Source: Dehalococcoidia bacterium (GTDB lineage Bacteria > Chloroflexota > Dehalococcoidia > UBA6926). From it: a stretch of DNA of 36,021 nt. Below the pieces are notes generated by a model. That model searched no databases. It was not told the origin of the DNA and worked only from the letters and a program-made list of their open reading frames with translations. The DNA lies in contig DAOUKW010000077.1 of assembly GCA_034420915.1 (NCBI GenBank), forward strand, positions 1 through 36,021, read 5' to 3'. A program made the translations under genes and the position numbers. Of the stretch, positions 1 to 36,021 are shown in pieces. Each line of letters begins with the position of its first letter. The stretch's first letter is position 1.

Positions 1-1383
1 GCGCTCATAGAACTCCCGCATCGCCGATGAGAACGCGACCAGTCCCATGACGTCGTACAGGTGGGTCAGGAAGTACTGGCCGAGGTGGTAACCGCAGGAT
101 TCCGCGTATTCACCGGGCTCCGCCAGGTCGGCAATGGTGGCAACGCCGTTGTTCACGCACCAGACCCTGCCCGCGTACTCATTGCCCTCGAACAGCGGCA
201 CCCCGCCTTCCCAGTCCTCGGAGCCGTCCCACGCCTGCCGGTAAGCCGTCACAAAGTTGGCGCCGCCCTCGAACAGCCAGTGCGGTCCGATCTCGAATGC
301 CAGGTGATAGTGGGCAACCTCGTGATAGATGAGGCCGGCGTGGGCTGTATCCGGCCAGTTACTGCCTGTGGACAGCACGATGGAGTCCACGAAATTCTTC
401 CCTCCGTATCCGTAGCCCTCGTAATTCTCCACGTTGACCTGGAGCATGATGATGTCCGTGACCGGGAACGGGCTGGCCATCACGCGCTCGGCGGCCAGCG
501 CCCCGTCCGCGGCGGCGGTGAGGATATCACCCGTTATCGCTTCGTGTCCGAAGGCCCAGAGGCCGACGGAGCCGCTCAGCGGCAGATCCACGGCGCGTGC
601 CTCGGTGAACCATTCTTCCAGCAGGTCGGTATAGATTGCGTCATCATTGGTGATCTTCGCCAGGACGATGATGAACGCCCGCTCCTCCAACGAGAGGCCG
701 TCGGCGAACCACTCCTGCACCTGCAGCCGTCTGAAGCTGTCCGGGTACTGCCACGACATGTCGCCGAGGGCGTAGAGGACATCGACATTGATCGTCCGCG
801 CCGGCTCCTCCACGCTGTGGGCGAACATCCGGCGCGCCAGGGCAGGGTCCCAATCGTAGAGATACTGGAGGCCGTAGACGGCGCTCGATTCCAGCGGGCC
901 GAGGCCGTCCCGGATCCACGGCGCGTTGGCAAGCTTCCGGCCAAGCTCGGCGTCCTTGAGCCAGACCTCGAGGATGGGCAGGACGGCAAGCGGGTAGGGC
1001 GGATTGTCGTACCACGGCAATAGCTGCGACAGGGCTGCGCGGGCCGCCTCCTCGGGCGTGGGCGCCGGAGTTTCCTTAGGATCAGAACCAGGCATTGCCG
1101 CCGGCTTGGGTGTCGGAGTTGGAGTTTCCTTTAGATCAGGATCAGGCATTGCCGTTGGCTTGGGTATCGGAGTGGCTGTGGCTTCTACAATTGTCTGAGC
1201 GGGAGAATACTGCGTGGGCGCGGGCGTTGGTATGTGAGACGGCGTCGAGGCAGGGGTCAGGTTTGGCGTCGCAGTCGGGATAATCTCAGTCGTTGGCGGC
1301 GGGGTGGGAGAGGGCGCGTCCCGAGCGCAGCCGCTCAGGATGACCAGCACAGCGAGGCTGAGCAGGATTGCCAGATGTCTCAT
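1..1383 (-). CDS. Secreted lipoprotein with MA-clan (gluzincin-like) zinc metallopeptidase domain; partial, C-terminus lies outside the window
   Basis: Absent from the supplied ORF track because it has no stop in the window. Reverse-strand ATG at 1383..1381 opens a frame that I translated without stops down to nt 1 (461 codons). N-terminus is MRHLAILLSLAVLVILSGC (lipobox LSGC), followed by a Pro/Thr-rich linker. HEVAH at 310..324 is followed by WLFEGGANF. Colinear similarity to the peptidase part of 9820..12804 (IDLPL.G.V.L.A.G; YHEMAH...EWLTEGAAEF; C.Y.LG..FLT.L......V..SA.RE.YE). The + strand ORF 61..1023 is its antisense shadow. Confidence 0.8.
   Translation of the reverse strand, partial: MRHLAILLSLAVLVILSGCARDAPSPTPPPTTEIIPTATPNLTPASTPSHIPTPAPTQYSPAQTIVEATATPIPKPTAMPDPDLKETPTPTPKPAAMPGSDPKETPAPTPEEAARAALSQLLPWYDNPPYPLAVLPILEVWLKDAELGRKLANAPWIRDGLGPLESSAVYGLQYLYDWDPALARRMFAHSVEEPARTINVDVLYALGDMSWQYPDSFRRLQVQEWFADGLSLEERAFIIVLAKITNDDAIYTDLLEEWFTEARAVDLPLSGSVGLWAFGHEAITGDILTAAADGALAAERVMASPFPVTDIIMLQVNVENYEGYGYGGKNFVDSIVLSTGSNWPDTAHAGLIYHEVAHYHLAFEIGPHWLFEGGANFVTAYRQAWDGSEDWEGGVPLFEGNEYAGRVWCVNNGVATIADLAEPGEYAESCGYHLGQYFLTHLYDVMGLVAFSSAMREFYER
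1067..1174. repeat. Tandem 2 x 54-nt in-frame duplication inside the Pro/Thr linker of the 1..1383 gene
   Basis: 1067..1120 and 1121..1174 align without gaps with only a few mismatches. On the minus strand they encode two 18-aa units (..TPIPKPTAMPDPDLKETP / TPTPKPAAMPGSDPKETP..). Confidence 0.8.
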
Positions 1384-1518
1384 CCGGGCATCCGCTTGCG
1401 GCAAGGCCGGCCACAGATGGTGACCTGTGCCAAGCATCTGCGGCACAGATAAAGGGAGAGAACTGACACGTTATTATCGCGCCGCGGTCATCGGCGTAAG
1501 CGCGGGCGGCTCACACTG

Positions 1519-1548
1519 GCAGCCCCCGTGTCGGGATGCGGGGGCTGC
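1519..1548. other. Perfect 10-bp stem, 10-nt loop GC-rich hairpin in a divergent intergenic region
   Basis: GCAGCCCCCG (1519..1528), loop TGTCGGGATG, CGGGGGCTGC (1539..1548). A weaker hairpin CTGTGCC/GGCACAG lies at 1425..1448. Confidence 0.6.
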
Positions 1549-1609
1549 GCAGGGCTAATGAGCGGGTGTGGAAACGGGTGTAAGTTGGGCGCTCAAAGGC
1601 GCAGCGGTT

Positions 1610-1623
1610 CTGAGACGTCTCAG
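1610..1623. promoter_or_regulatory. 14-bp perfect palindrome CTGAGACGTCTCAG (candidate operator)
   Basis: Exact inverted repeat read directly. It lies in the 448-bp gap between the divergently transcribed peptidase gene (start 1383) and sensor-regulator gene (start 1832 or 1886). Confidence 0.4.
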
Positions 1624-1758
1624 TCAAGGCGGTTGCCGCCGGATTTGACGTTGTTGGAGGCAAACGCTTTCGCAGTGCAAGGGCCAAAGAGGGCACCTCC
1701 CGACATTGCTACTGCGAACCAAGCTGCGTGGTACTATACCATTTAGATATAACCATTC

Positions 1759-1800
1759 TGTAACTATCTGACTGATTTTCTGTGACTTCTTGTAACTATC
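1759..1800 (+). promoter_or_regulatory. Direct repeats TGTAACTATC (x2) plus degenerate TGTGACTTCT in an AT-rich patch; candidate response-regulator binding site
   Basis: TGTAACTATC at 1759..1768 and 1791..1800, TGTGACTTCT at 1781..1790. The AT-rich stretch 1741..1820 stands out against the GC-rich surroundings. OmpR-family regulators bind direct repeats (established); the link to this site is inference. Confidence 0.35.
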
Positions 1801-1818
1801 AGGCAAATACAGCATAAT
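1790..1818 (+). promoter_or_regulatory. Sigma70-like promoter candidate for the sensor-regulator/LRR genes
   Basis: TTGTAA (1790..1795), 17-nt spacer, CATAAT (1813..1818). The -35 overlaps the second TGTAACTATC repeat. Confidence 0.4.
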
Positions 1819-1831
1819 TGCCCCCGCCAGC

Positions 1832-4246
1832 GTGGAATGCCGCGGACTGCACTGGTCGGACCAGGCAGCCAATCGGAGTGACGATTTGAGCCGACAGGAT
1901 GAGCGAGACCGAGAGAACGCGGCCCTCCGTGACCGCCTATCCCGCCTGAGCGAGGCCGGACTCCGCATCAACGAAGACCTGGACTTCGACACGGTGTTGC
2001 AAGAGGTGGTGGACGAGGCGCGATCTCTCACCTCCTCGCGCTACGGGGCGATCACCGTCTTTAATGAGGTTGGGCATATACCCGACTTCATCGTCTCCGG
2101 CTTGACCCGGGAGGAGCACCAGGGGTTTTGGGACATGCCGGAAGGGCCGGGATTCTTCGAATACCTCAGCAGCCTTGCCGAGCCCCTGCGGGTCCCGGAT
2201 ATCGAGGGCCACCTGAGAGAACTGAACATGCCTGAGTTCGTGCCCTCCGTACCGGTGACCTCCCTGCTGGTAGCCCCGATTCGCCACAGGGGCGTCGCGG
2301 TCGGCACCATCTATGTGGCTCACGGGGCGGATGGAAAGGAGTTCACGCAAGAGGACGAGGAGACCCTGGTTCTTTTTGCCTCGCAGGCGGCGATGGCCAT
2401 CGCCAACGCCCGCCGGCACCGGGAGGAGCAGCGGGCCAAGGCGGACCTGGAGACACTGATAGACACGTCTCCCGTTGGCGTGGTCGTCCTGGATGCGTTG
2501 ACGGGGGCCCCCAAGTCCTTCAATCGGGAAACCCGGAGGATCATCGACACCATACGGAATGCCGGGCAGTCACCCGAGCAGTTGTTGGAGGAGTTGACTT
2601 TCAGGCGGGCCGATGGACGGGAGGTCTCCCTGCGGGAGTTCCCGATGGCCGAGCTCCTCAGCACGGGAGAGACTGTACGGGCCGAGGAGATTGTCATGCG
2701 CGCCGCTGACGGGCGGAGCGTCACGGTACTACTCAACGCCACCCCCATCCTCTCCAAGGAAGATACGGTGGAGTCTGTCGTCGTCACGCTGCAGGACATG
2801 GCGGACGTGGAGGAACTGGAGCGGCTGCGGGCTGACTTCCTGGCGATGGTGAGCCACCAGCTGAGAACTCCTCTGACCTCTATCAAGGGCTCCGTCTCTA
2901 CGATTATGGATGCGGAGACGGACCTCGACCCTGCCGTGGTCCGCCAGTTCCTTCGGATCATCGAGGACCAGACCGATCACATGAACGCGCTGGTTGCAGA
3001 CCTGCTCGACGTGGCCCGTATCGAGACGGGAACGCTGCCGGTCAATCCGGAACCTACAGAGGTGGCCGTACTGGTGGATAGGGCACGCAGCGCCTTTGTC
3101 ACCGCAGGAGGCAGGAACAACCTCGCAATCGACGTTGACCCGAACCTGCCCCTGGTGATGGCAGACAGGCGGCGCATCGTCCAGGTGCTCAGCAATCTGC
3201 TGTTCAACGCGACCGATAACTCGTCAGAGTCATCCCTCATCAGGGTGACCGCTGTGTGGAATGGCGTTCACGTTGCGATGTCGGTGGCCGACGATGGGCG
3301 GGGCATCCCTGCGGAGAGGCTGCCGCACCTGTTTCGCAAGTTCTCTGCGACAAACTCCGAGGAGCATGGAGGGGACACGGGGCTTGGCCTCGCCATCTGT
3401 AAGGGCATAGTGGAAGCGCATGGGGGCCGCATCTGGGGCGAGAGCGACGGGCCGGGAATGGGGGCGCGTTTCACTTTCACCCTTCCATCTGTCGAAAACT
3501 CCGGAAGCGGCGCGGTCGACAGATCTTCCCCGACCTCAACGCAGCGTGAACTACGGGTGGAGGAGCGGGTGCGCGTTCTGGCCGTGGACGACGACCCCAA
3601 CGATCTCCGTTACATCCGCGACACACTTGCAAAGTCGGGCTACGAACCGATCGTCACCGGAGAGCCGGAGGAGGCGCTGCGCCTCGTGGAGAAGGGTAGG
3701 CCGGAGCTTGCGCTTCTGGATCTGATGCTCCCGGGAACGGACGGTATCGAGCTGATGAAGGAAATCCTCGATGTGGCCGATGTGCCGGTCATCTTCCTGT
3801 CTGCGTACGGACGGGAAGAACTGGTTGCCAGGGCATTCGACATGGGGGCCACGGATTATGTCGTAAAGCCGTTCTCCCCGACGGAACTCTCGGCGAGGAT
3901 CAGGGCAGCCCTGCGCAGACGGACGGCCGCAGAGCCGTCGGAGCCTTACGTGGTGGGCAACCTGACCATCGACTACACCGGGCGCAGGGTAACCCTTGCC
4001 GGAAATCCCGTCCATCTCACGCTGACTGAGTATCGCGTGCTGGGCGAACTCTCGGCCAATGCAGGGCAGGTGGTGACGTATGAGCGCCTTTTGGCTCGGG
4101 TCTGGGGTGCGAAGAACGCCGGGGACGTGAGGCCCATGCGCACCATCGTGAACAAAATCCGCCGCAAGCTGGGAGAGGACACCCAAAGGCCTGCTTATAT
4201 CTTCACCGAGCCCCGCGTGGGATACCGGATGCCGAGAGGGGAGTAG
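1832..4246 (+). CDS. Cytoplasmic hybrid sensor histidine kinase fused to a complete OmpR-family response regulator (GAF-PAS-HisKA-HATPase-REC-winged helix)
   Basis: GAF-like N-terminus (SSRYGAITVF...VAPIRHRGVAVGTIYV). PAS-like segment (LIDTSPVGVVVLD...). H-box FLAMVSHQLRTPLTSI. ATPase motifs (DDGRGIP, GDTGLGLAICKGIVEAHGGRIW). REC (VLAVDDDP...LALLDLMLPGTDG...VVKPF). OmpR-type wHTH (LTLTEYRVLGEL...RVGYRM). No hydrophobic TM segment. Start is uncertain: GTG 1832 per track, or TTG 1886 preceded by GGAG (1875..1878). Confidence 0.9.
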   Translation: MECRGLHWSDQAANRSDDLSRQDERDRENAALRDRLSRLSEAGLRINEDLDFDTVLQEVVDEARSLTSSRYGAITVFNEVGHIPDFIVSGLTREEHQGFWDMPEGPGFFEYLSSLAEPLRVPDIEGHLRELNMPEFVPSVPVTSLLVAPIRHRGVAVGTIYVAHGADGKEFTQEDEETLVLFASQAAMAIANARRHREEQRAKADLETLIDTSPVGVVVLDALTGAPKSFNRETRRIIDTIRNAGQSPEQLLEELTFRRADGREVSLREFPMAELLSTGETVRAEEIVMRAADGRSVTVLLNATPILSKEDTVESVVVTLQDMADVEELERLRADFLAMVSHQLRTPLTSIKGSVSTIMDAETDLDPAVVRQFLRIIEDQTDHMNALVADLLDVARIETGTLPVNPEPTEVAVLVDRARSAFVTAGGRNNLAIDVDPNLPLVMADRRRIVQVLSNLLFNATDNSSESSLIRVTAVWNGVHVAMSVADDGRGIPAERLPHLFRKFSATNSEEHGGDTGLGLAICKGIVEAHGGRIWGESDGPGMGARFTFTLPSVENSGSGAVDRSSPTSTQRELRVEERVRVLAVDDDPNDLRYIRDTLAKSGYEPIVTGEPEEALRLVEKGRPELALLDLMLPGTDGIELMKEILDVADVPVIFLSAYGREELVARAFDMGATDYVVKPFSPTELSARIRAALRRRTAAEPSEPYVVGNLTIDYTGRRVTLAGNPVHLTLTEYRVLGELSANAGQVVTYERLLARVWGAKNAGDVRPMRTIVNKIRRKLGEDTQRPAYIFTEPRVGYRMPRGE

Positions 4247-4300
4247 GCTGCGAACAATGAAACCTGTTGTGCCCGGCGGCGATGATCCGTCCAACAGATT

Positions 4301-6949
4301 ATGATGCGCAGGGGATTGCGACCGGTTGTCACGATTGCGCTTTTCTTCGCCATTACGGGCACAGCATGCGCCGACGCGGCACCGAGGCCAGGCTCCTTCT
4401 CCACGCCCACCAACACGCGGCAACCTGTTCCATCTCCCATCGTGTTGAATATCCAGTCCGATTCCAACACACCGGCGCCCAGCCCGACGCCGATTCCTTT
4501 GCCCGCGCCGAGTGCCCCAACCACGCCGGTTCCGACAGCAACACCTGTGTTGAACCTCGGGCCAACGCCGATTCCGATTGTTGTCCCGCCGTCGCACCTG
4601 GCCTCGGAACGGGTGGCGCTCGCCGTCATTCATAGGGCGATGGGCGGGAGTGTCTACAGTGACATACGGAATTGGTTGAGCGATGACCCTTTAGGGAAAT
4701 GGCACGGAGTGACAACCGACGAGAATGATAGGGTCATTGGGCTTGAGCTGGTGAATGCGGAGCTTACAGGGAGCATCCCGCCGGAAATTGGCAATCTTAC
4801 TCACCTGCAGACTCTCACAATTGCCGGCAACAGGGAGATGAGAGGGCCCATTCCTCCGGAGATTGGAAACCTGACCAACCTGAAGGAGCTTACCCTTAGC
4901 GCGACCGGCTTGTTGGGAGAAATCCCGCCGGAGATCGGCTCTCTAACCAACCTTGAACGTCTGACCATCTCCCATGACGGGTTGGGAGGTCCCATCCCGG
5001 AAGAGCTTGGCAATCTGACCAAGCTCACCTCATTGGATCTCTCCGGAAACCTGCTGAACGGAACGATTCCAGGTTCGCTTGGCAGGTTAACCAATCTCAC
5101 TGAGCTGAACCTTTATTCCAATATAGTGAACGGTCCTCTTCCCGAAGAGCTCTTCGAGCTGGAGAACCTGAAGACTCTAACCCTTTCAAGAAACGAGTTG
5201 GACATCCCCTTTCCCCGGGGTGTAATCAGTTTCCCCAACCTGGAAAACCTCCACCTGGGATACGCCGGGTTGACGGGACCAATCCCACTTGAATTGAGCG
5301 GCATGCAGAAGCTGAAGACATTGGACCTATTCGGGAACTCCCTTGTCGGGCCTATTCCGCCTGAAATCGGTGAGATGACGGCCCTTGAAACGCTGCAGCT
5401 TGGAGGCAATGAACTCACCGGACCTATACCAGAGGAACTGGGCAATCTTCGAAACCTGCAGGGCCTCTTCATCAGCGAGAATACGCTAACAGGGTCGATC
5501 CCGACATCACTTTGGGAACTGAACTTGCTGCAAACAATGAATCTCAAAGAGAACCGCTTGTCCGGCCAGATTCCGCATGAAATAGGCGGACTGTCGGAGC
5601 TGGTTACGATTGACATGTCCAACAACGCTTTGACAGGGTCCATTCCACCTGCATTGCTCGAGCTCCCTGCCATCCAGTCGGTAAATCTCTCCCGGAACAG
5701 CCTGTCCGGACGTATCCCTTCGGAGTTCCCTGACTCAAGCACTTTGCACACCCTGAATCTCTCTCACAACGATATTGGCGGGGTCATTCCGAATGAAATT
5801 CAAAGGTTCTTGAGCCTTCGATTCCTGGACTTATCAGGAAATAAGCTCACCGGTGGCATCCCCGTGGAATTCAGGGATATGCAGTCCTTGGAAGAAGTTG
5901 ACCTGTCCATGAACGACTTGTCAGGCCCACTCCCCCCCGAACTCGGAGAGATGAGCCTCATAAACGTGCTCGATCTTTCGGGCAATCGTCTTACTGGAAA
6001 CGTGCCGCCTGAGTGGGCCGGTATGAGGAAATTGAGATCGCTGAATCTCCGGGATAACGATCTCAGGGGCAAGGCGCCGACTGCGCTTCCCGATAGTGAA
6101 CTGACGCTTGATCTGTCCGGGAACAGGTTCAGCGGTAAGATTCCCGCCGAGCTTGGCGCGGCGAAACGCCTGAAGTCCCTTGACCTTTCCCGGAACGAGC
6201 TGACCGGGTGGATTCCTGAAGAACTGGGGGTATTGACCAACCTGGAGTCTCTCGATCTGTCCATGAACGGCCTGACCGGTCCCATCATTCCCAGGCTTGC
6301 AAATCTGTATCGTCTAAAGCGGCTCGACCTTGCCGACAATGGATTGTCCGGCGAGATTCCAACTACTATTGACGCCCTCCGGAACCTCAAGCACCTGGAC
6401 CTTTCTGATAACAGTCTCACCGGAACGATTCCTCCGCCGCTGGGTCATCTCAACGCCCTCGTGCACCTTGACCTCTCCGGCAATCGTCTCGAAGGCCCCA
6501 TCCCGACAGAACTTGGTAACATTTCACGTCTGACCTTCCTCTCCCTGTCAAACAACGATCTAACGGGTTCGATCCCTCCGGAACTGGAGCGCCTTTGGCA
6601 ACTGGAAACGCTGGCCCTTTCGGATAACCGATTGAGCGGCGACATCCCTGCCGGGATACGTACAGATCGATTACGCCACGTAGATCTCTCAAGAAACCAG
6701 TTGACCGGCCGGATCCCACCCTGGCTTGGGGGCCATTTCAATCTGGAGTCATTGCTGCTTTCGGAAAACCGGTTGAGGGGGACTATCCCGGCCCGATACG
6801 GTGAAGTTCCGAAACTGGCAGAGTTGCGAGTAGAGGGCAACCATCTGGAGGGTTGTGTTCCGGAGACCCTGGCGACTATTGATGTGTTGGTTGTCAGTCC
6901 GCAGGAGGGCGACACGGAAACATTGCCGTTCTGCCGGAAGGATCCATGA
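4301..6949 (+). CDS. Secreted (lipobox-like signal) giant leucine-rich repeat protein, about 30 plant-specific-type 24-aa LRRs
   Basis: MMRRGLRPVVTIALFFAITGTAC signal, Pro/Thr linker, N-cap (..NWLSDDPLGKWHGVTTDENDRVIGLEL). About 30 units of L..L..L.L..N.LtG.IP.ElGnL, counted by hand. C-terminal cap NHLEGCVP...LPFC. Confidence 0.9.
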   Translation: MMRRGLRPVVTIALFFAITGTACADAAPRPGSFSTPTNTRQPVPSPIVLNIQSDSNTPAPSPTPIPLPAPSAPTTPVPTATPVLNLGPTPIPIVVPPSHLASERVALAVIHRAMGGSVYSDIRNWLSDDPLGKWHGVTTDENDRVIGLELVNAELTGSIPPEIGNLTHLQTLTIAGNREMRGPIPPEIGNLTNLKELTLSATGLLGEIPPEIGSLTNLERLTISHDGLGGPIPEELGNLTKLTSLDLSGNLLNGTIPGSLGRLTNLTELNLYSNIVNGPLPEELFELENLKTLTLSRNELDIPFPRGVISFPNLENLHLGYAGLTGPIPLELSGMQKLKTLDLFGNSLVGPIPPEIGEMTALETLQLGGNELTGPIPEELGNLRNLQGLFISENTLTGSIPTSLWELNLLQTMNLKENRLSGQIPHEIGGLSELVTIDMSNNALTGSIPPALLELPAIQSVNLSRNSLSGRIPSEFPDSSTLHTLNLSHNDIGGVIPNEIQRFLSLRFLDLSGNKLTGGIPVEFRDMQSLEEVDLSMNDLSGPLPPELGEMSLINVLDLSGNRLTGNVPPEWAGMRKLRSLNLRDNDLRGKAPTALPDSELTLDLSGNRFSGKIPAELGAAKRLKSLDLSRNELTGWIPEELGVLTNLESLDLSMNGLTGPIIPRLANLYRLKRLDLADNGLSGEIPTTIDALRNLKHLDLSDNSLTGTIPPPLGHLNALVHLDLSGNRLEGPIPTELGNISRLTFLSLSNNDLTGSIPPELERLWQLETLALSDNRLSGDIPAGIRTDRLRHVDLSRNQLTGRIPPWLGGHFNLESLLLSENRLRGTIPARYGEVPKLAELRVEGNHLEGCVPETLATIDVLVVSPQEGDTETLPFCRKDP

Positions 6950-9381
6950 GCATGGGCTTCTTTACAGATAAACGACGTCTTCAGCAGCTGGGAACCGTTG
7001 CCCTTTTCACACTCAGTGCCTTTGTGCTGACGGTTGCCTGCGACCGTATCGAGCAAGAGACAGCCATTGTCACTCCCGGATCGACAGCCGGGCCAATTCC
7101 GGGCTTGGCGCTGCCCACCTCAACGCCAATTCCAACGCCCAGGGTCTTACCCACTCCAACTCCAACCAGTCTTCCCACACCCACTCCCTTGCCGACCGCC
7201 ACGCCGGTGCCGTCAATCGAAACGGACCGCGCCGCTCTTGTTGCCTTATTCGAGGCGACGGGGGGTGAAAACTGGCTGCACAAAGAGAACTGGCTGAGTG
7301 ACGAGCCAATGGGAACCTGGTCCGGTGTTACAACCCACGGGGACGGGCGGGTTGGCAGACTTTATCTGCAGGAGTACGGATTGTCCGGCGAGCTCCCACC
7401 CGAGATTGGAAACCTCACCAGGCTCAGAGGAATGTGGCTTGGCTCCAACCAACTGACTGGGCGGATTCCAGGCAGACTCGGCAATCTCACAGAGTTGGAG
7501 ACACTGGACCTTGAAGGCAACGAGTTGACCGGTCCAATCCCGCAGAACCTTGCCAATCTAACTGGGCTGATCCACCTCAGGCTTGCCGGGAACCGACTGG
7601 TAGGGCGCATTCCCCCTGATCTTGCCTTCCTGTCCGAGATCGAGCTGTTGGATCTCGCCGACAACGAACTGAGGGGGCCAATTCCGCTTGCGCTTGGCAA
7701 CATGACCAAGATGGAAGACCTGCTGCTTGGAGGCAATACACTGAGCGGCCCAATCCCACCCAATCTGGTCAACCTGAGCGACTTACGAGTGCTGGATCTG
7801 TCCGACAATGAGTTCACTGGCTCAATACCGACCGAGCTAGTCCATCTGACCAACCTTGAGACGCTGGACGTGTCCCAAAACATGTTGACGGGGTCGATAC
7901 CGATTGAGCTTACAAATATGCTCGCTCTGCACGTCCTCAATCTCTCGCAGAACAGACTGTCCGGCCCGATCCCTCCCGAATTCCAAAACCTCCTCAACCT
8001 CAGAAAACTGCACCTGGCTACCAATCAGTTGACAGGCTCCGTGCCTACGCAACTGGCAAACCTCTCCAACCTGAACGTTCTGGATCTCTCAAACAACTTG
8101 CTGACGGGCGAGTTCCCTTCGGAAATCGAGAAACTCAGAGACCTGCATGTCCTTAATCTCGACGGCAACAGCATCGCCGGGGTTCCAGTATCCGATCGAC
8201 CGGCGCTCATCGCGTTCTATCACGCAACGGGCGGGGATAACTGGCACAACAAGAGCAACTGGCTCAGCGATACTCCGATTGGGACATGGCATGGCGTGAA
8301 GAGTGACGGGGGGCGGCGTGTTATTGAACTACGGCTGGGCAACAACAACCTTGTGGGCCACATCCCCCCTGAGATCGGCAACCTGGCGCAGATGCAGTTT
8401 CTCAGTTTGACAGCCAATCAACTGAGCGGTGTCCTTCCTCCGGAATTCGGCAATCTGTCCAGCCTTGAGACCGCGTTTCTATTTCGCAACCAGCTGACAA
8501 CTCCAATCCCGAGTGAAGTGGCAAATCTCACGAGCCTGGAATTGCTGGACCTGTCACAGAATCCGTTGGATGACCTATTCCCCGTCGCATTGACGAGGCT
8601 GACAGGACTGGAAAAACTGACGCTTTCGAACTGCGGGCTGCGCGGTCGCATTCCGGCTGTCATCGGCAACATGGAGAACCTAAGGGAGTTGGAGCTTTCA
8701 CACAACAGCATTACGAGCCCTATCCCGGAGTCAATTACAGATCTCGATAGATTGTCGAATCTTGATCTGAGGGATAATGCACTTAGCGGTTCATTCCCGC
8801 GAGAAGTGGTTGAAATTGGGAGTCTAAGGTCGCTTGACCTTAGAAATAACGAGCTGACCGGCCCCATTCCGTCCTCACTGGCTCAATTGGAAGACATGTC
8901 CTATCTGTCTCTCGGCGGGAACGAGTTAACCGGACCGATCCCGCCCGAAATTGCCCGGATGAGCAGCCTTGGATGGCTCCTCCTTTCGGGTAATGAATTC
9001 TCTGGCTCCATTCCGTCCTGGATAGGAAGCCTGGAGGAGTTGTTGTATTTGGACCTCTCCCACAATCGACTAACCGGCCCTATCCCGACCGAGCTCGGCA
9101 ATCTCGAGAAGCTGCTCTATATGTCCCTGCAGGGCAATGAATTAAGCGGACCAATACCGGCCGAGTTCAGGAATCTGAAGGGCCTGCAGAGCTTTATCAT
9201 TTCTGACAACGAGATTACCGGCTCGATCCCCCCATGGATTGGCGAGATGCCAGGTATGTGGCGTATATGGGTTGATGGGAACAGGCTTGAGGGCTGCATT
9301 CCGAAACCACTCATGTACCTGAGCGAATTGGCTGTGAATCCGCAGCGAGGGCAGCAGACTGAATTGGAGTTCTGCGGGTAG
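6946..9381 (+). CDS. Secreted lipoprotein-like LRR protein with two N-cap+LRR modules (about 12 + 14 repeats)
   Basis: ATGA start/stop overlap with the upstream gene (6946..6949). Signal ..FTLSAFVLTVAC, then Pro/Thr linker. Cap 1 is DRAALVALFEATGGENWLHKENWLSDEPMGTWSGVTT (from 7225). Cap 2 is DRPALIAFYHATGGDNWHNKSNWLSDTPIGTWHGVKS (8191..8337). C-terminal cap NRLEGCIP...LEFCG. Confidence 0.9.
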   Translation: MSMGFFTDKRRLQQLGTVALFTLSAFVLTVACDRIEQETAIVTPGSTAGPIPGLALPTSTPIPTPRVLPTPTPTSLPTPTPLPTATPVPSIETDRAALVALFEATGGENWLHKENWLSDEPMGTWSGVTTHGDGRVGRLYLQEYGLSGELPPEIGNLTRLRGMWLGSNQLTGRIPGRLGNLTELETLDLEGNELTGPIPQNLANLTGLIHLRLAGNRLVGRIPPDLAFLSEIELLDLADNELRGPIPLALGNMTKMEDLLLGGNTLSGPIPPNLVNLSDLRVLDLSDNEFTGSIPTELVHLTNLETLDVSQNMLTGSIPIELTNMLALHVLNLSQNRLSGPIPPEFQNLLNLRKLHLATNQLTGSVPTQLANLSNLNVLDLSNNLLTGEFPSEIEKLRDLHVLNLDGNSIAGVPVSDRPALIAFYHATGGDNWHNKSNWLSDTPIGTWHGVKSDGGRRVIELRLGNNNLVGHIPPEIGNLAQMQFLSLTANQLSGVLPPEFGNLSSLETAFLFRNQLTTPIPSEVANLTSLELLDLSQNPLDDLFPVALTRLTGLEKLTLSNCGLRGRIPAVIGNMENLRELELSHNSITSPIPESITDLDRLSNLDLRDNALSGSFPREVVEIGSLRSLDLRNNELTGPIPSSLAQLEDMSYLSLGGNELTGPIPPEIARMSSLGWLLLSGNEFSGSIPSWIGSLEELLYLDLSHNRLTGPIPTELGNLEKLLYMSLQGNELSGPIPAEFRNLKGLQSFIISDNEITGSIPPWIGEMPGMWRIWVDGNRLEGCIPKPLMYLSELAVNPQRGQQTELEFCG

Positions 9382-9733
9382 ATCCTGACGATTACGCGTC
9401 CCCGACAGCTTACGAGAGCCTGGCTTCACTTAGTCCCTGGTCTCGTGGTGAGTTTGAGAAAGCCAAACCGGAGCAAGGAGTACCCCTGGGCGAACTGTAT
9501 TGCGAACCTTCCTATTGAAGGTTGAGTTGAAAGTGGCGTTTGGTAAGAGGAAACGGGGCGGGTAGGAGCGTAACGTCTTTGCGGGTCTAGTACTGTAGGA
9601 CAGGCCCACGGATGATTCTCAAGGGCATAGTGACCACCAGCTCAGGTCTTCCCGACTGAGAATTGCAGCACGAATCTGTATGGCGGTCTCATATAGGCGG
9701 GTGATTCTCCTTGGATATCTGCACATGCAAACG

Positions 9734-9821
9734 CTAGAGACTCTTCATTGAACTGGTAAGTGCCGAATCACACTCGCAAGGCGCCAATGTGTTTGCTCCA
9801 AACGAGAGCATTGCTGCAACT
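9734..9821 (-). repeat. Copy 1 of an 88-nt conserved non-coding element; abuts and overlaps the stop codon of the 9820..12804 gene
   Basis: Ungapped alignment with 13385..13472 gives 69/88 identical positions by hand count, including the identical 26-mer ctggtaagtgccgaatcacactc-context, gtttgctc and ctgcaact. Confidence 0.75.
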
Positions 9822-12804
9822 AGGAGTCGCAGAAAGGCAGGCCGAGGCGAACGAGATCGTTGTCAGCTTGGTTATTATCGCGCTCGCCCGTGATGGCGAG
9901 CAACTTGGCCGGTATGCATCCCCTTAGCCGGTTGTGGCCAAGCCACAGCACTTCCAGCTTGGCGAGATTGCCCAGTTCGGAGGGTATCATCCCGCTCAAC
10001 TGGTTTCCGAAGAGCGACAGGTGCGTTAGGTTGGCGAGGCCGCCCAGTTCTGGCGGGATGGGCCCGCTCAACCGGTTCGTGGAGAGTAACAGATGCGTCA
10101 GGTTGGCAAGGCTGCCCAGTTCCGTCGGTATCGTCCCGCTCAGCTTGTTACCACTAAGGTTCAGGTCTTCCAAATGAATGAGATCGCCCAGCCTGGTCGG
10201 TATTTCGCTAGTCAACTGATTGTGTGAAAGTCTCAGAGATTGCAGCTTGGCGAGATTGCCCAATTCCGCCGGTATCTCTCCACTCAACTGGTTAGACCAA
10301 AGCCCCAGCGCTTGCAATTTGGCAAGACTGCCAAGCTCCGCCGGTATCTCCCCTGTCAACTCGTTGTTACCGAGAGACAGGAATTGCAGCTTGGCGAGAT
10401 TGCCCAGTTCCGTCGGTATCGTCCCGCTCAACTGATTATCGCGGAGCGACAGATGCCTCAGGTCAGCGAGGCTCCCCAGTTCTGTCGGTATCGGTCCGCT
10501 CAACTGATTCCCCCCCAGGTCTAGTGCAACGACAGAACCGTCACAGTCGGTGAGTACCCCGTGCCATTGGTCCAGGGGACTGTCGCTCAACCAGTTCTGA
10601 CTGTTCTTCCACGACGCGCCGTTGGTGGCATGATGGAGCGCGACTAATGCGTTCCTCACTTCACTTGAGGGCGCGTCCTTGGGTGGTGGGGTATAGCCCT
10701 GTATCGGCCTGCCATGAAGACAGTTATAGAGAAAGCGATAGTCATCCCGTTTTGATTGCGGAGTGTTCTTCAAGAACGTCTGGTAAATCTTGTCCTCCGT
10801 CGCCTCTGTGCTCCTGCTGGTCTCGTACAATTCCCGCAGAGCGGACAATACCACCTCGTGCCCCAAGATGTGGTGCAATCCGGTCAGGAAGTGAAGGCCC
10901 AAGCGATATGGGCAGGTATTAACTCGCCCATCCTCCACTACACTCAATCCACTCGTGATCCACTCCTGCACATTCATCGTGCTCACGGAAAAGCAATCGT
11001 CGGATATCCGTACCTTTGAAGAGATGTACTCCTCATAGAAAGAGATTTCCAGATCAGCCTCTTTCAGAACGGCGTAGCTCATCAAGAATTCCGCCGCGCC
11101 CTCGGTAAGCCATTCCGGAGTACGTGCTCCTCCTCCACCAAAATAGAAGTGTGCCATCTCGTGATACAGTACCCTCTTGCGGGAGGCTGATTTGATTGCC
11201 GCGCGTGATCCGTTATTCACTCCAGCCGCATCACTTTCGGCTATCTGGAATTCGCTTTCCAGCAAAAGGATGACATCGGACTTCGGCCACGGAACTTCCA
11301 TGAATTCCTCCAAGTGCTCGGTGGCGAAAACCATAGCGTCCAGCACAGTATGCAGCTCGTCCTCCGACCGCCCGACCGCGAAGAGGTCCACTTCGCCCGC
11401 CAGGGGAAGATCGATCGTCTCCGACCACACCACGCCGCCCCGCACCATCTCATCGAAGAACTCCTGCGAAACTATGGCGCTTCCTATCGTGACGATCAGC
11501 GCAGCCTCCTCGGCGGTCAGCCCGTCCTCCACCCACGGCTCTCGCATGAGCCGCTGCGCCCGGCTGGGATGGTTGGAGCGAATCTTCCACAGACTGGACA
11601 TGGTGTCTTGCATGAGCTGCCCGGTCTGATCCGGAATGGTCGTCACCAGCACCGCCTCGTCAAGGCGGGTACTGGCTAGGCGGGAGACCAGACTGAGCAC
11701 ATCCAACTCATCGTGCGTGACCCCGTCGGAAAGCCACAGTGAGCCCGCTACTCGCTGAGACATCGACCGGTCTATTTGGGCGAGCTCCCCAATGCGGAAC
11801 AGTGCCCGCCGTTCGGCGTTGGTGGCGCCGTCCGCGATCCACGGCAGGTTATCCGTATTGAACTCCGAAACCCTTGCAGTCACTACAGCGGAGCAGTTGT
11901 TGGTCGTGTCAGACTCACCCGATACCGGCTCAGCGCATGCGCCATAGTAGTACACGCCCGGAGTGGGCGGCGCATGCGTAAGGATTGATTCGGCGCCACT
12001 ATCAGATGGATTCAGTCTGTGAATCTGGTCCGTCCCCACTTCAGTATCTGTGGACGTGATAGTCGCGTCAGTAGAACGGTAGTAGCGCAGCGTGGTGGGA
12101 CCAGATACCCATGCACCCTGGTTCCGCACGGAGAACCTCAGTACCAGGGTCTGACCTAGCATTGGGTTGCTATCACTCACTGCTGGCTCGACCACCGTCA
12201 GATCGGGTGGAGGTGGAAGCACGGTCACGGCGACGGAGGAGGAGCAGTTGTTCGTCCTATTGGACTCGTGGGGTACGGGCGCCACGCAGGCACCATAGTA
12301 GTATGTGCCCGGCGAAGGCGGCGTAACCGTGAGTATCGACTCAGTGCTGCTTGCGGATGCCTCCAGCCTTGCCACCAGGATCGAGTCCACCTCGTCATCT
12401 TCGGTCGAGATGGTTGAGTCGGTGGAGCGGTAGTAACGTAGCGTGGTGGGGCTCGATGCCCCGGGCCCCTCGTTCCGCACAGTGGCGCTCAGCGTGAAGG
12501 ACTGGCCTCCCATAAAGTCTCTGCCGCTTACTGTTAGCAGATCTACCACCAGGTCGGGCGGTGACGGTGTCGGCGTGGGGGTCGGTGATGGCGTTGCTGT
12601 GGGGGTTGGTGATGGTATAGGAGTGTGCGCCGGGGTCGAAGTGAGTGCAGGAGTTGCCGTCGGCGCGGGTGAAGGGGTGGCGGTGGGCATCGGCGTTGAT
12701 GTTGCCTCGTCGGAGCATCCGGCGACGAGCAGGATCAGTAGTGCCGTGCCAACAACAGCCAGACTCAGCTTGGGTCTTGACATTCCGAATGCCTCACTGG
12801 ACAT
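9820..12804 (-). CDS. Lipoprotein: 2 x CARDB-like domains + MA-clan HExxH metallopeptidase + N-capped plant-type LRR module (9 repeats)
   Basis: Signal MSRPKLSLAVVGTALLILLVAGC. The more likely start is ATG 12783, preceded by GAGG; the track start is 12804. Pro/Thr linker follows. Two paralogous about 110-aa units (PDL.V......GQ...L...VRN.G...S..TTLRYYRSTD..I...D.EV......YYYGAC..PV..ES..TNNCS). HEMAH at 11149..11163, then EWLTEGAAEF. Cap VRNALVALHHATNGASWKNSQNWLSDSPLDQWHGVLTD. 9 LRRs. C-terminal cap NRLRGCIP...LPFCDS. Confidence 0.9.
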   Translation of the reverse strand: MSSEAFGMSRPKLSLAVVGTALLILLVAGCSDEATSTPMPTATPSPAPTATPALTSTPAHTPIPSPTPTATPSPTPTPTPSPPDLVVDLLTVSGRDFMGGQSFTLSATVRNEGPGASSPTTLRYYRSTDSTISTEDDEVDSILVARLEASASSTESILTVTPPSPGTYYYGACVAPVPHESNRTNNCSSSVAVTVLPPPPDLTVVEPAVSDSNPMLGQTLVLRFSVRNQGAWVSGPTTLRYYRSTDATITSTDTEVGTDQIHRLNPSDSGAESILTHAPPTPGVYYYGACAEPVSGESDTTNNCSAVVTARVSEFNTDNLPWIADGATNAERRALFRIGELAQIDRSMSQRVAGSLWLSDGVTHDELDVLSLVSRLASTRLDEAVLVTTIPDQTGQLMQDTMSSLWKIRSNHPSRAQRLMREPWVEDGLTAEEAALIVTIGSAIVSQEFFDEMVRGGVVWSETIDLPLAGEVDLFAVGRSEDELHTVLDAMVFATEHLEEFMEVPWPKSDVILLLESEFQIAESDAAGVNNGSRAAIKSASRKRVLYHEMAHFYFGGGGARTPEWLTEGAAEFLMSYAVLKEADLEISFYEEYISSKVRISDDCFSVSTMNVQEWITSGLSVVEDGRVNTCPYRLGLHFLTGLHHILGHEVVLSALRELYETSRSTEATEDKIYQTFLKNTPQSKRDDYRFLYNCLHGRPIQGYTPPPKDAPSSEVRNALVALHHATNGASWKNSQNWLSDSPLDQWHGVLTDCDGSVVALDLGGNQLSGPIPTELGSLADLRHLSLRDNQLSGTIPTELGNLAKLQFLSLGNNELTGEIPAELGSLAKLQALGLWSNQLSGEIPAELGNLAKLQSLRLSHNQLTSEIPTRLGDLIHLEDLNLSGNKLSGTIPTELGSLANLTHLLLSTNRLSGPIPPELGGLANLTHLSLFGNQLSGMIPSELGNLAKLEVLWLGHNRLRGCIPAKLLAITGERDNNQADNDLVRLGLPFCDS

Positions 12805-13043
12805 GATGAAGTCCGAGGATTTGTGGAAGAATTCGCTTCACACAAGTTACTAATCCGGCGCCCATCACAGGGCTATGCAGTGCCCTCACCGTCCGGATCC
12901 ATGTTCCAGTCAGCGTAGACGCCCGTGCGGACCGTGGGCGACTGTAACTCGCCGGTTGTCTTGGCGACACCCCCAACGCTCGTGGGCTGGCCGGAGGTCT
13001 AAGTGTCCAGGTATGGCTGGAGGTGATGACGCCACGATTCTCC

Positions 13044-13346
13044 TCAGTCAGCCCAAAACCACGTCTTGAAGGATGCGGTGCAAGACGCCATTCCCAACAT
13101 CACGCCCACTCCAAGGCCGAAGAATACGCCGCGAGCGGAGCGTCCTCTTGCCATTAGTGCCCCGCCGATAATCGTGGCGATGGTCGAGCAGGCAATCATA
13201 AGAAAGATGATTAGCAGGAAGGCGAAATAATATGGGGCCTCGAAAGCCAAAGCAGCTTCTGAGGGGTCAATGGACGACAATAAGAGTACGGGCGCGATGA
13301 CAAGTGGCACCGCAGTAAGAACCAGTGCCATGCTGAACGTACGCAT
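13044..13346 (-). CDS. Small hydrophobic membrane protein (about 3 TM), function unknown
   Basis: 100-aa ORF with three hydrophobic stretches. AGGGAG lies a few nt upstream of ATG 13346. No recognisable family. Confidence 0.5.
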   Translation of the reverse strand: MRTFSMALVLTAVPLVIAPVLLLSSIDPSEAALAFEAPYYFAFLLIIFLMIACSTIATIIGGALMARGRSARGVFFGLGVGVMLGMASCTASFKTWFWAD

Positions 13347-13384
13347 GCCGACTCCCTGTCAGTGAGTTCAATGCCCAAATAACA

Positions 13385-13472
13385 CTAGGCATTCTGCATC
13401 GATCTGGTAAGTGCCGAATCACACTCTCTAGGCAACACTTTGTTTGCTCTGAGAGAGAGTGTTTCTGCAACT
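13385..13472 (-). repeat. Copy 2 of the 88-nt conserved element, upstream of the small membrane protein gene
   Basis: See 9734..9821. Contains a 9-bp perfect stem ACACTCTCT (13421..13429) / AGAGAGTGT (13454..13462). Confidence 0.75.
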
Positions 13473-13480
13473 TTTCACTC

Positions 13481-13509
13481 TTGCTGACATAAACGCAAAT
13501 GGCTAGATT
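13481..13509 (+). promoter_or_regulatory. Possible promoter of the NarL-type two-component operon
   Basis: TTGCTG (13481..13486), 17-nt spacer, TAGATT (13504..13509), about 70 nt upstream of ATG 13577. Weak hexamers. Confidence 0.25.
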
Positions 13510-13576
13510 AGTGGCCAACTACACACTGTCGTGACCGCCAAACACTCTACGCGTTCACACACTTACAGGAGAGAAC

Positions 13577-14854
13577 ATGCTTCAGGCACCTCGCCAAACC
13601 AGGGGCCTGTACTCGATGAAGGAAGTGTTCGGTGCAGTGCGGGCGCGGGTTTTTCAGATGCTCTGGCTCGACCCGGACGAGGTATCGTACGCAGCCAATA
13701 TTGCGGTGTGGGTTCGCTGGTTCCTCTGGGTCGGCGCCATAACCACTCTTGCCCACGAATCCGAGTTCACTTATTTCCAATCCCTACGCCAGACCATTTC
13801 GGTCATGCTCATGCACGTCTCAGTGGCCACCCTCAACGCCCATGTGCATTACCGTCTGCTTACCAAGCGTCGAGTGACGTGGCGTCACATGATTGTCCTC
13901 AGCGCGTTGGATCTAGCACTGATCACGGTCACCGTCGTCGATCTGGGGTACGACTCAATCTGGTTCGTCGGCTACTATCCCGCGCTTGCCATCTTCGCTG
14001 CCGTCTTCACTTCCGCTCTACTGAATCTCACCTGGACCACGGTCGCCTCCTCCATTTATGTCGGCGTGATTCTAACCGACGGGTCGGGTCTCACCTTCGA
14101 TGTGATCGATGAGAAGGCGCTCTATATAAGAGTGATTGCGATGTTCGGGGTAGTTCTTGTGATCAACTTCATCACTCGGTTCCAACGGCGCAGGGCGAGG
14201 GAGGCGATCGAAAGGGAAGGGGCGCTGCAACGAGAGCGGATCGAGCTTTCCCAGGCGATTCACGATACGGCCGCGCAGACGGCGTACATGATCGGCCTGG
14301 GCATAGACGCAGCCAAGCAGGTTGCCGGAAACTCGAACGAGGAGCTCACCTCCAGACTGGAAGCGACATCGCAGCTTTGCAAGACTGCCGTCTGGCAGCT
14401 GAGGCGCCCAATCGACATGGGTCGCATCTTCGATGGCCGGGAACTGGGCTGGACCCTGGACTCGCACGTTGCCACGTTCAGATCCATCACATCGATAGAG
14501 GCGGAGCTGAGGCAGAACGGTGCAGAGCCGCCACTTTCGGTTGAGGCAAAGAGTCGGCTGTTTACCATAGCGCATAACGCACTTGCCAACGCCTTCCGTC
14601 ATGCCGGGGCGAGCCGCGTGTTGGTCGACCTCGACTTCAGACGGGATGAACTCAGACTGTCGGTGTCGGACGACGGGGCGGGGCTTCCGGATGACTACGA
14701 GGAACGGGGCCACGGCTTCGCAAACATGCGGGCGGACGCTGAGCGTCTGGGCGGACGCCTTGTCGTTGAGGCCAGAGGCTTGACCGGGGGCGCGAGAGTG
14801 ACTTGTTTGGTGCCATTGGAACGTGGTGGAAAGGGGAGATACGTTGTCAACTGA
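13577..14854 (+). CDS. Polytopic membrane sensor histidine kinase, HisKA_3 (NarX/DesK-like) class
   Basis: AGGAGAG 4 nt upstream of the ATG. N-terminal half has multiple hydrophobic helices and no large loop. H-box LSQAIHDTAAQTAY. ATPase motifs NALANAFRHA, DDGAGLP, GHGFANM. Confidence 0.85.
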   Translation: MLQAPRQTRGLYSMKEVFGAVRARVFQMLWLDPDEVSYAANIAVWVRWFLWVGAITTLAHESEFTYFQSLRQTISVMLMHVSVATLNAHVHYRLLTKRRVTWRHMIVLSALDLALITVTVVDLGYDSIWFVGYYPALAIFAAVFTSALLNLTWTTVASSIYVGVILTDGSGLTFDVIDEKALYIRVIAMFGVVLVINFITRFQRRRAREAIEREGALQRERIELSQAIHDTAAQTAYMIGLGIDAAKQVAGNSNEELTSRLEATSQLCKTAVWQLRRPIDMGRIFDGRELGWTLDSHVATFRSITSIEAELRQNGAEPPLSVEAKSRLFTIAHNALANAFRHAGASRVLVDLDFRRDELRLSVSDDGAGLPDDYEERGHGFANMRADAERLGGRLVVEARGLTGGARVTCLVPLERGGKGRYVVN

Positions 14855-15497
14855 GACTCGTCGAATAAGGGTGCTGCTTGCGGACGACCATTCGATCGTG
14901 CGGGAAGGTCTTCAGTCGATGTTGGAGCGGTCCGAGGAGTTCGAGGTGGTGGGGGAGGCCAGGGACGGAGTGGAGGCAGTGGAAGCGGCGTCCAAACTCT
15001 CACCCGACGTAATCATCATGGATGTCATGATGCCCAAGAAGGACGGAGTGGAGGCATGCCGAGAGATCATGGAATCTCTCCCCGATACAAGGGTGATCAT
15101 GCTGACCGCCTCGACCGAGGCGGACGCTGTGATAGAGGCGATGGCCGCCGGAGCGGCGAGCTATCTTCAGAAAGTGTCCGGCGTGGACAATCTCCTGAGT
15201 ACGCTGAAGGGCGCGGCTGATGATGAGATGCGCATGCCGACCGAAGTGGTAAGGAGGGTCTTTGACAGGATACGGAGCGAGACACAATCGAAGGGAGAGT
15301 TCGACCTGACCCCGAGAGAGAAGGAGATACTTGTATCTTTCTGCCGAGGTATGTCATACGTCACCATCGCAGAGGCAAGGGGAGTCAAGCCGGTTACCAT
15401 CCGAAACGCCATCTACACCATCCAGGTGAAGATGGGTGTTTCCTCGAAGCAGGAGATTGTAGTCTTGGCAGTCCGGAACGGCCTCCTTGATGACTGA
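14823..15497 (+). CDS. NarL/LuxR-family response regulator
   Basis: REC (RVLLADDHSIVREGL...DVIIMDVMMPKKDG...) plus LuxR HTH (LTPREKEILVSFCRGMSYVTIAEARGVKPVTIRNAIYTIQVKMG). The likely real start is in-frame TTG 14844, preceded by GGGGAG. Either start overlaps the kinase stop (14852..14854). Confidence 0.9.
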   Translation: MVERGDTLSTETRRIRVLLADDHSIVREGLQSMLERSEEFEVVGEARDGVEAVEAASKLSPDVIIMDVMMPKKDGVEACREIMESLPDTRVIMLTASTEADAVIEAMAAGAASYLQKVSGVDNLLSTLKGAADDEMRMPTEVVRRVFDRIRSETQSKGEFDLTPREKEILVSFCRGMSYVTIAEARGVKPVTIRNAIYTIQVKMGVSSKQEIVVLAVRNGLLDD

Positions 15498-15680
15498 CCA
15501 CGCAAGCCGGTTTTGAGATAATGCAGCTTGGCCAGTGCGTGTATCACAGTGAAGGATTACCGCCGCAAGCTACGGAACAGGAAGTGGGCGCTTCAAGTGC
15601 ATTTGCCCTGTTCGTCAGTACCCTGACCAATGGCACGTAGGCCACTATTCGCCGCCGTTCCCGTTATTGGCATAACGAAA

Positions 15681-15752
15681 TACCCCTGCCGGGACTCGAA
15701 CCCGGGCCACCAGCTCCGGAGGCTGGTGCTCTATCCACTGAGCTACAGGGGC
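15681..15752 (-). tRNA. tRNA-Arg, anticodon CCG
   Basis: Hand-folded cloverleaf: acceptor GCCCCTG/CAGGGGT (G1-U72 wobble), D arm GCTC-AGTGGATA-GAGC, anticodon arm CCAGC-CTCCGGA-GCTGG, 4-nt variable loop, T arm CCGGG-TTCGAGT-CCCGG, discriminator A. No encoded CCA. Confidence 0.9.
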
Positions 15753-15896
15753 ATGATTCGTCCTGCCGACGCTTCATCATCATACTCTCCACGGCTCAAT
15801 ATCTGAGCCAGGAGGAGGACACATCCTTAGCCAATCGACCTCTCGCTGGGGATTGCTCATTCGCCATGTAGTAACGCATGAGCACAGGCTGATTTG

Positions 15897-17219
15897 CTAA
15901 CTACGCGTTTCGGCCGTCTGCTCCCTGCGCAAGCCCGGGGCGTTGTTGCGGAACGCGGGCACCAGCACGGCGGGTGCGATGAGCGTCGTCGCAATCGTCA
16001 TCAGGATCGCTACGCCAAAAAGATCCTGCCCAATCAGGCCCTGTGATACGCCGATGCCCGCCACAATCAGCCCCACTTCGCCGCGCGGCGCCATCCCCAC
16101 GCCCACGCGCCATGCCCCGATGCGGCTGAATCCCGCTGCCAGGGCCGGAATGCCGGATCCTGCCACCTTACCGATAATGGCCAGCACGACGATGATCAGC
16201 CCGAATCCAAGAGCATCAACCATGGCTTGAATGTCGACCATCGCGCCCATCACGACGAAGAAAATCGGCACCATCGCGTGGTAGAGGCCGTTCAACGGCT
16301 GATGGAGTTGATTGCGTAGTTCGGTCTGTGACAGGGCCAACCCCACGGAATACGCGCCGATAATCATCGCCAGCCCGAACATCTCTGCCAACGCTGCCGC
16401 AAATAGCCCGATGCCGAATACGATTGCGATTGCCGCGCCCTCCACACGGACGCTGTTGATCGCGCGGACAATGTACTTCGCGCCCAATATTCCACCGACC
16501 GTCAGCACGAGCCAGAAGCCAATCGCCTTGGCGCCGACGACTGCCACCTCGGTCCACTCAAACGAAGCCGCCTCTGTGGCTGCCTCAATGGACTCGCCTG
16601 CCGTCACGCCCACAACAACAGTTAGAATCAGGATCCCGAGCACGTCATCCACGACAGCAGCGCCCAGGATGGTCACGCCCTCCGGCGAGTCCAGGCGTCG
16701 TAAGTCGTCCAGAACGCGAGCTGTGATGCCGACGGAGGTTGCGGTCATGATGGTTCCCACGAACAGGGCAGGGGCCGAGAAGATGGAATCTGCAAAGCCG
16801 AACAGGACCGTCGCGTACGCGCCGAGCGCGAACGGGACAACCACGCCGCCAATGGCCACAAGACTCGCTTGGGGCACGAACCGCAGGAACGCCTTGAGAT
16901 CAGTGTTCAGTCCGGTCTCAAGCAGCAGGATGATGGCCGCCACTTGCCCAAATATAAAGAGTGTTTTGGGGACGGGAATGACCGCCCCCTCCTCCGGTGT
17001 TTCAAAAATCGGCTCGAAAAGAGCAGGGCGTTCGAAGCCGAACGGCTCGAACCCGTGTATCGCCACAGTGCCGATGATGATGCCCGCTACCAACTCCCCA
17101 ATGACCGCCGGTTGTCGCAGAACGCGCTCCGCGAACTCGCCCGCAAGCTTGGCGGCAACAAGGATAATGCCCAGTTGCATGGCGAGAACCACAGCCGAAT
17201 GGGTAAAATCTTCGCCCAA
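15897..17219 (-). CDS. Cation:proton antiporter (Na+/H+ exchanger, CPA-type membrane domain)
   Basis: 440 aa, about 12 hydrophobic helices. N-terminal signature LRQPAVIGELVAGIIIG is typical of Kef/NhaP-type exchangers. Confidence 0.8.
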   Translation of the reverse strand: MGEDFTHSAVVLAMQLGIILVAAKLAGEFAERVLRQPAVIGELVAGIIIGTVAIHGFEPFGFERPALFEPIFETPEEGAVIPVPKTLFIFGQVAAIILLLETGLNTDLKAFLRFVPQASLVAIGGVVVPFALGAYATVLFGFADSIFSAPALFVGTIMTATSVGITARVLDDLRRLDSPEGVTILGAAVVDDVLGILILTVVVGVTAGESIEAATEAASFEWTEVAVVGAKAIGFWLVLTVGGILGAKYIVRAINSVRVEGAAIAIVFGIGLFAAALAEMFGLAMIIGAYSVGLALSQTELRNQLHQPLNGLYHAMVPIFFVVMGAMVDIQAMVDALGFGLIIVVLAIIGKVAGSGIPALAAGFSRIGAWRVGVGMAPRGEVGLIVAGIGVSQGLIGQDLFGVAILMTIATTLIAPAVLVPAFRNNAPGLRREQTAETRS

Positions 17220-17286
17220 TATTTCCTCCTGGCTGAATACGGCGCAATGGCCACATTAGTATAAGGGATACGCATAGGACCAAGCC

Positions 17287-17691
17287 GTGCAGAACAAGGA
17301 TCGACAGACAGGCCCAACCACCCGTTCCAGGCGCGGGCTGCACGCCCAAAGCCTTGCCCGCCGCCGCCTTGAATCCGAGGATTTTCACATCTTGGCGGAG
17401 AACGTCCGCTACCGCGCGGGGGAACTTGATATTGTTGGCTTGATCGACGAGACGCTTGTGGCCGTCGAGGTTCGCAGCCGCTCCACGCCCAACGTAGGCA
17501 CCCCGGAGGAGTCCGTCACTCCCGCCAAGGCCGCCCGCCTTGCCCGTCTCATTGCGATATACCGGCAGCACCACGAAGCAGAGAAATTGCCTGAGAACAC
17601 GCGCATCGATGTGGTTGCCGTTGTCTTTGACCGGCGGGGCAGGTTGATGCGACTCACCTGGCACAAGAACGCCGTTGAGGATGCGAGCTGA
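17287..17691 (+). CDS. yraN: YraN-family (UPF0102) endonuclease-like protein
   Basis: G..AE......G......NVR....GELDIVG.....LVAVEVRSR....G.PEESVT..K pattern characteristic of the family. GTG start. Confidence 0.75.
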   Translation: MQNKDRQTGPTTRSRRGLHAQSLARRRLESEDFHILAENVRYRAGELDIVGLIDETLVAVEVRSRSTPNVGTPEESVTPAKAARLARLIAIYRQHHEAEKLPENTRIDVVAVVFDRRGRLMRLTWHKNAVEDAS

Positions 17692-17721
17692 CGTCCGCCC
17701 CTCTGTTAGACTGACCAGGCC

Positions 17722-17985
17722 ATGCCTATCTATGAATTCAAATGCGAGGACTGCGGGCGGGATACGAGTGTGTTCACGCGCTCCGTCTCCGCGCCTATCG
17801 GCGATCCGACCTGTCGTCACTGCGACGGCACATCTCTGCGTCGCAAAGTCTCACGCGTTGCCGTCGTCCGCTCCCGGCAGGACCTCTACCGGGACTATGA
17901 CCGCCTCTCCGCCTTTGATGACGCGCCGAGTGATGACGATTACGATGGGATGGATGACGGCTACTTCGATGACGGGTACGATTAA
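17722..17985 (+). CDS. FmdB-family zinc-ribbon protein (CxxC...CxxC) with acidic tail
   Basis: MPIYEFKCEDCG....CRHCDG, then a DDDYDGMDDGYFDDGYD C-terminus. Confidence 0.75.
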   Translation: MPIYEFKCEDCGRDTSVFTRSVSAPIGDPTCRHCDGTSLRRKVSRVAVVRSRQDLYRDYDRLSAFDDAPSDDDYDGMDDGYFDDGYD

Positions 17986-18023
17986 GGGCGATATGAGAGC
18001 GTGGCAGAGAGGGCGGTGACACA

Positions 18024-18380
18024 ATGCCCATTTACGAATACACCTGCAACGAGTGCGGCAAACGTTCCAGTACCTTCTATAAGGTCATGCCGGAGGAACT
18101 GCCCACGGAGCAGGAATGCGCCCACTGCGGCTCCACCAAGACTGAGAAGGTCATGTCCCGCGCCGCCTACGTACGCTCCACCGCCTCTCGACATGAGGCC
18201 TCCGGTGACCCCGACGCCCCCGGTTACGACTACTGGCGCGACCCGTCTAATATCGGGCGATGGGCTGAGAAGCGCATGGACGAGGCGGGCATCGAGATGC
18301 CTGATCGCGTCAAGGAGATGATTGGCCAGGCCCGCGAAGGCGAGGTCGACAAGATCCTCGACAAACGCGGCCTGGACTAG
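18024..18380 (+). CDS. FmdB-family zinc-ribbon protein, tandem paralogue
   Basis: MPIYEYTCNECG....CAHCGS. Same N-terminal signature as 17722..17985. Confidence 0.75.
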   Translation: MPIYEYTCNECGKRSSTFYKVMPEELPTEQECAHCGSTKTEKVMSRAAYVRSTASRHEASGDPDAPGYDYWRDPSNIGRWAEKRMDEAGIEMPDRVKEMIGQAREGEVDKILDKRGLD

Positions 18381-18386
18381 CCCCCG

Positions 18387-18420
18387 GTCATTCCCGCGAA
18401 TGCGGGAATCTGAAACGCAT
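18387..18420. repeat. REP-like palindromic element, copy A (core hairpin 18390..18409)
   Basis: gtcATTCCCGCgaatGCGGGAATctgaaacgcat, 7 nt after the stop of 18024..18380. The 34-nt unit recurs at 19411..19444. Confidence 0.85.
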
Positions 18421-18487
18421 TGCGCAGCGCAACCCTGCAGCGCCCAATCCTCTCATTCTGGTGAACGCCGGAATCCATCCGGTCTGC

Positions 18488-18510
18488 CATTCTGAGCGCA
18501 GCGAAGAATC
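18488..18510. repeat. Second REP-like family (cattctgagcgcagcgaagaatc)
   Basis: ATTCT...AGAAT inverted ends. I recognise this sequence type as a widespread bacterial intergenic repeat that yields spurious ..ILRCAQN../..SERSEES.. peptides. Single copy in this window. An extra small hairpin CCGGAatccaTCCGG lies around 18469..18483. Confidence 0.5.
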
Positions 18511-18594
18511 TCTCCCCCAAGCAGGAAAACTCTTGCGGCTCTTGCGATAATTGATAGTAGAAATCCCGCCTCGGATTGCTGAGGAGAAAACAGA

Positions 18595-19425
18595 ATGTCC
18601 CTGATCCCGCCCGCATTCATGGACAAGGTCGTCGCGCTTGGCACGCCCGATAAGGACGGAAACATACGGTACGCCGCCTCCGGCTTCTTGTACGGGCAGC
18701 CCTCAGGGAATCAGGGCCGTTATTACGTTTACCTGGTCACGAATCGGCACGTTGTGAAGGGGATACGCAGCCCGCAGATTCGCTTCAACGCGCTCGCCGG
18801 GACTGCTCCCAAGATACTGCCCTTGCCTCCGAATGACGGCGGACCGAATGATCACTGGATCTTTCATCCTGACCCGGATGTGGATGTTGCCGTTCTGCTA
18901 ATAGACTCGCTTGGGCAAGGCCTGAAAGACGTGAAGATGGCGTTCTTCACTGGAAACGCACAGACGGAACGCCTGGAGTCCATGAAGAGCGGCTCCGTCT
19001 CGGAGGGAGACGAAGTCTATGTGCTCGGTTTTCCGCTTGGATTGGCCGGCGCTGAACAGAACTACGTGATTGTGCGGCAGGGAGTTATCGCCCGGATTCA
19101 AGACTGCTACGAGCGTCGCTCCAAAGAATTCCTCATAGATTCATTTGTCTTCCCGGGCAATAGCGGAGGCCCGGTCATTCTCAAGCCAACCATGTTCTCG
19201 TATGGCCAAACGCGCCCGGATCCCAAGTTGATTGGCGTAGTGGCTGCCTATCAGCCGTTCGTTGACGTGGCACTGAGCGAGCAGACCGGGACTCCCAGGC
19301 TGATCGTCCAAGAGAACTCGGGACTTGCCACGGTGATTCCGGTCGATCTGATCCAGGAGACCGTTGGATTGGCGGCGGAACGGTACGGGATTACCCAACC
19401 GTCGCCATCCGTCATTCCCGCGTAG
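18595..19425 (+). CDS. Cytoplasmic trypsin-like (S1/chymotrypsin fold) serine protease, no signal peptide, no PDZ
   Basis: GAGGAG SD upstream. Catalytic-triad contexts VTNRHVV (His), DVDVAVLLI (Asp), FPGNSGGPV (Ser). Confidence 0.8.
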   Translation: MSLIPPAFMDKVVALGTPDKDGNIRYAASGFLYGQPSGNQGRYYVYLVTNRHVVKGIRSPQIRFNALAGTAPKILPLPPNDGGPNDHWIFHPDPDVDVAVLLIDSLGQGLKDVKMAFFTGNAQTERLESMKSGSVSEGDEVYVLGFPLGLAGAEQNYVIVRQGVIARIQDCYERRSKEFLIDSFVFPGNSGGPVILKPTMFSYGQTRPDPKLIGVVAAYQPFVDVALSEQTGTPRLIVQENSGLATVIPVDLIQETVGLAAERYGITQPSPSVIPA

Positions 19426-19444
19426 GCGGGAATCTAACACGCAT
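19411..19444. repeat. REP-like palindromic element, copy B (core hairpin 19414..19433)
   Basis: gtcATTCCCGCgtagGCGGGAATctaacacgcat. It encodes the last residues (..VIPA) of the protease, and the TAG stop is the hairpin loop. Confidence 0.85.
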
Positions 19445-19564
19445 CGCCTAACCCAGCCCGCCTCATCACCCTGCCTCCTGTATCCTTATAGCTGAGCGTC
19501 GTTGGCACTCCCAACGCCGCCCGCCGCGCAGTATTCACCCTGATTGTGATGGAGGCCTCACCAC

Positions 19565-20887
19565 GTGACCATTGAGCCGACGCTGACTGATATGAACACG
19601 ATCGTGTCGCTCGCCAAGCGGCGCGGGTTCGTGTTCCCTGCCAGCGAGATCTACGGCGGAATCGGCTCGTCGTGGGACTATGGCCCTCTGGGCGTGGAAC
19701 TCAAGCGCAACGTGCGCGACGCATGGTGGCGCGCGATGGTGCAGGAGCGCGATGACGTCGTCGGCCTTGACAGCGCCATCATCCAAAGCCCCCTCGTATG
19801 GGAGGCAAGCGGCCATGTCGCCGGATTTACGGACCCGCTTGTCGAGTGCCGCAGCTGCCATCGCCGCCAACGCGCCGACCACATCGAGGATAATAAGTGC
19901 CCGGACTGTGGAGCTGTGGGCGAATTCACGGAACCACGGCAGTTCAATCTCATGTTCAAGACGTTCCTCGGGCCGGTGGAAGAGGACGCGGCGGTCGCTT
20001 TCCTGCGGCCTGAGACGGCGCAGGGAATCTTCACGAATTTCGAGAACGTGCGAATGGCCACGCGCAAGAAAGTCCCGTTCGGCATTGCGCAAACAGGAAA
20101 ATCGTTCCGCAATGAAATTACAACTGGAAACTTCATATTCCGTACCCGTGAATTTGAACAAATGGAGATGGAATATTTTGTGCGGCCTGAGGACGGCTTT
20201 GCGTCCCTGGAATACTGGCGTAACGAGCGGATGCGGTGGTACACGGACCTCGGCATCAACCCGGAGCGGCTGCGCTTTCGGCAGCACGAGCAGGATGAAC
20301 TCGCCCACTATGCCGCCGCCGTCTATGACATTGAGTACCTGTTCCCCATCGGCTGGTCGGAGTTGGAGGGCATCGCCTACCGCGGCGACTTTGATCTCCG
20401 CCAGCACCAGGACAGTTCCGGCCGCAAGCTGGAGTATTTCGATGACGAACGCCAGGAGCGGTTCATACCTCATGTTGTGGAGCCCGCCAGCGGCGTCGAT
20501 CGCTGCCTGCTCGCCTTCCTCGTTGACGGCTACACGGAAGAGGAGGTGAACGGAGAGAGCCGCACCGTGCTCAAGCTGCACCGTGATCTTGCTCCGTATA
20601 AGGTTGCTGTCCTCCCTCTCTCCCGCAACGAAAAGCTCGTGCCAAAGGCGCGGGAGGTCTATGACATCGTCCGCCGCCGCTGGATGACCGACTATGACGA
20701 CTCCCAATCCATCGGCCGCCGCTACCGCCGACAGGACGAGATCGGCACGCCGTACTGCGTCACCATCGATTTCCAGACCGTAGAAGAGGATGACGCCGTG
20801 ACCGTTCGCGATCGTGACACGATGGAGCAGGTTCGCGTCCCCATCGCTGAGCTTGGCGCGCTGCTGGAAGACCGCCTAACGGGCTAA
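19565..20887 (+). CDS. glyQS: Glycine--tRNA ligase, homodimeric (alpha2) class II type
   Basis: LAKRRGFVFPASEIYGGIGSSWDYGPLGVELKRNV, FRNEITTGNFIFRTREFEQMEMEYF, GVDRCLLAFL. GGAGG lies 8 nt upstream of GTG 19565. Confidence 0.95.
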   Translation: MTIEPTLTDMNTIVSLAKRRGFVFPASEIYGGIGSSWDYGPLGVELKRNVRDAWWRAMVQERDDVVGLDSAIIQSPLVWEASGHVAGFTDPLVECRSCHRRQRADHIEDNKCPDCGAVGEFTEPRQFNLMFKTFLGPVEEDAAVAFLRPETAQGIFTNFENVRMATRKKVPFGIAQTGKSFRNEITTGNFIFRTREFEQMEMEYFVRPEDGFASLEYWRNERMRWYTDLGINPERLRFRQHEQDELAHYAAAVYDIEYLFPIGWSELEGIAYRGDFDLRQHQDSSGRKLEYFDDERQERFIPHVVEPASGVDRCLLAFLVDGYTEEEVNGESRTVLKLHRDLAPYKVAVLPLSRNEKLVPKAREVYDIVRRRWMTDYDDSQSIGRRYRRQDEIGTPYCVTIDFQTVEEDDAVTVRDRDTMEQVRVPIAELGALLEDRLTG

Positions 20888-20893
20888 GCGCCC

Positions 20894-22672
20894 ATGCGAA
20901 TCATCCACTTTGCCGACGCGCACATTGGCGTTGAGACACACAGCCGCCCCGTCACATCGGACGAACTCAACGCCCTGCCTGAGTCGTTCGCTCCGGGCGT
21001 CAACCGCGCCGCCACCTACACGGGGATGCCGTCCCGCCTTATTGATTCTCTGCGCGCTTTCGACGAACTCGTTGAGTTCGCCCTAACCGAACCCCGCGCC
21101 GATCTCGTCGTCTTTTCCGGCGATGCCTATCGCTCCCGAGACCCCTCCCAAACCCACCAACGGGAATTTGCCCGCCGCATCAGCCGCCTCGCCCTCGCCC
21201 GCATCCCCGTCTTTCTCCTCACCGGCAACCATGACGTGCCCAACACGGAGGGTAGGGCGACTGCGCTGGACATCTTTGACGCGCTCGCAGTCGATAACGT
21301 TACGGTTGCCTCCCAACCCGATATTCACCGCATTGAGACCGCCGCCGGCCCCGTCCAGATTGTGGCCGTTCCGTGGTTGCGGCGCAGTGCCGCCGCTACG
21401 CGGGCTGAGCTACACGGCAAGAGTTCCGCTGAGGTCAATGAGTGGATGCAGAGTTTCCTCAGCAATGAGATAAACCGCATGGCTGGAGAACTTGACCCTA
21501 ACGTGCCGTCCATCCTGTCTGCGCACGCAACCGCCACCACGGCAACCGTCGGTCACGAACGCAGCATGATGATGGGCAACGACTACCTGCTGCTGCCCAG
21601 CGCGTTCCAAACACACCCCGTCGACTATGCCGCCCTCGGACATATTCACCGCCACCAGCTGATTGCAGACGCCCCGCCCGCCGTCTATCCCGGCAGCCTC
21701 CATCGAGTTGATTTTTCCGAAGAGGATGACAGCAAGGGATTCTGTGTGGTTGACATTGATCCCGCTCTGCCTGCCGGACACCGCGCCGCATGGTCATTCC
21801 GCCCCGTGTGGGCTCGCCCGTTCAAGACTGTCAAGATCGCCGTCCACGCAGGCGAACAGGACGTAATGGGAACGATTGCCGGCCGCCTTGCCGCTGCAGA
21901 CGTGCGCGATGCCGTTTCCCGCGTAGAGATACAGGCTCCCACGGAACTCGCAGGCGACGTAGACCGCATTCGCATTAGAAACATGCTGAGACAGGCCGGA
22001 GCGCACGTCGTTTCGGGAGTCACGGTGCAGGTCGACGCGCCGGACAGAACGCGAACTCGTCTTGAGCGCGGCCTGGCAATTGAGTCGCTTGAGCCTGAAC
22101 AAGCTCTCAACCTCTATATGGAGAAGTCATCGGTTGCTACTGAGCGGCGCGCGGCGCTCATGCAGGCGGCCCGTGAGATCATCAACGCGGATCAGATGGG
22201 GCAGGGGGCTGACATGGTGGATGATGAGGCGGGTGTAGTGGTCCGCATCGCCGAAGCAGACGACATGGAGGCGATCTTTGCTCTTCGCCGTGTCGTCTTC
22301 ATCGATGAACAGAACGTGGATGCCGACGAAGAGTGGGACGGACGCGATGAAGACGCGGTCCACGCTGTGGCGCTCTTGGAGGATGAGGTCGTCGGAACGG
22401 GCCGCCTGCTAATGGACGAGGGTAATGAAACGTGCCGCATTGGCCGCATGGCAGTCCGGCAGGACCTCAGGCGGCATAGAATCGGGGACCGGATTCTGGT
22501 GACATTAGAGGAAGCGGCCCGCGAACGTGGATTTGTTGAGGCCCTTCTCCACGCCCAGACCTACGTCAAAGACTTTTATGCGCAGGCGGGCTACACGGAG
22601 CAGGGCGATGTGTTTATGGAAGCCGGCATTGAGCACGTGGCCATGACGAAGGACTTATCCGGCGCCCCGTAG
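20894..22672 (+). CDS. Mre11/SbcD-type metallophosphoesterase nuclease fused to a C-terminal GNAT acetyltransferase domain
   Basis: Phosphoesterase motifs FADAHIG, FSGDAY, LTGNHD, LSAHAT, LGHIHRH. The C-terminal about 150 aa is GNAT-like (VVRIAEADDMEAIFALRRVVF...IGRMAVRQDLRRHRIGDRIL...FYAQAGY). No stop between the two parts. The 3' end overlaps the convergent moaDE gene by 18 nt. Confidence 0.8.
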   Translation: MRIIHFADAHIGVETHSRPVTSDELNALPESFAPGVNRAATYTGMPSRLIDSLRAFDELVEFALTEPRADLVVFSGDAYRSRDPSQTHQREFARRISRLALARIPVFLLTGNHDVPNTEGRATALDIFDALAVDNVTVASQPDIHRIETAAGPVQIVAVPWLRRSAAATRAELHGKSSAEVNEWMQSFLSNEINRMAGELDPNVPSILSAHATATTATVGHERSMMMGNDYLLLPSAFQTHPVDYAALGHIHRHQLIADAPPAVYPGSLHRVDFSEEDDSKGFCVVDIDPALPAGHRAAWSFRPVWARPFKTVKIAVHAGEQDVMGTIAGRLAAADVRDAVSRVEIQAPTELAGDVDRIRIRNMLRQAGAHVVSGVTVQVDAPDRTRTRLERGLAIESLEPEQALNLYMEKSSVATERRAALMQAAREIINADQMGQGADMVDDEAGVVVRIAEADDMEAIFALRRVVFIDEQNVDADEEWDGRDEDAVHAVALLEDEVVGTGRLLMDEGNETCRIGRMAVRQDLRRHRIGDRILVTLEEAARERGFVEALLHAQTYVKDFYAQAGYTEQGDVFMEAGIEHVAMTKDLSGAP

Positions 22673-23332
22673 CCACTCGGAACCGCCGTCCCACACCTCG
22701 CGTTTCCAGACCGGCGCCAATGCCTTGACCTTCTCCACGGCCTCCCGGCACGCGTCAAAGGCCGCGCGGCGGTGCGGCGAGGCTACGGCAACGACCAGCG
22801 AGGTCTCTCCAATCTCAAGCCGCCCTGTCCGATGCCATAACGCGATGCTGCCGATGTCGAAGTCTTCGAGCGTCTCGCGTCCAATCTTCCGCAGCACGCT
22901 CTCGGCCATCTCCGGATATGCCTCGTATTCAAGGAACAACACATGCCGCCCAAGGTTGTTGTCCCGCACGATGCCCTCAAACGTGAGAACCGCCCCATCC
23001 GACGAAGCCTTGAGCGACTCTGCGATTTTAAGAGCGTCAAGCGGATCAGGCGTCACGCCAACCTGCACGGCCTCCGCCTCAGAGACCGCTCCTCCACTCA
23101 CGGGTGGGATCAGCGCAACTTCATCGCCTGCGGAGATGGTGGTTGATTGGTCGACGTATTCCTGGTTGACGGCGACAACAACACCCTCGCAACGGTTTGC
23201 CAACGCCGGATGCTGCCGCTGCGCCTCACCCAGCAGGTGCGAGACCGGCTCGCCTTCGGAAATCTCAACGCTGATTTCCGAAGCGCCCACCGCTTCTCGT
23301 AGTGCCGCAAACAGTCTTACTCGAACGTCCAT
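22655..23332 (-). CDS. Molybdopterin synthase MoaD-MoaE fusion protein
   Basis: MDVRVRLFAALREAVG....EVALIPPVSGG (MoaD, di-Gly at codons 80-81 = 23095..23090) runs directly into a MoaE-like part (DGAVLTFEGIVRD...LEYEAYPEMAE...IALWHRTGRLEIGETSLVVAVASPHRRAAF). I prefer ATG 23332 over the track's TTG 23461 because the extra 43 aa have no family features. Confidence 0.85.
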   Translation of the reverse strand: MDVRVRLFAALREAVGASEISVEISEGEPVSHLLGEAQRQHPALANRCEGVVVAVNQEYVDQSTTISAGDEVALIPPVSGGAVSEAEAVQVGVTPDPLDALKIAESLKASSDGAVLTFEGIVRDNNLGRHVLFLEYEAYPEMAESVLRKIGRETLEDFDIGSIALWHRTGRLEIGETSLVVAVASPHRRAAFDACREAVEKVKALAPVWKREVWDGGSEWLRGAG

Positions 23333-23338
23333 GCGGCC

Positions 23339-23344
23339 ATTATA
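23339..23344 (-). promoter_or_regulatory. Consensus TATAAT -10 box 6 nt upstream of the moaDE ATG (possible leaderless transcript)
   Basis: Minus strand reads cgccTATAATggccgcATGgac. No SD is possible in the 6-nt gap, and there is no good -35. Confidence 0.35.
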
Positions 23345-23371
23345 GGCGTCCGTTCTCGCCGTTTGTGATGC

Positions 23372-23401
23372 TTGACACAAATTCGGGCAGACAGATAGAC
23401 T
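23372..23401 (+). promoter_or_regulatory. Candidate promoter of the cytochrome oxidase operon
   Basis: TTGACA (23372..23377), 18-nt spacer, TAGACT (23396..23401), 65 nt upstream of ATG 23466. Confidence 0.4.
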
Positions 23402-23465
23402 CGCAATGTCGCAGTTGCGACCCAACGCTAACTGTTGAGGTATTGCTCTGAACAGGCTCAACCGA

Positions 23466-24593
23466 ATGGGGAAAGGGACTCAACTAATCGGAGTACTGGC
23501 GGTTTTTATGGCCGTCGTTCTCCTCTCAGGCTGCCAGTTGGCGTTGCCGCAGAGCACGCTCCATCCGGCGGGTGACGTAGCCCAGAGTCAGCAGGATCTC
23601 TTCGTCTTTATCTTCTGGATCGCCGTCGTCATCTTTATCGGCGTCCAGGGTTTCCTGACTATCGCAGTGCTCAAGTTCCGCGCCAGGCGGGGGAGGGAAA
23701 ATGACATCCCGCCCCAGACTCATGGCAATACTCCACTTGAAATCGGTTGGACGATTGCGCCTTCTCTGATTGTCATCGCAATTACCATCCCGACGGTCGC
23801 AGGCATCGGCGCAACGTATGACCCGCCGTCCCAATACGCCGATGACCCCTCCCTCACCATCGAAGTGGTCGGCCATCAATGGTGGTGGGAGTACCGCTAT
23901 CTCGATGAGAACGGCGACCTTGATTTCATCACCGCCAATGAATTGCACATCCCCATTGATACCGTCATCAACCTCAAGTTGTCCTCGAACGATGTCATCC
24001 ACAGCTTCTCCGTTCCGCGCCTCGCCGGCAGCCGTGACGTCGTGCCCGGCCGCGTCAACCGTATGTGGTTGAACGCCACGGAAACCGGCGTCTACGCGGG
24101 GCAGTGCAAGGAGTTCTGCGGGGATTCCCACGCCCTGATGCGCACCGTCGCCTTTGCCCGCGAGCTCGATGACTACGAGGCATGGGCCGAGAATGAACGC
24201 CAGCCGGCAGTAGACATGACGGCGGCGATGGAACCGGGCTGGGTCGTCTTCCAGGAGAATGCCTGCCGCGGCTGTCACACCATCGAGGGAGCGACCGAGG
24301 ACGAATATGAGTTGGCCATCGGCGTGACCGGCCCCAATCTCTCGCACTTCGGGTCCCGTGTCACCATCGCGGCGAACACGCTGCACAAGGGCCCGGCTGA
24401 TATGAACATGGGCGCTTTCTTCGATGACGTGCCCACTGATCCGGACTTCATGCAGCGTGATCCGGCGGCTGAAAACCTCAGGCATTGGCTCAACAACGCG
24501 CCGGACGTGAAGCCCGGCACGGAGATGCCGGATCTTAACCTCACAGACCAACAGCTTGATGATCTCGTATTCTTCCTGGAGAGCCTGAAGTAA
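23466..24593 (+). CDS. ctaC: caa3-type cytochrome c oxidase subunit II with C-terminal cytochrome c domain
   Basis: Lipoprotein-like signal (VVLLSGC) and two TM helices. CuA site HSFSVP...CKEFCGDSHALM. Heme c motif CRGCH. Confidence 0.95.
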   Translation: MGKGTQLIGVLAVFMAVVLLSGCQLALPQSTLHPAGDVAQSQQDLFVFIFWIAVVIFIGVQGFLTIAVLKFRARRGRENDIPPQTHGNTPLEIGWTIAPSLIVIAITIPTVAGIGATYDPPSQYADDPSLTIEVVGHQWWWEYRYLDENGDLDFITANELHIPIDTVINLKLSSNDVIHSFSVPRLAGSRDVVPGRVNRMWLNATETGVYAGQCKEFCGDSHALMRTVAFARELDDYEAWAENERQPAVDMTAAMEPGWVVFQENACRGCHTIEGATEDEYELAIGVTGPNLSHFGSRVTIAANTLHKGPADMNMGAFFDDVPTDPDFMQRDPAAENLRHWLNNAPDVKPGTEMPDLNLTDQQLDDLVFFLESLK

Positions 24594-24616
24594 CGGGCGG
24601 CCGGCTGAAGGAGTAG

Positions 24617-26479
24617 ATGACGATGGCTATGCTAGGGGGCTTGCTCGAGAGACCTACCGGGACAACCGGTATCTGGAGTTGGCTGACGACGATCGATCAC
24701 AAGAGGATCGGCACGCTCTACCTTGTCACGGCCTTCTTCTTCTTCATTGTTGGCGGCATTGAGGCAAGCCTCATGCGGCTCCAGTTGGCGGTGCCTGATT
24801 CGTCCATCATCGGCGCGAACGTCTTCAGCCAGCTCTTTACCATGCACGCGCTGACTATGATCTTCCTCGCAATCATGCCGCTCAGCGTCGCGTTCTTTAA
24901 CTGGATCGTTCCCCTGCAGATCGGCGCGCGGGACGTCGCATTTCCCCGCCTGAATGCTCTCAGCTACTGGGTGTTCCTTGGAGGCGCGATCATCCTCAAC
25001 CTTGGCTGGTTCACCATGACCGCCCCGGCGGCCGGCTGGTTCGCCTACGCCAACCTGACCAACACCACCTTCTCTCCCACCAACGGCATGGACTTCTATG
25101 TCCTCGGGCTGCTGGTGCTGGGAACCTCATCACTGCTCGGCGCATTCAACTTCATCGTGACCATTATTAACCTCCGCGCCCCGGGCATGTCCCTCATGCG
25201 GATGCCGATCTTCACGTGGATGGCCTTCATCACGTCCTTCCTCCTGGCTCTGGCCATGCCGGTCATCACAATCGGCCTGGTCGAGCTGGGCTTTGACCGG
25301 TTCTTCGGCACCAACTTCTTCGTATTCGAGCGTGGCGGCGACGTGCTTCTCTGGCAGCACCTGTTCTGGGTCTTCGGCCATCCTGAGGTGTACATCCTTA
25401 TCCTGCCGGCCATGGGAATCATCTCCGAGATCCTGCCGACGTTTTCCCGCAAGCCGCTCTTCGGCTTCCCTGTCGTCGTCTTCTCCGGCCTGACCATCGC
25501 ATTCCTCGGATGGTCCGTGTGGGCGCACCACATGTTCGCCGCCGGTCTCGGCCCTGTGCCGGACGCCGTTTTCGCGACGACAACAATGGCAATTGCCATC
25601 CCCACCGGCGTCAAGGTGTTCAACTGGCTGGCCACGTTATGGGGAGGCAACATACAGCTCAAAACGCCGATGTACTTTGCGATCGGGTTTATCGCGCTGT
25701 TTACCATCGGTGGACTGAGCGGTATGACACACGCCGCCGCCCCGTCCGACCTGCAACAGACGGACACCTACTACATCGTTGCCCACATTCATTACGTGCT
25801 CTTTGGCGGCTCGATCATGGCCATCCTGGGCGGAATCTTCTACTGGTTCCCGAAGATGTCCGGTCGTATGATGAGCGACTACCTGGGCAAGTGGAGCTTC
25901 TGGCTTGTCTTCATCGGTATGAACATGACGTTTGGTCCGATGCACTACCTGGGCCTCGTTGGAATGCCGCGGCGGAACTTCACGTTCCCCGAAGGCATGG
26001 GCTGGGACGTGTGGAACCTGGTGGCATCGCTTAGCGTGCTGTTCATGATTGCCGGAATCGGGTTGTTCACATACAACGCCCTCCGCAGTGCCCGCAAGGG
26101 TGAAGTGGCCGGCGACGACCCGTGGGACGCCCGCACGCTCGAATGGGCGATGTCGTCCCCGCCGCCGCACTATAACTTCGCCGAGATTCCGGTCGTCCAT
26201 GGCCGTGACGCCCTCTGGGAGCAGAAGTACCCGGACGAGGAGCACGCCGCTCCGCGACCGGTTCCCGCCGGAGGAGCCGATGAGGCGGATGAGCACCATG
26301 ACATCCACATGCCGAGCCCGTCCTACTTCCCGTTGATTGTGGCGCTTGGCATCTTTGCCCTCGGCATCACGATGTTGCTCTACCAGGCCTCTCCCATCGC
26401 CGGCTATGCCGCAGGCGCAATCGGCCTGATCCTCTTGCTCTGGGGCTCATACGGCTGGATATTCGAGCCGACGGACTGA
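24617..26479 (+). CDS. ctaD: Cytochrome c oxidase subunit I (14-helix form)
   Basis: AAGGAG SD (24608..24613). WLTTIDHKRIGTLYL, WQHLFWVFGHPEVYILILP, HHMF, YYIVAHIHYVLFGG. C-terminal two-helix extension. Confidence 0.97.
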   Translation: MTMAMLGGLLERPTGTTGIWSWLTTIDHKRIGTLYLVTAFFFFIVGGIEASLMRLQLAVPDSSIIGANVFSQLFTMHALTMIFLAIMPLSVAFFNWIVPLQIGARDVAFPRLNALSYWVFLGGAIILNLGWFTMTAPAAGWFAYANLTNTTFSPTNGMDFYVLGLLVLGTSSLLGAFNFIVTIINLRAPGMSLMRMPIFTWMAFITSFLLALAMPVITIGLVELGFDRFFGTNFFVFERGGDVLLWQHLFWVFGHPEVYILILPAMGIISEILPTFSRKPLFGFPVVVFSGLTIAFLGWSVWAHHMFAAGLGPVPDAVFATTTMAIAIPTGVKVFNWLATLWGGNIQLKTPMYFAIGFIALFTIGGLSGMTHAAAPSDLQQTDTYYIVAHIHYVLFGGSIMAILGGIFYWFPKMSGRMMSDYLGKWSFWLVFIGMNMTFGPMHYLGLVGMPRRNFTFPEGMGWDVWNLVASLSVLFMIAGIGLFTYNALRSARKGEVAGDDPWDARTLEWAMSSPPPHYNFAEIPVVHGRDALWEQKYPDEEHAAPRPVPAGGADEADEHHDIHMPSPSYFPLIVALGIFALGITMLLYQASPIAGYAAGAIGLILLLWGSYGWIFEPTD

Positions 26480-26517
26480 CAACGAGACTGATTAGGAAAC
26501 GCTAAAGGACATCGCAC

Positions 26518-27120
<603 letters not shown>

Positions 27121-27157
27121 GACGGATTAAGGCACACGCAAAGCGAGGAACGGCAAC

Positions 27158-27469
27158 ATGGCGACAGCAGAGCAACAGGCGCACACGGAAGACCACCCGA
27201 CTCCGCGTACCTATGTCCAAGTCGCGATTATCCTCACGGTCATCACGATTGTTGAGGTGGCCATCGTCATTGTTGATGTGCCCTCCCTTTTCCTTGTGTC
27301 ATCTTTGCTCGCCCTGTCAGCCGTCAAATTCGCCTTCGTTGTCGGCTGGTTCATGCATCTCAAGTTCGACGCGAGACTGTACCAGGCCCTCTTCCTTGGC
27401 GGCCTTTTCCTGGCGATAGCCGTCCTGTTGGCACTGGTCGCGCTCTTCGAGAACTTCACGCTCCCATGA
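27158..27469 (+). CDS. ctaF: Cytochrome c oxidase subunit IV (prokaryotic type)
   Basis: 103 aa, 3 TM. KFAFVVGWFMHLKFD signature. Position after ctaE. Confidence 0.8.
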   Translation: MATAEQQAHTEDHPTPRTYVQVAIILTVITIVEVAIVIVDVPSLFLVSSLLALSAVKFAFVVGWFMHLKFDARLYQALFLGGLFLAIAVLLALVALFENFTLP

Positions 27470-27518
27470 GAAACGGCACGAGAGACCATTAGAGGAACCG
27501 GAAAAAGGCAGGACAGGC

Positions 27519-27800
27519 ATGGCGGCGGACCACGACGAACACACAGGAACTAACAACGTAATGGATCGGCTTATTGTTCCGATTCTGTTGCCGGTTGTCG
27601 CCCTCATCGTCACCATCGCGCTGATTGTTGCCATCGGCCTACTCCTGTACGCCGTCGTCCCCCATGACTACGTGACGCTGGCCGGTGAAAAGGTCTACTA
27701 CTCGGTTCCTGTCGCGCTTGGTCTTGCGCTGATCTTTCTCATCGGATTCGCTTTCCTGGCGTCGCGCGCGCCGGACGAAAATAACGACGATTCCGAATAG
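27519..27800 (+). CDS. Small 2-TM membrane protein of unknown function inside the oxidase operon
   Basis: 93-aa ORF, same strand, between ctaF and ctaG. Two clear hydrophobic helices and an acidic C-terminus. Confidence 0.45.
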   Translation: MAADHDEHTGTNNVMDRLIVPILLPVVALIVTIALIVAIGLLLYAVVPHDYVTLAGEKVYYSVPVALGLALIFLIGFAFLASRAPDENNDDSE

Positions 27801-27897
27801 TAGTCTGAAACCGCCAGTTGTCGGCGGCCCAACTGCTTTGGCACATTCAGAGCGCTCCTGCATGCGTAACGCGCCGAAAAGGGCGTAGGATTGCGGC

Positions 27898-28788
27898 ATG
27901 AATGACCTTGCTGATTACCTGCTCGCGTGGTCGTGGGAGCCGCTGACACTGTTCTTTGTCGGCCTCCTTGGATTCACCTACGTTCGAGGACTGTGGGGAC
28001 TGAATCCGCTCAAGATCCGTGTTGTCACCAATTGGCGCGCCGCGTCGTTCGCCGCCGGCCTGCTGCTCCTCCTCCTTGCCCTCATTTCGCCGATCGACAC
28101 CCTTGGCGGTCGACTGTTCGCCTTTCACATGGCCCAACACATGCTCCTGACGCATGTCGCCGTGCCGTTGATTCTCCTCGGCGCGCCGGTTCTGCCCGTC
28201 GCGCGCGGCATGGGATACGGAATCCGCCGCCTGACCGTCATCAAGCTTGCCCGGGCGCCGCAAGTGCGCTACATCTTTCACATTCTCATCCACCCCCTCT
28301 TCAGCCTGGCCATCTTCGTGACCGCGATTTGGGCGTGGCACGTCCCGGGAGCCTATGCTGCCGCCGTCACCAACGATTTCGCCCACATTGGCCAACACGC
28401 CAGCTTCATCACCGCCGCAACGATCTTCTGGTGGGCCATCATCGACCCGACGCCGATTCGAGGCAAGGTTCCCTACTTGGGCAGGCTCGTTATCGTCGTT
28501 ATGGCGTTGTCCCTGACGTTCCCATTGGCCGCGATGCTGACATTCGCAGCCACTCCCTGGTATGCGCCCTACATCGGCCAGGAACCGCTGTGGGGCATTG
28601 ATGCGATGACCGATCAGCAGATAGGCGGACTCATCATGTGGATTGGCGGCATCGCGCCCTATTTCCTCGCGATTGCCGGGCTGTTCATCGTTGCGGTTCG
28701 CCGTGATGAAGAGGACACGCGCCGCTCGCGTGCCGCGCTCTACCGGAACCCGCCTAATCATGCCCCGCAGAGACCGGCGACCACGTGA
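27898..28788 (+). CDS. ctaG: Cytochrome c oxidase assembly factor CtaG (caa3_CtaG family membrane protein)
   Basis: Polytopic. FAFHMAQHMLLTHV motif typical of the family. Operon context. Confidence 0.8.
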   Translation: MNDLADYLLAWSWEPLTLFFVGLLGFTYVRGLWGLNPLKIRVVTNWRAASFAAGLLLLLLALISPIDTLGGRLFAFHMAQHMLLTHVAVPLILLGAPVLPVARGMGYGIRRLTVIKLARAPQVRYIFHILIHPLFSLAIFVTAIWAWHVPGAYAAAVTNDFAHIGQHASFITAATIFWWAIIDPTPIRGKVPYLGRLVIVVMALSLTFPLAAMLTFAATPWYAPYIGQEPLWGIDAMTDQQIGGLIMWIGGIAPYFLAIAGLFIVAVRRDEEDTRRSRAALYRNPPNHAPQRPATT

Positions 28789-30689
28789 TGTCCAACGCGT
28801 CGTACAATCCTGAACTGCGCTACCGCAAGGCTCTGCTGGGACTCGCGCTGGCTGCGGCAATCACGACCGTCTTTCTGATCAGCCTCGGCAGCTTCGTGCG
28901 CGTTACGGGCTCCGGCCTCGCCTGCCCGGACTGGCCGTTGTGCCACGGCAGCATCATTCCGCCGTTTGAGTACCACGTCCTTATTGAATACTCCCACAGG
29001 CTGACGGCGGCCATTGTTGGACTGCTTGTGGCCGCGATGTTCGTCGTGGCTTTCCTCGCGTCACGCGCTGATGAGCAGCTAACCCGGCGGGCGCTTATCC
29101 CTGCCGCGATTACCCTCGTTGTCATGCTGACGCAAGCAGGATTGGGCGGTGTGGCCGTGATTACCGAGCTGCCCCCGCCAATCGTGACCCTGCACCTGTT
29201 CCTTGCCGAGGCCATTCTCGCGCTGCTCATCGTGACCATGATGGCCGCGGCGCCTGGCCGGACAACGTCCGCAGAAGGGCAGGGCATCTCTCGTCGTGAC
29301 GCAAGACGGCTCTATCTTTGGGCTGTCATCGCTGCTGTCATGACATTGGTGATGATTCTCTCCGGCTCATATGTCGTGGCGGAGGAGGCGACGCTTGCGT
29401 GCGGCAGCGGGTTCTCCGCATGGCCGCTGTGTGACGGCTCAATCATGCCGAGTGGATTCGATCCGAATATCCATATGGGGCATCGCTGGATGGTCGTCAT
29501 CGGAACTCTTACCACCGGCTACGTCGCATTCCTCGCGTGGCAGCAGAAAAAGAATGACCGCATGATCAGCCGGGTGGGGCAGGCGACGCTTCACCTGCTC
29601 GCTGTGCAGATCATCGTGGGCGCGCTTGTGCCGTGGACGGAATTCCATCATGCAGCGCGTGTCGCGCACATCACGCTCGCCTCGCTGACGTGGGCCGCCG
29701 CAGTGTTGCTGGTAATCCTCGCCGGGCGGGCTAAGACTGACGCGGCTGAGGATGAGGCGACGGGCCGACAAACACAGATGCCGCCCGCTCCGGCAGGGGG
29801 CTCGGGTATGGCGGCGACCTCTACGCTCAGAGCGACTGCGTCCGATTACTTCTGGCTGACGAAGCCGCGCGTCATGGTGCTGCTGCTGCTGACGGCGTTG
29901 GGAGGAATGGTGCTGGCTGCCCAGGGACTGCCGACGCTGACTGTTGCCGTGGCGGTCTTGCTCGGCGGCGCGTTGGCATCGGGAGGCGCAGGGGCCATCA
30001 ATCACGGCCTTGAGGGGAACATTGACTCCGCAATGATGAGGACACGGCATCGCCCCGTTGCAAGCGGCCGTGTCAGTCCCCGGATGGCGATCTCCTACGG
30101 CATCGTTCTCAACGTGCTGGCGTTTGCCGTGCTGGCGGGCGGGGCAAACGTCCTTGCCGCGTCTATCACGCTGAGCGGGTCGCTCTTCTACGTCTTTGTC
30201 TACACTCTATGGCTCAAGCAGACCACGGTGCAGAACATCGTCATCGGTGGCGCGGCGGGCGCGGTGCCGCCCCTCGTTGGTTGGGCGGGCGTGACGGGAG
30301 ACCTCAGCCTGCCTGCAATTTATCTGTTCTTGATCATCTTCTTTTGGACACCGCCGCATTTCTGGGCGCTGTCATTGATGATCAAGGACGACTATGAGCG
30401 GGCCAGCGTGCCGATGATGCCGGTTATCCTCGGCGAGGAGAGCACGCGAACCAGCATCTTCCTCTACACGATCCTGGTGAATATACTCGCCCTGCTGCTC
30501 TACATATCAACGGCGAGCCTTAGCGCCGTCTATCTTGCAGGTGCGATTGCCCTGGGGGGAATGTTCACGTACTACGCCTACCGACTCCTCAAGGAAAAAG
30601 ATCGGGCCGCCGCCCTGCGCCTCTACAAATACTCTTTGCTGTACCTCGGCTTGCTCTTCCTTGCAGTGATGGTTGATCAGATCGTGTAG
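28785..30689 (+). CDS. Fused heme A synthase (CtaA/COX15) - protoheme IX farnesyltransferase (CtaB/COX10)
   Basis: N-terminal half has VRVTGSGLACPDWPLCHG and a second Cys pair (ACGSGFSAWPLCDG). C-terminal half has YFWLTKPRVMVLLL, MRTRHRP, WTPPHFWAL. GTGA/ATG overlap with the ctaG stop. Confidence 0.9.
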   Translation: MMSNASYNPELRYRKALLGLALAAAITTVFLISLGSFVRVTGSGLACPDWPLCHGSIIPPFEYHVLIEYSHRLTAAIVGLLVAAMFVVAFLASRADEQLTRRALIPAAITLVVMLTQAGLGGVAVITELPPPIVTLHLFLAEAILALLIVTMMAAAPGRTTSAEGQGISRRDARRLYLWAVIAAVMTLVMILSGSYVVAEEATLACGSGFSAWPLCDGSIMPSGFDPNIHMGHRWMVVIGTLTTGYVAFLAWQQKKNDRMISRVGQATLHLLAVQIIVGALVPWTEFHHAARVAHITLASLTWAAAVLLVILAGRAKTDAAEDEATGRQTQMPPAPAGGSGMAATSTLRATASDYFWLTKPRVMVLLLLTALGGMVLAAQGLPTLTVAVAVLLGGALASGGAGAINHGLEGNIDSAMMRTRHRPVASGRVSPRMAISYGIVLNVLAFAVLAGGANVLAASITLSGSLFYVFVYTLWLKQTTVQNIVIGGAAGAVPPLVGWAGVTGDLSLPAIYLFLIIFFWTPPHFWALSLMIKDDYERASVPMMPVILGEESTRTSIFLYTILVNILALLLYISTASLSAVYLAGAIALGGMFTYYAYRLLKEKDRAAALRLYKYSLLYLGLLFLAVMVDQIV

Positions 30690-30703
30690 GCGAGCCACTC
30701 CTC

Positions 30704-30723
30704 ATTCCCGTGAAAGCGGGAAT
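30704..30723. repeat. REP-like palindromic element, copy C, between the convergent oxidase and ccm operons (likely bidirectional terminator-like hairpin)
   Basis: ATTCCCGTgaaaGCGGGAAT (one G-U position) followed by CCGG. It lies 14 nt after the ctaAB stop and 13 nt before the ccmD stop. Confidence 0.8.
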
Positions 30724-30736
30724 CCGGTACCCCCTG

Positions 30737-30922
30737 CTACGCGCTGCCAGAATCCGATTCGTCTTTTTCGTCTTGCCCGGAGTCCTTGAGGGCATCGATC
30801 TGGGAGCGGATATCGGCCTGCCGTCTTGCCATGTAGTAGAGATAGGCGAAAAACACAATCCACACTGCAGCATAGGCCACGAAAACAAAGATCGGACTGA
30901 AGTCGCCGAATTCGTTCTCCAC
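30737..30922 (-). CDS. ccmD: CcmD-like small heme exporter subunit
   Basis: 61 aa with a single TM followed by basic and then acidic residues (FFAYLYYMARRQADIRSQ). Located directly after ccmC. Confidence 0.6.
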   Translation of the reverse strand: MENEFGDFSPIFVFVAYAAVWIVFFAYLYYMARRQADIRSQIDALKDSGQDEKDESDSGSA

Positions 30923-30938
30923 GTCTTACTGTTCCTCC

Positions 30939-31640
30939 CTAGGAGACCTCGTGCGCCGCTCGCAGTTCGTTCAGTTCACGCTGTGATTCCTCAACGCGCA
31001 TGCGGAATGACATCAGGTAAACGTACAGGAGCGTGAATGCCAGCATCCCGAACAGGAAAGGCACTAATATCGAGCCTTCCGGCCTGTCAGTCGACGATTG
31101 CAGCGTTGGCACAGGATGAAGGATGTTCGTCCACAACCAGATGGAGAAGTAGGAGAGGGGCACACTGACGAAGCCCAGTATGCCGATAACCGCCGCTGAG
31201 CGGTATGTCCCGGGGCCGCGTTCACCAAGTGATCGGAACATCAGGTAGGCAATGTAGACGAGCCACATGACCAAAGATGTGACCAGCCGCGCGTCTGACC
31301 AGTCCCACCACGCGCCCCACACCGGCCGTCCCCAGATCGAACCCGTTGCCAGCATGAGTGTGGTGAAGAGTACGCCCAACTCCGCCGACGCGAGAGCAAC
31401 CCGGTCCCAGCGTTCCGTCCGCTTCCAGACATACATGATGCTGGCGAATGCGACCACGGCGAATGCCAGATAACCCACCAGAGCTGTCGGCACATGGATG
31501 TAGAAGATCTTCTGGTGAATGCCCTGTACGCGCTCGATCGGCGACTCGACTATGGCGAGATAAAGGGCAATAAGCATGGCCAGAAAAGCGGCTATGCCAA
31601 TGGCGTCGGTAACTGTGAATCGTCGACCGGTGAGGCTCAC
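30939..31640 (-). CDS. ccmC: Heme exporter/lyase component CcmC
   Basis: WGRPVWGAWWDWSDARLVTSL (WWD motif), 6 TM, 4-nt overlap with ccmB. Confidence 0.9.
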   Translation of the reverse strand: MSLTGRRFTVTDAIGIAAFLAMLIALYLAIVESPIERVQGIHQKIFYIHVPTALVGYLAFAVVAFASIMYVWKRTERWDRVALASAELGVLFTTLMLATGSIWGRPVWGAWWDWSDARLVTSLVMWLVYIAYLMFRSLGERGPGTYRSAAVIGILGFVSVPLSYFSIWLWTNILHPVPTLQSSTDRPEGSILVPFLFGMLAFTLLYVYLMSFRMRVEESQRELNELRAAHEVS

Positions 31641-32350
31641 TTTTCAACCGTAACATAGAAGAGGAGCGAGGACACGAAGAGGAAAACAATGTCGTATGCC
31701 GCCAGGATGGCCAGCCAGGGTTGTATGTCCTCCCACGGTCCGTTGTCGATGGCGAGCGCCGTAGCGCGCACGGCCCCAATGATGACCGGCACAAGCAGGG
31801 GCAGCAGCATGATCGGCAGCAGCGCCTCGCGCGCCCGGGACCGCGCGCTAATCGCGGCCAGGATCGTCCCCACACTTGCGATTCCGATGTTGCCAAGCAG
31901 CAGCGTCAGGAGCAAAGTCGGCTGGAAAAGCTGCAGGTTGAACAGGATCGCCGCCAAGGGAATAATGACGGCCTCCAGCGCCAGCAGCAGGATGACGTTG
32001 GCCGCCATCTTGGCCAGATAGAGCGCTCCCGGGTCGATAGGGCTCGCAAGCAGACCGTCCAGAGAGCCGCGCTCTGCTTCCCGCGCAAAAGAGCGGCCCA
32101 GCGCGAGCAGGCTGGCAAAGATGATTGCCACCCACAGGACGCCGGGCGCAACGAGATTAAGCGTGCCGCCGCGCAGGTCGAACGAGAATTGAAATGCGAT
32201 AAGCGCCGCGGCGGCGAAGACGGCCATCGGGATGGCGGTCTCGCGTGATCTGAACTCAACGGTGATTTCCTTGGCCAGCAGGATCTGTATCTGGCCCAGG
32301 TAGCCGGGGGGCGAGGCTTGTTGAGGTTGTTGCATGGGAACTTGCCTCAA
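31637..32350 (-). CDS. ccmB: Heme exporter membrane subunit CcmB
   Basis: GVLWVAIIFASLLALGRSFAREAERGSLDGLL closely parallels the E. coli CcmB segment as I recall it. 6 TM. Confidence 0.85.
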   Translation of the reverse strand: MRQVPMQQPQQASPPGYLGQIQILLAKEITVEFRSRETAIPMAVFAAAALIAFQFSFDLRGGTLNLVAPGVLWVAIIFASLLALGRSFAREAERGSLDGLLASPIDPGALYLAKMAANVILLLALEAVIIPLAAILFNLQLFQPTLLLTLLLGNIGIASVGTILAAISARSRAREALLPIMLLPLLVPVIIGAVRATALAIDNGPWEDIQPWLAILAAYDIVFLFVSSLLFYVTVEK

Positions 32351-33099
32351 CGTGCCCGTGAACCGAGGAGGCTGATCACCTCGTCTCGCCGACGGTCGGC
32401 ATTTGCTGCCTGCTCACCAAGCGAGACGGAGTCATGGATGATCTCCCCGCCTCGCAGCACGATATCGCGTGTCGTCAACCCAACGCCCATTTTGACGTTG
32501 TGCGTCGCCAGGACGACCGTCACGCCTGCCCCTTGCTCCGTGATGTGTTGAGCAAGCATTTCCCGGGAGGTGGCATCGAGGCCCGTTTCCGGCTCGTCCA
32601 GCAGCAACAGGGGCGGATAATGGATCAACGCCCGCATCAGGGACACGCGCTGCGTCATCCCGCGCGACAGCGTTCGCACCGGGTCGACACGCCGCCCTGA
32701 CAGGCCAAACTCGGAAATGAGCGCGTCCGCCCGTGCCTGAGGGTCCACCACGCCGTAAAGCCTGCCGTACAGCGCCAGGTTTTCCCGCGCGGACAGCTCT
32801 TCATACAGGTGGCTTTGGTGGCTGAGCGTGCCGATCTGCGCTCGCGCGCGAGCTCCCTCACCGCCCCACGGCTGCGTTCCGAATACGCGGATACCGCCCC
32901 CACTTGGTCGCAGGAGACCTGAAATGAGTTGGAGGAGAGTGGACTTTCCGGCTCCGTTGTCCCCGAACAGGGCGATGCGTTCACCGATGTTGATCGTCAG
33001 ATCCAGATTCCGAATCGCTGGGCGTTGTCCGTATGACTTCTCCAGACCGGCGCATCGCACGACGGCCTGTGGCGAGGAACTGGCACGCTCGGCGGTCAT
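32347..33099 (-). CDS. ccmA: Heme exporter ABC ATPase CcmA
   Basis: Walker A GDNGAGKST, signature LSRGMTQR, Walker B LLLLDEPETGLD. Confidence 0.85.
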   Translation of the reverse strand: MTAERASSSPQAVVRCAGLEKSYGQRPAIRNLDLTINIGERIALFGDNGAGKSTLLQLISGLLRPSGGGIRVFGTQPWGGEGARARAQIGTLSHQSHLYEELSARENLALYGRLYGVVDPQARADALISEFGLSGRRVDPVRTLSRGMTQRVSLMRALIHYPPLLLLDEPETGLDATSREMLAQHITEQGAGVTVVLATHNVKMGVGLTTRDIVLRGGEIIHDSVSLGEQAANADRRRDEVISLLGSRAR

Positions 33100-34334
33100 T
33101 GCCCTCGTTCCTCCTCAAATATTCGGCGCAGGCGTTCACGGTGAGGCGCGGAGGCCTCTTCATATTCATCCTCGGAAATATCGCCCGCCTCTCGCGCGTC
33201 CTCCAGTCGTGCCAATTCCGCAACGGCGGCATCGCGTTGAGATTGTGCCAACTCTCGATCGGCCAGAGAGAGTGCCGGGTCACGCCTCCGATTTCGGAAT
33301 CGCCCCCACCAGAGCGCAAAACCTGCCGCCATGATAAGCGCGACCGCAACGACCCCAAGCGCTGCGTCGCGCAGTGTTCGCTCAAGGCTGCGGCTCCGTG
33401 CCCCGGCGCTTAGAGGAAGGTCAGCGACAGTGCCGCTGAGAGTTTCGCCTGCGATGATTGACCTCATTTCATAGCGAGCATACGTCACGCCTGATACCTC
33501 TGAGTCCTCCATCTGCACCCATTCCGAGCCGGGGCGGAACGAGATCTCCTTTGGGACCAGCAGGCGGGCAATTTCAGTGGGGTAGGGATAGTCTTTGCTC
33601 CAGGCGAAAACGTCGGTTGTATACAGCAGCCCGTACGTAACGATGTATTCCTCAATGCCCGGCATGAGAGGAATGATGGAATACACGTCCCTGCTGTCCG
33701 GCGCGAGCACGAGGCTGCCGGGGCTGTGAACGGACTCAAGATCGAAAGCCATAACCGGCAAAGGCAGCTGAACGGTAAGCCGCGTATTGAGAGGATCATT
33801 GCCCACGTAGGCGCGGTCGCTCGTGTTCTCGAAAGTAGTCACTTGAAGGATGCGCAGCACGCCGGAATCCCCTTCGGGCGGTGTGATGGCGGAACTGTCC
33901 CCGGTGATGTGAATCACGGACGGATCGGACGTGGGCTCAAAGATTGTGAGGTGAATCGGCCCATCGCGGTCGATTGTGGAGATGTATGCGTCACTGAAAA
34001 AACGGACTTCATTGTAGGCCGCTGAGAGAGTGTAGCTGACCTCCTCGTCGGCGATTACTCCGCCGAATGCCACGCCTCCGCTCGCGTCGGTCTCTGCCTC
34101 AAGCCGCTGAAGCTCATTGCTGCCAAGGTCAAATACCTGGAGCGTGACGATTAGCCCCTCCGGCACCGACGCCCCCGCCGTGCCGTTCCTGACCTCGGCT
34201 TCAAGGGTGATCGGCGCGTCTGAGGTGAGTGTTTGCTGGGTAGTTTCCTGCGCAGCAACAGACGAAAGCCCCACCAACAGCGCGGTTAGCGCCCCCACCG
34301 TTATTCCCGCGAAAGCGGGAATCCGGCTTCTCAT
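33096..34334 (-). CDS. Uncharacterised bitopic protein embedded in the ccm operon (signal peptide, beta-rich ectodomain, C-terminal TM, cytoplasmic CcmI-like helical motif)
   Basis: ATGA overlap at both ends (34331..34334 and 33096..33099). Hydrophobic N-terminus and a late TM (AALGVVAVALIMAAGFALWW). The tail LARLEDAREAGDISEDEYEE resembles the motif in 34331..34681. Confidence 0.7.
   Translation of the reverse strand: MRSRIPAFAGITVGALTALLVGLSSVAAQETTQQTLTSDAPITLEAEVRNGTAGASVPEGLIVTLQVFDLGSNELQRLEAETDASGGVAFGGVIADEEVSYTLSAAYNEVRFFSDAYISTIDRDGPIHLTIFEPTSDPSVIHITGDSSAITPPEGDSGVLRILQVTTFENTSDRAYVGNDPLNTRLTVQLPLPVMAFDLESVHSPGSLVLAPDSRDVYSIIPLMPGIEEYIVTYGLLYTTDVFAWSKDYPYPTEIARLLVPKEISFRPGSEWVQMEDSEVSGVTYARYEMRSIIAGETLSGTVADLPLSAGARSRSLERTLRDAALGVVAVALIMAAGFALWWGRFRNRRRDPALSLADRELAQSQRDAAVAELARLEDAREAGDISEDEYEEASAPHRERLRRIFEEERGQ
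34303..34322. repeat. REP-like palindromic element, copy D, inside coding sequence
   Basis: ATTCCCGCgaaaGCGGGAAT + CCGG. On the minus strand it encodes residues 5-11 (IPAFAGI) of the 33096..34334 protein. Confidence 0.85.
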
Positions 34335-34681
34335 TCCTGCCGCCGTTCCCGGCTCAATTGCACAGCGCGCTCGATTTCCTCATCGAGGATGAGTTCCCGG
34401 CCCTCTATCTCACGAATCAGGTCGGCGGCGCGGCGCACCAACAGAACTCTCGCGAGGCGGTGGTCACTCTCGGAAACGTTGCCGCGCTCCAGTTCGTCAT
34501 CCAGGTCCATGATGGCCGTCAGCGCCTCGTTGCGCGCCTCCCTCATGCGTCCCAGGTCGGAGAGTTCGTCCGCCGCGCCCGTACCGTCATCCGCGCCGCG
34601 CGCTCGGATAAGGGGAAAAGCTATTCCCACGACCGTCACAACGACAGCCAGCAGGGTCAGTCCGACGGGAACCAGATCCAC
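34331..34681 (-). CDS. Small membrane protein resembling the N-terminal (TM + cytoplasmic loop) module of CcmI/CycH
   Basis: GTG start 6 nt after GAGG. N-terminal TM, then LDDELERGNVSESDHRLARVLLVRR, similar to the L..D...G.I...E......RRLL loop motif I recall from CcmI/CycH. Confidence 0.5.
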   Translation of the reverse strand: MDLVPVGLTLLAVVVTVVGIAFPLIRARGADDGTGAADELSDLGRMREARNEALTAIMDLDDELERGNVSESDHRLARVLLVRRAADLIREIEGRELILDEEIERAVQLSRERRQE

Positions 34682-34688
34682 CCGCGCC

Positions 34689-35249
34689 TCAATCCGTGTT
34701 TCTCGTCATGCGCCCGATTTCTCGCGCAACGATCTCATCGTCGTCCGCGGTCGAGCGTGGGGTGGGTCGTGCCGCTTGGGGCTGCGGTTGTGCTCTGCCG
34801 CCGCTGCGGATGCCGAAGATGACAATCAGGAGTCCAAAGATCGCAATGATGGGCGGCGCGAGCCAGACGCCCCACCCGATGCCCTCCGGACGCGGCTCCC
34901 GCAGTACTTCGGCGCCATAACGCTCGACGAAGAAGTCCAATATCTCTTCTTCCGTCACGCCGTCATCTACCTGTTGTTGTACGTTGGCTTTCATTTGGCG
35001 TGCTATTGTCGCGTTTGATTCGGTGATTGGTTGGCCGTCGCAGACAGGACATTGGAGCTTCTGCGCTATCGCGCGGGCCTGCGGGGAGAGCGCCAACAGT
35101 TCAAGTTCCTGCCGTGAAAACTCGCCGGAGTCACTGTCCTGAGCGAGCGTCACAGAGGGCATCATCAACAGGATCAAGAGGCTCAGCGCGACGGCGAGCG
35201 CATAGATGCCGGCACGCAGGATTCTTTGGCGTGATTTCAGTTGAGGCAT
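34689..35249 (-). CDS. ccmH: Cytochrome c maturation thiol-oxidoreductase component CcmH
   Basis: LQCPVCDGQPITESNATIARQMK...GVTEEEILDFFVERYGAEVL, plus a C-terminal TM. Confidence 0.85.
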   Translation of the reverse strand: MPQLKSRQRILRAGIYALAVALSLLILLMMPSVTLAQDSDSGEFSRQELELLALSPQARAIAQKLQCPVCDGQPITESNATIARQMKANVQQQVDDGVTEEEILDFFVERYGAEVLREPRPEGIGWGVWLAPPIIAIFGLLIVIFGIRSGGRAQPQPQAARPTPRSTADDDEIVAREIGRMTRNTD

Positions 35250-35271
35250 AACGATCTCCGGCGGCCTCCGT

Positions 35272-36021
35272 TCAGGGCCGCCGTGGGGCGGTACTTCCCG
35301 CAGAACCCAGCGGCTCCCAAACTGGTCGCACCGCCGGGACGCGTCCCGGCCACGCCGTGATGAGCAGGGCCAGGAAGATCATCACACTTCCTGTCCACAC
35401 AAGAGTCATCAATGGGTTGATGAAGATGGCGAACGTCGCGGACTCATCGTCAAATCCCGCCTGGAAAACATAAAGGTCATGCCGCCATGTGGAGAAAACC
35501 GCCACCCTGTTCGTCGGCTGCGTCTCAAAGTTGGGATAGACCTGCGTCTTGGGGAAGAGCTGCCCGACAGCTATGCCGTCCTCCTCTACGATCAACTGTG
35601 AACTGAATACCTGCCGGTTCGGCTCCTGTATCGACGCCGTCCCCGCGTATGTGATGGTGTAGTCGTCGATGGTCACGGATTCCCCGCGCAGCAGGTTTAC
35701 TTCAGTCGCGGACTGAAACGCTGTTGAGGCAATGAGACCGATGCCAAGCACGACGATGGCAACGTGGACGAGGTATCCGCCGTAACGGCGGCGGTCGCGG
35801 GAGACGAGGCCCGTGACGGCAGACGGGTAGGACTCTCGTGTTGTGCCCCGTCGTATGCGAATGCCGCGAGCGTATTCCTGCGCCACGGTTGCCAGGACGA
35901 AAGCGCATGCGCCGAACGCGATGGGAGTTATAACGTCGCGCAGCAACGGCGCAAGGAGTGCTGCCGTCACCGCGCCAACTGCTATAGAAATCCGTAGACT
36001 TCGCCACAGGGATTGACCGGT
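35272..36021 (-). CDS. ccmF: Cytochrome c heme lyase CcmF, C-terminal part (5' end outside the window)
   Basis: The frame stays open upstream of the track's GVTAALL start to nt 36021 (..TGQSLWRSLRISIAVGA..). RRRYGGYLVHVAIVVLGIG...RHDLYVF...INPLMTLVWTGSVMIFLA parallels the E. coli CcmF C-terminus. Confidence 0.85.
   Translation of the reverse strand, partial: TGQSLWRSLRISIAVGAVTAALLAPLLRDVITPIAFGACAFVLATVAQEYARGIRIRRGTTRESYPSAVTGLVSRDRRRYGGYLVHVAIVVLGIGLIASTAFQSATEVNLLRGESVTIDDYTITYAGTASIQEPNRQVFSSQLIVEEDGIAVGQLFPKTQVYPNFETQPTNRVAVFSTWRHDLYVFQAGFDDESATFAIFINPLMTLVWTGSVMIFLALLITAWPGRVPAVRPVWEPLGSAGSTAPRRP

What the first reader, a model, noticed from the sequence alone, without database searches (positions are those of the whole stretch)
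1..13472. Candidate undescribed envelope system: fused sensor-regulator + plant-type LRR surface proteins + LRR-tethered and free HExxH metallopeptidases
Seen: five adjacent genes form a coherent set, and four of them are extracytoplasmic. These four (1..1383, 4301..6949, 6946..9381, 9820..12804) share a signal peptide ending in Cys and a long Pro/Thr linker. Three share the same cysteine-poor N-cap (AL.AL/F..ATGG.NW....NWLSD.P.G.W.GV), 24-residue L..L..L.L..N.LtG.IP.ElGnL repeats, and a C-terminal N.L.GC.P....FC cap. Two share a paralogous HExxH...EG.A.F peptidase domain. A TM-less kinase fused to a full DNA-binding response regulator sits 54 nt upstream of the LRR genes, on the same strand. 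Established: the 24-residue G.IP repeat is the 'plant-specific' LRR class of plant receptor kinases and PGIPs. Bacteroides hybrid two-component systems, also kinase+regulator in one chain, control adjacent surface-lipoprotein nutrient loci. Inference: the LRR solenoids may act as ligand- or prey-protein-binding surfaces tethered on long linkers. The peptidases may process what is bound, or process the LRR proteins themselves. The fused regulator may control the locus. I know of no characterised bacterial system with this combination.
Basis: partly seen in the sequence, partly recalled or inferred. Interest (0 to 1): 0.85.

Follow-up and report, generated by a model that had tools for sequence, protein, structure and literature searches.

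The report
LRR surface proteins and peptidases island
A Dehalococcoidia genome, probably from a sponge microbiome, carries an 11-kb accessory island next to a tRNA gene that encodes membrane-tethered plant-type leucine-rich-repeat proteins and an uncatalogued zinc peptidase fused to such repeats; the sequence description is accurate, but the five genes are not one conserved system run by the fused regulator.

Summary
The sequence observation holds. All five genes, their domains, the lipoprotein-type leaders, the Pro/Thr linkers, the 24-residue plant-type LRRs with shared caps and the paralogous HExxH domains are present as described.

The "one coherent system under the fused regulator" reading does not hold. 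In a close relative (L065), the g2 orthologue is followed directly by tRNA-Arg and the same housekeeping genes.

Comparative genomics instead shows two separate links:
- CARDB-peptidase-LRR genes like g5 pair with this HisKA_3/NarL two-component system (6/21 loci vs 0/38).
- Free peptidases like g1 pair with fused GAF-PAS-kinase-regulator paralogues (8/13 vs 1/46), but from a different clade than the window's g2.

The peptidase is an M1-like gluzincin with no Pfam model. About 1,300 cluster representatives exist, almost all seen in Dehalococcoidia or Acidimicrobiia MAGs, and about 40% of a diverse sample are fused to LRRs.

Best reading: eukaryotic-like surface proteins of sponge-associated bacteria that bind and cleave external, probably host-derived, proteins. 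This is a new variant of a known kind, of moderate interest.

The parts
1..1383 (-). g1: lipoprotein-type leader (…LSGC), about 95-aa Pro/Thr linker, then a free M1-like HExxH…EG…Y peptidase domain. Truncated by the window edge; 506 aa in L001.
   Evidence: Orthologues at 64-78% identity in 12 loci (a 13th counted in the g1 set, L049, is 46%). No Pfam hit.
1384..1831 (.). Divergent g1/g2 intergenic region. It is partly conserved in relatives L065 and L066, so it is a likely shared promoter or operator region.
   Evidence: blastn of window 1439-1831 to L066 and 1474-1799 to L065. One sigma-70-like match at 1790-1818, which is no more than chance would give.
1832..4246 (+). g2: cytoplasmic one-chain two-component protein, GAF-PAS-HisKA-HATPase_c-REC-Trans_reg_C. 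It is a resident (core-position) gene and a member of clade II of a multi-copy family.
4279..15676 (.). 11.4-kb accessory island, absent from close relative L065. It lies between the g2 3' end and the 3' end of tRNA-Arg. GC is 56.5% against 60.8% for the rest of the window.
   Evidence: blastn and alignment of boundaries, tRNA calls (63, 64), composition.
4301..6949 (+). g3: tethered LRR-only protein with leader, Pro/Thr linker, N-cap, about 29 plant-type 24-residue LRRs and a C-cap with 2 Cys.
   Evidence: The closest homologues are only 30-43% identical.
6946..9381 (+). g4: tethered LRR-only protein with two LRR domains, each with its own N-cap (around aa 95 and aa 418). It overlaps g3 by 4 nt.
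9730..9821 (.). Copy A of a 92-nt direct repeat, immediately 3' of g5.
   Evidence: Found only in this organism.
9823..10671 (-). g5 C-terminal LRR module: N-cap, 9 repeats and C-cap.
10690..11868 (-). g5 peptidase domain: three helical 'PW..DG.t..E' repeats followed by an M1-like catalytic core. H548, E549, H552, E568 and Y633 are invariant in the family.
11875..12558 (-). g5 CARDB x2.
   Evidence: PF07705, 67.4 bits, cut-off 22.7.
12559..12804 (-). g5 leader (…VAGC lipobox) and Pro/Thr linker.
   Evidence: Every family homologue called with a complete N-terminus except P0119 has a lipobox plus a PT linker.
13044..13346 (-). ORF100: small hydrophobic (about 3 TM) protein upstream of g5 on the same strand. 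It has a GGGAG 6-7 nt before its ATG and is not conserved elsewhere.
13381..13472 (.). Copy B of the 92-nt direct repeat (78% identical to copy A).
13577..14854 (+). HK3: membrane HisKA_3 histidine kinase with at least 3 TM segments, divergent from g5.
   Evidence: Orthologues at 46-51% identity lie next to g5-type genes in L002, L004, L006, L007, L008, L010 and L021.
14823..15497 (+). RR3: REC-GerE (NarL-family) response regulator, overlapping HK3.
15680..15753 (-). tRNA-Arg(CCG). Its 3' end abuts the island.
   Evidence: The same tRNA is at L065 12541-12614.

Best explanation
**What is there (shown)**
- The region is a mosaic, not a single system.
- A resident fused sensor-regulator gene (g2) sits beside a variable lipoprotein gene. 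In this genome that gene is the free peptidase g1.
- An 11.4-kb accessory island lies between g2 and tRNA-Arg.
- The island carries two LRR-only surface proteins (g3, g4). It also carries a CARDB / M1-like metallopeptidase / LRR protein (g5), a small membrane ORF, and a membrane HisKA_3/NarL two-component system.

**How it most likely works (inferred)**
- All four secreted proteins are acylated at the leader Cys. They are held on the outer face of the cytoplasmic membrane of a monoderm Dehalococcoidia cell.
- The Pro/Thr linkers project them through the envelope.
- The plant-type LRR solenoids bind external proteins, most plausibly sponge host or matrix proteins.
- In g5 the LRR acts as a targeting module for the zinc peptidase on the same chain. 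That peptidase is probably an endopeptidase, because the M1 GxMEN exopeptidase motif is missing.
- g5 expression is probably set by the adjacent NarL-type system.
- g1 expression is probably set by the adjacent fused regulator.
- g3-g4 may simply be read through from g2, because the island starts only about 22 nt before the g3 ATG.
For: **Domains:**

**Peptidase fold and catalytic residues**
- AlphaFold model: pLDDT 88.9.
- Foldseek best hits are ERAP1, IRAP and the D. radiodurans M1 peptidase (E 5e-6, probability 1.0).
- In the profile alignment, HELAH, WLxEG and CxY align with ERAP1 HELAH, WLNEG and the Tyr of its SYDKG segment. I identify that Tyr as the catalytic Tyr438 from memory.
- H, E, H, E and Y are invariant or near-invariant in 23-111 homologues.

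**Fusion recurrence**
- More than 20 full-length g5 homologues.
- 22 of 53 diverse family members carry LRRs.
- Other bacterial plant-type LRR proteins are fused to trypsin-like, reprolysin, M10 and M66 peptidases.

**Island**
- Relative L065 lacks window 4279-15676, while both flanks align at 80-91% nt identity.
- tRNA-Arg lies at the junction.
- GC and GC3 are lower in the island.

**Regulator links**
- Orthologues of the HK3/RR3 pair lie next to g5-type genes in 6/21 loci against 0/38 (p = 1e-3).
- g2-family genes lie next to g1 orthologues in 8/13 loci against 1/46 (p = 5e-6).

**Lipoprotein leader:** a lipobox plus PT linker is present in every g5 homologue that was called with a complete N-terminus except P0119, which has a non-lipoprotein signal peptide.

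**Taxon:** GlyRS is in a 90% identity cluster with Dehalococcoidia and Chloroflexota proteins.

**Habitat**
- Homologous loci include the MAGs COS3_bin_3 and APA_bin_18. These prefixes match host species in the sponge MAG study PMC8163846 (Coscinoderma matthewsi, Aplysina aerophoba).
- PMC11706023 lists an APA_bin MAG of that dataset as an A. aerophoba symbiont.
- LRR eukaryotic-like proteins are a recognised trait of sponge Chloroflexi (PMC6306507).
Against: - No expression, localisation, activity or ligand data exist.
- The sponge origin of the window's own sample (SAMN17524325) could not be verified.
- The lipoboxes of g3 (GTAC) and g4 (TVAC) are atypical.
- The island has no integrase and no detectable att repeat. 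"Insertion here" versus "deletion in the relative" is therefore not formally resolved.
- The g5/NarL pairing is present in only about a third of g5-type loci.
- The window's g2 is a different paralogue clade from the regulators linked to g1 elsewhere.
- The Foldseek TM-score normalised to the query is only 0.38-0.47, because the N-terminal helical domain has no counterpart in M1 enzymes.
Confidence: 0.6

Rival explanations
1. g1-g5 form one functional envelope system, and g2 is the dedicated regulator of the LRR and peptidase genes.
For: - g2 lies 54 nt upstream of g3 on the same strand, with no predicted terminator between them.
- g3 and g4 overlap by 4 nt.
- g2-family genes are significantly associated with g1 orthologues.
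- L036 has two LRR genes, a g2-type gene and a g1 orthologue within 11 kb.
Against: - Close relative L065 keeps g2 in the same position but lacks g3, g4 and g5.
- Relative L066 keeps g2 with a different lipoprotein.
- The closest g2 homologues flank a sterol-like gene cluster.
- No other locus has all five gene types.
- g5 is on the opposite strand and has its own conserved two-component partner.
Confidence: 0.12
2. Nutrient foraging rather than host interaction. The tethered LRRs and peptidases capture and digest proteinaceous dissolved or particulate organic matter, to feed a heterotrophic Dehalococcoidia cell.
For: - Sponge Chloroflexi are inferred to be degraders of dissolved organic matter (PMC6306507).
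- Sponge archaeal symbionts carry large exported metalloproteases with adhesive repeats, which have been read as a sign of mixotrophy (10.1101/527234).
- The proteins are surface-tethered enzymes with binding modules.
Against: - No peptide or amino-acid transporter lies in or next to the island.
- LRR solenoids usually recognise specific protein ligands rather than bulk substrate.
- Neighbouring loci are rich in other eukaryotic-like adhesion domains: cadherin, fn3 and Calx-beta.
Confidence: 0.2
3. No functional coupling at all. This is a recombination hot spot that collects unrelated fast-evolving surface-protein genes, and the shared leaders, linkers and caps reflect only cassette shuffling.
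For: - Apart from the peptidase and LRR genes themselves, only the two regulator types recur in more than 7 of the 62 sequences compared (59 scan loci, L001, L002 and the window).
- g3 has no close homologue.
- The L066 neighbour of g2 shares g1's leader but has an unrelated mature domain.
- A 92-nt repeat flanks g5.
Against: - The covalent peptidase-LRR fusion recurs in about 40% of a diverse family sample.
- The two regulator associations are statistically non-random.
Confidence: 0.08

Closest known systems
Eukaryotic-like repeat proteins (LRR, ankyrin, TPR, fn3, cadherin) of marine sponge symbionts
   Same: - LRR proteins are encoded in MAGs of sponge-associated Chloroflexota and Acidimicrobiia, and are variable between strains.
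- They are thought to mediate host interaction (PMC6306507, PMC11706023, PMC8163846).
- Neighbouring loci carry cadherin, fn3 and Calx-beta giants.
   Different: - Here the LRRs are specifically the plant-type 24-residue class with own caps.
- They are lipoprotein-tethered via Pro/Thr linkers.
- In g5 they are covalently joined to a peptidase and paired with a two-component system.
- None of these features was found described in the papers searched.
Plant LRR receptor-kinase / PGIP ectodomains (plant-specific LRR class)
   Same: - 24-residue repeat L..L..L.L..N.L.G.IP..L.
- Plant ectodomains are the top solved-structure matches (GSO1, FLS2, ERL1, PEPR1).
- The W..GV part of the N-cap aligns with the start of the plant ectodomains.
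   Different: - There is no kinase and no TM helix.
- The N-cap lacks the Cys pair and gives no Pfam LRRNT_2 hit.
- The C-cap is G-C-x-P…F-C.
- The gene context is bacterial.
Bacterial plant-type LRR proteins: Xanthomonas XopAC/XopAE/XopL effectors and Leptospira LIC LRR proteins
   Same: The same repeat class gives the best NCBIfam hits (XopAC 1e-85, XopAE 1e-60, LIC_11051 4e-45). All are below the family cut-offs. PDB 4u08 LIC11098 matches at 4e-56.
   Different: - These proteins are not type III effectors: they have lipoprotein-type leaders and there is no T3SS context.
- The fused domains are different.
M1 aminopeptidases (ERAP1, IRAP, the two-domain D. radiodurans M1 peptidase)
   Same: - Thermolysin-like catalytic core.
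- HExxH, a downstream Glu zinc ligand, and a Tyr 85 residues after the first His. That Tyr aligns with the ERAP1 SYDKG Tyr, which I take to be catalytic Tyr438.
   Different: - The His-to-Glu spacer is 15 residues rather than 18.
- The GxMEN motif is not conserved.
- There is no N-terminal beta-sandwich domain. Three helical 'PW..DG' repeats take its place.
- The Pfam M1 score is below the gathering cut-off.
Bacteroides hybrid two-component systems (HTCS)
   Same: Kinase, receiver and DNA-binding output are on one polypeptide, next to surface-protein genes.
   Different: - g2 has no TM or periplasmic sensor. It has cytoplasmic GAF-PAS input and an OmpR-type winged helix, not AraC.
- The phylum is different.
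- The neighbours vary between relatives.
tRNA-linked genomic islands
   Same: - The insertion lies at the 3' end of a tRNA gene.
- It is absent from a close relative.
- Its GC is lower.
- It carries accessory surface and regulatory genes.
   Different: There is no integrase, no flanking direct repeat of the tRNA end, and no mobility genes.

Membership tests
Plant-specific (PS) LRR class | Tandem 24-residue repeats with consensus LxxLxxLxLxxNxLxGxIPxxLxx | tested here: met
   The spacing is 24 in 49 of 56 intervals, and the consensus is L..L..LdLS.N.LtG.IPpELg. Plant LRR-RK ectodomains are the top PDB hits.
Plant-specific (PS) LRR class | LRRNT_2-type N-terminal cap with a conserved Cys pair | tested here: not met
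   The four N-cap segments give no PF08263 hit at E <= 10. There is no Cys in the caps of g3 or g4, and a single Cys (C754) in g5.
Peptidase family M1 | HExxH plus a downstream Glu zinc ligand and a catalytic Tyr on a thermolysin-like fold | tested here: met
   H548, E549, H552, E568 and Y633 are invariant. They align with ERAP1 HELAH, NEG and the Tyr of SYDKG. Foldseek probability 1.0 to M1 enzymes. The His-Glu spacer is 15 residues, not 18.
Peptidase family M1 | GxMEN exopeptidase motif | tested here: not met
   The segment aligned to ERAP1 GAMEN is not conserved (IAES, LGR-, LGSP, -STF, EGY-).
Peptidase family M1 | N-terminal beta-sandwich domain preceding the catalytic domain; Pfam PF01433 above its gathering score | tested here: not met
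   The model shows an all-helical N-terminal 145 residues. PF01433 scores 22.5 bits against a cut-off of 27.7. Only 1 of 53 family members hits it.
Bacterial lipoproteins | Signal peptide ending in a lipobox [LVI][ASTVI][GAS]C | tested here: inconclusive
   g1 (LSGC) and g5 (VAGC) fit. g3 (GTAC) and g4 (TVAC) are atypical at position -3. g5 homologues have LAGC, LTGC or LAAC.
Bacterial lipoproteins | Lgt/LspA processing and acylation | not testable with these tools
   The genome outside the window is not available, and there is no biochemistry.
Bacteroides-type hybrid two-component system | Periplasmic sensor + TM + HisKA/HATPase + REC + AraC HTH on one chain | tested here: not met
   There is no TM segment. 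The input is GAF-PAS and the output is Trans_reg_C.
Sponge-symbiont eukaryotic-like proteins | A eukaryote-typical repeat domain encoded by a sponge-associated bacterium | tested here: inconclusive
   The repeat type is met. Homologous loci include the MAGs COS3_bin_3 and APA_bin_18, whose prefixes match host species of the sponge MAG study PMC8163846. The origin of the window's own sample could not be verified.
Sponge-symbiont eukaryotic-like proteins | Enrichment in symbionts relative to free-living relatives | not tested
   This needs whole-genome sets with habitat metadata.
tRNA-linked genomic island | Adjacent to a tRNA 3' end, absent in a close relative, deviating composition | tested here: met
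tRNA-linked genomic island | Integrase and flanking att direct repeats | tested here: not met
   No integrase domain occurs among the island genes. No tRNA-end repeat is found at the left boundary.
NarL-family two-component system | HisKA_3 + HATPase_c kinase with a REC + GerE regulator | tested here: met
   Pfam hits are above cut-offs. No NCBIfam equivalog cut-off is reached.

The most novel reading that the evidence does not exclude
The uncatalogued 'PW..DG-repeat + M1-like' peptidase family, about 40% of which is fused to plant-type LRRs, could be a dedicated host-protein-targeting surface protease system of sponge symbionts. In this reading the LRR solenoid selects specific sponge proteins (for example recognition or matrix proteins) for cleavage. 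Specificity is diversified by cassette exchange behind a conserved lipoprotein leader and by island transfer, including transfer across phyla into Acidimicrobiia. Expression is gated by dedicated two-component regulators.
Probability: 0.2. Interest if true: 0.7.

Novelty: new variant of a known kind. Interest (0 to 1): 0.45.

Why it matters
- How the very abundant Chloroflexota symbionts of sponges interact with their host is largely unknown. LRR "eukaryotic-like proteins" are counted in many genome surveys but have no assigned mechanism.
- This locus points to a concrete, testable arrangement. It consists of membrane-tethered plant-type LRR modules, often on the same chain as a zinc peptidase that current domain libraries do not recognise, each with a nearby two-component regulator.
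- It gives a defined protein family (about 1,300 cluster representatives), predicted catalytic residues to mutate, and candidate regulators and operator regions to test.
- It also shows that such genes sit in a strain-variable island, which matters for interpreting symbiont pangenomes.

Tried and rejected
1. Exact look-up of g2 with its GTG start found nothing. The source contig was reached through g5 (P0001) instead.
2. Pfam and NCBIfam on g1 gave no hit at all. Peptidase_MA_2 was expected but not found.
3. Pfam LRRNT_2 on the four N-caps gave no hit.
The single domain was used instead.
5. A Pfam scan of 111 family members exceeded the residue limit. It was repeated with 53.
6. A literature search for the BioSample SAMN17524325 found nothing, so the sample's habitat stays unverified.
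7. I looked for att-like repeats or a partial tRNA copy at the left island boundary and found none.
8. The 92-nt repeat flanking g5 was tested for RNA structure (z-scores -1.7 to +1.3) and against Rfam (only the tRNA matched). There is no evidence that it is a structured RNA.
9. Promoter and terminator scans gave no more matches than shuffled sequence. Nothing is concluded from them beyond "no terminator predicted between g2 and g3".
10. The idea that the L066 neighbour of g2 is an S24/S26-type peptidase, from a GSMEPT…GDIIVF motif read by eye, was not confirmed by Pfam.
11. A full-length g5 structure prediction to look for LRR-peptidase docking was not run. The tool returns no inter-domain error estimates, so the result could not have been judged.


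Full report
**1. Observation check**

g1 (1-1383) and g5 (9820-12804) are on the minus strand. g2, g3 and g4 are on the plus strand.

- *g2.* Pfam gives GAF, PAS, HisKA, HATPase_c, Response_reg and Trans_reg_C, all above gathering scores. It has no hydrophobic 19-mer, so it is a soluble one-chain two-component protein.
- *Leaders and linkers.* g1, g3, g4 and g5 each have a single N-terminal hydrophobic segment ending in Cys. This is followed by 52-95 residues with 27-33% Pro and 13-29% Thr.
- *LRRs.* The spacing is 24 residues in 49 of 56 intervals, with consensus L..L..LdLS.N.LtG.IPpELg. The best solved-structure matches of g3 are plant receptor-kinase ectodomains (GSO1 1e-161, FLS2 3e-121). 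The N-cap occurs four times, because g4 holds two LRR domains. The G-C-x-P…F-C C-cap closes all three proteins.
- *N-cap caveat.* The N-cap gives no Pfam LRRNT_2 hit.
- *Peptidase domains.* Those of g1 and g5 are paralogous: 25% identity over 386 residues, E 4e-34.
- *Spacing.* The g2 stop lies 54 nt before the g3 start, and g3 and g4 overlap by 4 nt.

The description is accurate. Three things were missed:
- a membrane HisKA_3 kinase (13577-14854) and a NarL-type regulator (14823-15497) divergent from g5;
- a small 3-TM ORF (13044-13346);
- tRNA-Arg(CCG) at 15680-15753.

**2. The peptidase domain**

Neither g1 nor the g5 middle domain reaches any Pfam or NCBIfam cut-off. The only signal is Peptidase_M1 at 22.5 bits against a cut-off of 27.7.

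An AlphaFold model built on 24 sequences is confident (pLDDT 88.9, pTM 0.87). It shows about 145 N-terminal helical residues, made of three 'PW..DG.t..E' repeats, followed by an alpha/beta catalytic core.

Foldseek places the core with M1 enzymes: ERAP1, IRAP, ERAP2 and the two-domain Deinococcus M1 peptidase (E 5e-6 and upward, probability 1.0, TM 0.38-0.47 on the query).

A profile of the family aligns HELAH, WLxEG and CxY with ERAP1 HELAH, WLNEG and the Tyr of its SYDKG segment, which I take to be catalytic Tyr438. These residues (H548, E549, H552, E568 and Y633 in g5) are invariant in 23 homologues and near-invariant in 111.

The segment aligned to the M1 GxMEN exopeptidase motif is not conserved. 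I therefore infer an endopeptidase, not an aminopeptidase.

The family is small. It has 1,320 representatives at E <= 1e-3 among 1.84 billion clustered proteins. In a diverse sample of 53 members, 22 carry LRRs, 4 PPC, 3 CARDB and 3 Big_12 domains. Only one touches the M1 model. The peptidase-LRR fusion is thus a recurrent property of an uncatalogued family, not a peculiarity of g5.

**3. Where it occurs**

- A scan of one genome per species with the domain alignment gave 59 loci. 55 are titled Dehalococcoidia, Chloroflexota or Tepidiformaceae. Three are Acidimicrobiia (including two 'Ca. Aldehydirespirator') and one is labelled only 'bacterium'.
- The window's GlyRS is in a 90% identity cluster with proteins named Dehalococcoidia or Chloroflexota.
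- Two loci are from MAGs named COS3_bin_3 and APA_bin_18. These prefixes match host species of the sponge MAG study of Coscinoderma matthewsi and Aplysina aerophoba (PMC8163846). PMC11706023 lists an APA_bin MAG of that dataset as an A. aerophoba symbiont.
- LRR eukaryotic-like proteins are a recognised feature of sponge Chloroflexi (PMC6306507).
- The window's own BioSample could not be traced. The sponge habitat is an inference.

**4. Synteny test**

I searched six-frame ORFs of all loci with the window's domains, and clustered all neighbouring ORFs. No locus other than the window's own duplicate assembly (L001) has all five gene types. Apart from the peptidase and LRR genes themselves, only two neighbour families recur in more than 7 of the 62 sequences compared.

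*(A) g5-type genes and the NarL-type pair.*
- Orthologues of HK3 (46-51% identity, including the membrane sensor part) and RR3 (46-59%) lie beside or within 6.5 kb of g5-type genes. This holds in L004, L006, L007, L008, L010 and L021, and also in L002.
- That is 6 of 21 loci against 0 of 38 other loci (Fisher p = 1e-3).

*(B) g1 orthologues and g2-family regulators.*
- g1 orthologues (64-78% identity in 12 of the 13 loci counted; L049 is 46%) have a g2-family fused regulator within 10 kb in 8 of 13 loci, against 1 of 46 (p = 5e-6).
- Four regulators sit directly upstream on the same strand, and one is divergent as in the window.
- A tree of the regulators shows that the g1-linked ones form their own clade: 70-81% identical to each other, 58-60% to the window's g2.
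- The window's g2 groups at 73-88% with copies that have other neighbours.

*The g2 family is large and multi-copy.*
- More than 120 clusters at 73-80% identity have the same seven-domain architecture, and several contigs carry two copies.
- The three closest homologues examined sit next to squalene epoxidase, a squalene/oxidosqualene cyclase, a GPP34-P450 fusion and an MMPL transporter. There are no peptidase or LRR genes near them.

**5. The decisive comparison**

Contig CAYOPL010000012.1 (L065) is from a close relative.
- Its g2 orthologue is 78% identical at the protein level.
- That gene is followed by tRNA-Arg(CCG), the Na+/H+ exchanger, UPF0102, two zinc-ribbon genes, a trypsin-like gene, GlyRS, a Metallophos-GNAT gene, MoaDE and COX2/COX1. 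This is the order on the right of the window.
- blastn aligns window 1878-4273 with L065 9993-12392 (79.6%), and window 15678-25575 with L065 12539-22364 (84-91%). Nothing aligns in between.
- The boundary alignment puts the break about 30 nt after the g2 stop and exactly at the tRNA 3' end.

Window 4279-15676 (g3, g4, g5, ORF100, HK3 and RR3) is therefore an 11.4-kb block absent from the relative.
- Its GC is 56.5% against 60.8% for the rest of the window. GC3 of g3 and g4 is 0.64-0.65, against 0.67-0.82 in the flanking genes.
- It has no integrase and no att repeat, so a deletion in the relative cannot be formally excluded.

g1 is also not conserved.
- In L065 the space upstream of g2 holds a fibronectin-III-rich protein and three unknown genes.
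- In L066, from the same study, the divergent neighbour of g2 is a 396-aa protein. Its leader and Pro/Thr linker match g1 (MRHLAILLSLA…C, 76% nt identity over the 5' end), but its mature domain is unrelated.

**6. What it most likely is and does**

*Shown:* a resident fused regulator with a variable lipoprotein partner, next to a tRNA-linked accessory island. The island carries tethered plant-type LRR proteins, an LRR-tethered M1-like peptidase and a NarL-type two-component system.

*Inferred:*
- The proteins are acylated and displayed on long linkers.
- The LRRs bind external proteins.
- In g5 the LRR targets the peptidase on the same chain.
- HK3/RR3 control g5.
- The fused regulator controls its divergent lipoprotein gene.
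- g3-g4 may be expressed by read-through from g2, because only about 22 nt of island sequence precede the g3 ATG and no terminator is predicted.

Protease plus LRR is a recurrent bacterial design. Many of g3's best hits are plant-type LRRs fused to Trypsin_2/SH3, reprolysin, M10 or M66 domains. A sponge archaeal symbiont has an expressed giant metalloprotease with adhesive repeats (10.1101/527234).

Whether the substrates are host proteins or general proteinaceous food is open. I favour host or matrix proteins because of the eukaryotic-like adhesion genes in related loci and the lack of any linked transporter.

**7. Comparison with known systems, and novelty**

- The LRRs belong to the plant-specific repeat class but fail the LRRNT_2 cap test.
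- The peptidase works like an M1-type gluzincin but fails three M1 membership features: GxMEN, the N-terminal beta domain and the Pfam score.
- g2 resembles Bacteroides hybrid two-component systems only in being a single chain.
- The block fits a tRNA-linked island in position, absence from a relative and composition, but not in mobility genes.
- The general class, eukaryotic-like LRR proteins of sponge symbionts, is known. Three things are new: the specific uncatalogued peptidase family, its frequent LRR fusion, and its two regulator associations.

I rate it a new variant of a known kind, interest 0.45.

**8. Limits**

- The 59 loci were retrieved through two short peptide patterns and 10-kb flanks. 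The sampling therefore favours family members that keep those motifs and misses more distant partners.
- Neighbour detection used phmmer on stop-to-stop ORFs.
- Taxon labels are those of the record titles.
- No expression or biochemical data are available.

Noticed in passing
window 9730-9821 and 13381-13472: A 92-nt direct repeat (78% identical, with an exact 23-nt core CTGGTAAGTGCCGAATCACACTC) brackets g5 plus the small ORF. Copy A starts inside the g5 stop codon. It is found only in this organism among the 66 loci. It has no Rfam match and no significant fold. It may be a recombination scar or a duplicated 3' UTR.
   Followed up: partly
L062 12992-21122; L063 1913-9679; L064 1958-9757: The closest homologues of g2 (78-80% identity) sit beside a sterol-like gene set: squalene epoxidase, a squalene/oxidosqualene cyclase, a GPP34-cytochrome P450 fusion and an MMPL/sterol-sensing transporter. 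GPP34 was recently reported as a sponge-symbiosis-associated family (PMC11706023).
   Followed up: no
L037, L038 (Ca. Aldehydirespirator), L050 (Acidimicrobiia), around 9100-11150 in each: g1 orthologues at 65-77% identity occur on complete chromosomes or large contigs labelled Acidimicrobiia (Actinomycetota). That is as close as the orthologues in Dehalococcoidia and suggests transfer between phyla sharing a habitat. These copies have no g2-type neighbour.
   Followed up: partly
L066 8376-9566 (-): The divergent neighbour of the g2 orthologue has the same leader and Pro/Thr linker as g1 but an unrelated 300-aa mature domain. That domain carries a GSMEPT…GDIIVF motif, reminiscent of S24/S26 peptidases, but has no Pfam hit. 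It looks like cassette exchange behind a conserved lipoprotein leader.
   Followed up: partly
L016, L017, L018 (MAG CBDCQN01, contigs 1 and 3): Three nearly identical copies of a peptidase-LRR gene lie in one genome, two of them followed by a large LRR-only gene on the opposite strand. This points to recent duplication of the module.
   Followed up: no
L024, L026, L028, L039, L055: Tandem arrays of two to four paralogous peptidase genes of this family without LRRs. Some family members hold up to 12 matched stretches, apparently extra 'PW..DG' helical repeats.
   Followed up: no
window 13044-13346 (-): A 100-aa ORF upstream of g5 has a GGGAG 6-7 nt before its ATG and about three hydrophobic helices. 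It was called as a gene in the ENA assembly. It has no Pfam hit and is not conserved in other loci.
   Followed up: partly
window 28785-30689 (+) and 22655-23461 (-): Two fused housekeeping genes: CtaA (COX15) joined to CtaB (UbiA-type heme O synthase) in one 634-aa ORF inside a caa3 oxidase cluster, and MoaD (ThiS-like) joined to MoaE.
   Followed up: no
L002 1-5365 and 13866-17567; L066 16692-22406 and 1-5419: Loci related to g5 and g2 carry giant Calx-beta/fn3/SWM-repeat and cadherin proteins, and a large PKS with a methyltransferase domain. This is in keeping with a symbiont genome rich in eukaryotic-like adhesion domains.
   Followed up: no

Follow-up and report, generated by a model that had tools for sequence, protein, structure and literature searches.

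Two-component systems that unite sensing and a DNA-binding output on one polypeptide have, to our knowledge, been studied only as the membrane-bound, AraC-output HTCS of Bacteroides. Proteins such as BT4663 and BT1754 combine a sensor, a HisKA-HATPase core, a receiver, and a DNA-binding output in a single chain, sit in the inner membrane, sense glycans through a large periplasmic domain, and are encoded next to the PULs that they target. Several paralogues occur per genome, and tethering is thought to insulate them from one another while creating a need to restrain the unstimulated dimer from binding DNA (PMC11253607). Classical OmpR/PhoB pairs (MtrB-MtrA, PhoR-PhoB, KdpD-KdpE, and SenX3-RegX3) consist of two proteins, with a kinase that is usually membrane bound. 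Phosphorelay hybrids such as ArcB, TorS, RcsC, and LuxQ place a receiver behind the kinase in the same chain, lack a DNA-binding output, and pass phosphate onward via HPt. DevS (DosS) and DosT of Mycobacterium tuberculosis are soluble kinases with two GAF domains, a HisKA_3 core, and a separate NarL-type regulator.

We analyzed a window of 36,021 nucleotides (the whole of the stretch under study, from contig DAOUKW010000077.1 of the Dehalococcoidia assembly GCA_034420915.1) in which one gene encodes an uncharacterized soluble, OmpR-output form of the one-polypeptide idea known from Bacteroides HTCS. The initial annotation had drawn this comparison, and it is apt: the logic of the chain is shared, as is the presence of several paralogues per genome, while sensor, localization, and output differ. 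The fused protein is soluble with a cytoplasmic GAF-PAS module, its output is an OmpR-type winged helix, its gene has no conserved neighbor, and its family is found mainly in Chloroflexota MAGs. The features of the locus are listed below; residue numbers here and throughout, including domain and catalytic positions, are those of the 804-aa version of the protein.

1748..1796, forward strand, candidate operator of four direct repeats of the TGT(A/G)AC type
1748-1753, forward strand, repeat R1, TATAAC (degenerate)
1759-1764, forward strand, repeat R2, TGTAAC
1781-1786, forward strand, repeat R3, TGTGAC
1791-1796, forward strand, repeat R4, TGTAAC
1790..1825, forward strand, promoter-like element, sigma-70-like
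1790-1795, forward strand, -35-like hexamer TTGTAA, overlapping R4
1813-1818, forward strand, -10-like hexamer CATAAT, 17-nt spacer from the -35
1817-1825, forward strand, conserved block ATTGCCCCC
1832..4246, forward strand, mechanical ORF, 804 aa from GTG 1832
1886..4246, forward strand, fused sensor kinase/response regulator gene, 786 aa from TTG 1886
1982..2401, forward strand, GAF domain, residues 51-190 (Pfam), DevS/DosT-like sequence
2444..2800, forward strand, PAS domain, residues 205-323 (PF00989, 27.6 bits; cut-off, 22.6)
2828..3031, forward strand, HisKA (DHp), residues 333-400 (PF00512, 71.8 bits)
2855-2857, forward strand, phospho-acceptor His342 in the H-box SHQLRTPL
2858-2860, forward strand, Gln343 (CAG) at H+1, atypical by residue tallies
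3164..3490, forward strand, HATPase_c catalytic domain, residues 445-553 (PF02518, 93.4 bits), with N, G1, F, and G2 boxes
3491..3574, forward strand, flexible tether from ATPase to receiver, residues 554-581
3575..3904, forward strand, receiver (Response_reg), residues 582-691 (PF00072, 87.2 bits)
3719-3721, forward strand, receiver phospho-acceptor Asp630, alongside Asp586/Asp587, Ser657, and Lys679
4001..4231, forward strand, Trans_reg_C, OmpR/PhoB-type winged helix, residues 724-800 (PF00486, 65.1 bits)
4301-6949 and 6946-9381, forward strand, two LRR protein genes with LRR Pfam matches, directly downstream

All six domains score above their own Pfam gathering thresholds, confirming the order GAF-PAS-HisKA-HATPase-REC-OmpR wHTH that had been read in the single ORF at 1832..4246, and the motifs quoted for it (SHQLRTPL, LLDLMLPG, and RVGYRM) are all present. 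The Trans_reg_C match spans positions 1-77 of 77, giving a complete output domain with its recognition helix around RPMRTIVNKIRRKL, and Pfam returned no HTH_18/AraC match in the protein. The highest 19-residue Kyte-Doolittle mean across the whole protein is 1.27, indicating that there is no TM helix, as first claimed; hydropathy and Pfam likewise revealed no signal peptide, TM segment, or periplasmic domain. The originally proposed role as a cytoplasmic GAF/PAS sensor is plausible. In the AF2 secondary structure, the PAS region forms a PAS-like β-sheet followed by the long DHp helix, and we draw no conclusions on domain docking from the monomer model because its confidence is too low (pLDDT 66, pTM 0.37). 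The tether is disordered (AF2 pLDDT 23-28) and variable in sequence (27% mean identity across the family), with a length constrained to 22-32 residues (median, 28).

The ORF stands as originally given, though its true start is likely TTG 1886 rather than GTG 1832. The TTG codon has a GGAG at 1875-1878, 7 nt upstream, and agrees with the consensus of homologue N termini and with a public gene call of 786 aa (P0001), whereas GTG 1832 lacks a Shine-Dalgarno sequence and lies 13 nt past the -10-like hexamer.

The classical OmpR/PhoB pairs are the best matches to both halves of the protein, the difference being that the regulator is here fused to the kinase. Among solved structures, MtrA (2gwr, 1e-37), KdpE (2e-36), and RegX3 (9e-31) match across REC and DBD, and HK853 is matched at ~5e-37. 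The NCBIfam matches, which include PnpS, PhoR, and MtrA, all fall below equivalog cut-offs, with partial matches to TorS, LuxQ, and RcsC.

The N-terminal GAF domain belongs to one sequence subfamily with those of DevS and DosT (DevS-type GAF-A at E 4e-19, covering residues 31-180 in the 786-aa numbering), and the best solved GAF matches are DevS GAF-A (4ynr/2w3d) and DosT (2vzw), with E values from 4e-19 to 1.5e-16 along the entire domain. A heme-based gas or redox sensor of this kind would also agree with the retention of the distal Tyr171 position (Y in 68 and F in 28 of 97 sequences) and with the aerobic respiratory chain encoded in the window. The other ligand residues argue against it, as the column of the proximal ligand His149 is occupied by L in 39 sequences, R in 16, S in 12, and H in 7, with Val (pairwise alignment) or Pro (family alignment) in the window copy, and Glu87 gives way to T and His89 to L, F, or P. 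In contrast to DevS and DosT, the fused protein has one GAF domain plus a PAS domain, a HisKA rather than a HisKA_3 core, and its own OmpR-type regulator. We rejected heme sensing on the loss of His149, Glu87, and His89 and regard it as very unlikely.

The fusion of kinase and regulator is not an artifact. The best 120 database matches (772-834 aa, 73-80% identity) are all fused and all carry GAF, HisKA, HATPase_c, REC, and Trans_reg_C, and full-length copies occur in 61 loci of species-representative genomes, which excludes a frameshift or stop between the two halves, the concern raised at the outset. More than 180 full-length relatives retain the architecture, and the HK+REC+wHTH core is kept in 128 of 156 representatives (clusters at 50% identity); just one of the 156 (P0244, with a HAMP domain) appears membrane bound. 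A full-text literature search returned no description of this family.

One could still read the protein as an ordinary hybrid kinase that feeds an HPt phosphorelay and carries a vestigial DNA-binding domain, or as a product of misassembly or frameshift. A receiver is encoded in 22.8% of HK genes (PMC3018481), and 15 representatives show GAF-PAS-HK alone. Yet the winged helix is complete and conserved (60% mean identity across the family, with RVGYRM retained), neither the protein nor its neighboring genes gave a Pfam match to HPt, and hundreds of independent contigs, chromosome-level assemblies among them, keep the single ORF. The truncated relatives, which end just past the ATPase or have tails without domains, look as fragments or decayed copies would, and some may be fission products. 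We consider both forms of this explanation extremely improbable.

Across the family, the catalytic residues are well kept: His342 in 66 of 67 relatives; N455, N459, D487xGxG491, F501, and G517xG519 each in at least 63; D630 and S657 each in 64; and K679 in all 67. The acidic pocket of the receiver (D586/D587) and its switch Tyr, in DYVVKPF, are also conserved. The H-box was quoted correctly in the initial annotation, but it is atypical, with Gln at H+1, a position taken by Glu in 118 of 119 close relatives, the Gln343 copy being the sole exception. Glu also occupies H+1 in 97 of 102 representatives; the family as a whole thus has an acidic H+1 residue that the window copy lacks. The CAG codon recurs in a second, nonidentical public assembly (L001, 99.85% identity), and the gene copy shows no general decay.

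The same H+1 change in CrdS (E372Q) abolishes kinase activity and leaves phosphatase activity intact, and NtrB E140Q has a kinase-minus phenotype (PMC3510030). Because Gln343 replaces the catalytic Glu, we predict, by extrapolation from these other HisKA kinases, that the window copy is kinase deficient but phosphatase competent; Thr346 is present at H+4, the phosphatase-motif position. The self-phosphorylation originally proposed is accordingly doubtful for this copy, and if the kinase is indeed deficient, the receiver would need phosphate in trans, with acetyl phosphate or a paralogue as donor; otherwise the protein would be held in an off state. Across the family, 39 of 67 sequences have T at H+4 and 17 have A, and many paralogues lack the phosphatase motif, since T or S occurs at this position in 60 of 102 representatives.

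Activators of the PhoB/OmpR type recruit RNA polymerase from direct repeats phased at 10-11 bp, of which the last lies at the -35, and half-sites phased in this way are a signature of OmpR/PhoB-family binding. The pho boxes of PhoB are repeats of this kind, in ~10-11 bp phase and overlapping the -35, and the candidate operator upstream of the fused gene resembles them. Its repeats R1-R4 have start-to-start spacings of 11, 22, and 10 bp, and the element at 1790-1818 into which R4 runs is the sole sigma-70-like match in 1300-4400. The repeat register is conserved in 20 nonidentical orthologous promoters, with variable intervening sequence, and GGCATAATTGCCCC is the best-conserved block among orthologous upstream regions. 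Enrichment is strand specific, TGTAAC occurring in 17 of 67 upstream regions and GTTACA in 1 of 67.

In a leave-one-out PWM test, no 19-mer anywhere in the locus outscored the operator in 12 of 20 loci, in 4 further loci it ranked first bar a register shift or duplicate, and two untrained loci (L024 and L059) scored 23.5 and 23.7 bits at the matching position. The training set was picked by a -10 anchor and a loose R4-like pattern, which introduces some circularity, lessened by leaving out each locus in turn and by scoring untrained loci; matches below ~16 bits are noise (131 versus 68 in shuffled sequence). We judged a generic search for 6-of-7 repeats spaced 10-11 bp apart uninformative alone because the chance expectation is too high, by our estimate ~0.6 per 200 bp, or about half of 200-bp segments. 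With four repeats in 10-11 bp phase and the last coinciding with the -35, in PhoB/OmpR style, the fused regulator probably controls its own promoter, which is its best-supported target on these sequence patterns.

The repeats might instead be sites for another factor, or mere promoter elements, with the fused regulator acting on unlinked targets and not on itself. R4 (TTGTAA/TTGTGA) does resemble a -35 hexamer, and there are strong extra matches, few in number, that lie away from the gene with no clear downstream gene (L008 at 10712 and L062 at 1645). Against this, an array of four similar half-sites phased at 10-11 bp fits OmpR/PhoB-family binding, and an extra site in L063 precedes a truncated member of the fused-regulator family. 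Distant clades with other recognition helices, moreover, carry their own upstream direct repeats, so that helix and repeat sequence vary together between clades, a covariation that is anecdotal. We find this explanation quite unlikely. The extra site in L013 duplicates the promoter site exactly, and no gene was identified downstream of it.

The initial annotation had the regulator directly control the downstream LRR genes and/or a divergent peptidase, binding 1384-1831 and 4247-4300. The gene order in the window is compatible with such a link: the LRR genes are adjacent, with a 54-bp gap after the stop codon and a 4-bp overlap between the two, no terminator-like site was found in 1300-4400, and the operator at 1748-1796 lies within the intergenic region shared with the divergent gene. 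Of 80 loci, about 7 have LRR genes within 8 kb of the fused gene, among them loci of Caldilineaceae, Latescibacterota, and Gemmatimonadota MAGs. In these other loci, however, they are never adjacent, lying 2-3 kb off on the opposite strand, and sponge-associated MAGs show a general enrichment in LRR proteins (PMC8163846), so the proximity may be due to chance.

Comparative support for this control is lacking, as no neighbor family recurs in more than 7 of 61 loci (all-against-all ORF clustering) and the neighbors of the ten closest orthologues are all different. The R3-R4 PWM has one match in the 36-kb window, at the fused gene's own promoter, and neither the repeat scan nor the PWM found an operator-like site in 4247-4300 or elsewhere in the window. 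The divergent gene, designated a peptidase, encodes a lipoprotein that has a HEVAH motif but matches no Pfam family, and the operator sits ~365-410 bp from its start codon. Direct control of these neighbors is therefore unlikely. The LRR genes fall outside the conserved unit, and they may be cotranscribed with the fused regulator in the window genome only. We note that the LRR proteins adjoining the window copy are eukaryote-like.

We favor, with moderate confidence, a cytoplasmic two-component system carried on one chain that would be autoregulated via its own promoter and whose Gln343 copy would be kinase deficient, phosphotransfer and DNA binding being assigned to the family by homology. 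The fused protein would dimerize via its DHp helices, with the GAF-PAS module reading a cytoplasmic cue and setting the balance of kinase and phosphatase activities. Phosphate would pass from His342 to the tethered Asp630, in-chain or across the dimer, and phosphorylated receivers would then pair and place two winged helices on the tandem direct repeats. In the window genome, the downstream LRR genes may share the transcript of the fused gene.

The soluble OmpR-output family is a natural case for asking how a symmetric kinase dimer loads two tethered winged helices on head-to-tail repeats, and how these helices are kept off DNA without signal. Solubility, a predicted operator beside the gene, and naturally occurring catalytic-site variants suit it to this structural question. 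More tentatively, and as a reading less likely than not, the family may be a large class of soluble, self-contained, autoregulated regulators that duplication and horizontal transfer have carried into unrelated sponge-associated bacteria. Hosts would include Dehalococcoidia/SAR202, Caldilineaceae, Gemmatimonadota/Latescibacterota, and Paracoccaceae, and tethering would let several paralogues with coevolving operators coexist without cross talk. Natural variants that are "kinase-off" (Q, K, N, or G at H+1, the window copy being one) or "phosphatase-off" (Ala at H+4) would serve within a network of paralogues as members that are trans-activated or fixed in one state. The host MAGs look sponge associated, and should a sponge-symbiont, cross-phylum distribution be borne out, the family would become a candidate for control of the symbiotic lifestyle. 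If none of these readings holds, what is left is a regulator whose identification is correct and whose annotation is generic.

In the plasmid collection, there was no fused homologue and no record covering at least 80% of the query, and the matches of this type were all unfused HK|RR pairs. Single-piece matches running from kinase to winged helix on plasmids of Rhizobium and Cupriavidus proved to be separate kdpD and kdpE ORFs.

The fused gene was recovered as the initial annotation had described it, as an open reading frame at 1832..4246 (+) encoding 804 aa from a GTG, with the claimed GAF-PAS-HisKA-HATPase-REC-wHTH order present as six Pfam domains that each exceed the gathering score (residue numbers follow the 804-aa numbering from GTG 1832):

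Residues 51-190, GAF
Residues 205-323, PAS
Residues 333-400, HisKA
Residues 445-553, HATPase_c
Residues 582-691, Response_reg
Residues 724-800, Trans_reg_C

The start probably needs correcting, with TTG 1886 the more likely codon: GTG 1832 lies 13 nt past a -10-like hexamer and lacks a Shine-Dalgarno sequence, whereas TTG 1886 has GGAG 7 nt 5' of the start codon and agrees with the public gene call (786 aa) and the N termini of relatives. The highest 19-residue Kyte-Doolittle mean is only 1.27, and the protein therefore has no membrane segment, as first proposed. NCBIfam matches were all sub-threshold, with the N-terminal half resembling PnpS, PhoR, and WalK and the C-terminal half MtrA, PhoB, RpaB, and KdpE. 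Judged by sequence, both halves are ordinary members of their superfamilies. Such kinase-regulator fusions are already familiar to specialists, so the architecture alone is no surprise; the pairing of both halves in one soluble chain is uncharacterized in the literature searched.

A frameshift or stop separating kinase from regulator would make the fusion an artifact, but the 120 best matches in a 90%-clustered database (772-834 aa, 73-80% identity) are full-length single chains with both halves, all 120 carrying GAF, HisKA, HATPase_c, REC, and Trans_reg_C, which indicates that the fusion is genuine. Species-representative genomes yielded 68 relatives when scanned (L002-L069, 39-80% identity, mostly full length), several on chromosome-level assemblies, and eight of the genomes scanned hold two unlinked copies. 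At five of the loci with relatives, a second copy lies no more than ~5 kb from the first; these are full-length paralogues, 43-54% identical to the window protein, in tandem or divergent:

L007 11772-14177, second fused copy
L011 13319-15739, second fused copy
L018 13807-16434, second fused copy
L056 4193-6703, second fused copy
L057 10494-13016, second fused copy

Among 156 sequences retrieved from a 50%-clustered library, 128 keep the kinase-REC-wHTH core and 87 the whole GAF-PAS-kinase-REC-wHTH order. In longer relatives other sensors precede this core, namely two GAFs, fn3, three to six PAS, MEDS, or a transmembrane segment plus HAMP. Given N-terminal extras such as the transmembrane segment and HAMP of P0244 (1233 aa), the MEDS of P0235 (1156 aa), and the fn3 of P0128 (907 aa), all database matches, a few family members may be membrane-anchored, as Bacteroides hybrid two-component systems (HTCS) are. 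No fused homologue was found in the plasmid collection, where seemingly fused matches were rejected as separate kdpD and kdpE genes. Relatives carry generic database names ("response regulator," "ATP-binding protein," "PAS domain S-box protein"), and a full-text literature search found no published description of a soluble GAF-PAS-kinase-REC-wHTH family. According to Cock & Whitworth (2007), as cited in PMC3018481, the sharing of one protein by transmitter and receiver depends on whether a transmembrane sensor or a DNA-binding output is present.

The MAGs that encode relatives at more than 50% identity carry the labels Dehalococcoidia/SAR202, Caldilineaceae, Gemmatimonadota (including Ca. Palauibacter irciniicola), Latescibacterota, Paracoccaceae, and Acidimicrobiia, and in a neighbour-joining tree Caldilineaceae copies fall inside Dehalococcoidia clades at at least three places. 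Judged by their names (RHO, COS, SB06xx, irciniicola) together with PMC8163846 and PMC10469786, many family-bearing bins look like sponge-microbiome MAGs. The fused genes at loci L049 (OZ242180.1, labelled Latescibacterota) and L050 (JAPPJY010000016.1, labelled Gemmatimonadota) are almost identical, the upstream regions do not differ, and leucine-rich-repeat (LRR) synteny is common to both, reflecting either a very recent transfer or inconsistent taxonomy; some taxon labels may therefore be unreliable, which calls for caution over any horizontal-transfer claim.

Across 67 sequences, the kinase residues His342, N455/N459, D487xGxG491, F501, and G517xG519, the receiver residues D586/D587, D630, S657, and K679, and the output motif RVGYRM are conserved. 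The ATPase-receiver linker shows 27% sequence conservation, yet its length is confined to 22-32 residues, and the AlphaFold model shows it as disordered, as a flexible tether would look.

The H-box SHQLRTPL noted initially is present but atypical, with Gln343 replacing the near-invariant Glu at H+1 (Glu in 118/119 close relatives and 97/102 representatives); the window copy is the sole Gln among the 119. The codon, CAG at 2858-2860, is a single-base change from GAG. An assembly error there is unlikely, since CAG also occurs in a public scaffold of 99.85% identity, which departs from the window sequence at 19 positions over 14.2 kb. Apart from Gln343, the copy is not decaying, with 11 mostly conservative deviations at ≥95%-conserved columns (relatives' range, 1-17). 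The E372Q mutant of CrdS lost kinase and retained phosphatase activity, E-to-A mutants of HK853, HK4262, and HK1190 behaved likewise, and NtrB E140Q was kinase-minus (PMC3510030). By analogy, Gln343 predicts a kinase-off, phosphatase-on protein, making the self-phosphorylation originally proposed doubtful for this copy. Within the family, H+1 is non-acidic (G, Q, N, K) in ~5% of representatives, and H+4, the phosphatase-defining position of the H-box (T346, 2867-2869, in the window copy), lacks T/N/S in ~40%, mostly having Ala; natural kinase-off and phosphatase-off variants thus seem to recur within this tethered family.

Upstream of the fused gene lie candidate operator repeats and promoter elements:

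1748-1753, TATAAC, repeat R1 (degenerate)
1759-1764, TGTAAC, repeat R2
1781-1786, TGTGAC, repeat R3
1791-1796, TGTAAC, repeat R4
1790-1795, TTGTAA, -35-like element overlapping R4
1813-1818, CATAAT, -10-like element, 17 nt after the -35-like element

Their register is kept in 20 non-identical orthologous promoters from different species, with variable sequence between blocks. Several results speak for the sites being specific. The words are strand-specific (TGTAAC in 17/67 upstream regions, its complement in 1/67). In a leave-one-out test, the promoter site was the top 19-mer of the entire ~18-kb locus in 12/20 cases, and in 4 more only a shift in register or a tied duplicate kept it from first place; loci outside the training set reached 23.5 and 23.7 bits at this promoter position. 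More distant clades differ in recognition helix and have direct repeats of their own upstream, e.g., CGTGCAnTTACnGTGCA and TGTTGATTTCTGTTGATTT. Activators of the PhoB/OmpR type work from half-sites repeated in tandem at a spacing of one helical turn and overlapping the -35 element, and the conservation of such an arrangement makes autoregulation through the predicted repeats the best-supported function. A sequence scan found no operator-like site elsewhere in the 36-kb window, which does not bear out binding at 4247..4300 as initially suggested. Exact or near-exact operator/promoter duplicates apart from an intact gene occur at L013 16887, L017 483 (followed by a 129-aa ORF without known function), and L063 13382 (followed by a truncated N-terminal fragment of the fused family), and appear to be remnants left by duplication or disruption.

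The immediate neighbours in the window are as follows:

1-1383 (-), divergent upstream gene, lipoprotein-like, running off the left edge
4301-6949 (+), LRR protein, secreted, Pro/Thr-rich N-terminal linker
6946-9381 (+), LRR protein, secreted, Pro/Thr-rich N-terminal linker
9820-12804 (-), LRR protein, secreted, Pro/Thr-rich N-terminal linker, CARDB domains, weak Peptidase_M1 match

Direct control of the LRR genes or divergent "peptidase" had been proposed and was not borne out: no conserved neighbour gene was found across the loci compared, and LRR genes occur near the fused gene in ~7/80 loci, there 2-3 kb off on the opposite strand. In the window the gap is 54 bp without a terminator-like site, so the two (+)-strand LRR genes could be co-transcribed with the fused gene here. 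The upstream protein has a signal peptide and Cys, a Pro/Thr-rich linker, and a HEVAHYH motif; it matched no Pfam family, and the peptidase label is therefore unproven. L036 encodes a 70%-identical homologue, and L006 has a looser look-alike, bearing a HEYFH motif, upstream of its fused gene. The three large, clustered LRR proteins are eukaryote-like repeat proteins, a class reported to be enriched in sponge-associated MAGs (PMC8163846).

Among solved structures, the GAF domain comes closest to the haem-binding GAF-A domains of DevS/DosS and DosT (E 4e-19 to 1.5e-16). A DevS-type haem sensor was rejected because the proximal ligand, DevS His149, is not conserved (mostly L, R, or S across the family; in the window copy Val by pairwise and Pro by family alignment) and DevS Glu87 and His89 are likewise replaced.

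The domain order, conserved catalytic residues, tether, and conserved repeats are observed, and on this basis we propose that the protein would dimerize through DHp, with GAF/PAS controlling the kinase/phosphatase balance. Phosphate would pass from His342 to the tethered Asp630, the receivers would pair, the winged helices would then bind the repeats, and the bound regulator would activate the fused gene's own promoter; the window copy, with Gln343, would rely on trans-phosphorylation or be kept off. The likeness to HTCS drawn initially holds for this working logic, but the protein is not an HTCS, being soluble and GAF/PAS-sensing, with an OmpR-type output and no linked target locus. In HTCS, tethering makes relaxed partner specificity possible while paralogues are still insulated, and DNA binding must be restrained in the unstimulated dimer (PMC11253607); by analogy, both consequences would apply to the soluble family. 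Its size, predicted operator, natural catalytic variants, and apparent spread across phyla make the family a tractable system worth studying.

A conventional two-component pair, unfused and 9 kb downstream, a HisKA_3 kinase (13577-14854, +) and a NarL/GerE-type regulator (14823-15497, +), indicates that one genome uses both fused and split designs. The region 22655-35970 is a housekeeping aerobic-respiration context, with a MoaD/MoaE fusion, a caa3-type cytochrome c oxidase (COX2 with a cytochrome c domain, COX1, COX3), CtaG, a CtaA-CtaB fusion (COX15 plus UbiA as a single 634-aa ORF), and genes for cytochrome c biogenesis.

What the first reader, a model, noticed from the sequence alone, without database searches (positions are those of the whole stretch)
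4301..9381. Two translationally coupled giant proteins built from plant-specific-type LRRs (about 30 and about 26 repeats)
Seen: hand parsing gives about 30 consecutive 24-aa repeats in ORF 4301..6949, and 12 + 14 in ORF 6946..9381. Nearly every unit carries N.L(T/S)G.IP and (E)LG(N)L. The genes overlap by ATGA (6946..6949). Both proteins end in a two-cysteine cap (NHLEGCVP..LPFC; NRLEGCIP..LEFCG), consistent with a disulfide and an oxidising extracytoplasmic location. Established: bacterial LRR effectors and adhesins (internalins, YopM, IpaH, Slr) mostly use shorter 20-22-aa repeat classes. The 24-aa G.IP class with an LRRNT-like cap is typical of plant ectodomains. Inference: either convergence or ancient transfer of a receptor-like ectodomain, used here without any kinase or TM.
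Basis: partly seen in the sequence, partly recalled or inferred. Interest (0 to 1): 0.7.

Follow-up and report, generated by a model that had tools for sequence, protein, structure and literature searches.

The report
Surface lipoproteins built from plant-type LRRs
Two adjacent genes of an uncultured Chloroflexota (Dehalococcoidia) bacterium encode predicted cell-surface lipoproteins made of 30 and 26 plant-type 24-residue leucine-rich repeats; they are real, but they belong to a very large, mostly uncharacterised bacterial family, so they are not a special plant-to-bacterium oddity.

Summary
ORFs 4301..6949 and 6946..9381 encode 30 and 12+14 repeats of 24 residues. Their consensus, LxxLDLSxNxL(T/S)GxIPxELGNLxx, is the published plant-specific (PS) LRR consensus. 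Each protein ends in a two-cysteine cap.

The best sequence and fold matches in the PDB are all plant receptor ectodomains.

The interpretation needs four corrections:
- Both proteins start with a lipobox-type signal peptide followed by a Pro/Thr-rich stalk. They are probably membrane-anchored surface lipoproteins, not anchorless.
- The N-cap is a cysteine-less derivative of an LRRNT_2-like cap. Bacterial relatives that keep the Cys pair bridge it to the plant cap.
- The C-cap does not resemble the plant C-cap beyond its LRR part.
- The module is not rare. The N-cap profile alone matches 18,558 cluster representatives, with up to 20 caps per protein, and named relatives come from several bacterial phyla. 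A third gene next door (9820..12804, minus strand) fuses the same cassette to a putative metallopeptidase.

PS-type LRRs in bacteria and LRR "eukaryotic-like proteins" of sponge-associated SAR202 and Caldilineae are already published.

The genes lie in a segment that is replaced by other genes in the closest relative found. Gene B more likely starts at 6952, which leaves a 2-nt gap instead of an ATGA overlap.

Verdict: new member of a known kind, modest interest.

The parts
4301..6949 (+). Gene A, 882 aa: lipoprotein-type signal peptide, Pro/Thr stalk, N-cap, 30 PS-type LRRs including the capping unit
   Evidence: the public gene call has the same start and length
4301..4369 (+). A signal peptide with lipobox (MMRRGLRPVVTIALFFAITGTA|C23)
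   Evidence: hydrophobic segment at residues 6-27; fits the PROSITE-style lipobox pattern by my inspection of the translation; C23 is the only Cys outside the C-cap
4370..4600 (+). A Pro/Thr/Ser-rich stalk (aa 24-100, 52% P+T+S), predicted disordered
   Evidence: pLDDT below 35; 8 of 18 SNPs between two assemblies of this population fall here
4601..4732 (+). A N-cap, cysteine-less LRRNT_2-like (..ALAVIHRAMGG..NWLSDDPLGKWHGVTTD..)
4733..6814 (+). A LRR units 1-29 (24 aa each, except one unit each of 25, 22 and 23 aa)
   Evidence: periodic strand/3_10 pattern in the AF2 model
6815..6946 (+). A capping unit 30 with Cys pair C852/C878 (NHLEGCVP...LPFC)
6946..9381 (+). Gene B, 811 aa from ATG 6946, or 809 aa from the more likely ATG 6952: lipoprotein signal, stalk, two LRR modules (12 + 14 units)
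6946..7041 (+). B signal peptide with lipobox (..LFTLSAFVLTVA|C32)
7042..7218 (+). B Pro/Thr-rich stalk (aa 33-91, 56% P+T+S)
7219..7350 (+). B first N-cap (..ALVALFEATGGENW..NWLSDEPMGTWSGVTT..)
7351..8181 (+). B LRR module 1: 12 units with no Cys cap; the 12th unit runs straight into the second N-cap
8182..8319 (+). B internal second N-cap (..ALIAFYHATGGDNW..NWLSDTPIGTWHGVKSD..)
8320..9255 (+). B LRR module 2, units 1-13
9256..9378 (+). B capping unit with Cys pair C784/C810 (NRLEGCIP...LEFCG)
9820..12804 (-). Gene C, 994 aa (987 in the public call): canonical lipobox (LVAG|C), Pro/Thr stalk, 2 CARDB domains, M1-like HEMAH...WLTEG zinc-peptidase region (HEMAH at 11149..11163), then the same LRR cassette
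9823..10668 (-). C LRR cassette: N-cap, 8 units, Cys-capped 9th unit; the only array with repeats detectable at DNA level (72-bp period)
   Evidence: (pLDDT 94.5)
13044..15497 (.). Rest of the variable segment: small 3-TM protein (13044..13346, minus strand), 4-5-TM HisKA_3 histidine kinase (13577..14854, +), LuxR-type response regulator (14823..15497, +). This is context, not shown to act with the LRR proteins.

Best explanation
A and B are exported proteins displayed on the cell surface of an uncultured Dehalococcoidia-class Chloroflexota bacterium.

Proposed mechanism, with each step marked shown or inferred:
1. Sec export, followed by lipid modification and cleavage at the lipobox cysteine (C23 in A; C32 in B, or C30 from the 6952 start). 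This tethers the N-terminus to the outer face of the cytoplasmic membrane. (Inferred from sequence pattern.)
2. A 60-77-residue Pro/Thr-rich disordered stalk holds the folded part away from the membrane. (Composition and low pLDDT shown; function inferred.)
3. The folded part is a plant-specific-class LRR solenoid: one continuous 30-unit solenoid in A, and two solenoids of 12 and 14 units in B. (Repeat class shown; for A a continuous 24-residue strand/helix periodicity is shown, from a moderate-confidence model; the two-solenoid arrangement of B is inferred from the repeat parse and the internal second N-cap, since no model of B was made.)
4. Each solenoid opens with a cysteine-less LRRNT_2-like helix-strand cap. 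(Shown by profile comparison and model.)
5. The last solenoid of each protein is closed by a half-repeat cap stapled by a Cys-Cys disulfide. (Cysteine pattern shown; the bond itself inferred.)
6. The concave beta-sheet binds an external macromolecule. The function is therefore adhesion or ligand capture, most plausibly towards host or neighbour-cell surface components, as proposed for the LRR 'eukaryotic-like proteins' of sponge-associated Chloroflexi. (Inferred; the ligand is unknown.)

The same N-cap + n x 24 aa + Cys-cap cassette is a mobile building block. Neighbouring gene C uses it as the C-terminal module of a putative zinc peptidase, and relatives fuse it to trypsin-like, reprolysin-like, matrixin, SH3, Ig-like and fn3 domains.

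The genes are accessory: the closest relative found carries other genes in this segment.
For: Repeat class: 59 of 62 units are 24 aa with consensus LxxLDLSxNxL(T/S)GxIPxELGNLxx. This equals the PS-LRR consensus quoted in PMC2946307.

Structure:
- Cassette model pLDDT 94.5, pTM 0.91, with beta-beta-3_10 units and an N-terminal helix cap. The beta-beta-3_10 unit is the PS hallmark according to PMC5976695.
- All top 50 Foldseek PDB hits are plant LRR ectodomains, with TM up to 0.85.
- The model of A shows a continuous 24-residue periodicity from residue 145 to 850.
- By sequence, the best PDB hits are GSO1 (E 1.4e-161) and FLS2.

Export and anchor:
- One N-terminal hydrophobic segment in each of A, B and C and no other TM segment.
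- Cys directly after A/G at positions 23, 32 and 30.
- Pro/Thr-rich linkers.
- Relative P0368 from a Dehalococcoidia chromosome has the same order: lipobox, stalk, N-cap, LRR.

Caps:
- Cysteines in A are restricted to the lipobox and the cap.
- The C-cap consensus LxxLxLxxNxLxGCIPxxLRDVxxNDLxxLGLPFC has both Cys invariant in 25 cassettes.
- N-cap bridging to LRRNT_2.

Modularity and abundance:
- Cassette lengths are quantised as 79+24n.
- Fusions to many enzyme and adhesin domains.
- 18,558 cluster representatives carry the N-cap.

Organism:
- The GlyRS cluster includes MAG Dehalococcoidia and Chloroflexota entries.
- Flanking genes are 96-99% identical to Dehalococcoidia MAG OZ242019.1.

Accessory status: in that relative, the segment holding A, B, C, the small TM gene, HK2 and RR2 is replaced by a membrane protein and a different 871-aa lipoprotein.

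Literature: LRR genes are reported as symbiosis-related eukaryotic-like proteins in sponge SAR202 and Caldilineae genomes (PMC6306507).
Against: - No signal-peptide or lipoprotein predictor was available. The lipoboxes of A (GTA|C) and B (TVA|C) are non-canonical at position -3, so signal peptidase I cleavage and release remain possible.
- I did not check that this lineage has Lgt/LspA.
- The habitat of this contig was not verified. I could not resolve the sample accession. The sponge link rests on relatives' isolate names, which I recognise from memory, and on literature about the clade.
- No ligand, expression or localisation data exist.
- The disulfide is inferred from conservation only; the tools return no model coordinates.
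- The full-length model of A is only moderately confident (pLDDT 66), and its caps are poorly modelled.
Confidence: 0.6

Rival explanations
1. A and B are secreted soluble proteins. Signal peptidase I cleaves them and they are released, acting at a distance by binding or masking host or competitor molecules rather than staying tethered to the cell.
For: The lipoboxes of A and B are non-canonical at position -3 (G and T; and the translation). Many relatives have ordinary signal peptides ending in A-x-A and no lipobox: only 21 of 120 and 40 of 120 match the lipobox pattern.
Against: All three neighbouring LRR proteins place a Cys directly after a small residue at the end of the hydrophobic segment. 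C has a canonical LVAG|C. In A this is the only Cys outside the cap pair. A long Pro/Thr stalk makes most sense as a tether.
Confidence: 0.2
2. The LRR lipoproteins are extracellular ligand sensors that signal through a neighbouring two-component system. The candidates are the hybrid kinase HK1 (1832..4246), 54 nt upstream on the same strand, and the membrane kinase HK2 with its regulator RR2 (13577..15497). This would be a split bacterial analogue of plant LRR receptor kinases.
For: HK1, A and B are co-oriented with gaps of 54 nt and 2 nt or less. HK2-RR2 belongs to the same variable segment as the LRR genes. A 55%-identical HK2 homologue has a PS-LRR protein 3.7 kb away (L082).
Against: - HK1 has no TM segment, so it cannot contact an extracellular protein.
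- In 80 HK1-homologue loci, PS-LRR ORFs were found in only 5 (none of them a Dehalococcoidia or Chloroflexota record), always upstream of the kinase on the opposite strand, so the window's HK1-A-B arrangement is not seen.
- HK2-RR2 homologues (61-85% identity) usually sit next to a large surface protein, but those proteins carry a different N-terminal repeat and no PS-LRR motif. In L087/L088 the neighbour is smaller (447-617 aa: SBP_bac_5 or a protein with no Pfam hit).
- The small membrane protein between C and HK2 is not conserved.
Confidence: 0.06
3. The genes are a recent horizontal acquisition of a plant or algal receptor ectodomain.
For: The best PDB matches are plant receptors. GC and GC3 of A and B (0.56 and 0.64-0.65) are lower than in housekeeping genes of the contig (GC3 0.70-0.82).
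Against: - With a single-cassette query, none of the 120 best database hits carries a precomputed Pkinase or LRRNT_2 domain, and every hit that has a name is bacterial.
- With full-length A as query, plant proteins first appear at rank 49.
- The caps differ from plant caps: no Cys pair in the N-cap and a different C-cap.
- The cassette occurs in at least 18,558 clusters.
- The signal peptide and stalk are bacterial in style.
- The GC3 deviation is mild and is shared by other accessory ORFs on the contig.
- High similarity to plant LRRs is largely consensus-driven; about 10 of 24 positions are fixed by the class.
Confidence: 0.03
4. They are injected effectors acting inside host cells, like the Xanthomonas PS-LRR effectors XopAC, XopAE and XopL.
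For: The best NCBIfam matches are XopAC, XopAE and XopL.
Against: The scores are far below the family cut-offs (288 vs 450, 206 vs 600, 137 vs 500) and reflect only the shared repeat class. A and B have Sec-type signal peptides, a conserved Cys pair suited to an oxidising compartment, and no effector domain (Fic, E3). No secretion-system genes are on the contig.
Confidence: 0.03

Closest known systems
Plant LRR receptor kinase / receptor-like protein ectodomains (GSO1/SGN3, FLS2, MIK2, PSKR1, ERL1; also PGIP and LRX)
   Same: - 24-residue plant-specific LRR consensus and beta-beta-3_10 unit.
- Long superhelical solenoid of about 30 units, the size range of the GSO1 (833 residues) and FLS2 (759 residues) ectodomain chains.
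- N-terminal helix plus W..W.GV cap, in register with LRRNT_2.
- Extracytoplasmic location.
- Best sequence and fold matches.
   Different: - No transmembrane helix and no kinase; instead a lipoprotein signal and a Pro/Thr stalk at the N-terminus, so the anchor is at the opposite end of the protein.
- The N-cap lacks both cysteines, and Pfam LRRNT_2 does not hit it.
- The C-cap is a Cys-stapled half repeat (GCIP...NDL..LGLPFC), not the plant GN..LCG.PL..C motif.
- No island domains.
- B carries two capped modules in tandem.
Bacterial proteins with plant-specific-type LRRs: Xanthomonas XopAC/AvrAC, XopAE and XopL, and the survey by Miyashita et al. 2013 (Nat Sci 5:580), whose title reports PS-LRRs shared between plants and bacteria
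   Same: Bacterial proteins whose repeats fall in the PS class. They give the best NCBIfam matches. The existence of the 2013 survey shows the class is already known outside plants (reference lists).
   Different: From general knowledge: the Xop proteins are type III effectors that act in the plant cytosol, carry catalytic domains and have few repeats. A and B are Sec-exported, cysteine-capped LRR-only proteins from a marine-type Chloroflexota. Their scores are far below the family cut-offs. I could not read the 2013 paper itself.
LRR 'eukaryotic-like proteins' (ELPs) of sponge symbionts (SAR202, Caldilineae, Poribacteria)
   Same: Same bacterial class (Dehalococcoidia; SAR202-related MAGs are among the relatives). 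LRR genes are reported in SAR202 and Caldilineae sponge symbiont genomes and are proposed to mediate host-microbe interaction (PMC6306507). Poribacterial LRR genes often carry signal peptides or TM helices (PMC3909097).
   Different: Those papers count Pfam domains. In the passages I read, they do not describe the repeat class, the caps, the lipoprotein and stalk architecture, or the cassette modularity. The sponge origin of this contig is likely but unverified.
Surface LRR proteins of pathogens: Streptococcus pyogenes Slr (LRR lipoprotein), Listeria internalins, Leptospira LIC LRR proteins
   Same: Exported, surface-tethered LRR solenoids used as adhesins. Slr is a membrane-bound LRR lipoprotein that binds collagen (PMC3105044; title and abstract seen). 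Leptospira LIC11098 and LIC10831 are the best non-plant PDB hits.
   Different: Different repeat classes (22-23 residues, no GxIP motif), different caps (internalin cap and Ig-like inter-repeat domain), and different anchors (LPXTG or GW modules in internalins). NCBIfam internalin scores are 27-72 bits against cut-offs of 1,050-1,600.

Membership tests
Plant-specific (PS) class of leucine-rich repeats | Repeat length 23-25 residues | tested here: met
   59 of 62 units are 24 aa; the others are 25, 22 and 23
Plant-specific (PS) class of leucine-rich repeats | Consensus LxxLxLxxNxL(t/s)GxIPxxLGxLxx (as quoted in PMC2946307) | tested here: met
   Column frequencies: T/S12 75%, G13 92%, I15 81%, P16 97%, L19 58%, G20 53%, L22 69%
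Plant-specific (PS) class of leucine-rich repeats | Structural unit beta-beta-3_10 (PMC5976695) | tested here: met
   The AF2 cassette model (pLDDT 94.5) shows two strands and a 5-residue helix per unit. All top 50 Foldseek hits are plant PS-LRR structures. This is a prediction, not an experiment.
Plant LRR receptor kinase / receptor-like protein | Single-pass TM helix C-terminal to the LRRs (plus a kinase domain in RKs) | tested here: not met
   No Pkinase hit. The only hydrophobic segment is the N-terminal signal peptide. The proteins end 4 and 1 residues after the cap Cys.
Plant LRR receptor kinase / receptor-like protein | LRRNT_2 N-cap with conserved Cys pair (C.W.GV.C) | tested here: not met
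   No Pfam LRRNT_2 hit even at E<=10, and both Cys are replaced (..L/I..W.GV.T). The cap is nevertheless homologous by bridging: 98.6% to bacterial Cys-containing caps, which match plant caps at 92%, and P0283 passes the Pfam threshold.
Plant LRR receptor kinase / receptor-like protein | Plant-type C-cap (GN..LCG.PL..C) | tested here: not met
   hhalign aligns only the LRR part (columns 1-24), not the Cys-bearing tail. The plant profile contained only 3 sequences.
Bacterial lipoprotein | N-terminal positively charged region, hydrophobic region and lipobox [LVI][ASTVI][GAS]C within about 35 residues | tested here: inconclusive
   C (LVAG|C30) is canonical. A (TGTA|C23) and B (LTVA|C32) fit the looser PROSITE-style pattern but not the strict -3 position. 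No dedicated predictor was available.
Bacterial lipoprotein | Lgt and LspA processing enzymes present in the organism | not testable with these tools
   Only a 36-kb contig is available; neither gene is on it
Bacterial 'N-cap + n x 24 aa + Cys C-cap' LRR cassette (an unnamed family defined here from relatives) | N-cap DR.AL.ALY.AT.G..W....NWLSD.P...W.GVTTD | tested here: met
   All four caps of A, B and C align in the 43-sequence profile; L6, G15, W24, P29, W33, G35 and V36 are invariant. The profile finds 18,558 representatives.
Bacterial 'N-cap + n x 24 aa + Cys C-cap' LRR cassette (an unnamed family defined here from relatives) | C-cap N.L.GC(I/V)P ... L.(F)C with two invariant Cys | tested here: met
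   Present in A, B and C, with 25, 25 and 28 residues between the Cys against 21 in most relatives
Xanthomonas XopAC / XopAE / XopL effectors | NCBIfam score above the curated cut-off | tested here: not met
   288 vs 450, 206 vs 600 and 137 vs 500 bits for A
Listeria-type internalins | NCBIfam score above the cut-off; 22-aa repeats | tested here: not met
   27-72 bits against cut-offs of 1,050-1,600; the repeat length is 24
Sponge-symbiont eukaryotic-like proteins | Encoded by a sponge-associated symbiont | tested here: inconclusive
   Relatives include 'SAR202 cluster bacterium bin22' and MAGs with isolate names such as RHO1_bin, COS3_bin and SB066x_bin, plus 'Ca. Palauibacter irciniicola'. 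I recognise these as sponge-microbiome studies from memory only. The contig's own sample (SAMN17524325) could not be resolved.

The most novel reading that the evidence does not exclude
The capped PS-LRR cassette (LRRNT_2-like N-cap, 24-residue GxIP repeats, disulfide-stapled half-repeat C-cap) may be an ancient and hugely diversified bacterial surface-recognition module. Under this reading, the cysteine-containing bacterial caps that pass Pfam LRRNT_2 mark the lineage from which the ectodomains of plant or algal LRR receptors were acquired, or the reverse. In host-associated Chloroflexota the cassette would be shuffled, with variable repeat number and fusion partners, inside replaceable surface-protein segments, giving a variable repertoire for recognising host or neighbour surfaces.
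Probability: 0.12. Interest if true: 0.6.

Novelty: new member of a known kind. Interest (0 to 1): 0.3.

Why it matters
The finding adds two well-resolved examples, plus a peptidase fusion, to a very large family of bacterial surface proteins with plant-type LRRs that has been studied little beyond domain counts. That family is commonly listed among the 'eukaryotic-like proteins' thought to mediate symbiont-host interaction in sponges.

Three outputs are useful:
- An explicit cassette definition (cysteine-less or cysteine-bearing LRRNT_2-like N-cap, 24-aa units in steps of 24, Cys-stapled C-cap). This could be turned into profile models for annotation.
- The recurring architecture of lipobox, Pro/Thr stalk and LRR, which predicts surface display.
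- The observation that the genes sit in a replaceable segment.

The finding does not overturn anything. PS-type LRRs outside plants are already documented, and no function is shown here.

Tried and rejected
1. Pfam LRRNT_2 on the four N-caps and on the three C-caps at E<=10: no hit. A direct claim of a plant cap was therefore dropped in favour of the bridged homology.

2. Linkage of the LRR genes to the upstream hybrid kinase HK1. In 80 homologous loci, PS-LRR ORFs appeared in only 5, none of them a Dehalococcoidia or Chloroflexota record, always upstream of the kinase on the opposite strand, so the window's HK1-A-B arrangement is not seen. Rejected.

3. Linkage to HK2-RR2. It looked promising because precomputed Pfam lists showed LRR_8 next to several homologues. 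However, those giant proteins carry a different N-terminal repeat (..GIWSDGTTMWV..) and match none of my PS-LRR, N-cap or C-cap patterns. Only the window and L082 pair HK2 with a PS-LRR protein. Rejected as a specific link. What is usually conserved next to HK2-RR2 is a large, variable surface protein.

4. Exact look-up of A, B and C in the protein collection: not found. The sister assembly differs by a few SNPs and calls different starts for B and C.

5. Resolving the habitat through the sample accession in the literature: no hit.

6. Promoter and terminator scan of 4100..9900: no promoter-like site, and terminator-like sites were fewer than in shuffles. Uninformative.

7. DNA-level tandem repeats in A and B: none above threshold. 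Only C's array shows 72-bp repeats at 70-74% identity. The units of A and B are therefore old and individually diverged, not a recent expansion.

8. The single-sequence AF2 model of A was only moderately confident (pLDDT 66) and gave low TM scores. I therefore modelled the shorter C cassette with a 12-sequence alignment.

9. A metagenome scan with HK2 returned only 2 loci.

Full report
**1. What is there**

The window is a complete 36,021-bp contig.

A parse that keeps the LxxLxLxxN register gives:
- A: 29 full units plus a capping unit, making 30.
- B: 12 units, then a second N-cap, then 13 units plus a capping unit, making 14.

Fifty-nine of the 62 full units in A, B and neighbouring ORF C are exactly 24 residues.

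The column consensus is LxxLDLSxNxL(T/S)GxIPxELGNLxx, with G13 at 92%, I15 at 81% and P16 at 97%. This is the plant-specific (PS) consensus LxxLxLxxNxL(t/s)GxIPxxLGxLxx quoted in PMC2946307.

Pfam sees only generic LRR families.

The ATGA at 6946..6949 is real. However, the ATG at 6952 lies 9 nt downstream of a GGAAGGA motif, and it is the start used in the public gene call for a 99.9%-identical assembly of the same population (809 aa). The overlap is therefore probably a 2-nt gap. Either way the genes are packed like an operon.

**2. Structure**

- A single-sequence AlphaFold2 model of A is moderately confident (pLDDT 66). It shows a disordered N-terminus (residues 1-134) and an unbroken strand/short-helix periodicity from residue 145 to 850.
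- Its Foldseek hits are plant receptor ectodomains (GSO1, FLS2, RGFR1, PEPR1, MIK2), but with low TM scores.
- I then modelled the shorter cassette of the neighbouring protein C (282 aa) with a 12-sequence alignment of equal-length cassettes. The model is excellent: pLDDT 94.5, pTM 0.91. It has an N-terminal capping helix, a beta-beta-3_10 unit in every repeat, and a short C-terminal helix.
- The beta-beta-3_10 unit is the structural hallmark of PS-LRRs (PMC5976695).
- All 50 best Foldseek PDB matches to this model are plant LRR proteins (MIK2, FLS2, GSO1, PSKR1, LRX, PGIP), with TM up to 0.85 and rmsd of 2-3 A.
- By sequence, A matches GSO1 at E 1.4e-161 and FLS2 at 2.9e-121. The best non-plant structures are Leptospira LRR proteins.

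Repeat-class membership is therefore established as far as computation can take it.

**3. The ends of the proteins**

*Signal peptides and stalks*
- A, B and C each begin with a charged stretch, then one hydrophobic segment, then a cysteine directly after Ala or Gly: A ..ITGTA|C23, B ..LTVA|C32, C ..LVAG|C30.
- This is followed by a stretch of 50-77 residues that is over 50% Pro/Thr/Ser in A and B.
- C's lipobox is canonical. Those of A and B fit only the looser pattern.
- A relative from a Dehalococcoidia chromosome (P0368) has the same order: lipobox, stalk, N-cap, LRR.
- I conclude that these are probably lipid-anchored surface proteins on a flexible stalk.

*N-cap*
- The four N-caps in A, B and C fit a sharply defined profile, DR.AL.ALY.AT.G.NW....NWLSD.P...W.GVTTD.
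- Pfam LRRNT_2 does not detect them even at E<=10.
- A direct profile comparison with three plant caps is weak but in register (P 6e-4, probability 29%).
- Some bacterial relatives retain the plant-like C.W.GV.C pair (12 of the 120 best cassette hits).
- Their caps match the window-type cap at 98.6% probability (E 1e-15, 39 columns) and plant caps at 92% (E 5e-7).
- One of them, P0283 from a Caldilineales MAG, passes Pfam's LRRNT_2 gathering score (21.4 vs 20.7).
- The window's N-cap is therefore a cysteine-less member of the LRRNT_2 lineage.

*C-cap*
- The C-cap consensus is LxxLxLxxNxLxGCIPxxLRDVxxNDLxxLGLPFC: a final unit plus a half unit, with two invariant cysteines.
- A, B and C have 25, 25 and 28 residues between the cysteines, against 21 in most relatives.
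- Only the LRR part of this cap aligns with plant C-caps, so the cap is not plant-like.
- In A the cap pair are the only cysteines besides the lipobox Cys. This fits a structural disulfide in an oxidising compartment, but the bond itself is inferred.

**4. How common is it**

- Full-length A retrieves more than 7,900 proteins. The best hits are 1,200-1,500-aa proteins from uncultured bacteria. In these, one to eight cassettes are fused to trypsin-like, SH3, reprolysin-like, matrixin, M66, Ig-like or fn3 domains. The few named hits are Acidimicrobiales and Gemmatimonadota MAGs. Plant kinases first appear at rank 49.
- With a single cassette as query, none of the 120 best hits carries a precomputed kinase or LRRNT_2 domain, and the named ones are Chloroflexi, Caldilineales and Thermoanaerobaculia MAGs.
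- Cassette lengths are quantised as 79+24n residues, which shows gain and loss of whole units.
- The 41-column N-cap profile alone matches 18,558 representatives of 50%-identity clusters at E<=1e-3 and 7,979 at E<=1e-10. Some proteins have up to 20 caps and lengths up to about 4,900 aa.
- A and B are therefore mid-sized members of a very large family, not giants.
- The NCBIfam models that score best are the Xanthomonas PS-LRR effectors XopAC, XopAE and XopL, all far below their cut-offs.

**5. Genomic setting**

The rest of the contig is ordinary bacterial chromosome. It carries a GAF-PAS hybrid histidine kinase, a Na+/H+ exchanger, glycyl-tRNA synthetase, MoaD/E, caa3 cytochrome oxidase with assembly genes, and Ccm genes.

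The GlyRS belongs to a 90% cluster with Dehalococcoidia and Chloroflexota MAG proteins.

In the closest genome found (Dehalococcoidia MAG OZ242019.1), the flanking genes are 85-99% identical. The whole stretch holding A, B, C, the small membrane protein, HK2 and RR2 is replaced there by a membrane protein and an unrelated 871-aa lipoprotein with its own Pro/Thr stalk. The LRR genes therefore lie in a replaceable surface-protein segment.

A and B have slightly lower GC and GC3 than the housekeeping genes. Their units are too diverged to register as DNA repeats, unlike C's. Nothing suggests a recent arrival from a eukaryote.

**6. A lead that did not hold**

Because kinases flank the LRR genes, I tested whether the LRR proteins could be sensors for them.
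- HK1 has no membrane segment, and the window's HK1-A-B arrangement does not recur among its homologues: PS-LRR ORFs appear in only 5 of 80 loci, always upstream on the opposite strand.
- HK2-RR2 is highly conserved. In most of the contexts examined it sits divergently next to a small ORF and a very large surface protein.
- Those giants have a different repeat and no PS-LRR. The precomputed 'LRR_8' labels were misleading.
- A specific link between PS-LRR proteins and a two-component system is therefore not supported.

**7. Comparison with what is known**

PS-type LRRs in bacteria have been surveyed: Miyashita et al. [quoted passage not shown] I saw this paper only in reference lists.

LRR genes are reported as symbiosis-related 'eukaryotic-like proteins' in sponge-associated SAR202 and Caldilineae (PMC6306507) and in Poribacteria, often with signal peptides (PMC3909097).

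Several relatives found here carry isolate names that I recognise from sponge-microbiome studies, and one is 'SAR202 cluster bacterium bin22'. I could not verify the habitat of this contig.

Functionally, the nearest characterised analogues are surface LRR adhesins such as the streptococcal lipoprotein Slr. They use other repeat classes.

**8. Verdict**

The reading as an anchorless, exceptional plant-like ectodomain is not right.

The most likely mechanism is surface display of LRR solenoids that bind an external macromolecule. This is inferred and the ligand is unknown.

Novelty: a new member of a known kind. Interest is modest. The useful residue is a clean cassette definition, and the bridge between bacterial caps and plant LRRNT_2, which makes the origin question testable.

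Noticed in passing
window 9820..12804 (-): A third LRR protein, C, is convergent with A and B. It has a canonical lipobox, a Pro/Thr stalk, two CARDB domains, and an M1-like zinc-peptidase region (HEMAH at 11149..11163 followed by WLTEG; weak Pfam Peptidase_M1 hit, and IRAP/ERAP1 at E 5e-4 in the PDB). It ends in the same N-cap + 9-unit + Cys-cap cassette. Here the cassette looks like a targeting module for an extracellular enzyme.
   Followed up: partly
window 9955..10509: Only C's LRR array shows 72-bp tandem repeats at DNA level (70-74% identity). The arrays of A and B do not. C's units are therefore younger or homogenised, while those of A and B are old and individually diverged.
   Followed up: partly
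window 1832..4246 (+) and loci L001-L068: The soluble hybrid protein GAF-PAS-HisKA-HATPase-REC-OmpR (kinase and DNA-binding regulator in one chain, no TM segment) has 50-80%-identical homologues, often two per genome. They occur in MAGs of very different phyla: Dehalococcoidia, Caldilineaceae, Gemmatimonadota (including Ca. Palauibacter irciniicola), Latescibacterota, Acidimicrobiia and Paracoccaceae. Such high identity across phyla suggests exchange within a shared habitat.
   Followed up: no
window 13044..15497; loci L085-L093: The 4-5-TM HisKA_3 kinase and LuxR-type regulator pair is 61-85% conserved. In most contexts examined it sits divergently next to a small ORF and a 2,400-3,900-aa surface protein (fn3, Calx-beta, GSDH and SWM repeats; an N-terminal ..GIWSDGTTMWV.. 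repeat), often with recombinase or transposase genes nearby. In the window this slot holds protein C. The pair may regulate a variable surface-protein gene.
   Followed up: partly
window 4246..15897 versus L063 12379..16653: Between the conserved HK1 and Na+/H+ exchanger genes, the closest relative (OZ242019.1) carries a membrane protein and an 871-aa lipoprotein (Pro/Thr stalk, HEVMH motif, lectin-like C-terminus). The window has A, B, C, the small TM gene, HK2 and RR2 there instead. This is a replaceable segment encoding surface lipoproteins.
   Followed up: partly
window 4381..4537: Two assemblies of the same population are 99.9% identical across the regions compared. Over the 21-kb stretch 3577..24854 they differ at 18 positions, and 8 of these cluster in the Pro/Thr stalk of A. 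This indicates strain-level variation in the stalk.
   Followed up: no
proteins P0258, P0283, P0293 and 9 others: Some bacterial relatives (Caldilineales and Thermoanaerobaculia MAGs) keep the plant-like C.W.GV.C cysteine pair in the N-cap, and one passes Pfam LRRNT_2. Both cap types therefore coexist in bacteria.
   Followed up: yes
L081 16819..16918 (equivalent to window ~26383): The sister scaffold has a run of N inside the COX1 gene. This explains why COX1 is not called there and why the window's COX1 sequence is absent from the protein collection. It is an assembly artefact, not biology.
   Followed up: yes
window 17723..18816 region (genes called in L081/L084): A UPF0102 gene and two small Zn_ribbon_8 genes lie between the Na+/H+ exchanger and a trypsin-like peptidase gene (18595..19425). 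They were not examined further.
   Followed up: no

Follow-up and report, generated by a model that had tools for sequence, protein, structure and literature searches.

The peptidase–LRR gene in the window, the whole stretch of 36,021 nucleotides analysed from a Dehalococcoidia bacterium (GCA_034420915.1 DAOUKW010000077.1:1-36021), encodes a 994-residue lipoprotein in which known building blocks are newly combined, an M1-like gluzincin peptidase being followed by a plant-type leucine-rich repeat (LRR) domain. The balance of probability slightly favours reading it as a surface-tethered zinc endopeptidase with the LRR as a ligand-binding exosite; here we infer activity, specificity, ligand binding, regulation and role. 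The gene is a single unbroken open reading frame from ATG to stop at 9820..12804 on the minus strand. From the N-terminus the protein consists of an LVAGC lipobox, a Pro/Thr linker, two CARDB domains, three WxxDG repeats, the gluzincin domain, an LRR N-cap, nine LRRs and a C-cap with two Cys residues, Cys963 and Cys992 (Table 1). An earlier note made from the DNA sequence had described such a single polypeptide, with two CARDB-like domains, an HExxH metallopeptidase and a capped LRR; each element that it listed lies where it had placed it, and its HEMAH codons map exactly to residues 548–552. The domain matches have E-values of 1e-18 to 1e-30, far from chance, and the peptidase region finds homologues down to E 1e-106. 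The exact 994-residue protein has no entry in the protein collection searched. The same architecture is present in related loci, and the related genomes found are all Dehalococcoidia/Chloroflexota MAGs.

Table 1. Features of the peptidase–LRR gene and of associated genes in the window (residue numbers refer to the 994-residue protein).
Feature	Position	Strand	Residues	Description and basis
Peptidase–LRR gene	9820..12804	(-)	1-994	Lipoprotein; stop codon 9820..9822; ORF, domain matches and related loci
Signal peptide and lipobox LVAGC (26-30)	12715..12804	(-)	1-30	Cys30 the predicted lipidated residue; read from sequence
Pro/Thr-rich linker	12559..12714	(-)	31-82	Presumed extended stalk; composition
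CARDB domain 1	12220..12558	(-)	83-195	Cys173/Cys187; Pfam PF07705, best stretch 83-189
CARDB domain 2	11869..12219	(-)	196-312	Cys290/Cys304; Pfam PF07705, second stretch
W-x-x-D-G helical-hairpin repeats	11434..11868	(-)	313-457	W322, W357, W424; AlphaFold helices and motif positions
Gluzincin catalytic domain, M1-like	10690..11433	(-)	458-705	Conserved columns, ERAP1/IRAP alignments, Foldseek
HEMAH	11149..11163	(-)	548-552	Conserved columns, ERAP1/IRAP alignments
E568	11101..11103	(-)	568	Conserved columns, ERAP1/IRAP alignments
Y633	10906..10908	(-)	633	Conserved columns, ERAP1/IRAP alignments
Further conserved Cys of catalytic domain		(-)	Cys604/Cys631, Cys695	
Short Pro-rich interdomain linker	10657..10689	(-)	706-716	Predicted ordered; kept in family consensus
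LRR N-terminal cap	10537..10656	(-)	717-756	ALVALHHATNG..W...NWLSDSPLDQWHGVLTDCDG; Cys754; model helix and strand; kept in orthologues
Nine 24-residue plant-specific-type LRRs	9889..10536	(-)	757-972	Ninth with Cys963; in-register repeats, Pfam LRR_1/4/8
C-terminal cap tail	9823..9888	(-)	973-994	Ends LGLPFCDS; Cys992
Truncated paralogue	1..1383	(-)		Lipoprotein, PT linker, WxxDG region, HEVAH...WLFEGGANF; C-terminus off-window
Two LRR-only exported proteins	4301..9381 (4301..6949, 6946..9381)	(+)		Same N-cap, PS-LRR and Cys C-cap; convergent with peptidase gene
Histidine kinase	13577..14854	(+)		HisKA_3 and HATPase_c (Pfam); several predicted TM helices; divergent from peptidase gene
LuxR/GerE-type response regulator	14823..15497	(+)		Pfam; orthologue follows kinase in same loci

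Before the lipobox come an n-region containing Lys/Arg and then a hydrophobic core, and the last four lipobox residues (VAGC, 27–30) fit the pattern [LVI][ASTVI][GAS]C; the orthologues of L001, L003 and L007 have LLPGC at the same position. The Pro/Thr linker that follows has counterparts in the two neighbouring LRR proteins and in the truncated paralogue. The CARDB family PF07705 matches over two stretches (E 1.4e-18, 67.4 bits against a gathering cut-off of 22.7). The two units, proposed earlier to be paralogous, are 54% identical to one another (pairwise E 3e-39) and both end YYYGAC...ES..TNNCS. Between CARDB domain 2 and the catalytic core lies the WxxDG region, about 145 residues that are absent from the earlier note. 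It is modelled by AlphaFold as helices (H17-144 of the modelled fragment, pLDDT about 90). A Pfam search with the repeats gave no family, and up to 21 copies occur per family member; they are a new helical repeat specific to this family.

The catalytic domain has, in sequence and model, the motif arrangement of a gluzincin (clan MA, subclan E), an HExxH helix followed by a helix with a conserved Glu. In the AlphaFold model of the WxxDG and peptidase fragment (pLDDT 90.7, pTM 0.90) helices 231-239 and 252-270 bear HExxH and the third-ligand Glu, respectively. Across an alignment of 35 sequences with identity down to 21–24%, residues H548, E549, H552, W565, E568, G569 and Y633 show no or almost no variation. 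E568, itself nearly invariant among the 35, falls within EWLTEGAAEF after HEMAH and aligns with the Glu of M1 WLNEG, and Y633 aligns with the Tyr of SY(D/F)KG. The earlier note would have been refuted had the HExxH region matched no MA-clan profile or lacked the third zinc ligand in a structural model; profiles do match, and E568, the predicted third ligand, sits on the next helix of the model. The Pfam Peptidase_M1 match (PF01433, E 9e-5 to 7e-4) is sub-threshold, scoring 19.7 bits with the whole protein and 22.5 bits with the fragment against a gathering value of 27.7, and only 8 of the 35 family members match this model at E <= 0.01. The family profile aligns HExxH, WLxEG and the catalytic Tyr with those of ERAP1 (E 3.8e-8), and the single sequence aligns with IRAP (E 4.5e-4). 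Foldseek returned 25 matches at E <= 0.001 (probability 1.0), all of them M1-fold chains and all but one M1 peptidases, with E 4e-5 to ERAP1, D. radiodurans M1, IRAP, ERAP2, PepN and F3 over 250–280 columns. By sequence profile and predicted fold, the peptidase and the M1 catalytic domain are remote homologues.

The M1 zinc signature is HExxH-X18-E, and the exopeptidase motif of these enzymes is GxMEN. The spacing from H552 to E568 is 15 residues here and 11–15 in relatives, compared with 18 in M1. In place of GxMEN the family has G.N.GTH before HExxH, and the GAMEN of IRAP aligns with a non-conserved 'IAESD'. The M1 N-terminal β domain and the ERAP1_C-type C-terminal helical domain are likewise absent from the 994-residue protein. 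Since both the flanking domains and GxMEN are missing, the sequence makes an endopeptidase or oligopeptidase more likely than a classical aminopeptidase, absence of GxMEN being in itself no proof. At 50% identity the core family falls into about 1,700 clusters; it is without a Pfam or NCBIfam model. For the gene at 1..1383, suggested previously to share the peptidase fold, comparison with the peptidase part confirms true paralogy (E 1e-25, 23% identity over 342 residues). This gene also encodes a separate lipobox (LSGC) and a PT linker, and its closest relative, P0041, carries no LRR.

The LRR domain is built from nine in-register 24-residue units (residues 757–972) of consensus LxxLxLxxNQLSGxIPxELGxLA (KLQHLSLGGNQLSGEIPTELGSLA), and the DNA encoding it has a 72-bp period; with the N-cap and C-cap, this is the capped nine-repeat plant-type LRR that the earlier note had described. 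The units conform to the plant-specific (PS) class, in which tandem repeats of 23–25 residues follow LxxLxLxxNxL(t/s)GxIPxxLGxLxx (PMC2946307). The N-cap, modelled as a helix and a strand, contains a single Cys (C754), and LRRNT_2 gave no Pfam match in the 994-residue protein at E <= 1. At the other end, the ...GC[IV]P...L.FC ending is common to the orthologues and both neighbouring LRR proteins. In the PDB, the LRR domain best matches plant LRR receptor kinases; its nearest relatives by sequence and fold are the peptide-binding ectodomains of GSO1 (E 1.7e-184), PEPR1, FLS2, MIK2, PXY, HAESA and PSKR, with E down to 6e-20 by fold and 30–47% identity over the aligned repeats. Among orthologues the number of repeats ranges from 0 to 16 in the loci (motif count) and up to 26 in the representatives. 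Variability is concentrated on the concave face: the highest entropies fall on the x positions of LxxLxLxxN (2.1–2.6 bits within the protein, 3.2–3.9 bits over 156 units), against about 0–2 bits (up to 2.7) in the convex part. LRRs in general are highly variable at their concave positions, so this pattern points to no particular ligand.

The fusion of the two domains recurs. A database search for the architecture, as the earlier note had advised, found the peptidase with a C-terminal LRR on one reading frame at about 17 of the 22 independent loci from Dehalococcoidia/Chloroflexota MAGs, in 21 of the 141 top family representatives and in many metagenome proteins. The junction, CLHGRPIxGY followed by a short Pro-rich linker and ALVALxxATNG, is in frame and conserved over many independent assemblies. 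The other 120 representatives work without an LRR, so that this domain counts as an accessory, outside the catalytic mechanism; members of the family that lack it carry other accessory modules. The two-domain AlphaFold model (pTM 0.81, pLDDT 81–92 across the junction) predicts a rigid junction, the pTM being indirect evidence that the domains are fixed relative to each other. Cys695 and Cys754, on either side of it, are both present in 26 sequences, both missing in 4 and mixed in 1 (Fisher p 1.6e-4, the counts not being phylogenetically independent), and the neighbouring LRR-only proteins lack the N-cap Cys. This co-variation suggests that a Cys695–Cys754 disulfide probably staples the LRR to the catalytic domain.

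Upstream of the peptidase–LRR gene, the histidine kinase is of the intramembrane type, without a sizeable extracellular domain. Orthologues of the kinase (about 50% identity) and of the regulator (about 58%) lie less than 10 kb from the peptidase–LRR gene in 7 other independent loci; their position and orientation vary there, and the other window genes tested are all absent. The linkage is confined to the closest clade, being missing at L002/L019, L006, L008, L009, L020 and all more distant loci. From this gene linkage, the kinase and LuxR-type regulator probably control expression of the peptidase–LRR gene.

A working model of the protein can be proposed. Predicted acylation of Cys30 would anchor the peptidase to the membrane, and the stalk of about 50 Pro/Thr-rich residues together with the two Ig-like CARDB domains would keep the enzyme off the membrane surface. 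H548, H552 and E568 would be the zinc ligands, E549 the general base and Y633 the transition-state stabilizer. The nine-repeat LRR, predicted to be held rigidly against the catalytic domain and probably stapled there by Cys695–Cys754, may bind an extended peptide or protein partner on its variable concave face, and so select or position what the peptidase cuts. Biologically, the protein could serve to scavenge proteins, or to interact with a host or community. Targeting of substrates by the LRR is plausible, with indirect support from the predicted rigid junction, the Cys co-variation, the concave variability and the peptide-binding plant relatives.

Instead of selecting substrates, the LRR might anchor the peptidase to the envelope or S-layer, or to other LRR proteins such as those encoded at 4301..9381, so forming a surface complex in which the enzyme would scavenge peptides and proteins with broad specificity. 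Within 8.5 kb the window encodes three LRR proteins that agree in N-cap, repeat type and Cys C-cap, most family members have other accessory modules and no LRR, so that the catalytic unit does not need one, and the aerobic respiratory genes (a caa3 oxidase operon and the Ccm system) fit, without showing, a scavenging lifestyle. We nevertheless consider anchoring unlikely: the lipid anchor and CARDB stalk already tether the protein, and the predicted rigid, Cys-stapled packing of the N-cap onto the catalytic domain is more in keeping with an exosite than with an anchor at a distance. Moreover, the neighbouring LRR genes are convergent on the opposite strand, and LRR-only genes accompany the orthologue in few loci only (L007, L013/L014 and L022). 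This arrangement and rarity leave the docking onto neighbouring LRR proteins put forward in the earlier note without specific support; the structural claims of the note stand. The possibility that the reading frame is an assembly or frameshift chimera, or that the peptidase is a catalytically dead scaffold, is already largely refuted and barely credible. Orthologues in L006, L013 and L025 are visibly frameshifted or truncated, and the window protein is itself missing from the protein collection, but the 994 codons run uninterrupted, the junction is kept in frame across independent assemblies, the model is confident throughout and the catalytic residues are all intact and conserved. The recurrence in about 17 of 22 loci likewise disposes of an artefactual joining of two genes, which the earlier note had named as a refuting outcome. 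The frameshifts in several orthologues mean that the gene is dispensable in some lineages.

A further reading gives the lipoprotein the part of extracellular sensor in a system of three components. A peptide or protein cue would be bound by the LRR and processed or terminated by the peptidase, and LRR occupancy would be relayed in the membrane to the kinase and on to the LuxR-type regulator. Control of sensor-less kinases by accessory lipoproteins is an established theme, as in LpqB–MtrB and CseA–CseC. Several TM helices are predicted for the kinase here, which has neither a sizeable extracellular loop nor a sensor domain of its own, the pair has stayed near the gene in the 7 other loci despite rearrangement, and the closest LRR relatives are peptide-hormone receptors. 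Plain transcriptional control of the peptidase gene accounts for the linkage equally well, however; this linkage does not extend beyond the closest clade, and the lipoprotein has no recognizable transmembrane or kinase-interaction element. A sensor role is distinctly unlikely. Its extension, a split functional analogue of the plant LRR receptor kinases in which the lipoprotein would capture an extracellular peptide or protein cue, perhaps from a host or the community, and process or clear it while the two-component system relays the state of the complex, is highly doubtful. The exosite reading is preferred to these.

These results define a type of modular surface protease in Dehalococcoidia-type Chloroflexota, bacteria known almost only from metagenomes. 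Its remote M1-like gluzincin core is accompanied by CARDB stalks and the new helical repeat, and in one sub-branch by a plant-type LRR that is attached, by prediction rigidly. A curated model for the core family would allow annotation of thousands of 'hypothetical' proteins, and with a sensor-less kinase linked to the gene, a tie to regulation or signalling can be put to the test. If the LRR is a substrate-selecting exosite, the protein would be a natural case of programmable protease targeting through a repeat scaffold, and could help to explain the function of LRR 'eukaryotic-like proteins' in such bacteria. LRR genes have been reported from sponge-symbiont SAR202 and Caldilineae genomes with a proposed role in host interaction (PMC6306507). 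That literature on sponge Chloroflexi gives numbers of LRR genes, with no description of a fusion to a peptidase.

With the M1 aminopeptidases (ERAP1/ERAP2/IRAP, PepN, tricorn-interacting factor F3 and the two-domain D. radiodurans M1) the protein shares the thermolysin-like catalytic fold, the HExxH helix, the Glu of WLxEG(F/A)A on the next helix and a downstream Tyr as in ERAP1/IRAP. It differs in lacking GxMEN and the flanking M1 domains, in its 15-residue spacing, and in having WxxDG repeats before and an LRR after the core. Recognition and catalysis are likewise joined on one polypeptide in the LRR–enzyme effectors, namely IpaH/SspH (LRR and NEL E3 ligase), XopL (with XL-box), XopAC/AvrAC (with Fic) and XopAE, in which the LRR selects the substrate. 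Here, in contrast, the enzyme is N-terminal, the LRR C-terminal and the activity that of a peptidase, and export is by a Sec/lipoprotein signal rather than type III secretion. Identity as a type III LRR effector was rejected, the NCBIfam scores (XopAE 79.4 against 600, XopAC 73.6 against 450 and XopL 37 against 500 bits) arising from the LRR only. Carboxypeptidase N also has a zinc metallopeptidase, CPN1, permanently associated with an LRR protein, CPN2; it is a eukaryotic plasma protein of family M14, encoded by two genes and assembled non-covalently, and its LRR subunit stabilizes rather than targets. The plant PS-LRR ectodomains (GSO1, PEPR1, FLS2, MIK2, PXY/TDR, HAESA, PSKR, PGIP and LRX) share the 24-residue repeat, the N-cap and the Cys C-cap. 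Compared with these, the present LRR is bacterial, borne on a lipoprotein, limited to nine repeats and partnered by a peptidase instead of a kinase or TM helix, and the lone Cys of its N-cap apparently has its partner in the peptidase domain, not in the cap itself.

The peptidase-LRR gene is a single uninterrupted ATG-to-stop open reading frame of 994 codons on the minus strand (9820..12804), and every feature that the earlier note had read in it is present. In the N-terminus MSSEAFGMSRPKLSLAVVGTALLILLVAGC, a basic n-region is followed by a hydrophobic core and then by a lipobox with its terminal Cys30. The PT linker follows, residues 31-82 being nearly all Pro, Thr, Ala or Ser. The CARDB-like pair is matched by Pfam (PF07705; E 1.4e-18; score 67.4 bits, cut-off 22.7) as two segments, which are paralogous (54% identity, E 3e-39) and both terminate YYYGAC...ES..TNNCS. 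The HEMAH motif forms residues 548-552 and maps exactly to 11149..11163. The LRR domain takes up the C-terminal 280 residues: the N-cap covers 717-756, the nine 24-residue repeats run in register from 757 to 972, and a tail covers 973-994, with Cys963 and Cys992 the likely C-cap pair. The truncated gene at 1..1383 (-), which had been thought to share the peptidase fold, is paralogous to the peptidase portion (342 aligned residues at 23% identity, E 1e-25) and likewise encodes a lipobox and a PT linker. A promoter search of 9300..13700 gave no sigma-70-like site, terminator-like sites occur there at chance level, and the sole match of an Rfam search was tRNA.

One region was absent from the earlier feature list. 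Residues 313-457 form helical hairpins in the model and carry the motif W-x-x-D-G-(x)-T..E at W322, W357 and W424. This WxxDG repeat matched no Pfam family and is the sole module type of the 994-residue protein that is not already known. It also occurs in the family proteins P0043, P0056 and P0082-P0224, and its copy number in family members reaches 21. Some ORFs, such as 7821..9617 of the related locus L017, seem to consist of the repeat alone.

No curated model describes the catalytic region. The Pfam matches, Peptidase_M1 (19.7-22.5 bits where 27.7 is required) and BSP, stay below threshold, and NCBIfam gave nothing meaningful. As a single sequence the region matches IRAP (E 4.5e-4), with HEMAH aligned on HELAH, WLTEGAAEF on WLNEGFATF and CPYRLG on SYFKG, and the same three correspondences are obtained when a 35-sequence family profile is compared with ERAP1 (E 3.8e-8). 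Residues 313-705 were modelled by AlphaFold with pLDDT 90.7 and pTM 0.90. Foldseek returned 25 matches in the PDB at E <= 0.001, all M1-fold chains and 24 of them M1 peptidases, including ERAP1, the two-domain M1 of D. radiodurans, IRAP and ERAP2; PepN and F3 lie just below this threshold, and all matches have probability 1.0 over 250-280 columns. The homology to the M1 catalytic domain is real despite the sub-threshold Pfam score. In the family alignment, which spans sequences with identity down to 21-24%, H548, E549, H552, W565, E568, G569, C604, C631 and Y633 are fully or almost fully conserved, and in the model the helix with the Glu directly follows the one with HExxH. The conserved catalytic residues, the consecutive helices and the M1 profile and fold matches supply both an MA-clan match and a predicted third zinc ligand, E568 on the helix after HExxH, the two points on which the earlier peptidase reading could have failed.

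The family differs from M1 in several respects. It lacks GxMEN and has G.N.GTH instead, the spacing between HExxH and Glu is 15 residues in the window protein and 11-15 in relatives compared with 18 in M1, and M1 domains I and IV are missing. As these defining features are absent and the Pfam score is below threshold, identity as an M1 aminopeptidase was rejected, and on sequence and model the enzyme is classed as an M1-like gluzincin. Because the anchor for a substrate N-terminus (GxMEN) is missing, endo- or oligopeptidase activity is predicted as more likely than aminopeptidase activity.

No exact copy of the window protein is recorded in the assembly collection, and a word-indexed search returned 73 clusters, at best 50% identical and nearly all from ENA metagenome assemblies. 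An exhaustive profile search of 1.84 billion representatives of 50%-identity clusters gave 3,607 proteins at E <= 1e-10, of which 1,719 reach E <= 1e-30. Architectures were counted in 143 newly returned representatives among 150 listed. The catalytic domain is present in 141 of the 143; among these listed matches 120 lack an LRR and 21 possess one, mostly C-terminal and with up to 26 repeats. With 120 of 141 lacking it, the LRR fusion is therefore a sub-branch of a large uncurated peptidase family, the non-LRR members of which receive no Pfam annotation at all.

The fusion itself recurs. One genome per species was scanned with patterns from an alignment of 11 closer sequences, and every one of the 22 loci obtained comes from a MAG titled Dehalococcoidia or Chloroflexota; the patterns are specific to the close subfamily, and this taxonomic uniformity sets no limits on how widely the larger family is spread. 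The peptidase ORF runs on, in about 17 of these 22 loci, into a C-terminal LRR that usually terminates ...NQLTGC[IV]P......L..C.., and Pfam confirmed the LRR in all eight orthologous ORFs scanned. The N-terminal modules of the orthologues are one or two CARDB, Big_12, or none. The junction is kept in frame, CLHGRPIPGY leading through a short Pro-rich linker to ALVALYNATNG...W.GV.TDCDG, and the linker is ordered in the AlphaFold model of residues 313-994 (pLDDT 88.1, pTM 0.81). Two domains of 390 and 290 residues joined by a free hinge would be expected to give a lower pTM. The concern that assembly or a frameshift had joined two genes can be set aside, since the fusion is found in so many MAG loci with its junction conserved in frame.

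Frameshift-split or truncated orthologues occur in three related loci (L006 7886..14641, L013 9320..12347 and L025 3840..6115) and are either pseudogenes or long-read homopolymer errors. Two further orthologous ORFs, L003 7793..12295 (1,500 aa) and L007 6851..12424 (1,857 aa), have an additional N-terminal LRR block and one or two extra upstream HExxH modules (LHE[LV][LM]H[QR]WA...) followed by a His-rich stretch. These modules are not recognized by Pfam and were rejected as members of the present peptidase family, being different and unrelated; the two ORFs may be multi-zincin polyproteins.

Two cysteines flank the junction. C695, just before it, and C754, the only Cys of the N-cap, are both present in 26 distinct sequences and both absent from 4, with 1 discordant sequence that has a Cys three residues upstream (Fisher p 1.6e-4, from counts that are not phylogenetically independent). 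The N-cap Cys is absent from both LRR-only neighbours. From this co-occurrence, C695 and C754 probably form an interdomain disulfide stapling the LRR to the peptidase.

The LRR repeats show the expected 72-bp period in the DNA, with only 70-74% identity between copies, so that they are old and not freshly duplicated. They fit the consensus of the plant-specific LRR class, LxxLxLxxNxL(t/s)GxIPxxLGxLxx of 23-25 residues (PMC2946307). Among solved structures the best sequence matches are ectodomains of plant receptor kinases, namely GSO1 (E 1.7e-184), PEPR1, FLS2, MIK2, ERL1, RGFR and PXY. A fold search returned the same plant ectodomains together with LRX and PGIP, and no PDB chain that spans both the peptidase and LRR domains of the model. 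Positional entropy peaks where the x residues of the concave beta strand face the solvent (2.1-2.6 bits for the nine window repeats, 3.2-3.9 bits for 156 orthologue units), the convex SGxIPxELGxL segment varies far less, and repeat number differs among orthologues. Concave variability and varying repeat number are the usual signature of a ligand-binding LRR, a signature that does not pinpoint the ligand.

Features of the peptidase-LRR gene and its surroundings
Feature	Position	Strand	Remarks
LRR-only exported protein 1	4301..6949		convergent with the peptidase gene
LRR-only exported protein 2	6946..9381	+	convergent with the peptidase gene
WxxDG helical-hairpin repeat, about 35 residues each	11434..11868	-	upstream of the catalytic domain
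100-aa ORF, three hydrophobic segments	13044..13346	-	between the peptidase gene and the kinase
Histidine kinase, HisKA_3 and HATPase_c	13577..14854		divergent from the peptidase gene, on its other flank
LuxR/GerE response regulator	14823..15497		follows the kinase
caa3-type oxidase operon	23466..28788		

The second LRR-only protein contains two LRR blocks, each with an ALxAxxxATGGxNW...W.GV N-cap (near residues 95 and 420), in what looks like an internal duplication of the entire capped domain. The G+C content of the LRR gene cluster (5001..11000) is 0.52-0.58 against about 0.59-0.64 in most of the remaining window, which may stem from the amino-acid make-up of LRRs or from a foreign source. 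The 100-residue ORF has no counterpart in any related locus; it was for that reason rejected as part of the system and may not be a real gene. In L023/L024 an insertion of two small genes (97 and 96 aa, 12419..13077) separates the peptidase-LRR gene from the kinase; these genes occur in those two loci only, with transposase genes nearby.

The remaining window contains the caa3-type cytochrome oxidase operon, a Ccm system and housekeeping genes; the oxidase and Ccm genes indicate that the source organism is aerobic. Downstream of the operon, a 634-aa ORF (28785..30689, +) fuses COX15/CtaA heme A synthase to UbiA/CtaB heme O synthase. An 804-aa polypeptide (1832..4246, +) with GAF, PAS, HisKA, HATPase_c, receiver and OmpR-type DNA-binding (Trans_reg_C) domains is a complete two-component pathway in one chain, and a 592-aa ORF (20894..22672, +) joins a calcineurin-like metallophosphoesterase to a C-terminal GNAT acetyltransferase.

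What the analysis establishes is which domains are present, which residues are conserved, that the fusion recurs, that its junction is predicted as rigid, that the two cysteines co-occur and that the kinase and regulator genes are linked to it. As to activity, specificity, ligand binding, regulation and biological role, we infer, with slightly more confidence than doubt, a gluzincin peptidase that would be lipid-anchored and mounted on a stalk, and whose rigidly attached LRR would serve as an exosite binding an extended peptide or a protein, with expression probably under the linked two-component system. Within 10 kb of the peptidase-LRR gene, the loci L001, L003, L004, L005, L007, L022 and L023/L024 carry orthologues of the kinase (identity about 50%) and of the regulator (about 58%), placed upstream and divergent in some, as in the window, and downstream and co-directional in others; these loci contain none of the other window genes tested, and the linkage is confined to the closest clade. 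The N-terminal half of the kinase reads as several hydrophobic helices without a sizeable extracellular domain. It is unlikely that the LRR serves instead to anchor or assemble a scavenging peptidase that is not selective. It is quite improbable that the lipoprotein provides the sensor arm for this sensor-less kinase in a three-component signalling system. That the gene is artefactual or the enzyme dead is barely credible beside the recurrent in-frame fusion and the conserved catalytic residues.

What is new in the fusion protein lies at the level of description: the combination of modules, the putatively stapled junction and the uncurated catalytic family. The fusion is solid and testable, and a protease with a fused binding domain would not greatly surprise a specialist. 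LRR genes of sponge-associated SAR202 and Caldilineae have been regarded as putative host-interaction factors (PMC6306507). Searches of the accessible literature gave no description of an LRR-gluzincin fusion, and nothing relevant on an LRR-metallopeptidase fusion in Dehalococcoidia or in bacterial lipoproteins, a weak negative. In concept the window protein comes closest to the bacterial LRR-enzyme effectors IpaH, XopL and XopAC. It is no member of those families, and identity as a Xop-type effector was rejected, the scores against the XopAE, XopAC and XopL models lying far below the cut-offs and covering the LRR alone. Carboxypeptidase N, which pairs a catalytic with an LRR subunit, is likewise conceptually near, and the window protein is not of that family either. 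By analogy, the protein may act like other enzymes with fused recognition domains.

Follow-up and report, generated by a model that had tools for sequence, protein, structure and literature searches.

A repeated intergenic element in a Dehalococcoidia genome as a probable bidirectional promoter-operator module beside a two-component system

We analysed a 36,021-nt stretch of a Dehalococcoidia genome (the window) in which two 88-nt segments form a direct repeat, and the reading that we favour is that both are copies of a conserved bidirectional promoter-operator module that acts as DNA, not as a folded RNA. The module lies between a two-component sensor system and genes for surface proteins that are probably under its control, and it recurs in the same position beside orthologous systems across uncultured Dehalococcoidia.

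A sequence-only reading of the window had described positions 9734-9821 and 13385-13472 as a direct repeat around a peptidase-LRR gene and a small membrane-protein gene, and this description held. The segments align without gaps at 69/88 positions, with an exact run of 23 nt (CTGGTAAGTGCCGAATCACACTC), and the chance of such a match is about 1.4e-15 (binomial probability times the number of position pairs in the window). As described, copy 1 overlaps the peptidase-LRR stop codon (9820-9822), and copy 2 lies 39-126 nt 5′ of the start codon (ATG, 13346) for the 100-aa membrane protein. Two points required correction: copy 2 occupies a divergent intergenic region, with an operon for a HisKA_3 kinase and a NarL-type regulator on its other side, and the family homology of copy 1 reaches left beyond the 88-mer (Table 1). 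Copy 2 is matched by CM R1 (13380-13475, 87 bits), by nhmmer (13379-13474) and by a family HMM built without the window (13423-13374); copy 1 is matched by CM R1 (9729-9822, 70.5 bits) and by the same HMM (9772-9699). Since models derived from other genomes recognize both copies, the repeat is not a private duplication. The window's own assembly (1.86 Mb, 86.6% complete) holds only these two copies.

Table 1 Features of the module and its surroundings in the window
Feature	Position	Strand	Basis or remark
Copy 2 of the module	13374-13475	-	Slightly longer than 13385-13472; intergenic, with the small membrane-protein gene on one side and the two-component operon on the other
Copy 1 of the module (orphan)	9699-9822	-	Right end adjoins the peptidase-LRR stop codon
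Candidate -35 hexamer TTACCA	13405-13410 (copy 2); 9754-9759 (copy 1)	-	GGTAAG invariant or nearly so in 53 copies
Candidate -10 hexamer TAGTGT	13382-13387 (copy 2)	-	Predicted start near 13375
Candidate -10 hexamer TAGCGT	9731-9736 (copy 1)	-	Predicted start near 9724
Box 1	13409-13426 (copy 2); 9758-9775 (copy 1), identical sequence		Imperfect palindrome AAGTG-N8-CACTC
Box 2 GAGAGTGTTTCTGCAACT	13455-13472 (copy 2)		Nearly invariant in 53 copies
Box 2 variant GAGAGCATTGCTGCAACT	9804-9821 (copy 1)		Resembles the variant of L074:9466
Candidate operon promoter TTGCTG-17 nt-TAGATT	13481-13509	+	Inferred start near 13517; missing from copy 1
100-aa protein, three hydrophobic segments	13044-13346	-	ORF and translation; first gene downstream of copy 2
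994-aa lipoprotein (two CARDB, M1-like HExxH peptidase, LRRs)	9820-12804	-	Pfam; second gene downstream of copy 2
Sequence behind copy 1	9382-9698		ORF list, blastn/tblastx, terminator scan
Terminator-like hairpin	9470-9486	-	Terminator scan
Two-component operon	13577-15497	+	Pfam, translation
Multi-pass membrane HisKA_3 kinase	13577-14854	+	Pfam, translation
Receiver and GerE/LuxR-type regulator	14823-15497	+	Pfam, translation
tRNA gene	15681-15752	-	Rfam tRNA, 71.3 bits; right edge of the variable segment

Further copies, which the sequence-only reading had proposed to seek in related genomes, proved numerous: besides the two in the window, a core HMM found 70 in 45 of 78 kinase loci. In all 45 module loci, which belong to Dehalococcoidia, the ~100-nt module stands within 700 nt upstream of the kinase of the orthologous HisKA_3/NarL operon, and 69 of the 70 matches have the same orientation relative to the kinase as in the window, the remaining one being inverted. 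The module is limited to the closer relatives of the kinase (mostly at least 55% identity), retains ~80% nucleotide identity across bacterial families, and is present in 2 to 8 copies per genome; in 16 loci two or three copies are present, spaced more than 1 kb from one another. At odds with the favoured reading, some copies in complete genomes (L111, L113) occur without an intact two-component operon alongside.

Behind most copies, including most of the distal ones, a long minus-strand ORF starts ~100-360 nt downstream, and a conserved signal peptide, MTTSRRLAPLPLLL for instance, opens many of these ORFs. In related loci, large exported proteins that are otherwise unrelated share a near-identical promoter, a ~230-300-nt leader with a poly-C run of varying length and the signal-peptide region, and one locus can contain several such expression units; among the cargo are giant proteins, LRR proteins and one RCC1-repeat protein. 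The leader and its poly-C run are absent from the window itself. Since most copies have their own signal-peptide gene on the opposite strand, the apparent bracketing of genes by the repeat represents a tandem array of units, each a module followed by a gene.

Conservation columns were scored on 53 family copies (alignment A2), and the invariant bases fit two diverging weak promoters, both predicted, together with two palindromic boxes. The candidate minus-strand promoter (TTACCA, 17 nt, TAGYGT) has its -35 and -10 blocks at a fixed distance in 48 of 57 copies, and A5, T9 and A10, which are invariant in A2, match the T-A-N3-T pattern of a -10 hexamer. Box 1, whose arms are nearly invariant and whose centre is variable in the 53 copies, is centred ~42.5 nt upstream of the inferred minus-strand start and would overlap the -35 hexamer, as a class II activator site does. 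Box 2 is centred ~53 nt upstream of the inferred plus-strand start and is separated from the plus-strand -35 block by a fixed 19 nt in 33 copies; the block CTCTTGC..G.CA.AAACGAAAGTGGCTAGATT, with its spacing fixed at 23 nt, is conserved in most of the family. Spacings of 26, 19 and 23 nt are fixed inside the module. Distal copies without the plus-strand promoter retain the core, and one (L042:18859) stops at CTGCAAC, as copy 1 does. The distance between the boxes, ~46 nt in the window, falls into classes of 35, 45/46 and 58 nt, which differ by 10-11 and 12-13 nt, so that helical phasing is only approximate. Each proposed promoter matches the sigma-70 hexamers at only ~7/12 positions, and a consensus promoter scan of 9300-13700 called none of them. 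The whole intergenic region, spacers included, is also conserved far more tightly than promoters usually need, which suggests some constraint beyond the promoter reading.

Of 151 genomes sampled from the class, five contain the module (E≤1e-3), and the same five, from four families, are the only ones with orthologues of the regulator (E≤1e-85). All seven loci in which box 1 reads GGTAAGGC.GA.ACGCTA encode a regulator with the helix RNGLYSIQ(S/T)KLG, and where box 1 has the form GGTAAGTG...CAC the helix is of the RNAIYTIQVKLG type, except in L074, with the helix RNAMYNIQVKLG and a divergent box, and in L046, from which the box was not extracted. Judged from these alignments, the recognition helix and the boxes change together in one clade. 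We infer that the adjacent regulator is the binding protein from its linkage to the module and from this single clade-level co-change, which is confounded by shared ancestry. Phosphorylated regulator from the neighbouring gene would bind both boxes, box 2 lying ~35-58 nt beyond box 1 across the family, and would activate the divergent genes for large exported surface proteins as well as its own operon, whose weak promoter would stand directly past box 2 in complete copies.

Autoregulated divergent promoters are known from NarL/LuxR-family systems with membrane HisKA_3 kinases, among them the LiaRS/VraSR-type envelope stress systems, and NarL binds 7-2-7 heptamer sites. The present locus likewise pairs a HisKA_3 kinase with several membrane segments and a receiver-GerE regulator, and its control region lies between the operon and divergent envelope or surface genes, a small membrane protein included. 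Its palindromic boxes sit beside or over weak -35 hexamers, and box 1 takes a 5-2-5 to 7-2-7 form in some relatives (GTGCC-GT-GGCAC, perfect, in L054; AAGTGTC-GT-GGCACTC, 5/7, in L043). Unlike those systems, the module is repeated in tandem expression units, keeps its high identity across families and travels horizontally with its regulator, and its boxes are predicted sites. To our knowledge, their sequences are unrelated to published NarL, LiaR or VraR sites.

The repeat had instead been read at the RNA level, as a structured cis-regulatory element or sRNA that is transcribed together with the minus-strand genes and built on a hairpin (13421-13429 / 13454-13462) conserved only on that strand. 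The pairing counts behind this proposal are correct: the stem has 9/9 Watson-Crick pairs in copy 2, and copy 1 retains 8/9 on the minus strand (three as G-U) and 5/9 on the plus strand. In addition, somewhat better folding than in shuffled sequence was seen for the minus strand of copy 2 (z -2.05; 3/200 shuffles as good), and the family has an ACAC/GTGT inverted repeat with almost no variation. Covariance analysis over 53 copies, however, revealed no covariation beyond shuffled alignments: paired cells make up 83.8% of the stem, compared with 83.2% for shuffles (55/500 of which reach 83.8%), its covariation score is 0.118 against 0.113, and two-sided changes are no commoner than in shuffles. 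The arms pair in several registers, and because they are AG/CT-rich, sliding the register by -2 still pairs 81.5%. Contrary to a structure restricted to the minus strand, one-sided changes mostly keep pairing on the plus strand alone (107 T.G cells) and less often on the minus strand alone (23 A.C/C.A cells). RNAalifold gave -0.76 kcal/mol for the family and did not find the stem, copy 1 folds no better than shuffles on either strand (z +0.76 and +1.29), and Rfam returned no match to the element even at E≤1. The loop differs in length between classes by about 10 and 23 nt, and the inferred transcription starts fall outside the core, which would place the 88 nt mostly upstream of both. A functional RNA hairpin is therefore very improbable; the label cis-regulatory finds its support at the DNA level.

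As a DNA control region, the two copies in the window differ in state. Copy 2, with 42 of 44 highly conserved family columns, is probably the working control region of the membrane-protein and lipoprotein genes and of the two-component operon. The 100-aa protein gene has GGGAG 5-6 nt ahead of its ATG, and its product showed no Pfam match and no homologue in related loci; the 994-aa protein begins with a lipobox (LLVAGC). Copy 1 comprises the core and ~25-30 nt from the start of the transcribed leader seen in the family, followed by unrelated sequence. On the favoured reading it is a truncated orphan with no gene behind it, left over from a tandem arrangement of modules and genes; it has lost the plus-strand promoter, most of the leader and its gene, and would yield at most a short non-coding transcript.

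Such a transcript could still be the product of an active, regulator-controlled promoter, a ~250-nt RNA that would start at ~9724 and end at the hairpin (9470-9486), lying beyond the end of the peptidase-LRR gene and facing the 3′ end of a convergent LRR gene that ends at 9381. In line with this, the CM score of copy 1 is within the family's range (52-93 bits), 39 of the 44 conserved columns, both candidate hexamers and an identical box 1 are kept, the homology stops abruptly at ~9699 with no fading, and the terminator-like hairpin lies ~240 nt downstream. Its box 2, however, is altered at otherwise conserved positions (GTGT to GCAT, TTTC to TTGC). The sequence behind it holds no credible ORF, family leader or gene remnant and is conserved nowhere else in the related loci except for a repeat-like match of 35-43 nt at ~9476-9518; terminator-like matches in the region are no commoner than in shuffles (4 versus a mean of 2.8). 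We consider an active promoter unlikely here, and copy 1, whose five mismatches in conserved columns place it low in the family's range, may be dead.

The repeats were also suggested to be the scar of a duplication or recombination. In its strict form, this would make them recombination sites through which a 3.65-kb cassette (the peptidase-LRR and membrane-protein genes) moved into or out of an ancestral single module, and exchange within the core would then have produced a left and a right hybrid comparable to attL and attR. The arms are indeed complementary, as expected of a split site: copy 1 has the family's left arm (the leader side) without the right, and copy 2 has the right arm (plus-strand promoter and operon) without the left. 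The cargo between and beside copies is completely different from genome to genome, and the 23 nt of unbroken identity could permit occasional homologous exchange. An alternative right flank that starts exactly at the plus-strand -10 is common to five distal copies from different genomes. The module locus is horizontally spread, and both copies lie in a variable segment (~4247-15678) of LRR, peptidase-LRR, membrane-protein, kinase and regulator genes that adjoins the tRNA gene, synteny with same-genus genomes resuming at 15678. This segment nevertheless contains no recombinase or integrase gene and no attC-type core sites. With only 78% identity, the two copies resemble each other no more than they do copies in other families, and therefore reflect no recent event. 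Most distal copies in relatives come with an intact leader and a gene of their own, fitting tandem expression units, and two of the four G055 copies are inverted and carry pieces of the regulator gene, a sign of untidy segmental duplication. Cassette borders are thus improbable, and the scar interpretation survives in the weak sense that repeated copies flank divergent genes in 16 related loci.

The promoter-operator module also differs from known repeat classes. Like integron attC sites, it forms direct repeats (~60-140 nt in integrons) around genes and has an imperfect internal inverted repeat that seemingly pairs better on one strand; unlike them, it lacks R′/R″ core sites, no integrase gene lies in the variable segment, its strand asymmetry is inconsistent across the family, and its units are 3-9 kb long with their own promoter and leader, some copies being inverted. 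With REP and MITE elements it shares a short intergenic repeat with a hairpin-capable core, one copy lying just past a stop codon, but its copies per genome are few, neither terminal inverted repeats nor target duplications were seen, and its context is nearly constant, upstream of a kinase orthologue or an exported-protein gene. Mycoplasma vsp/vsa-type loci have conserved 5′ expression regions common to variable surface-protein genes. The analogy is functional only, as the module loci showed no site-specific invertase and no evidence of switching; what the related loci have in common with them is a shared promoter, leader and signal-peptide region ahead of unrelated exported proteins.

Both copies of the 88-nt repeat are genuine. 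Aligned without gaps, they agree at 69 of 88 positions, as the sequence-only reading had reported, and they include a 23-nt exact run. Chance is ruled out as the source, since a match of this kind anywhere in the window has a probability of ~1e-15. In the assembly they come from, 1.86 Mb in 197 contigs with 86.6% completeness, no other copies turn up, whether sought by BLAST, pattern search or the family model. That the similarity stems from a segmental duplication of recent date extending into the genes, which that reading had named as a refuting outcome, is ruled out by the limits of the similarity, which ends at 9730 and 9821, by the 78% identity of the copies, and by their distance from each other, which is not smaller than their distance to copies from other families; the duplication is therefore not recent. 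The two copies have six states in common that depart from the family majority, and their differences concentrate in columns that are variable in the family (permutation p = 0.014). At the 44 highly conserved columns, the family majority is matched 42 times by copy 2 and 39 times by copy 1 (family median 43, minimum 35).

The repeat belongs to a family of modules of ~100 nt located beside operons for a HisKA_3 kinase and a NarL-type regulator. BLASTN of the 88-mer against 60 relatives, a search proposed in the same reading, found four copies in a genome of another family (G055) and two in a same-genus genome (G008). We fetched 78 loci encoding kinase relatives, then searched them with an HMM of the core, the 88 nt that the two copies share. 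This gave 70 matches: two in the window itself and 68 spread over 45 of the 78 kinase loci. With respect to the kinase, 69 of the 70 are oriented as in the window, and all 45 positive loci have a copy at most 700 nt upstream of the kinase gene; copy 2, whose end lies 105 nt from the kinase ATG, has the orientation of the family. Positive loci mostly encode kinases sharing at least ~55% identity with that of the window, and more distant paralogues are without the element. In sixteen loci, two or three copies occur at distances of over 1 kb, and copy 1 is likewise distal. An HMM built from the 62 non-window copies recovers both window copies, matching copy 2 at 13423-13374 (E = 8e-9) and copy 1 at 9772-9699 (E = 4.8e-12), which prolongs the latter leftward to 9699. 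The CM of the module, R1, scores 70.5 bits for copy 1 and 87 bits for copy 2, both of which are included in its training alignment. Five complete genomes carry 3-8 copies each, mostly beside kinase paralogues; a few of these copies have no intact sensor operon alongside, such as those of L111 and L113, each preceding a gene of ~2700 aa, and would fit control in trans.

Features of the window and conserved elements of the module
Feature	Position	Strand	Description	Identity, same genus	Identity, other families
LRR protein	6946-9381	+	
Repeat copy 1	9734-9821
Peptidase-LRR lipoprotein	9820-12804	-	Two CARDB domains, M1-like HExxH peptidase, LRRs; lipobox LLVAGC
Small membrane protein	13044-13346	-	100 aa, three hydrophobic segments
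Repeat copy 2	13385-13472
HisKA_3 kinase	13577-14854	+	Hydrophobic 200-aa N-terminus
Regulator	14823-15497	+	Receiver + GerE	80% in G008; absent from G007	78-82%
tRNA gene	15681-15752
Housekeeping protein	24617-26479			95-98%	58-62%
Candidate -35		-	CTTACCA
Candidate -10		-	T-A-N-N-G-T, 17 nt after the -35; invariant bases on T, A and final T
Box 1			AAGTG-N8-CACT(T/C); overlapped by the -35 by two bases; centre ~42.5 nt before the inferred minus-strand start
Box 2			GAGAGTGTTTCTGCAACT; 19 nt before the block CTCTTGC...GGCTAGATT

Flanked by the membrane-protein gene on the minus strand and the two-component operon on the plus strand, copy 2 lies in a divergent intergenic region. In an alignment of 53 distinct copies (A2), the invariant and nearly invariant columns spell four features: a candidate minus-strand -35 and -10, and two palindromic boxes. 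We read the block that follows box 2 as a candidate plus-strand promoter of the sensor operon (in the window TTGCTG, 17 nt, TAGATT). The arms of box 1 are nearly invariant across the 53 copies and its centre is variable; the box takes 5-2-5 to 7-2-7 forms in L054, L043, L106 and L041, the palindrome being perfect in L054, and in the window it pairs at just 4/5 positions per arm. Distances are fixed within each half of the module, and the two boxes lie 35, 45/46 or 58 nt apart. The proposed hexamers match the consensus at ~7 of 12 positions with 17-nt spacers, their family-invariant bases falling on T-A-N3-T and on the -35 block, and a scan of 9300-13700 for consensus sigma-70 promoters does not call them. 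The promoter assignment thus draws on conservation and geometry, and weak hexamers would suit activator-dependent promoters. Sigma-54 and ECF promoter motifs, judged by eye from the consensus, were rejected on unfit spacings. By this geometry, most of the core would lie upstream of both inferred starts. The best explanation, and in our judgement a fairly probable one, is that the repeat represents a putative bidirectional promoter-operator of the adjacent NarL-type regulator, present as one working and one orphaned copy.

Two further observations connect the module with the regulator. Seven loci have a divergent box 1, GGTAAGGC.GA.ACGCTA, and an altered box 2, and in 7 of 7 the regulator's helix reads RNGLYSIQ(S/T)KLG; loci with the GGTAAGTG...CAC form of box 1, the window included, have RNAIYTIQVKLG-type helices. 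Candidate box 1 therefore changes together with the recognition helix, as an operator would. This co-change amounts to effectively one evolutionary event in one clade, and for that reason it is suggestive, not decisive. Among 151 genomes sampled evenly across the class, just 5, from four families, carry the module (E ≤ 1e-3), and precisely these 5 also carry close orthologues of the regulator (E ≤ 1e-85), which no other genome of the sample does.

The sequence-only reading had instead proposed a structured RNA transcribed from the minus strand, based on a stem at 13421-13429 / 13454-13462. Its counts for the two copies are exact (9/9 Watson-Crick pairs in copy 2; 5/9 on the plus and 8/9 on the minus strand in copy 1), and the family does not support the structure. 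Across the A2 alignment, 83.8% of stem cells pair, compared with 83.2% after shuffling, a level reached by 55 of 500 shuffles, and only 3 cells are changed on both sides of the stem, against 2.0 expected. Shifting the partner by -2 leaves 81.5% paired, because the arms are AG/CT-rich. Just four pairs are nearly invariant (ACAC/GTGT); the outer ones are mostly T.G, paired on the plus strand only in 107 cells and on the minus strand only in 23, so that the family leans to the opposite strand from the one preferred in the window. No stem emerges from RNAalifold for the family core (-0.76 kcal/mol), and compared with shuffled sequences copy 1 folds worse on both strands and copy 2 modestly better (z = -1.4 and -2.05). 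These pairing, shuffle and folding tests lend no support to the proposed stem or to any other consensus fold of the core. A known RNA family was likewise rejected: Rfam 15 at the gathering threshold returns only the tRNA gene from the window and seven related loci, and at E ≤ 1 it returns no RNA family for the module in 9300-13700. The structured-RNA reading of the module is not supported.

A long minus-strand ORF lies behind most copies in related loci, whether these are proximal or distal; it begins within ~100-360 nt of the core, often with a conserved leader in between. Many of these ORFs, which run from hundreds to more than 3000 codons, open with a conserved signal peptide (MTTSRRLAPLPLLL...), and the cargo includes LRR and RCC1-repeat proteins. 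Since most copies precede an ORF of their own, a gene with a copy on either side would lie between the promoters of consecutive units, and the bracketing would consist of [module->gene][module->gene] units adjoining the sensor operon. The suggestion that the repeat delimits a 3.7-kb unit survives only in this form, as repeated promoter modules.

The leaders of related loci have features of their own. On the minus strand, the extracted stretches (230-362 nt) contain a poly-C run 35-45 nt before the ATG of the exported protein, with lengths by copy of 5, 7, 9, 11-16 and, in L055, ~51; examples are L055:9376-9704, L069:9522-9810 and L045:9302-9580. Such a run could be a slipped-strand switch. A small ORF spanning it (MALDRPVHAPETADG..., poly-Pro) varies by 0.63, 0.64 and 0.68 bits at its codon positions; this equality gives no sign of coding selection, and the ORF was rejected. 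Structured RNA in these leaders was also rejected, with RNAalifold giving only -14.2 kcal/mol and a covariation term of -0.18.

Both window copies are atypical members of the family, neither having the full family leader with a signal-peptide gene on the opposite strand. Copy 2 is followed by only ~29 nt, without the family leader, and then by the gene for the small membrane protein, for which Pfam gives no match and the other loci offer no homologue. Copy 1 lies inside a 438-nt convergent gap and retains only the first 25-30 nt of a leader (the family HMM matches up to position 74, the core taking up roughly positions 1-48). No credible ORF lies behind it, and the 317 nt beyond the leader start are unmatched except for a repeat-like piece of 35-43 nt. 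That piece was also the only match when 9382-9700 was compared by blastn and tblastx with all fetched loci, which discounts a gene remnant. The piece itself (9476-9518) overlaps a terminator-like hairpin and recurs 3' of genes in L041 (13178-13212) and L084 (12538-12580). On its other side, copy 1 loses family homology directly after CTGCAACT, where the stop codon of the peptidase gene begins; another copy, L042:18859, stops at the same point, and this common end marks the minimal retained unit. The box 2 variant of copy 1 (AGCATTG) is similar to that of L074:9466. We read copy 1 as a probably orphaned module.

The sequence-only reading had also considered a scar of recombination. That the module is a recombination site would be consistent with the complementary arms kept by both copies and with cargo that varies between loci; we give this low probability, since the variable segment (~4247-15678) is without a recombinase and attC core sites are absent. 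Neither R'' (RYYYAAC) nor R' (GTTRRRY) occurs on either strand of copies 1 and 2 with 19 nt to each side, and no integron integrase is found among the ORFs longer than 100 aa scanned from 1832 to 17219, which encode a hybrid two-component protein, LRR proteins, the peptidase-LRR protein, the kinase, the regulator and a Na/H exchanger. With no core sites at either copy and no integrase gene in the variable segment, an integron attC is ruled out. A REP or MITE element was rejected on a copy number that is too low (2 in the window's own assembly, 3-8 in the five complete genomes) and a context that is too fixed. A separate stretch of the window, 18381-18511, matches numerous sites scattered across every same-genus genome at 77-88% identity, as would fit a REP-like repeat family.

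Same-genus synteny is broken from ~4247 to 15678 and resumes at the tRNA gene, and genomes of the genus have nothing equivalent to the segment at the corresponding position. It holds only LRR genes (two LRR lipoprotein genes), the peptidase-LRR gene, the membrane-protein gene and the sensor pair, and has the look of a variable island next to a tRNA gene, with no recombinase of its own. The locus is horizontally spread: the regulator is 80% identical in G008 and 78-82% identical in other families, against 95-98% and 58-62% for the housekeeping protein. The regulator thus passes from one bacterial family to another along with its control region and the variable cargo.

Sponge-type Chloroflexota symbionts possess many eukaryote-like surface proteins, including LRR, RCC1 and giant proteins. 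To our knowledge, nothing is known of how these are controlled, and a search of the literature on sponge Chloroflexi, LRR proteins and two-component systems found no such element. Within the window alone, the repeat is an ordinary duplication of a putative promoter region, with one copy orphaned. Across the family, one sensor-regulator pair is tied to a defined set of surface-protein genes via a recognisable DNA module, which provides a testable regulon, a search model for metagenomes (R1) and candidate operator boxes. A more far-reaching proposal, which we regard as rather unlikely, is that the module and the leader/signal-peptide region of its relatives form a conserved 5' anchor in a cassette-exchange or phase-variation system for the giant and eukaryote-like surface proteins of host-associated Dehalococcoidia. 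Cargo genes would be replaced, acquired or dropped as module copies undergo homologous exchange, and one such insertion would be recorded in the two hybrid copies of the window. Expression would be toggled by the variable poly-C run (5 to ~51 C), with the neighbouring sensor system as a further, environmental layer of control.

Several variants of the module occur in related genomes. A 100-132-aa ORF without a Pfam match lies between module and kinase gene in most related loci (for example L041:9621-10016, L043:9590-9988 and L035:9669-10022); no such ORF is present in the window, whose kinase is slightly longer. In several genomes, a half-copy covering model positions 42-96, that is, box 2, follows a full copy directly in tandem (L037:18283-18337, L041:9479-9533, G062:C1:308179-308233 and G062:C1:1986954-1987009). 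In five distal copies from different genomes (L049:6577, L035:3447, L057:2486, L044:1623 and L032:~6700, the last from G008), family homology breaks off at one common base immediately ahead of the plus-strand -10, and the alternative flank beyond this recurrent junction is conserved among them (GCGCCAATCCTTCTCACGGACGACCGCAATCCCC...). Extra module copies in G055 (L030:6461-7122 and L031:3176-3705) come with pieces of the regulator gene, which are 87% and 75% identical, one of them containing a stop; here the entire control region of the sensor locus has been duplicated in part, with deletions inside it.
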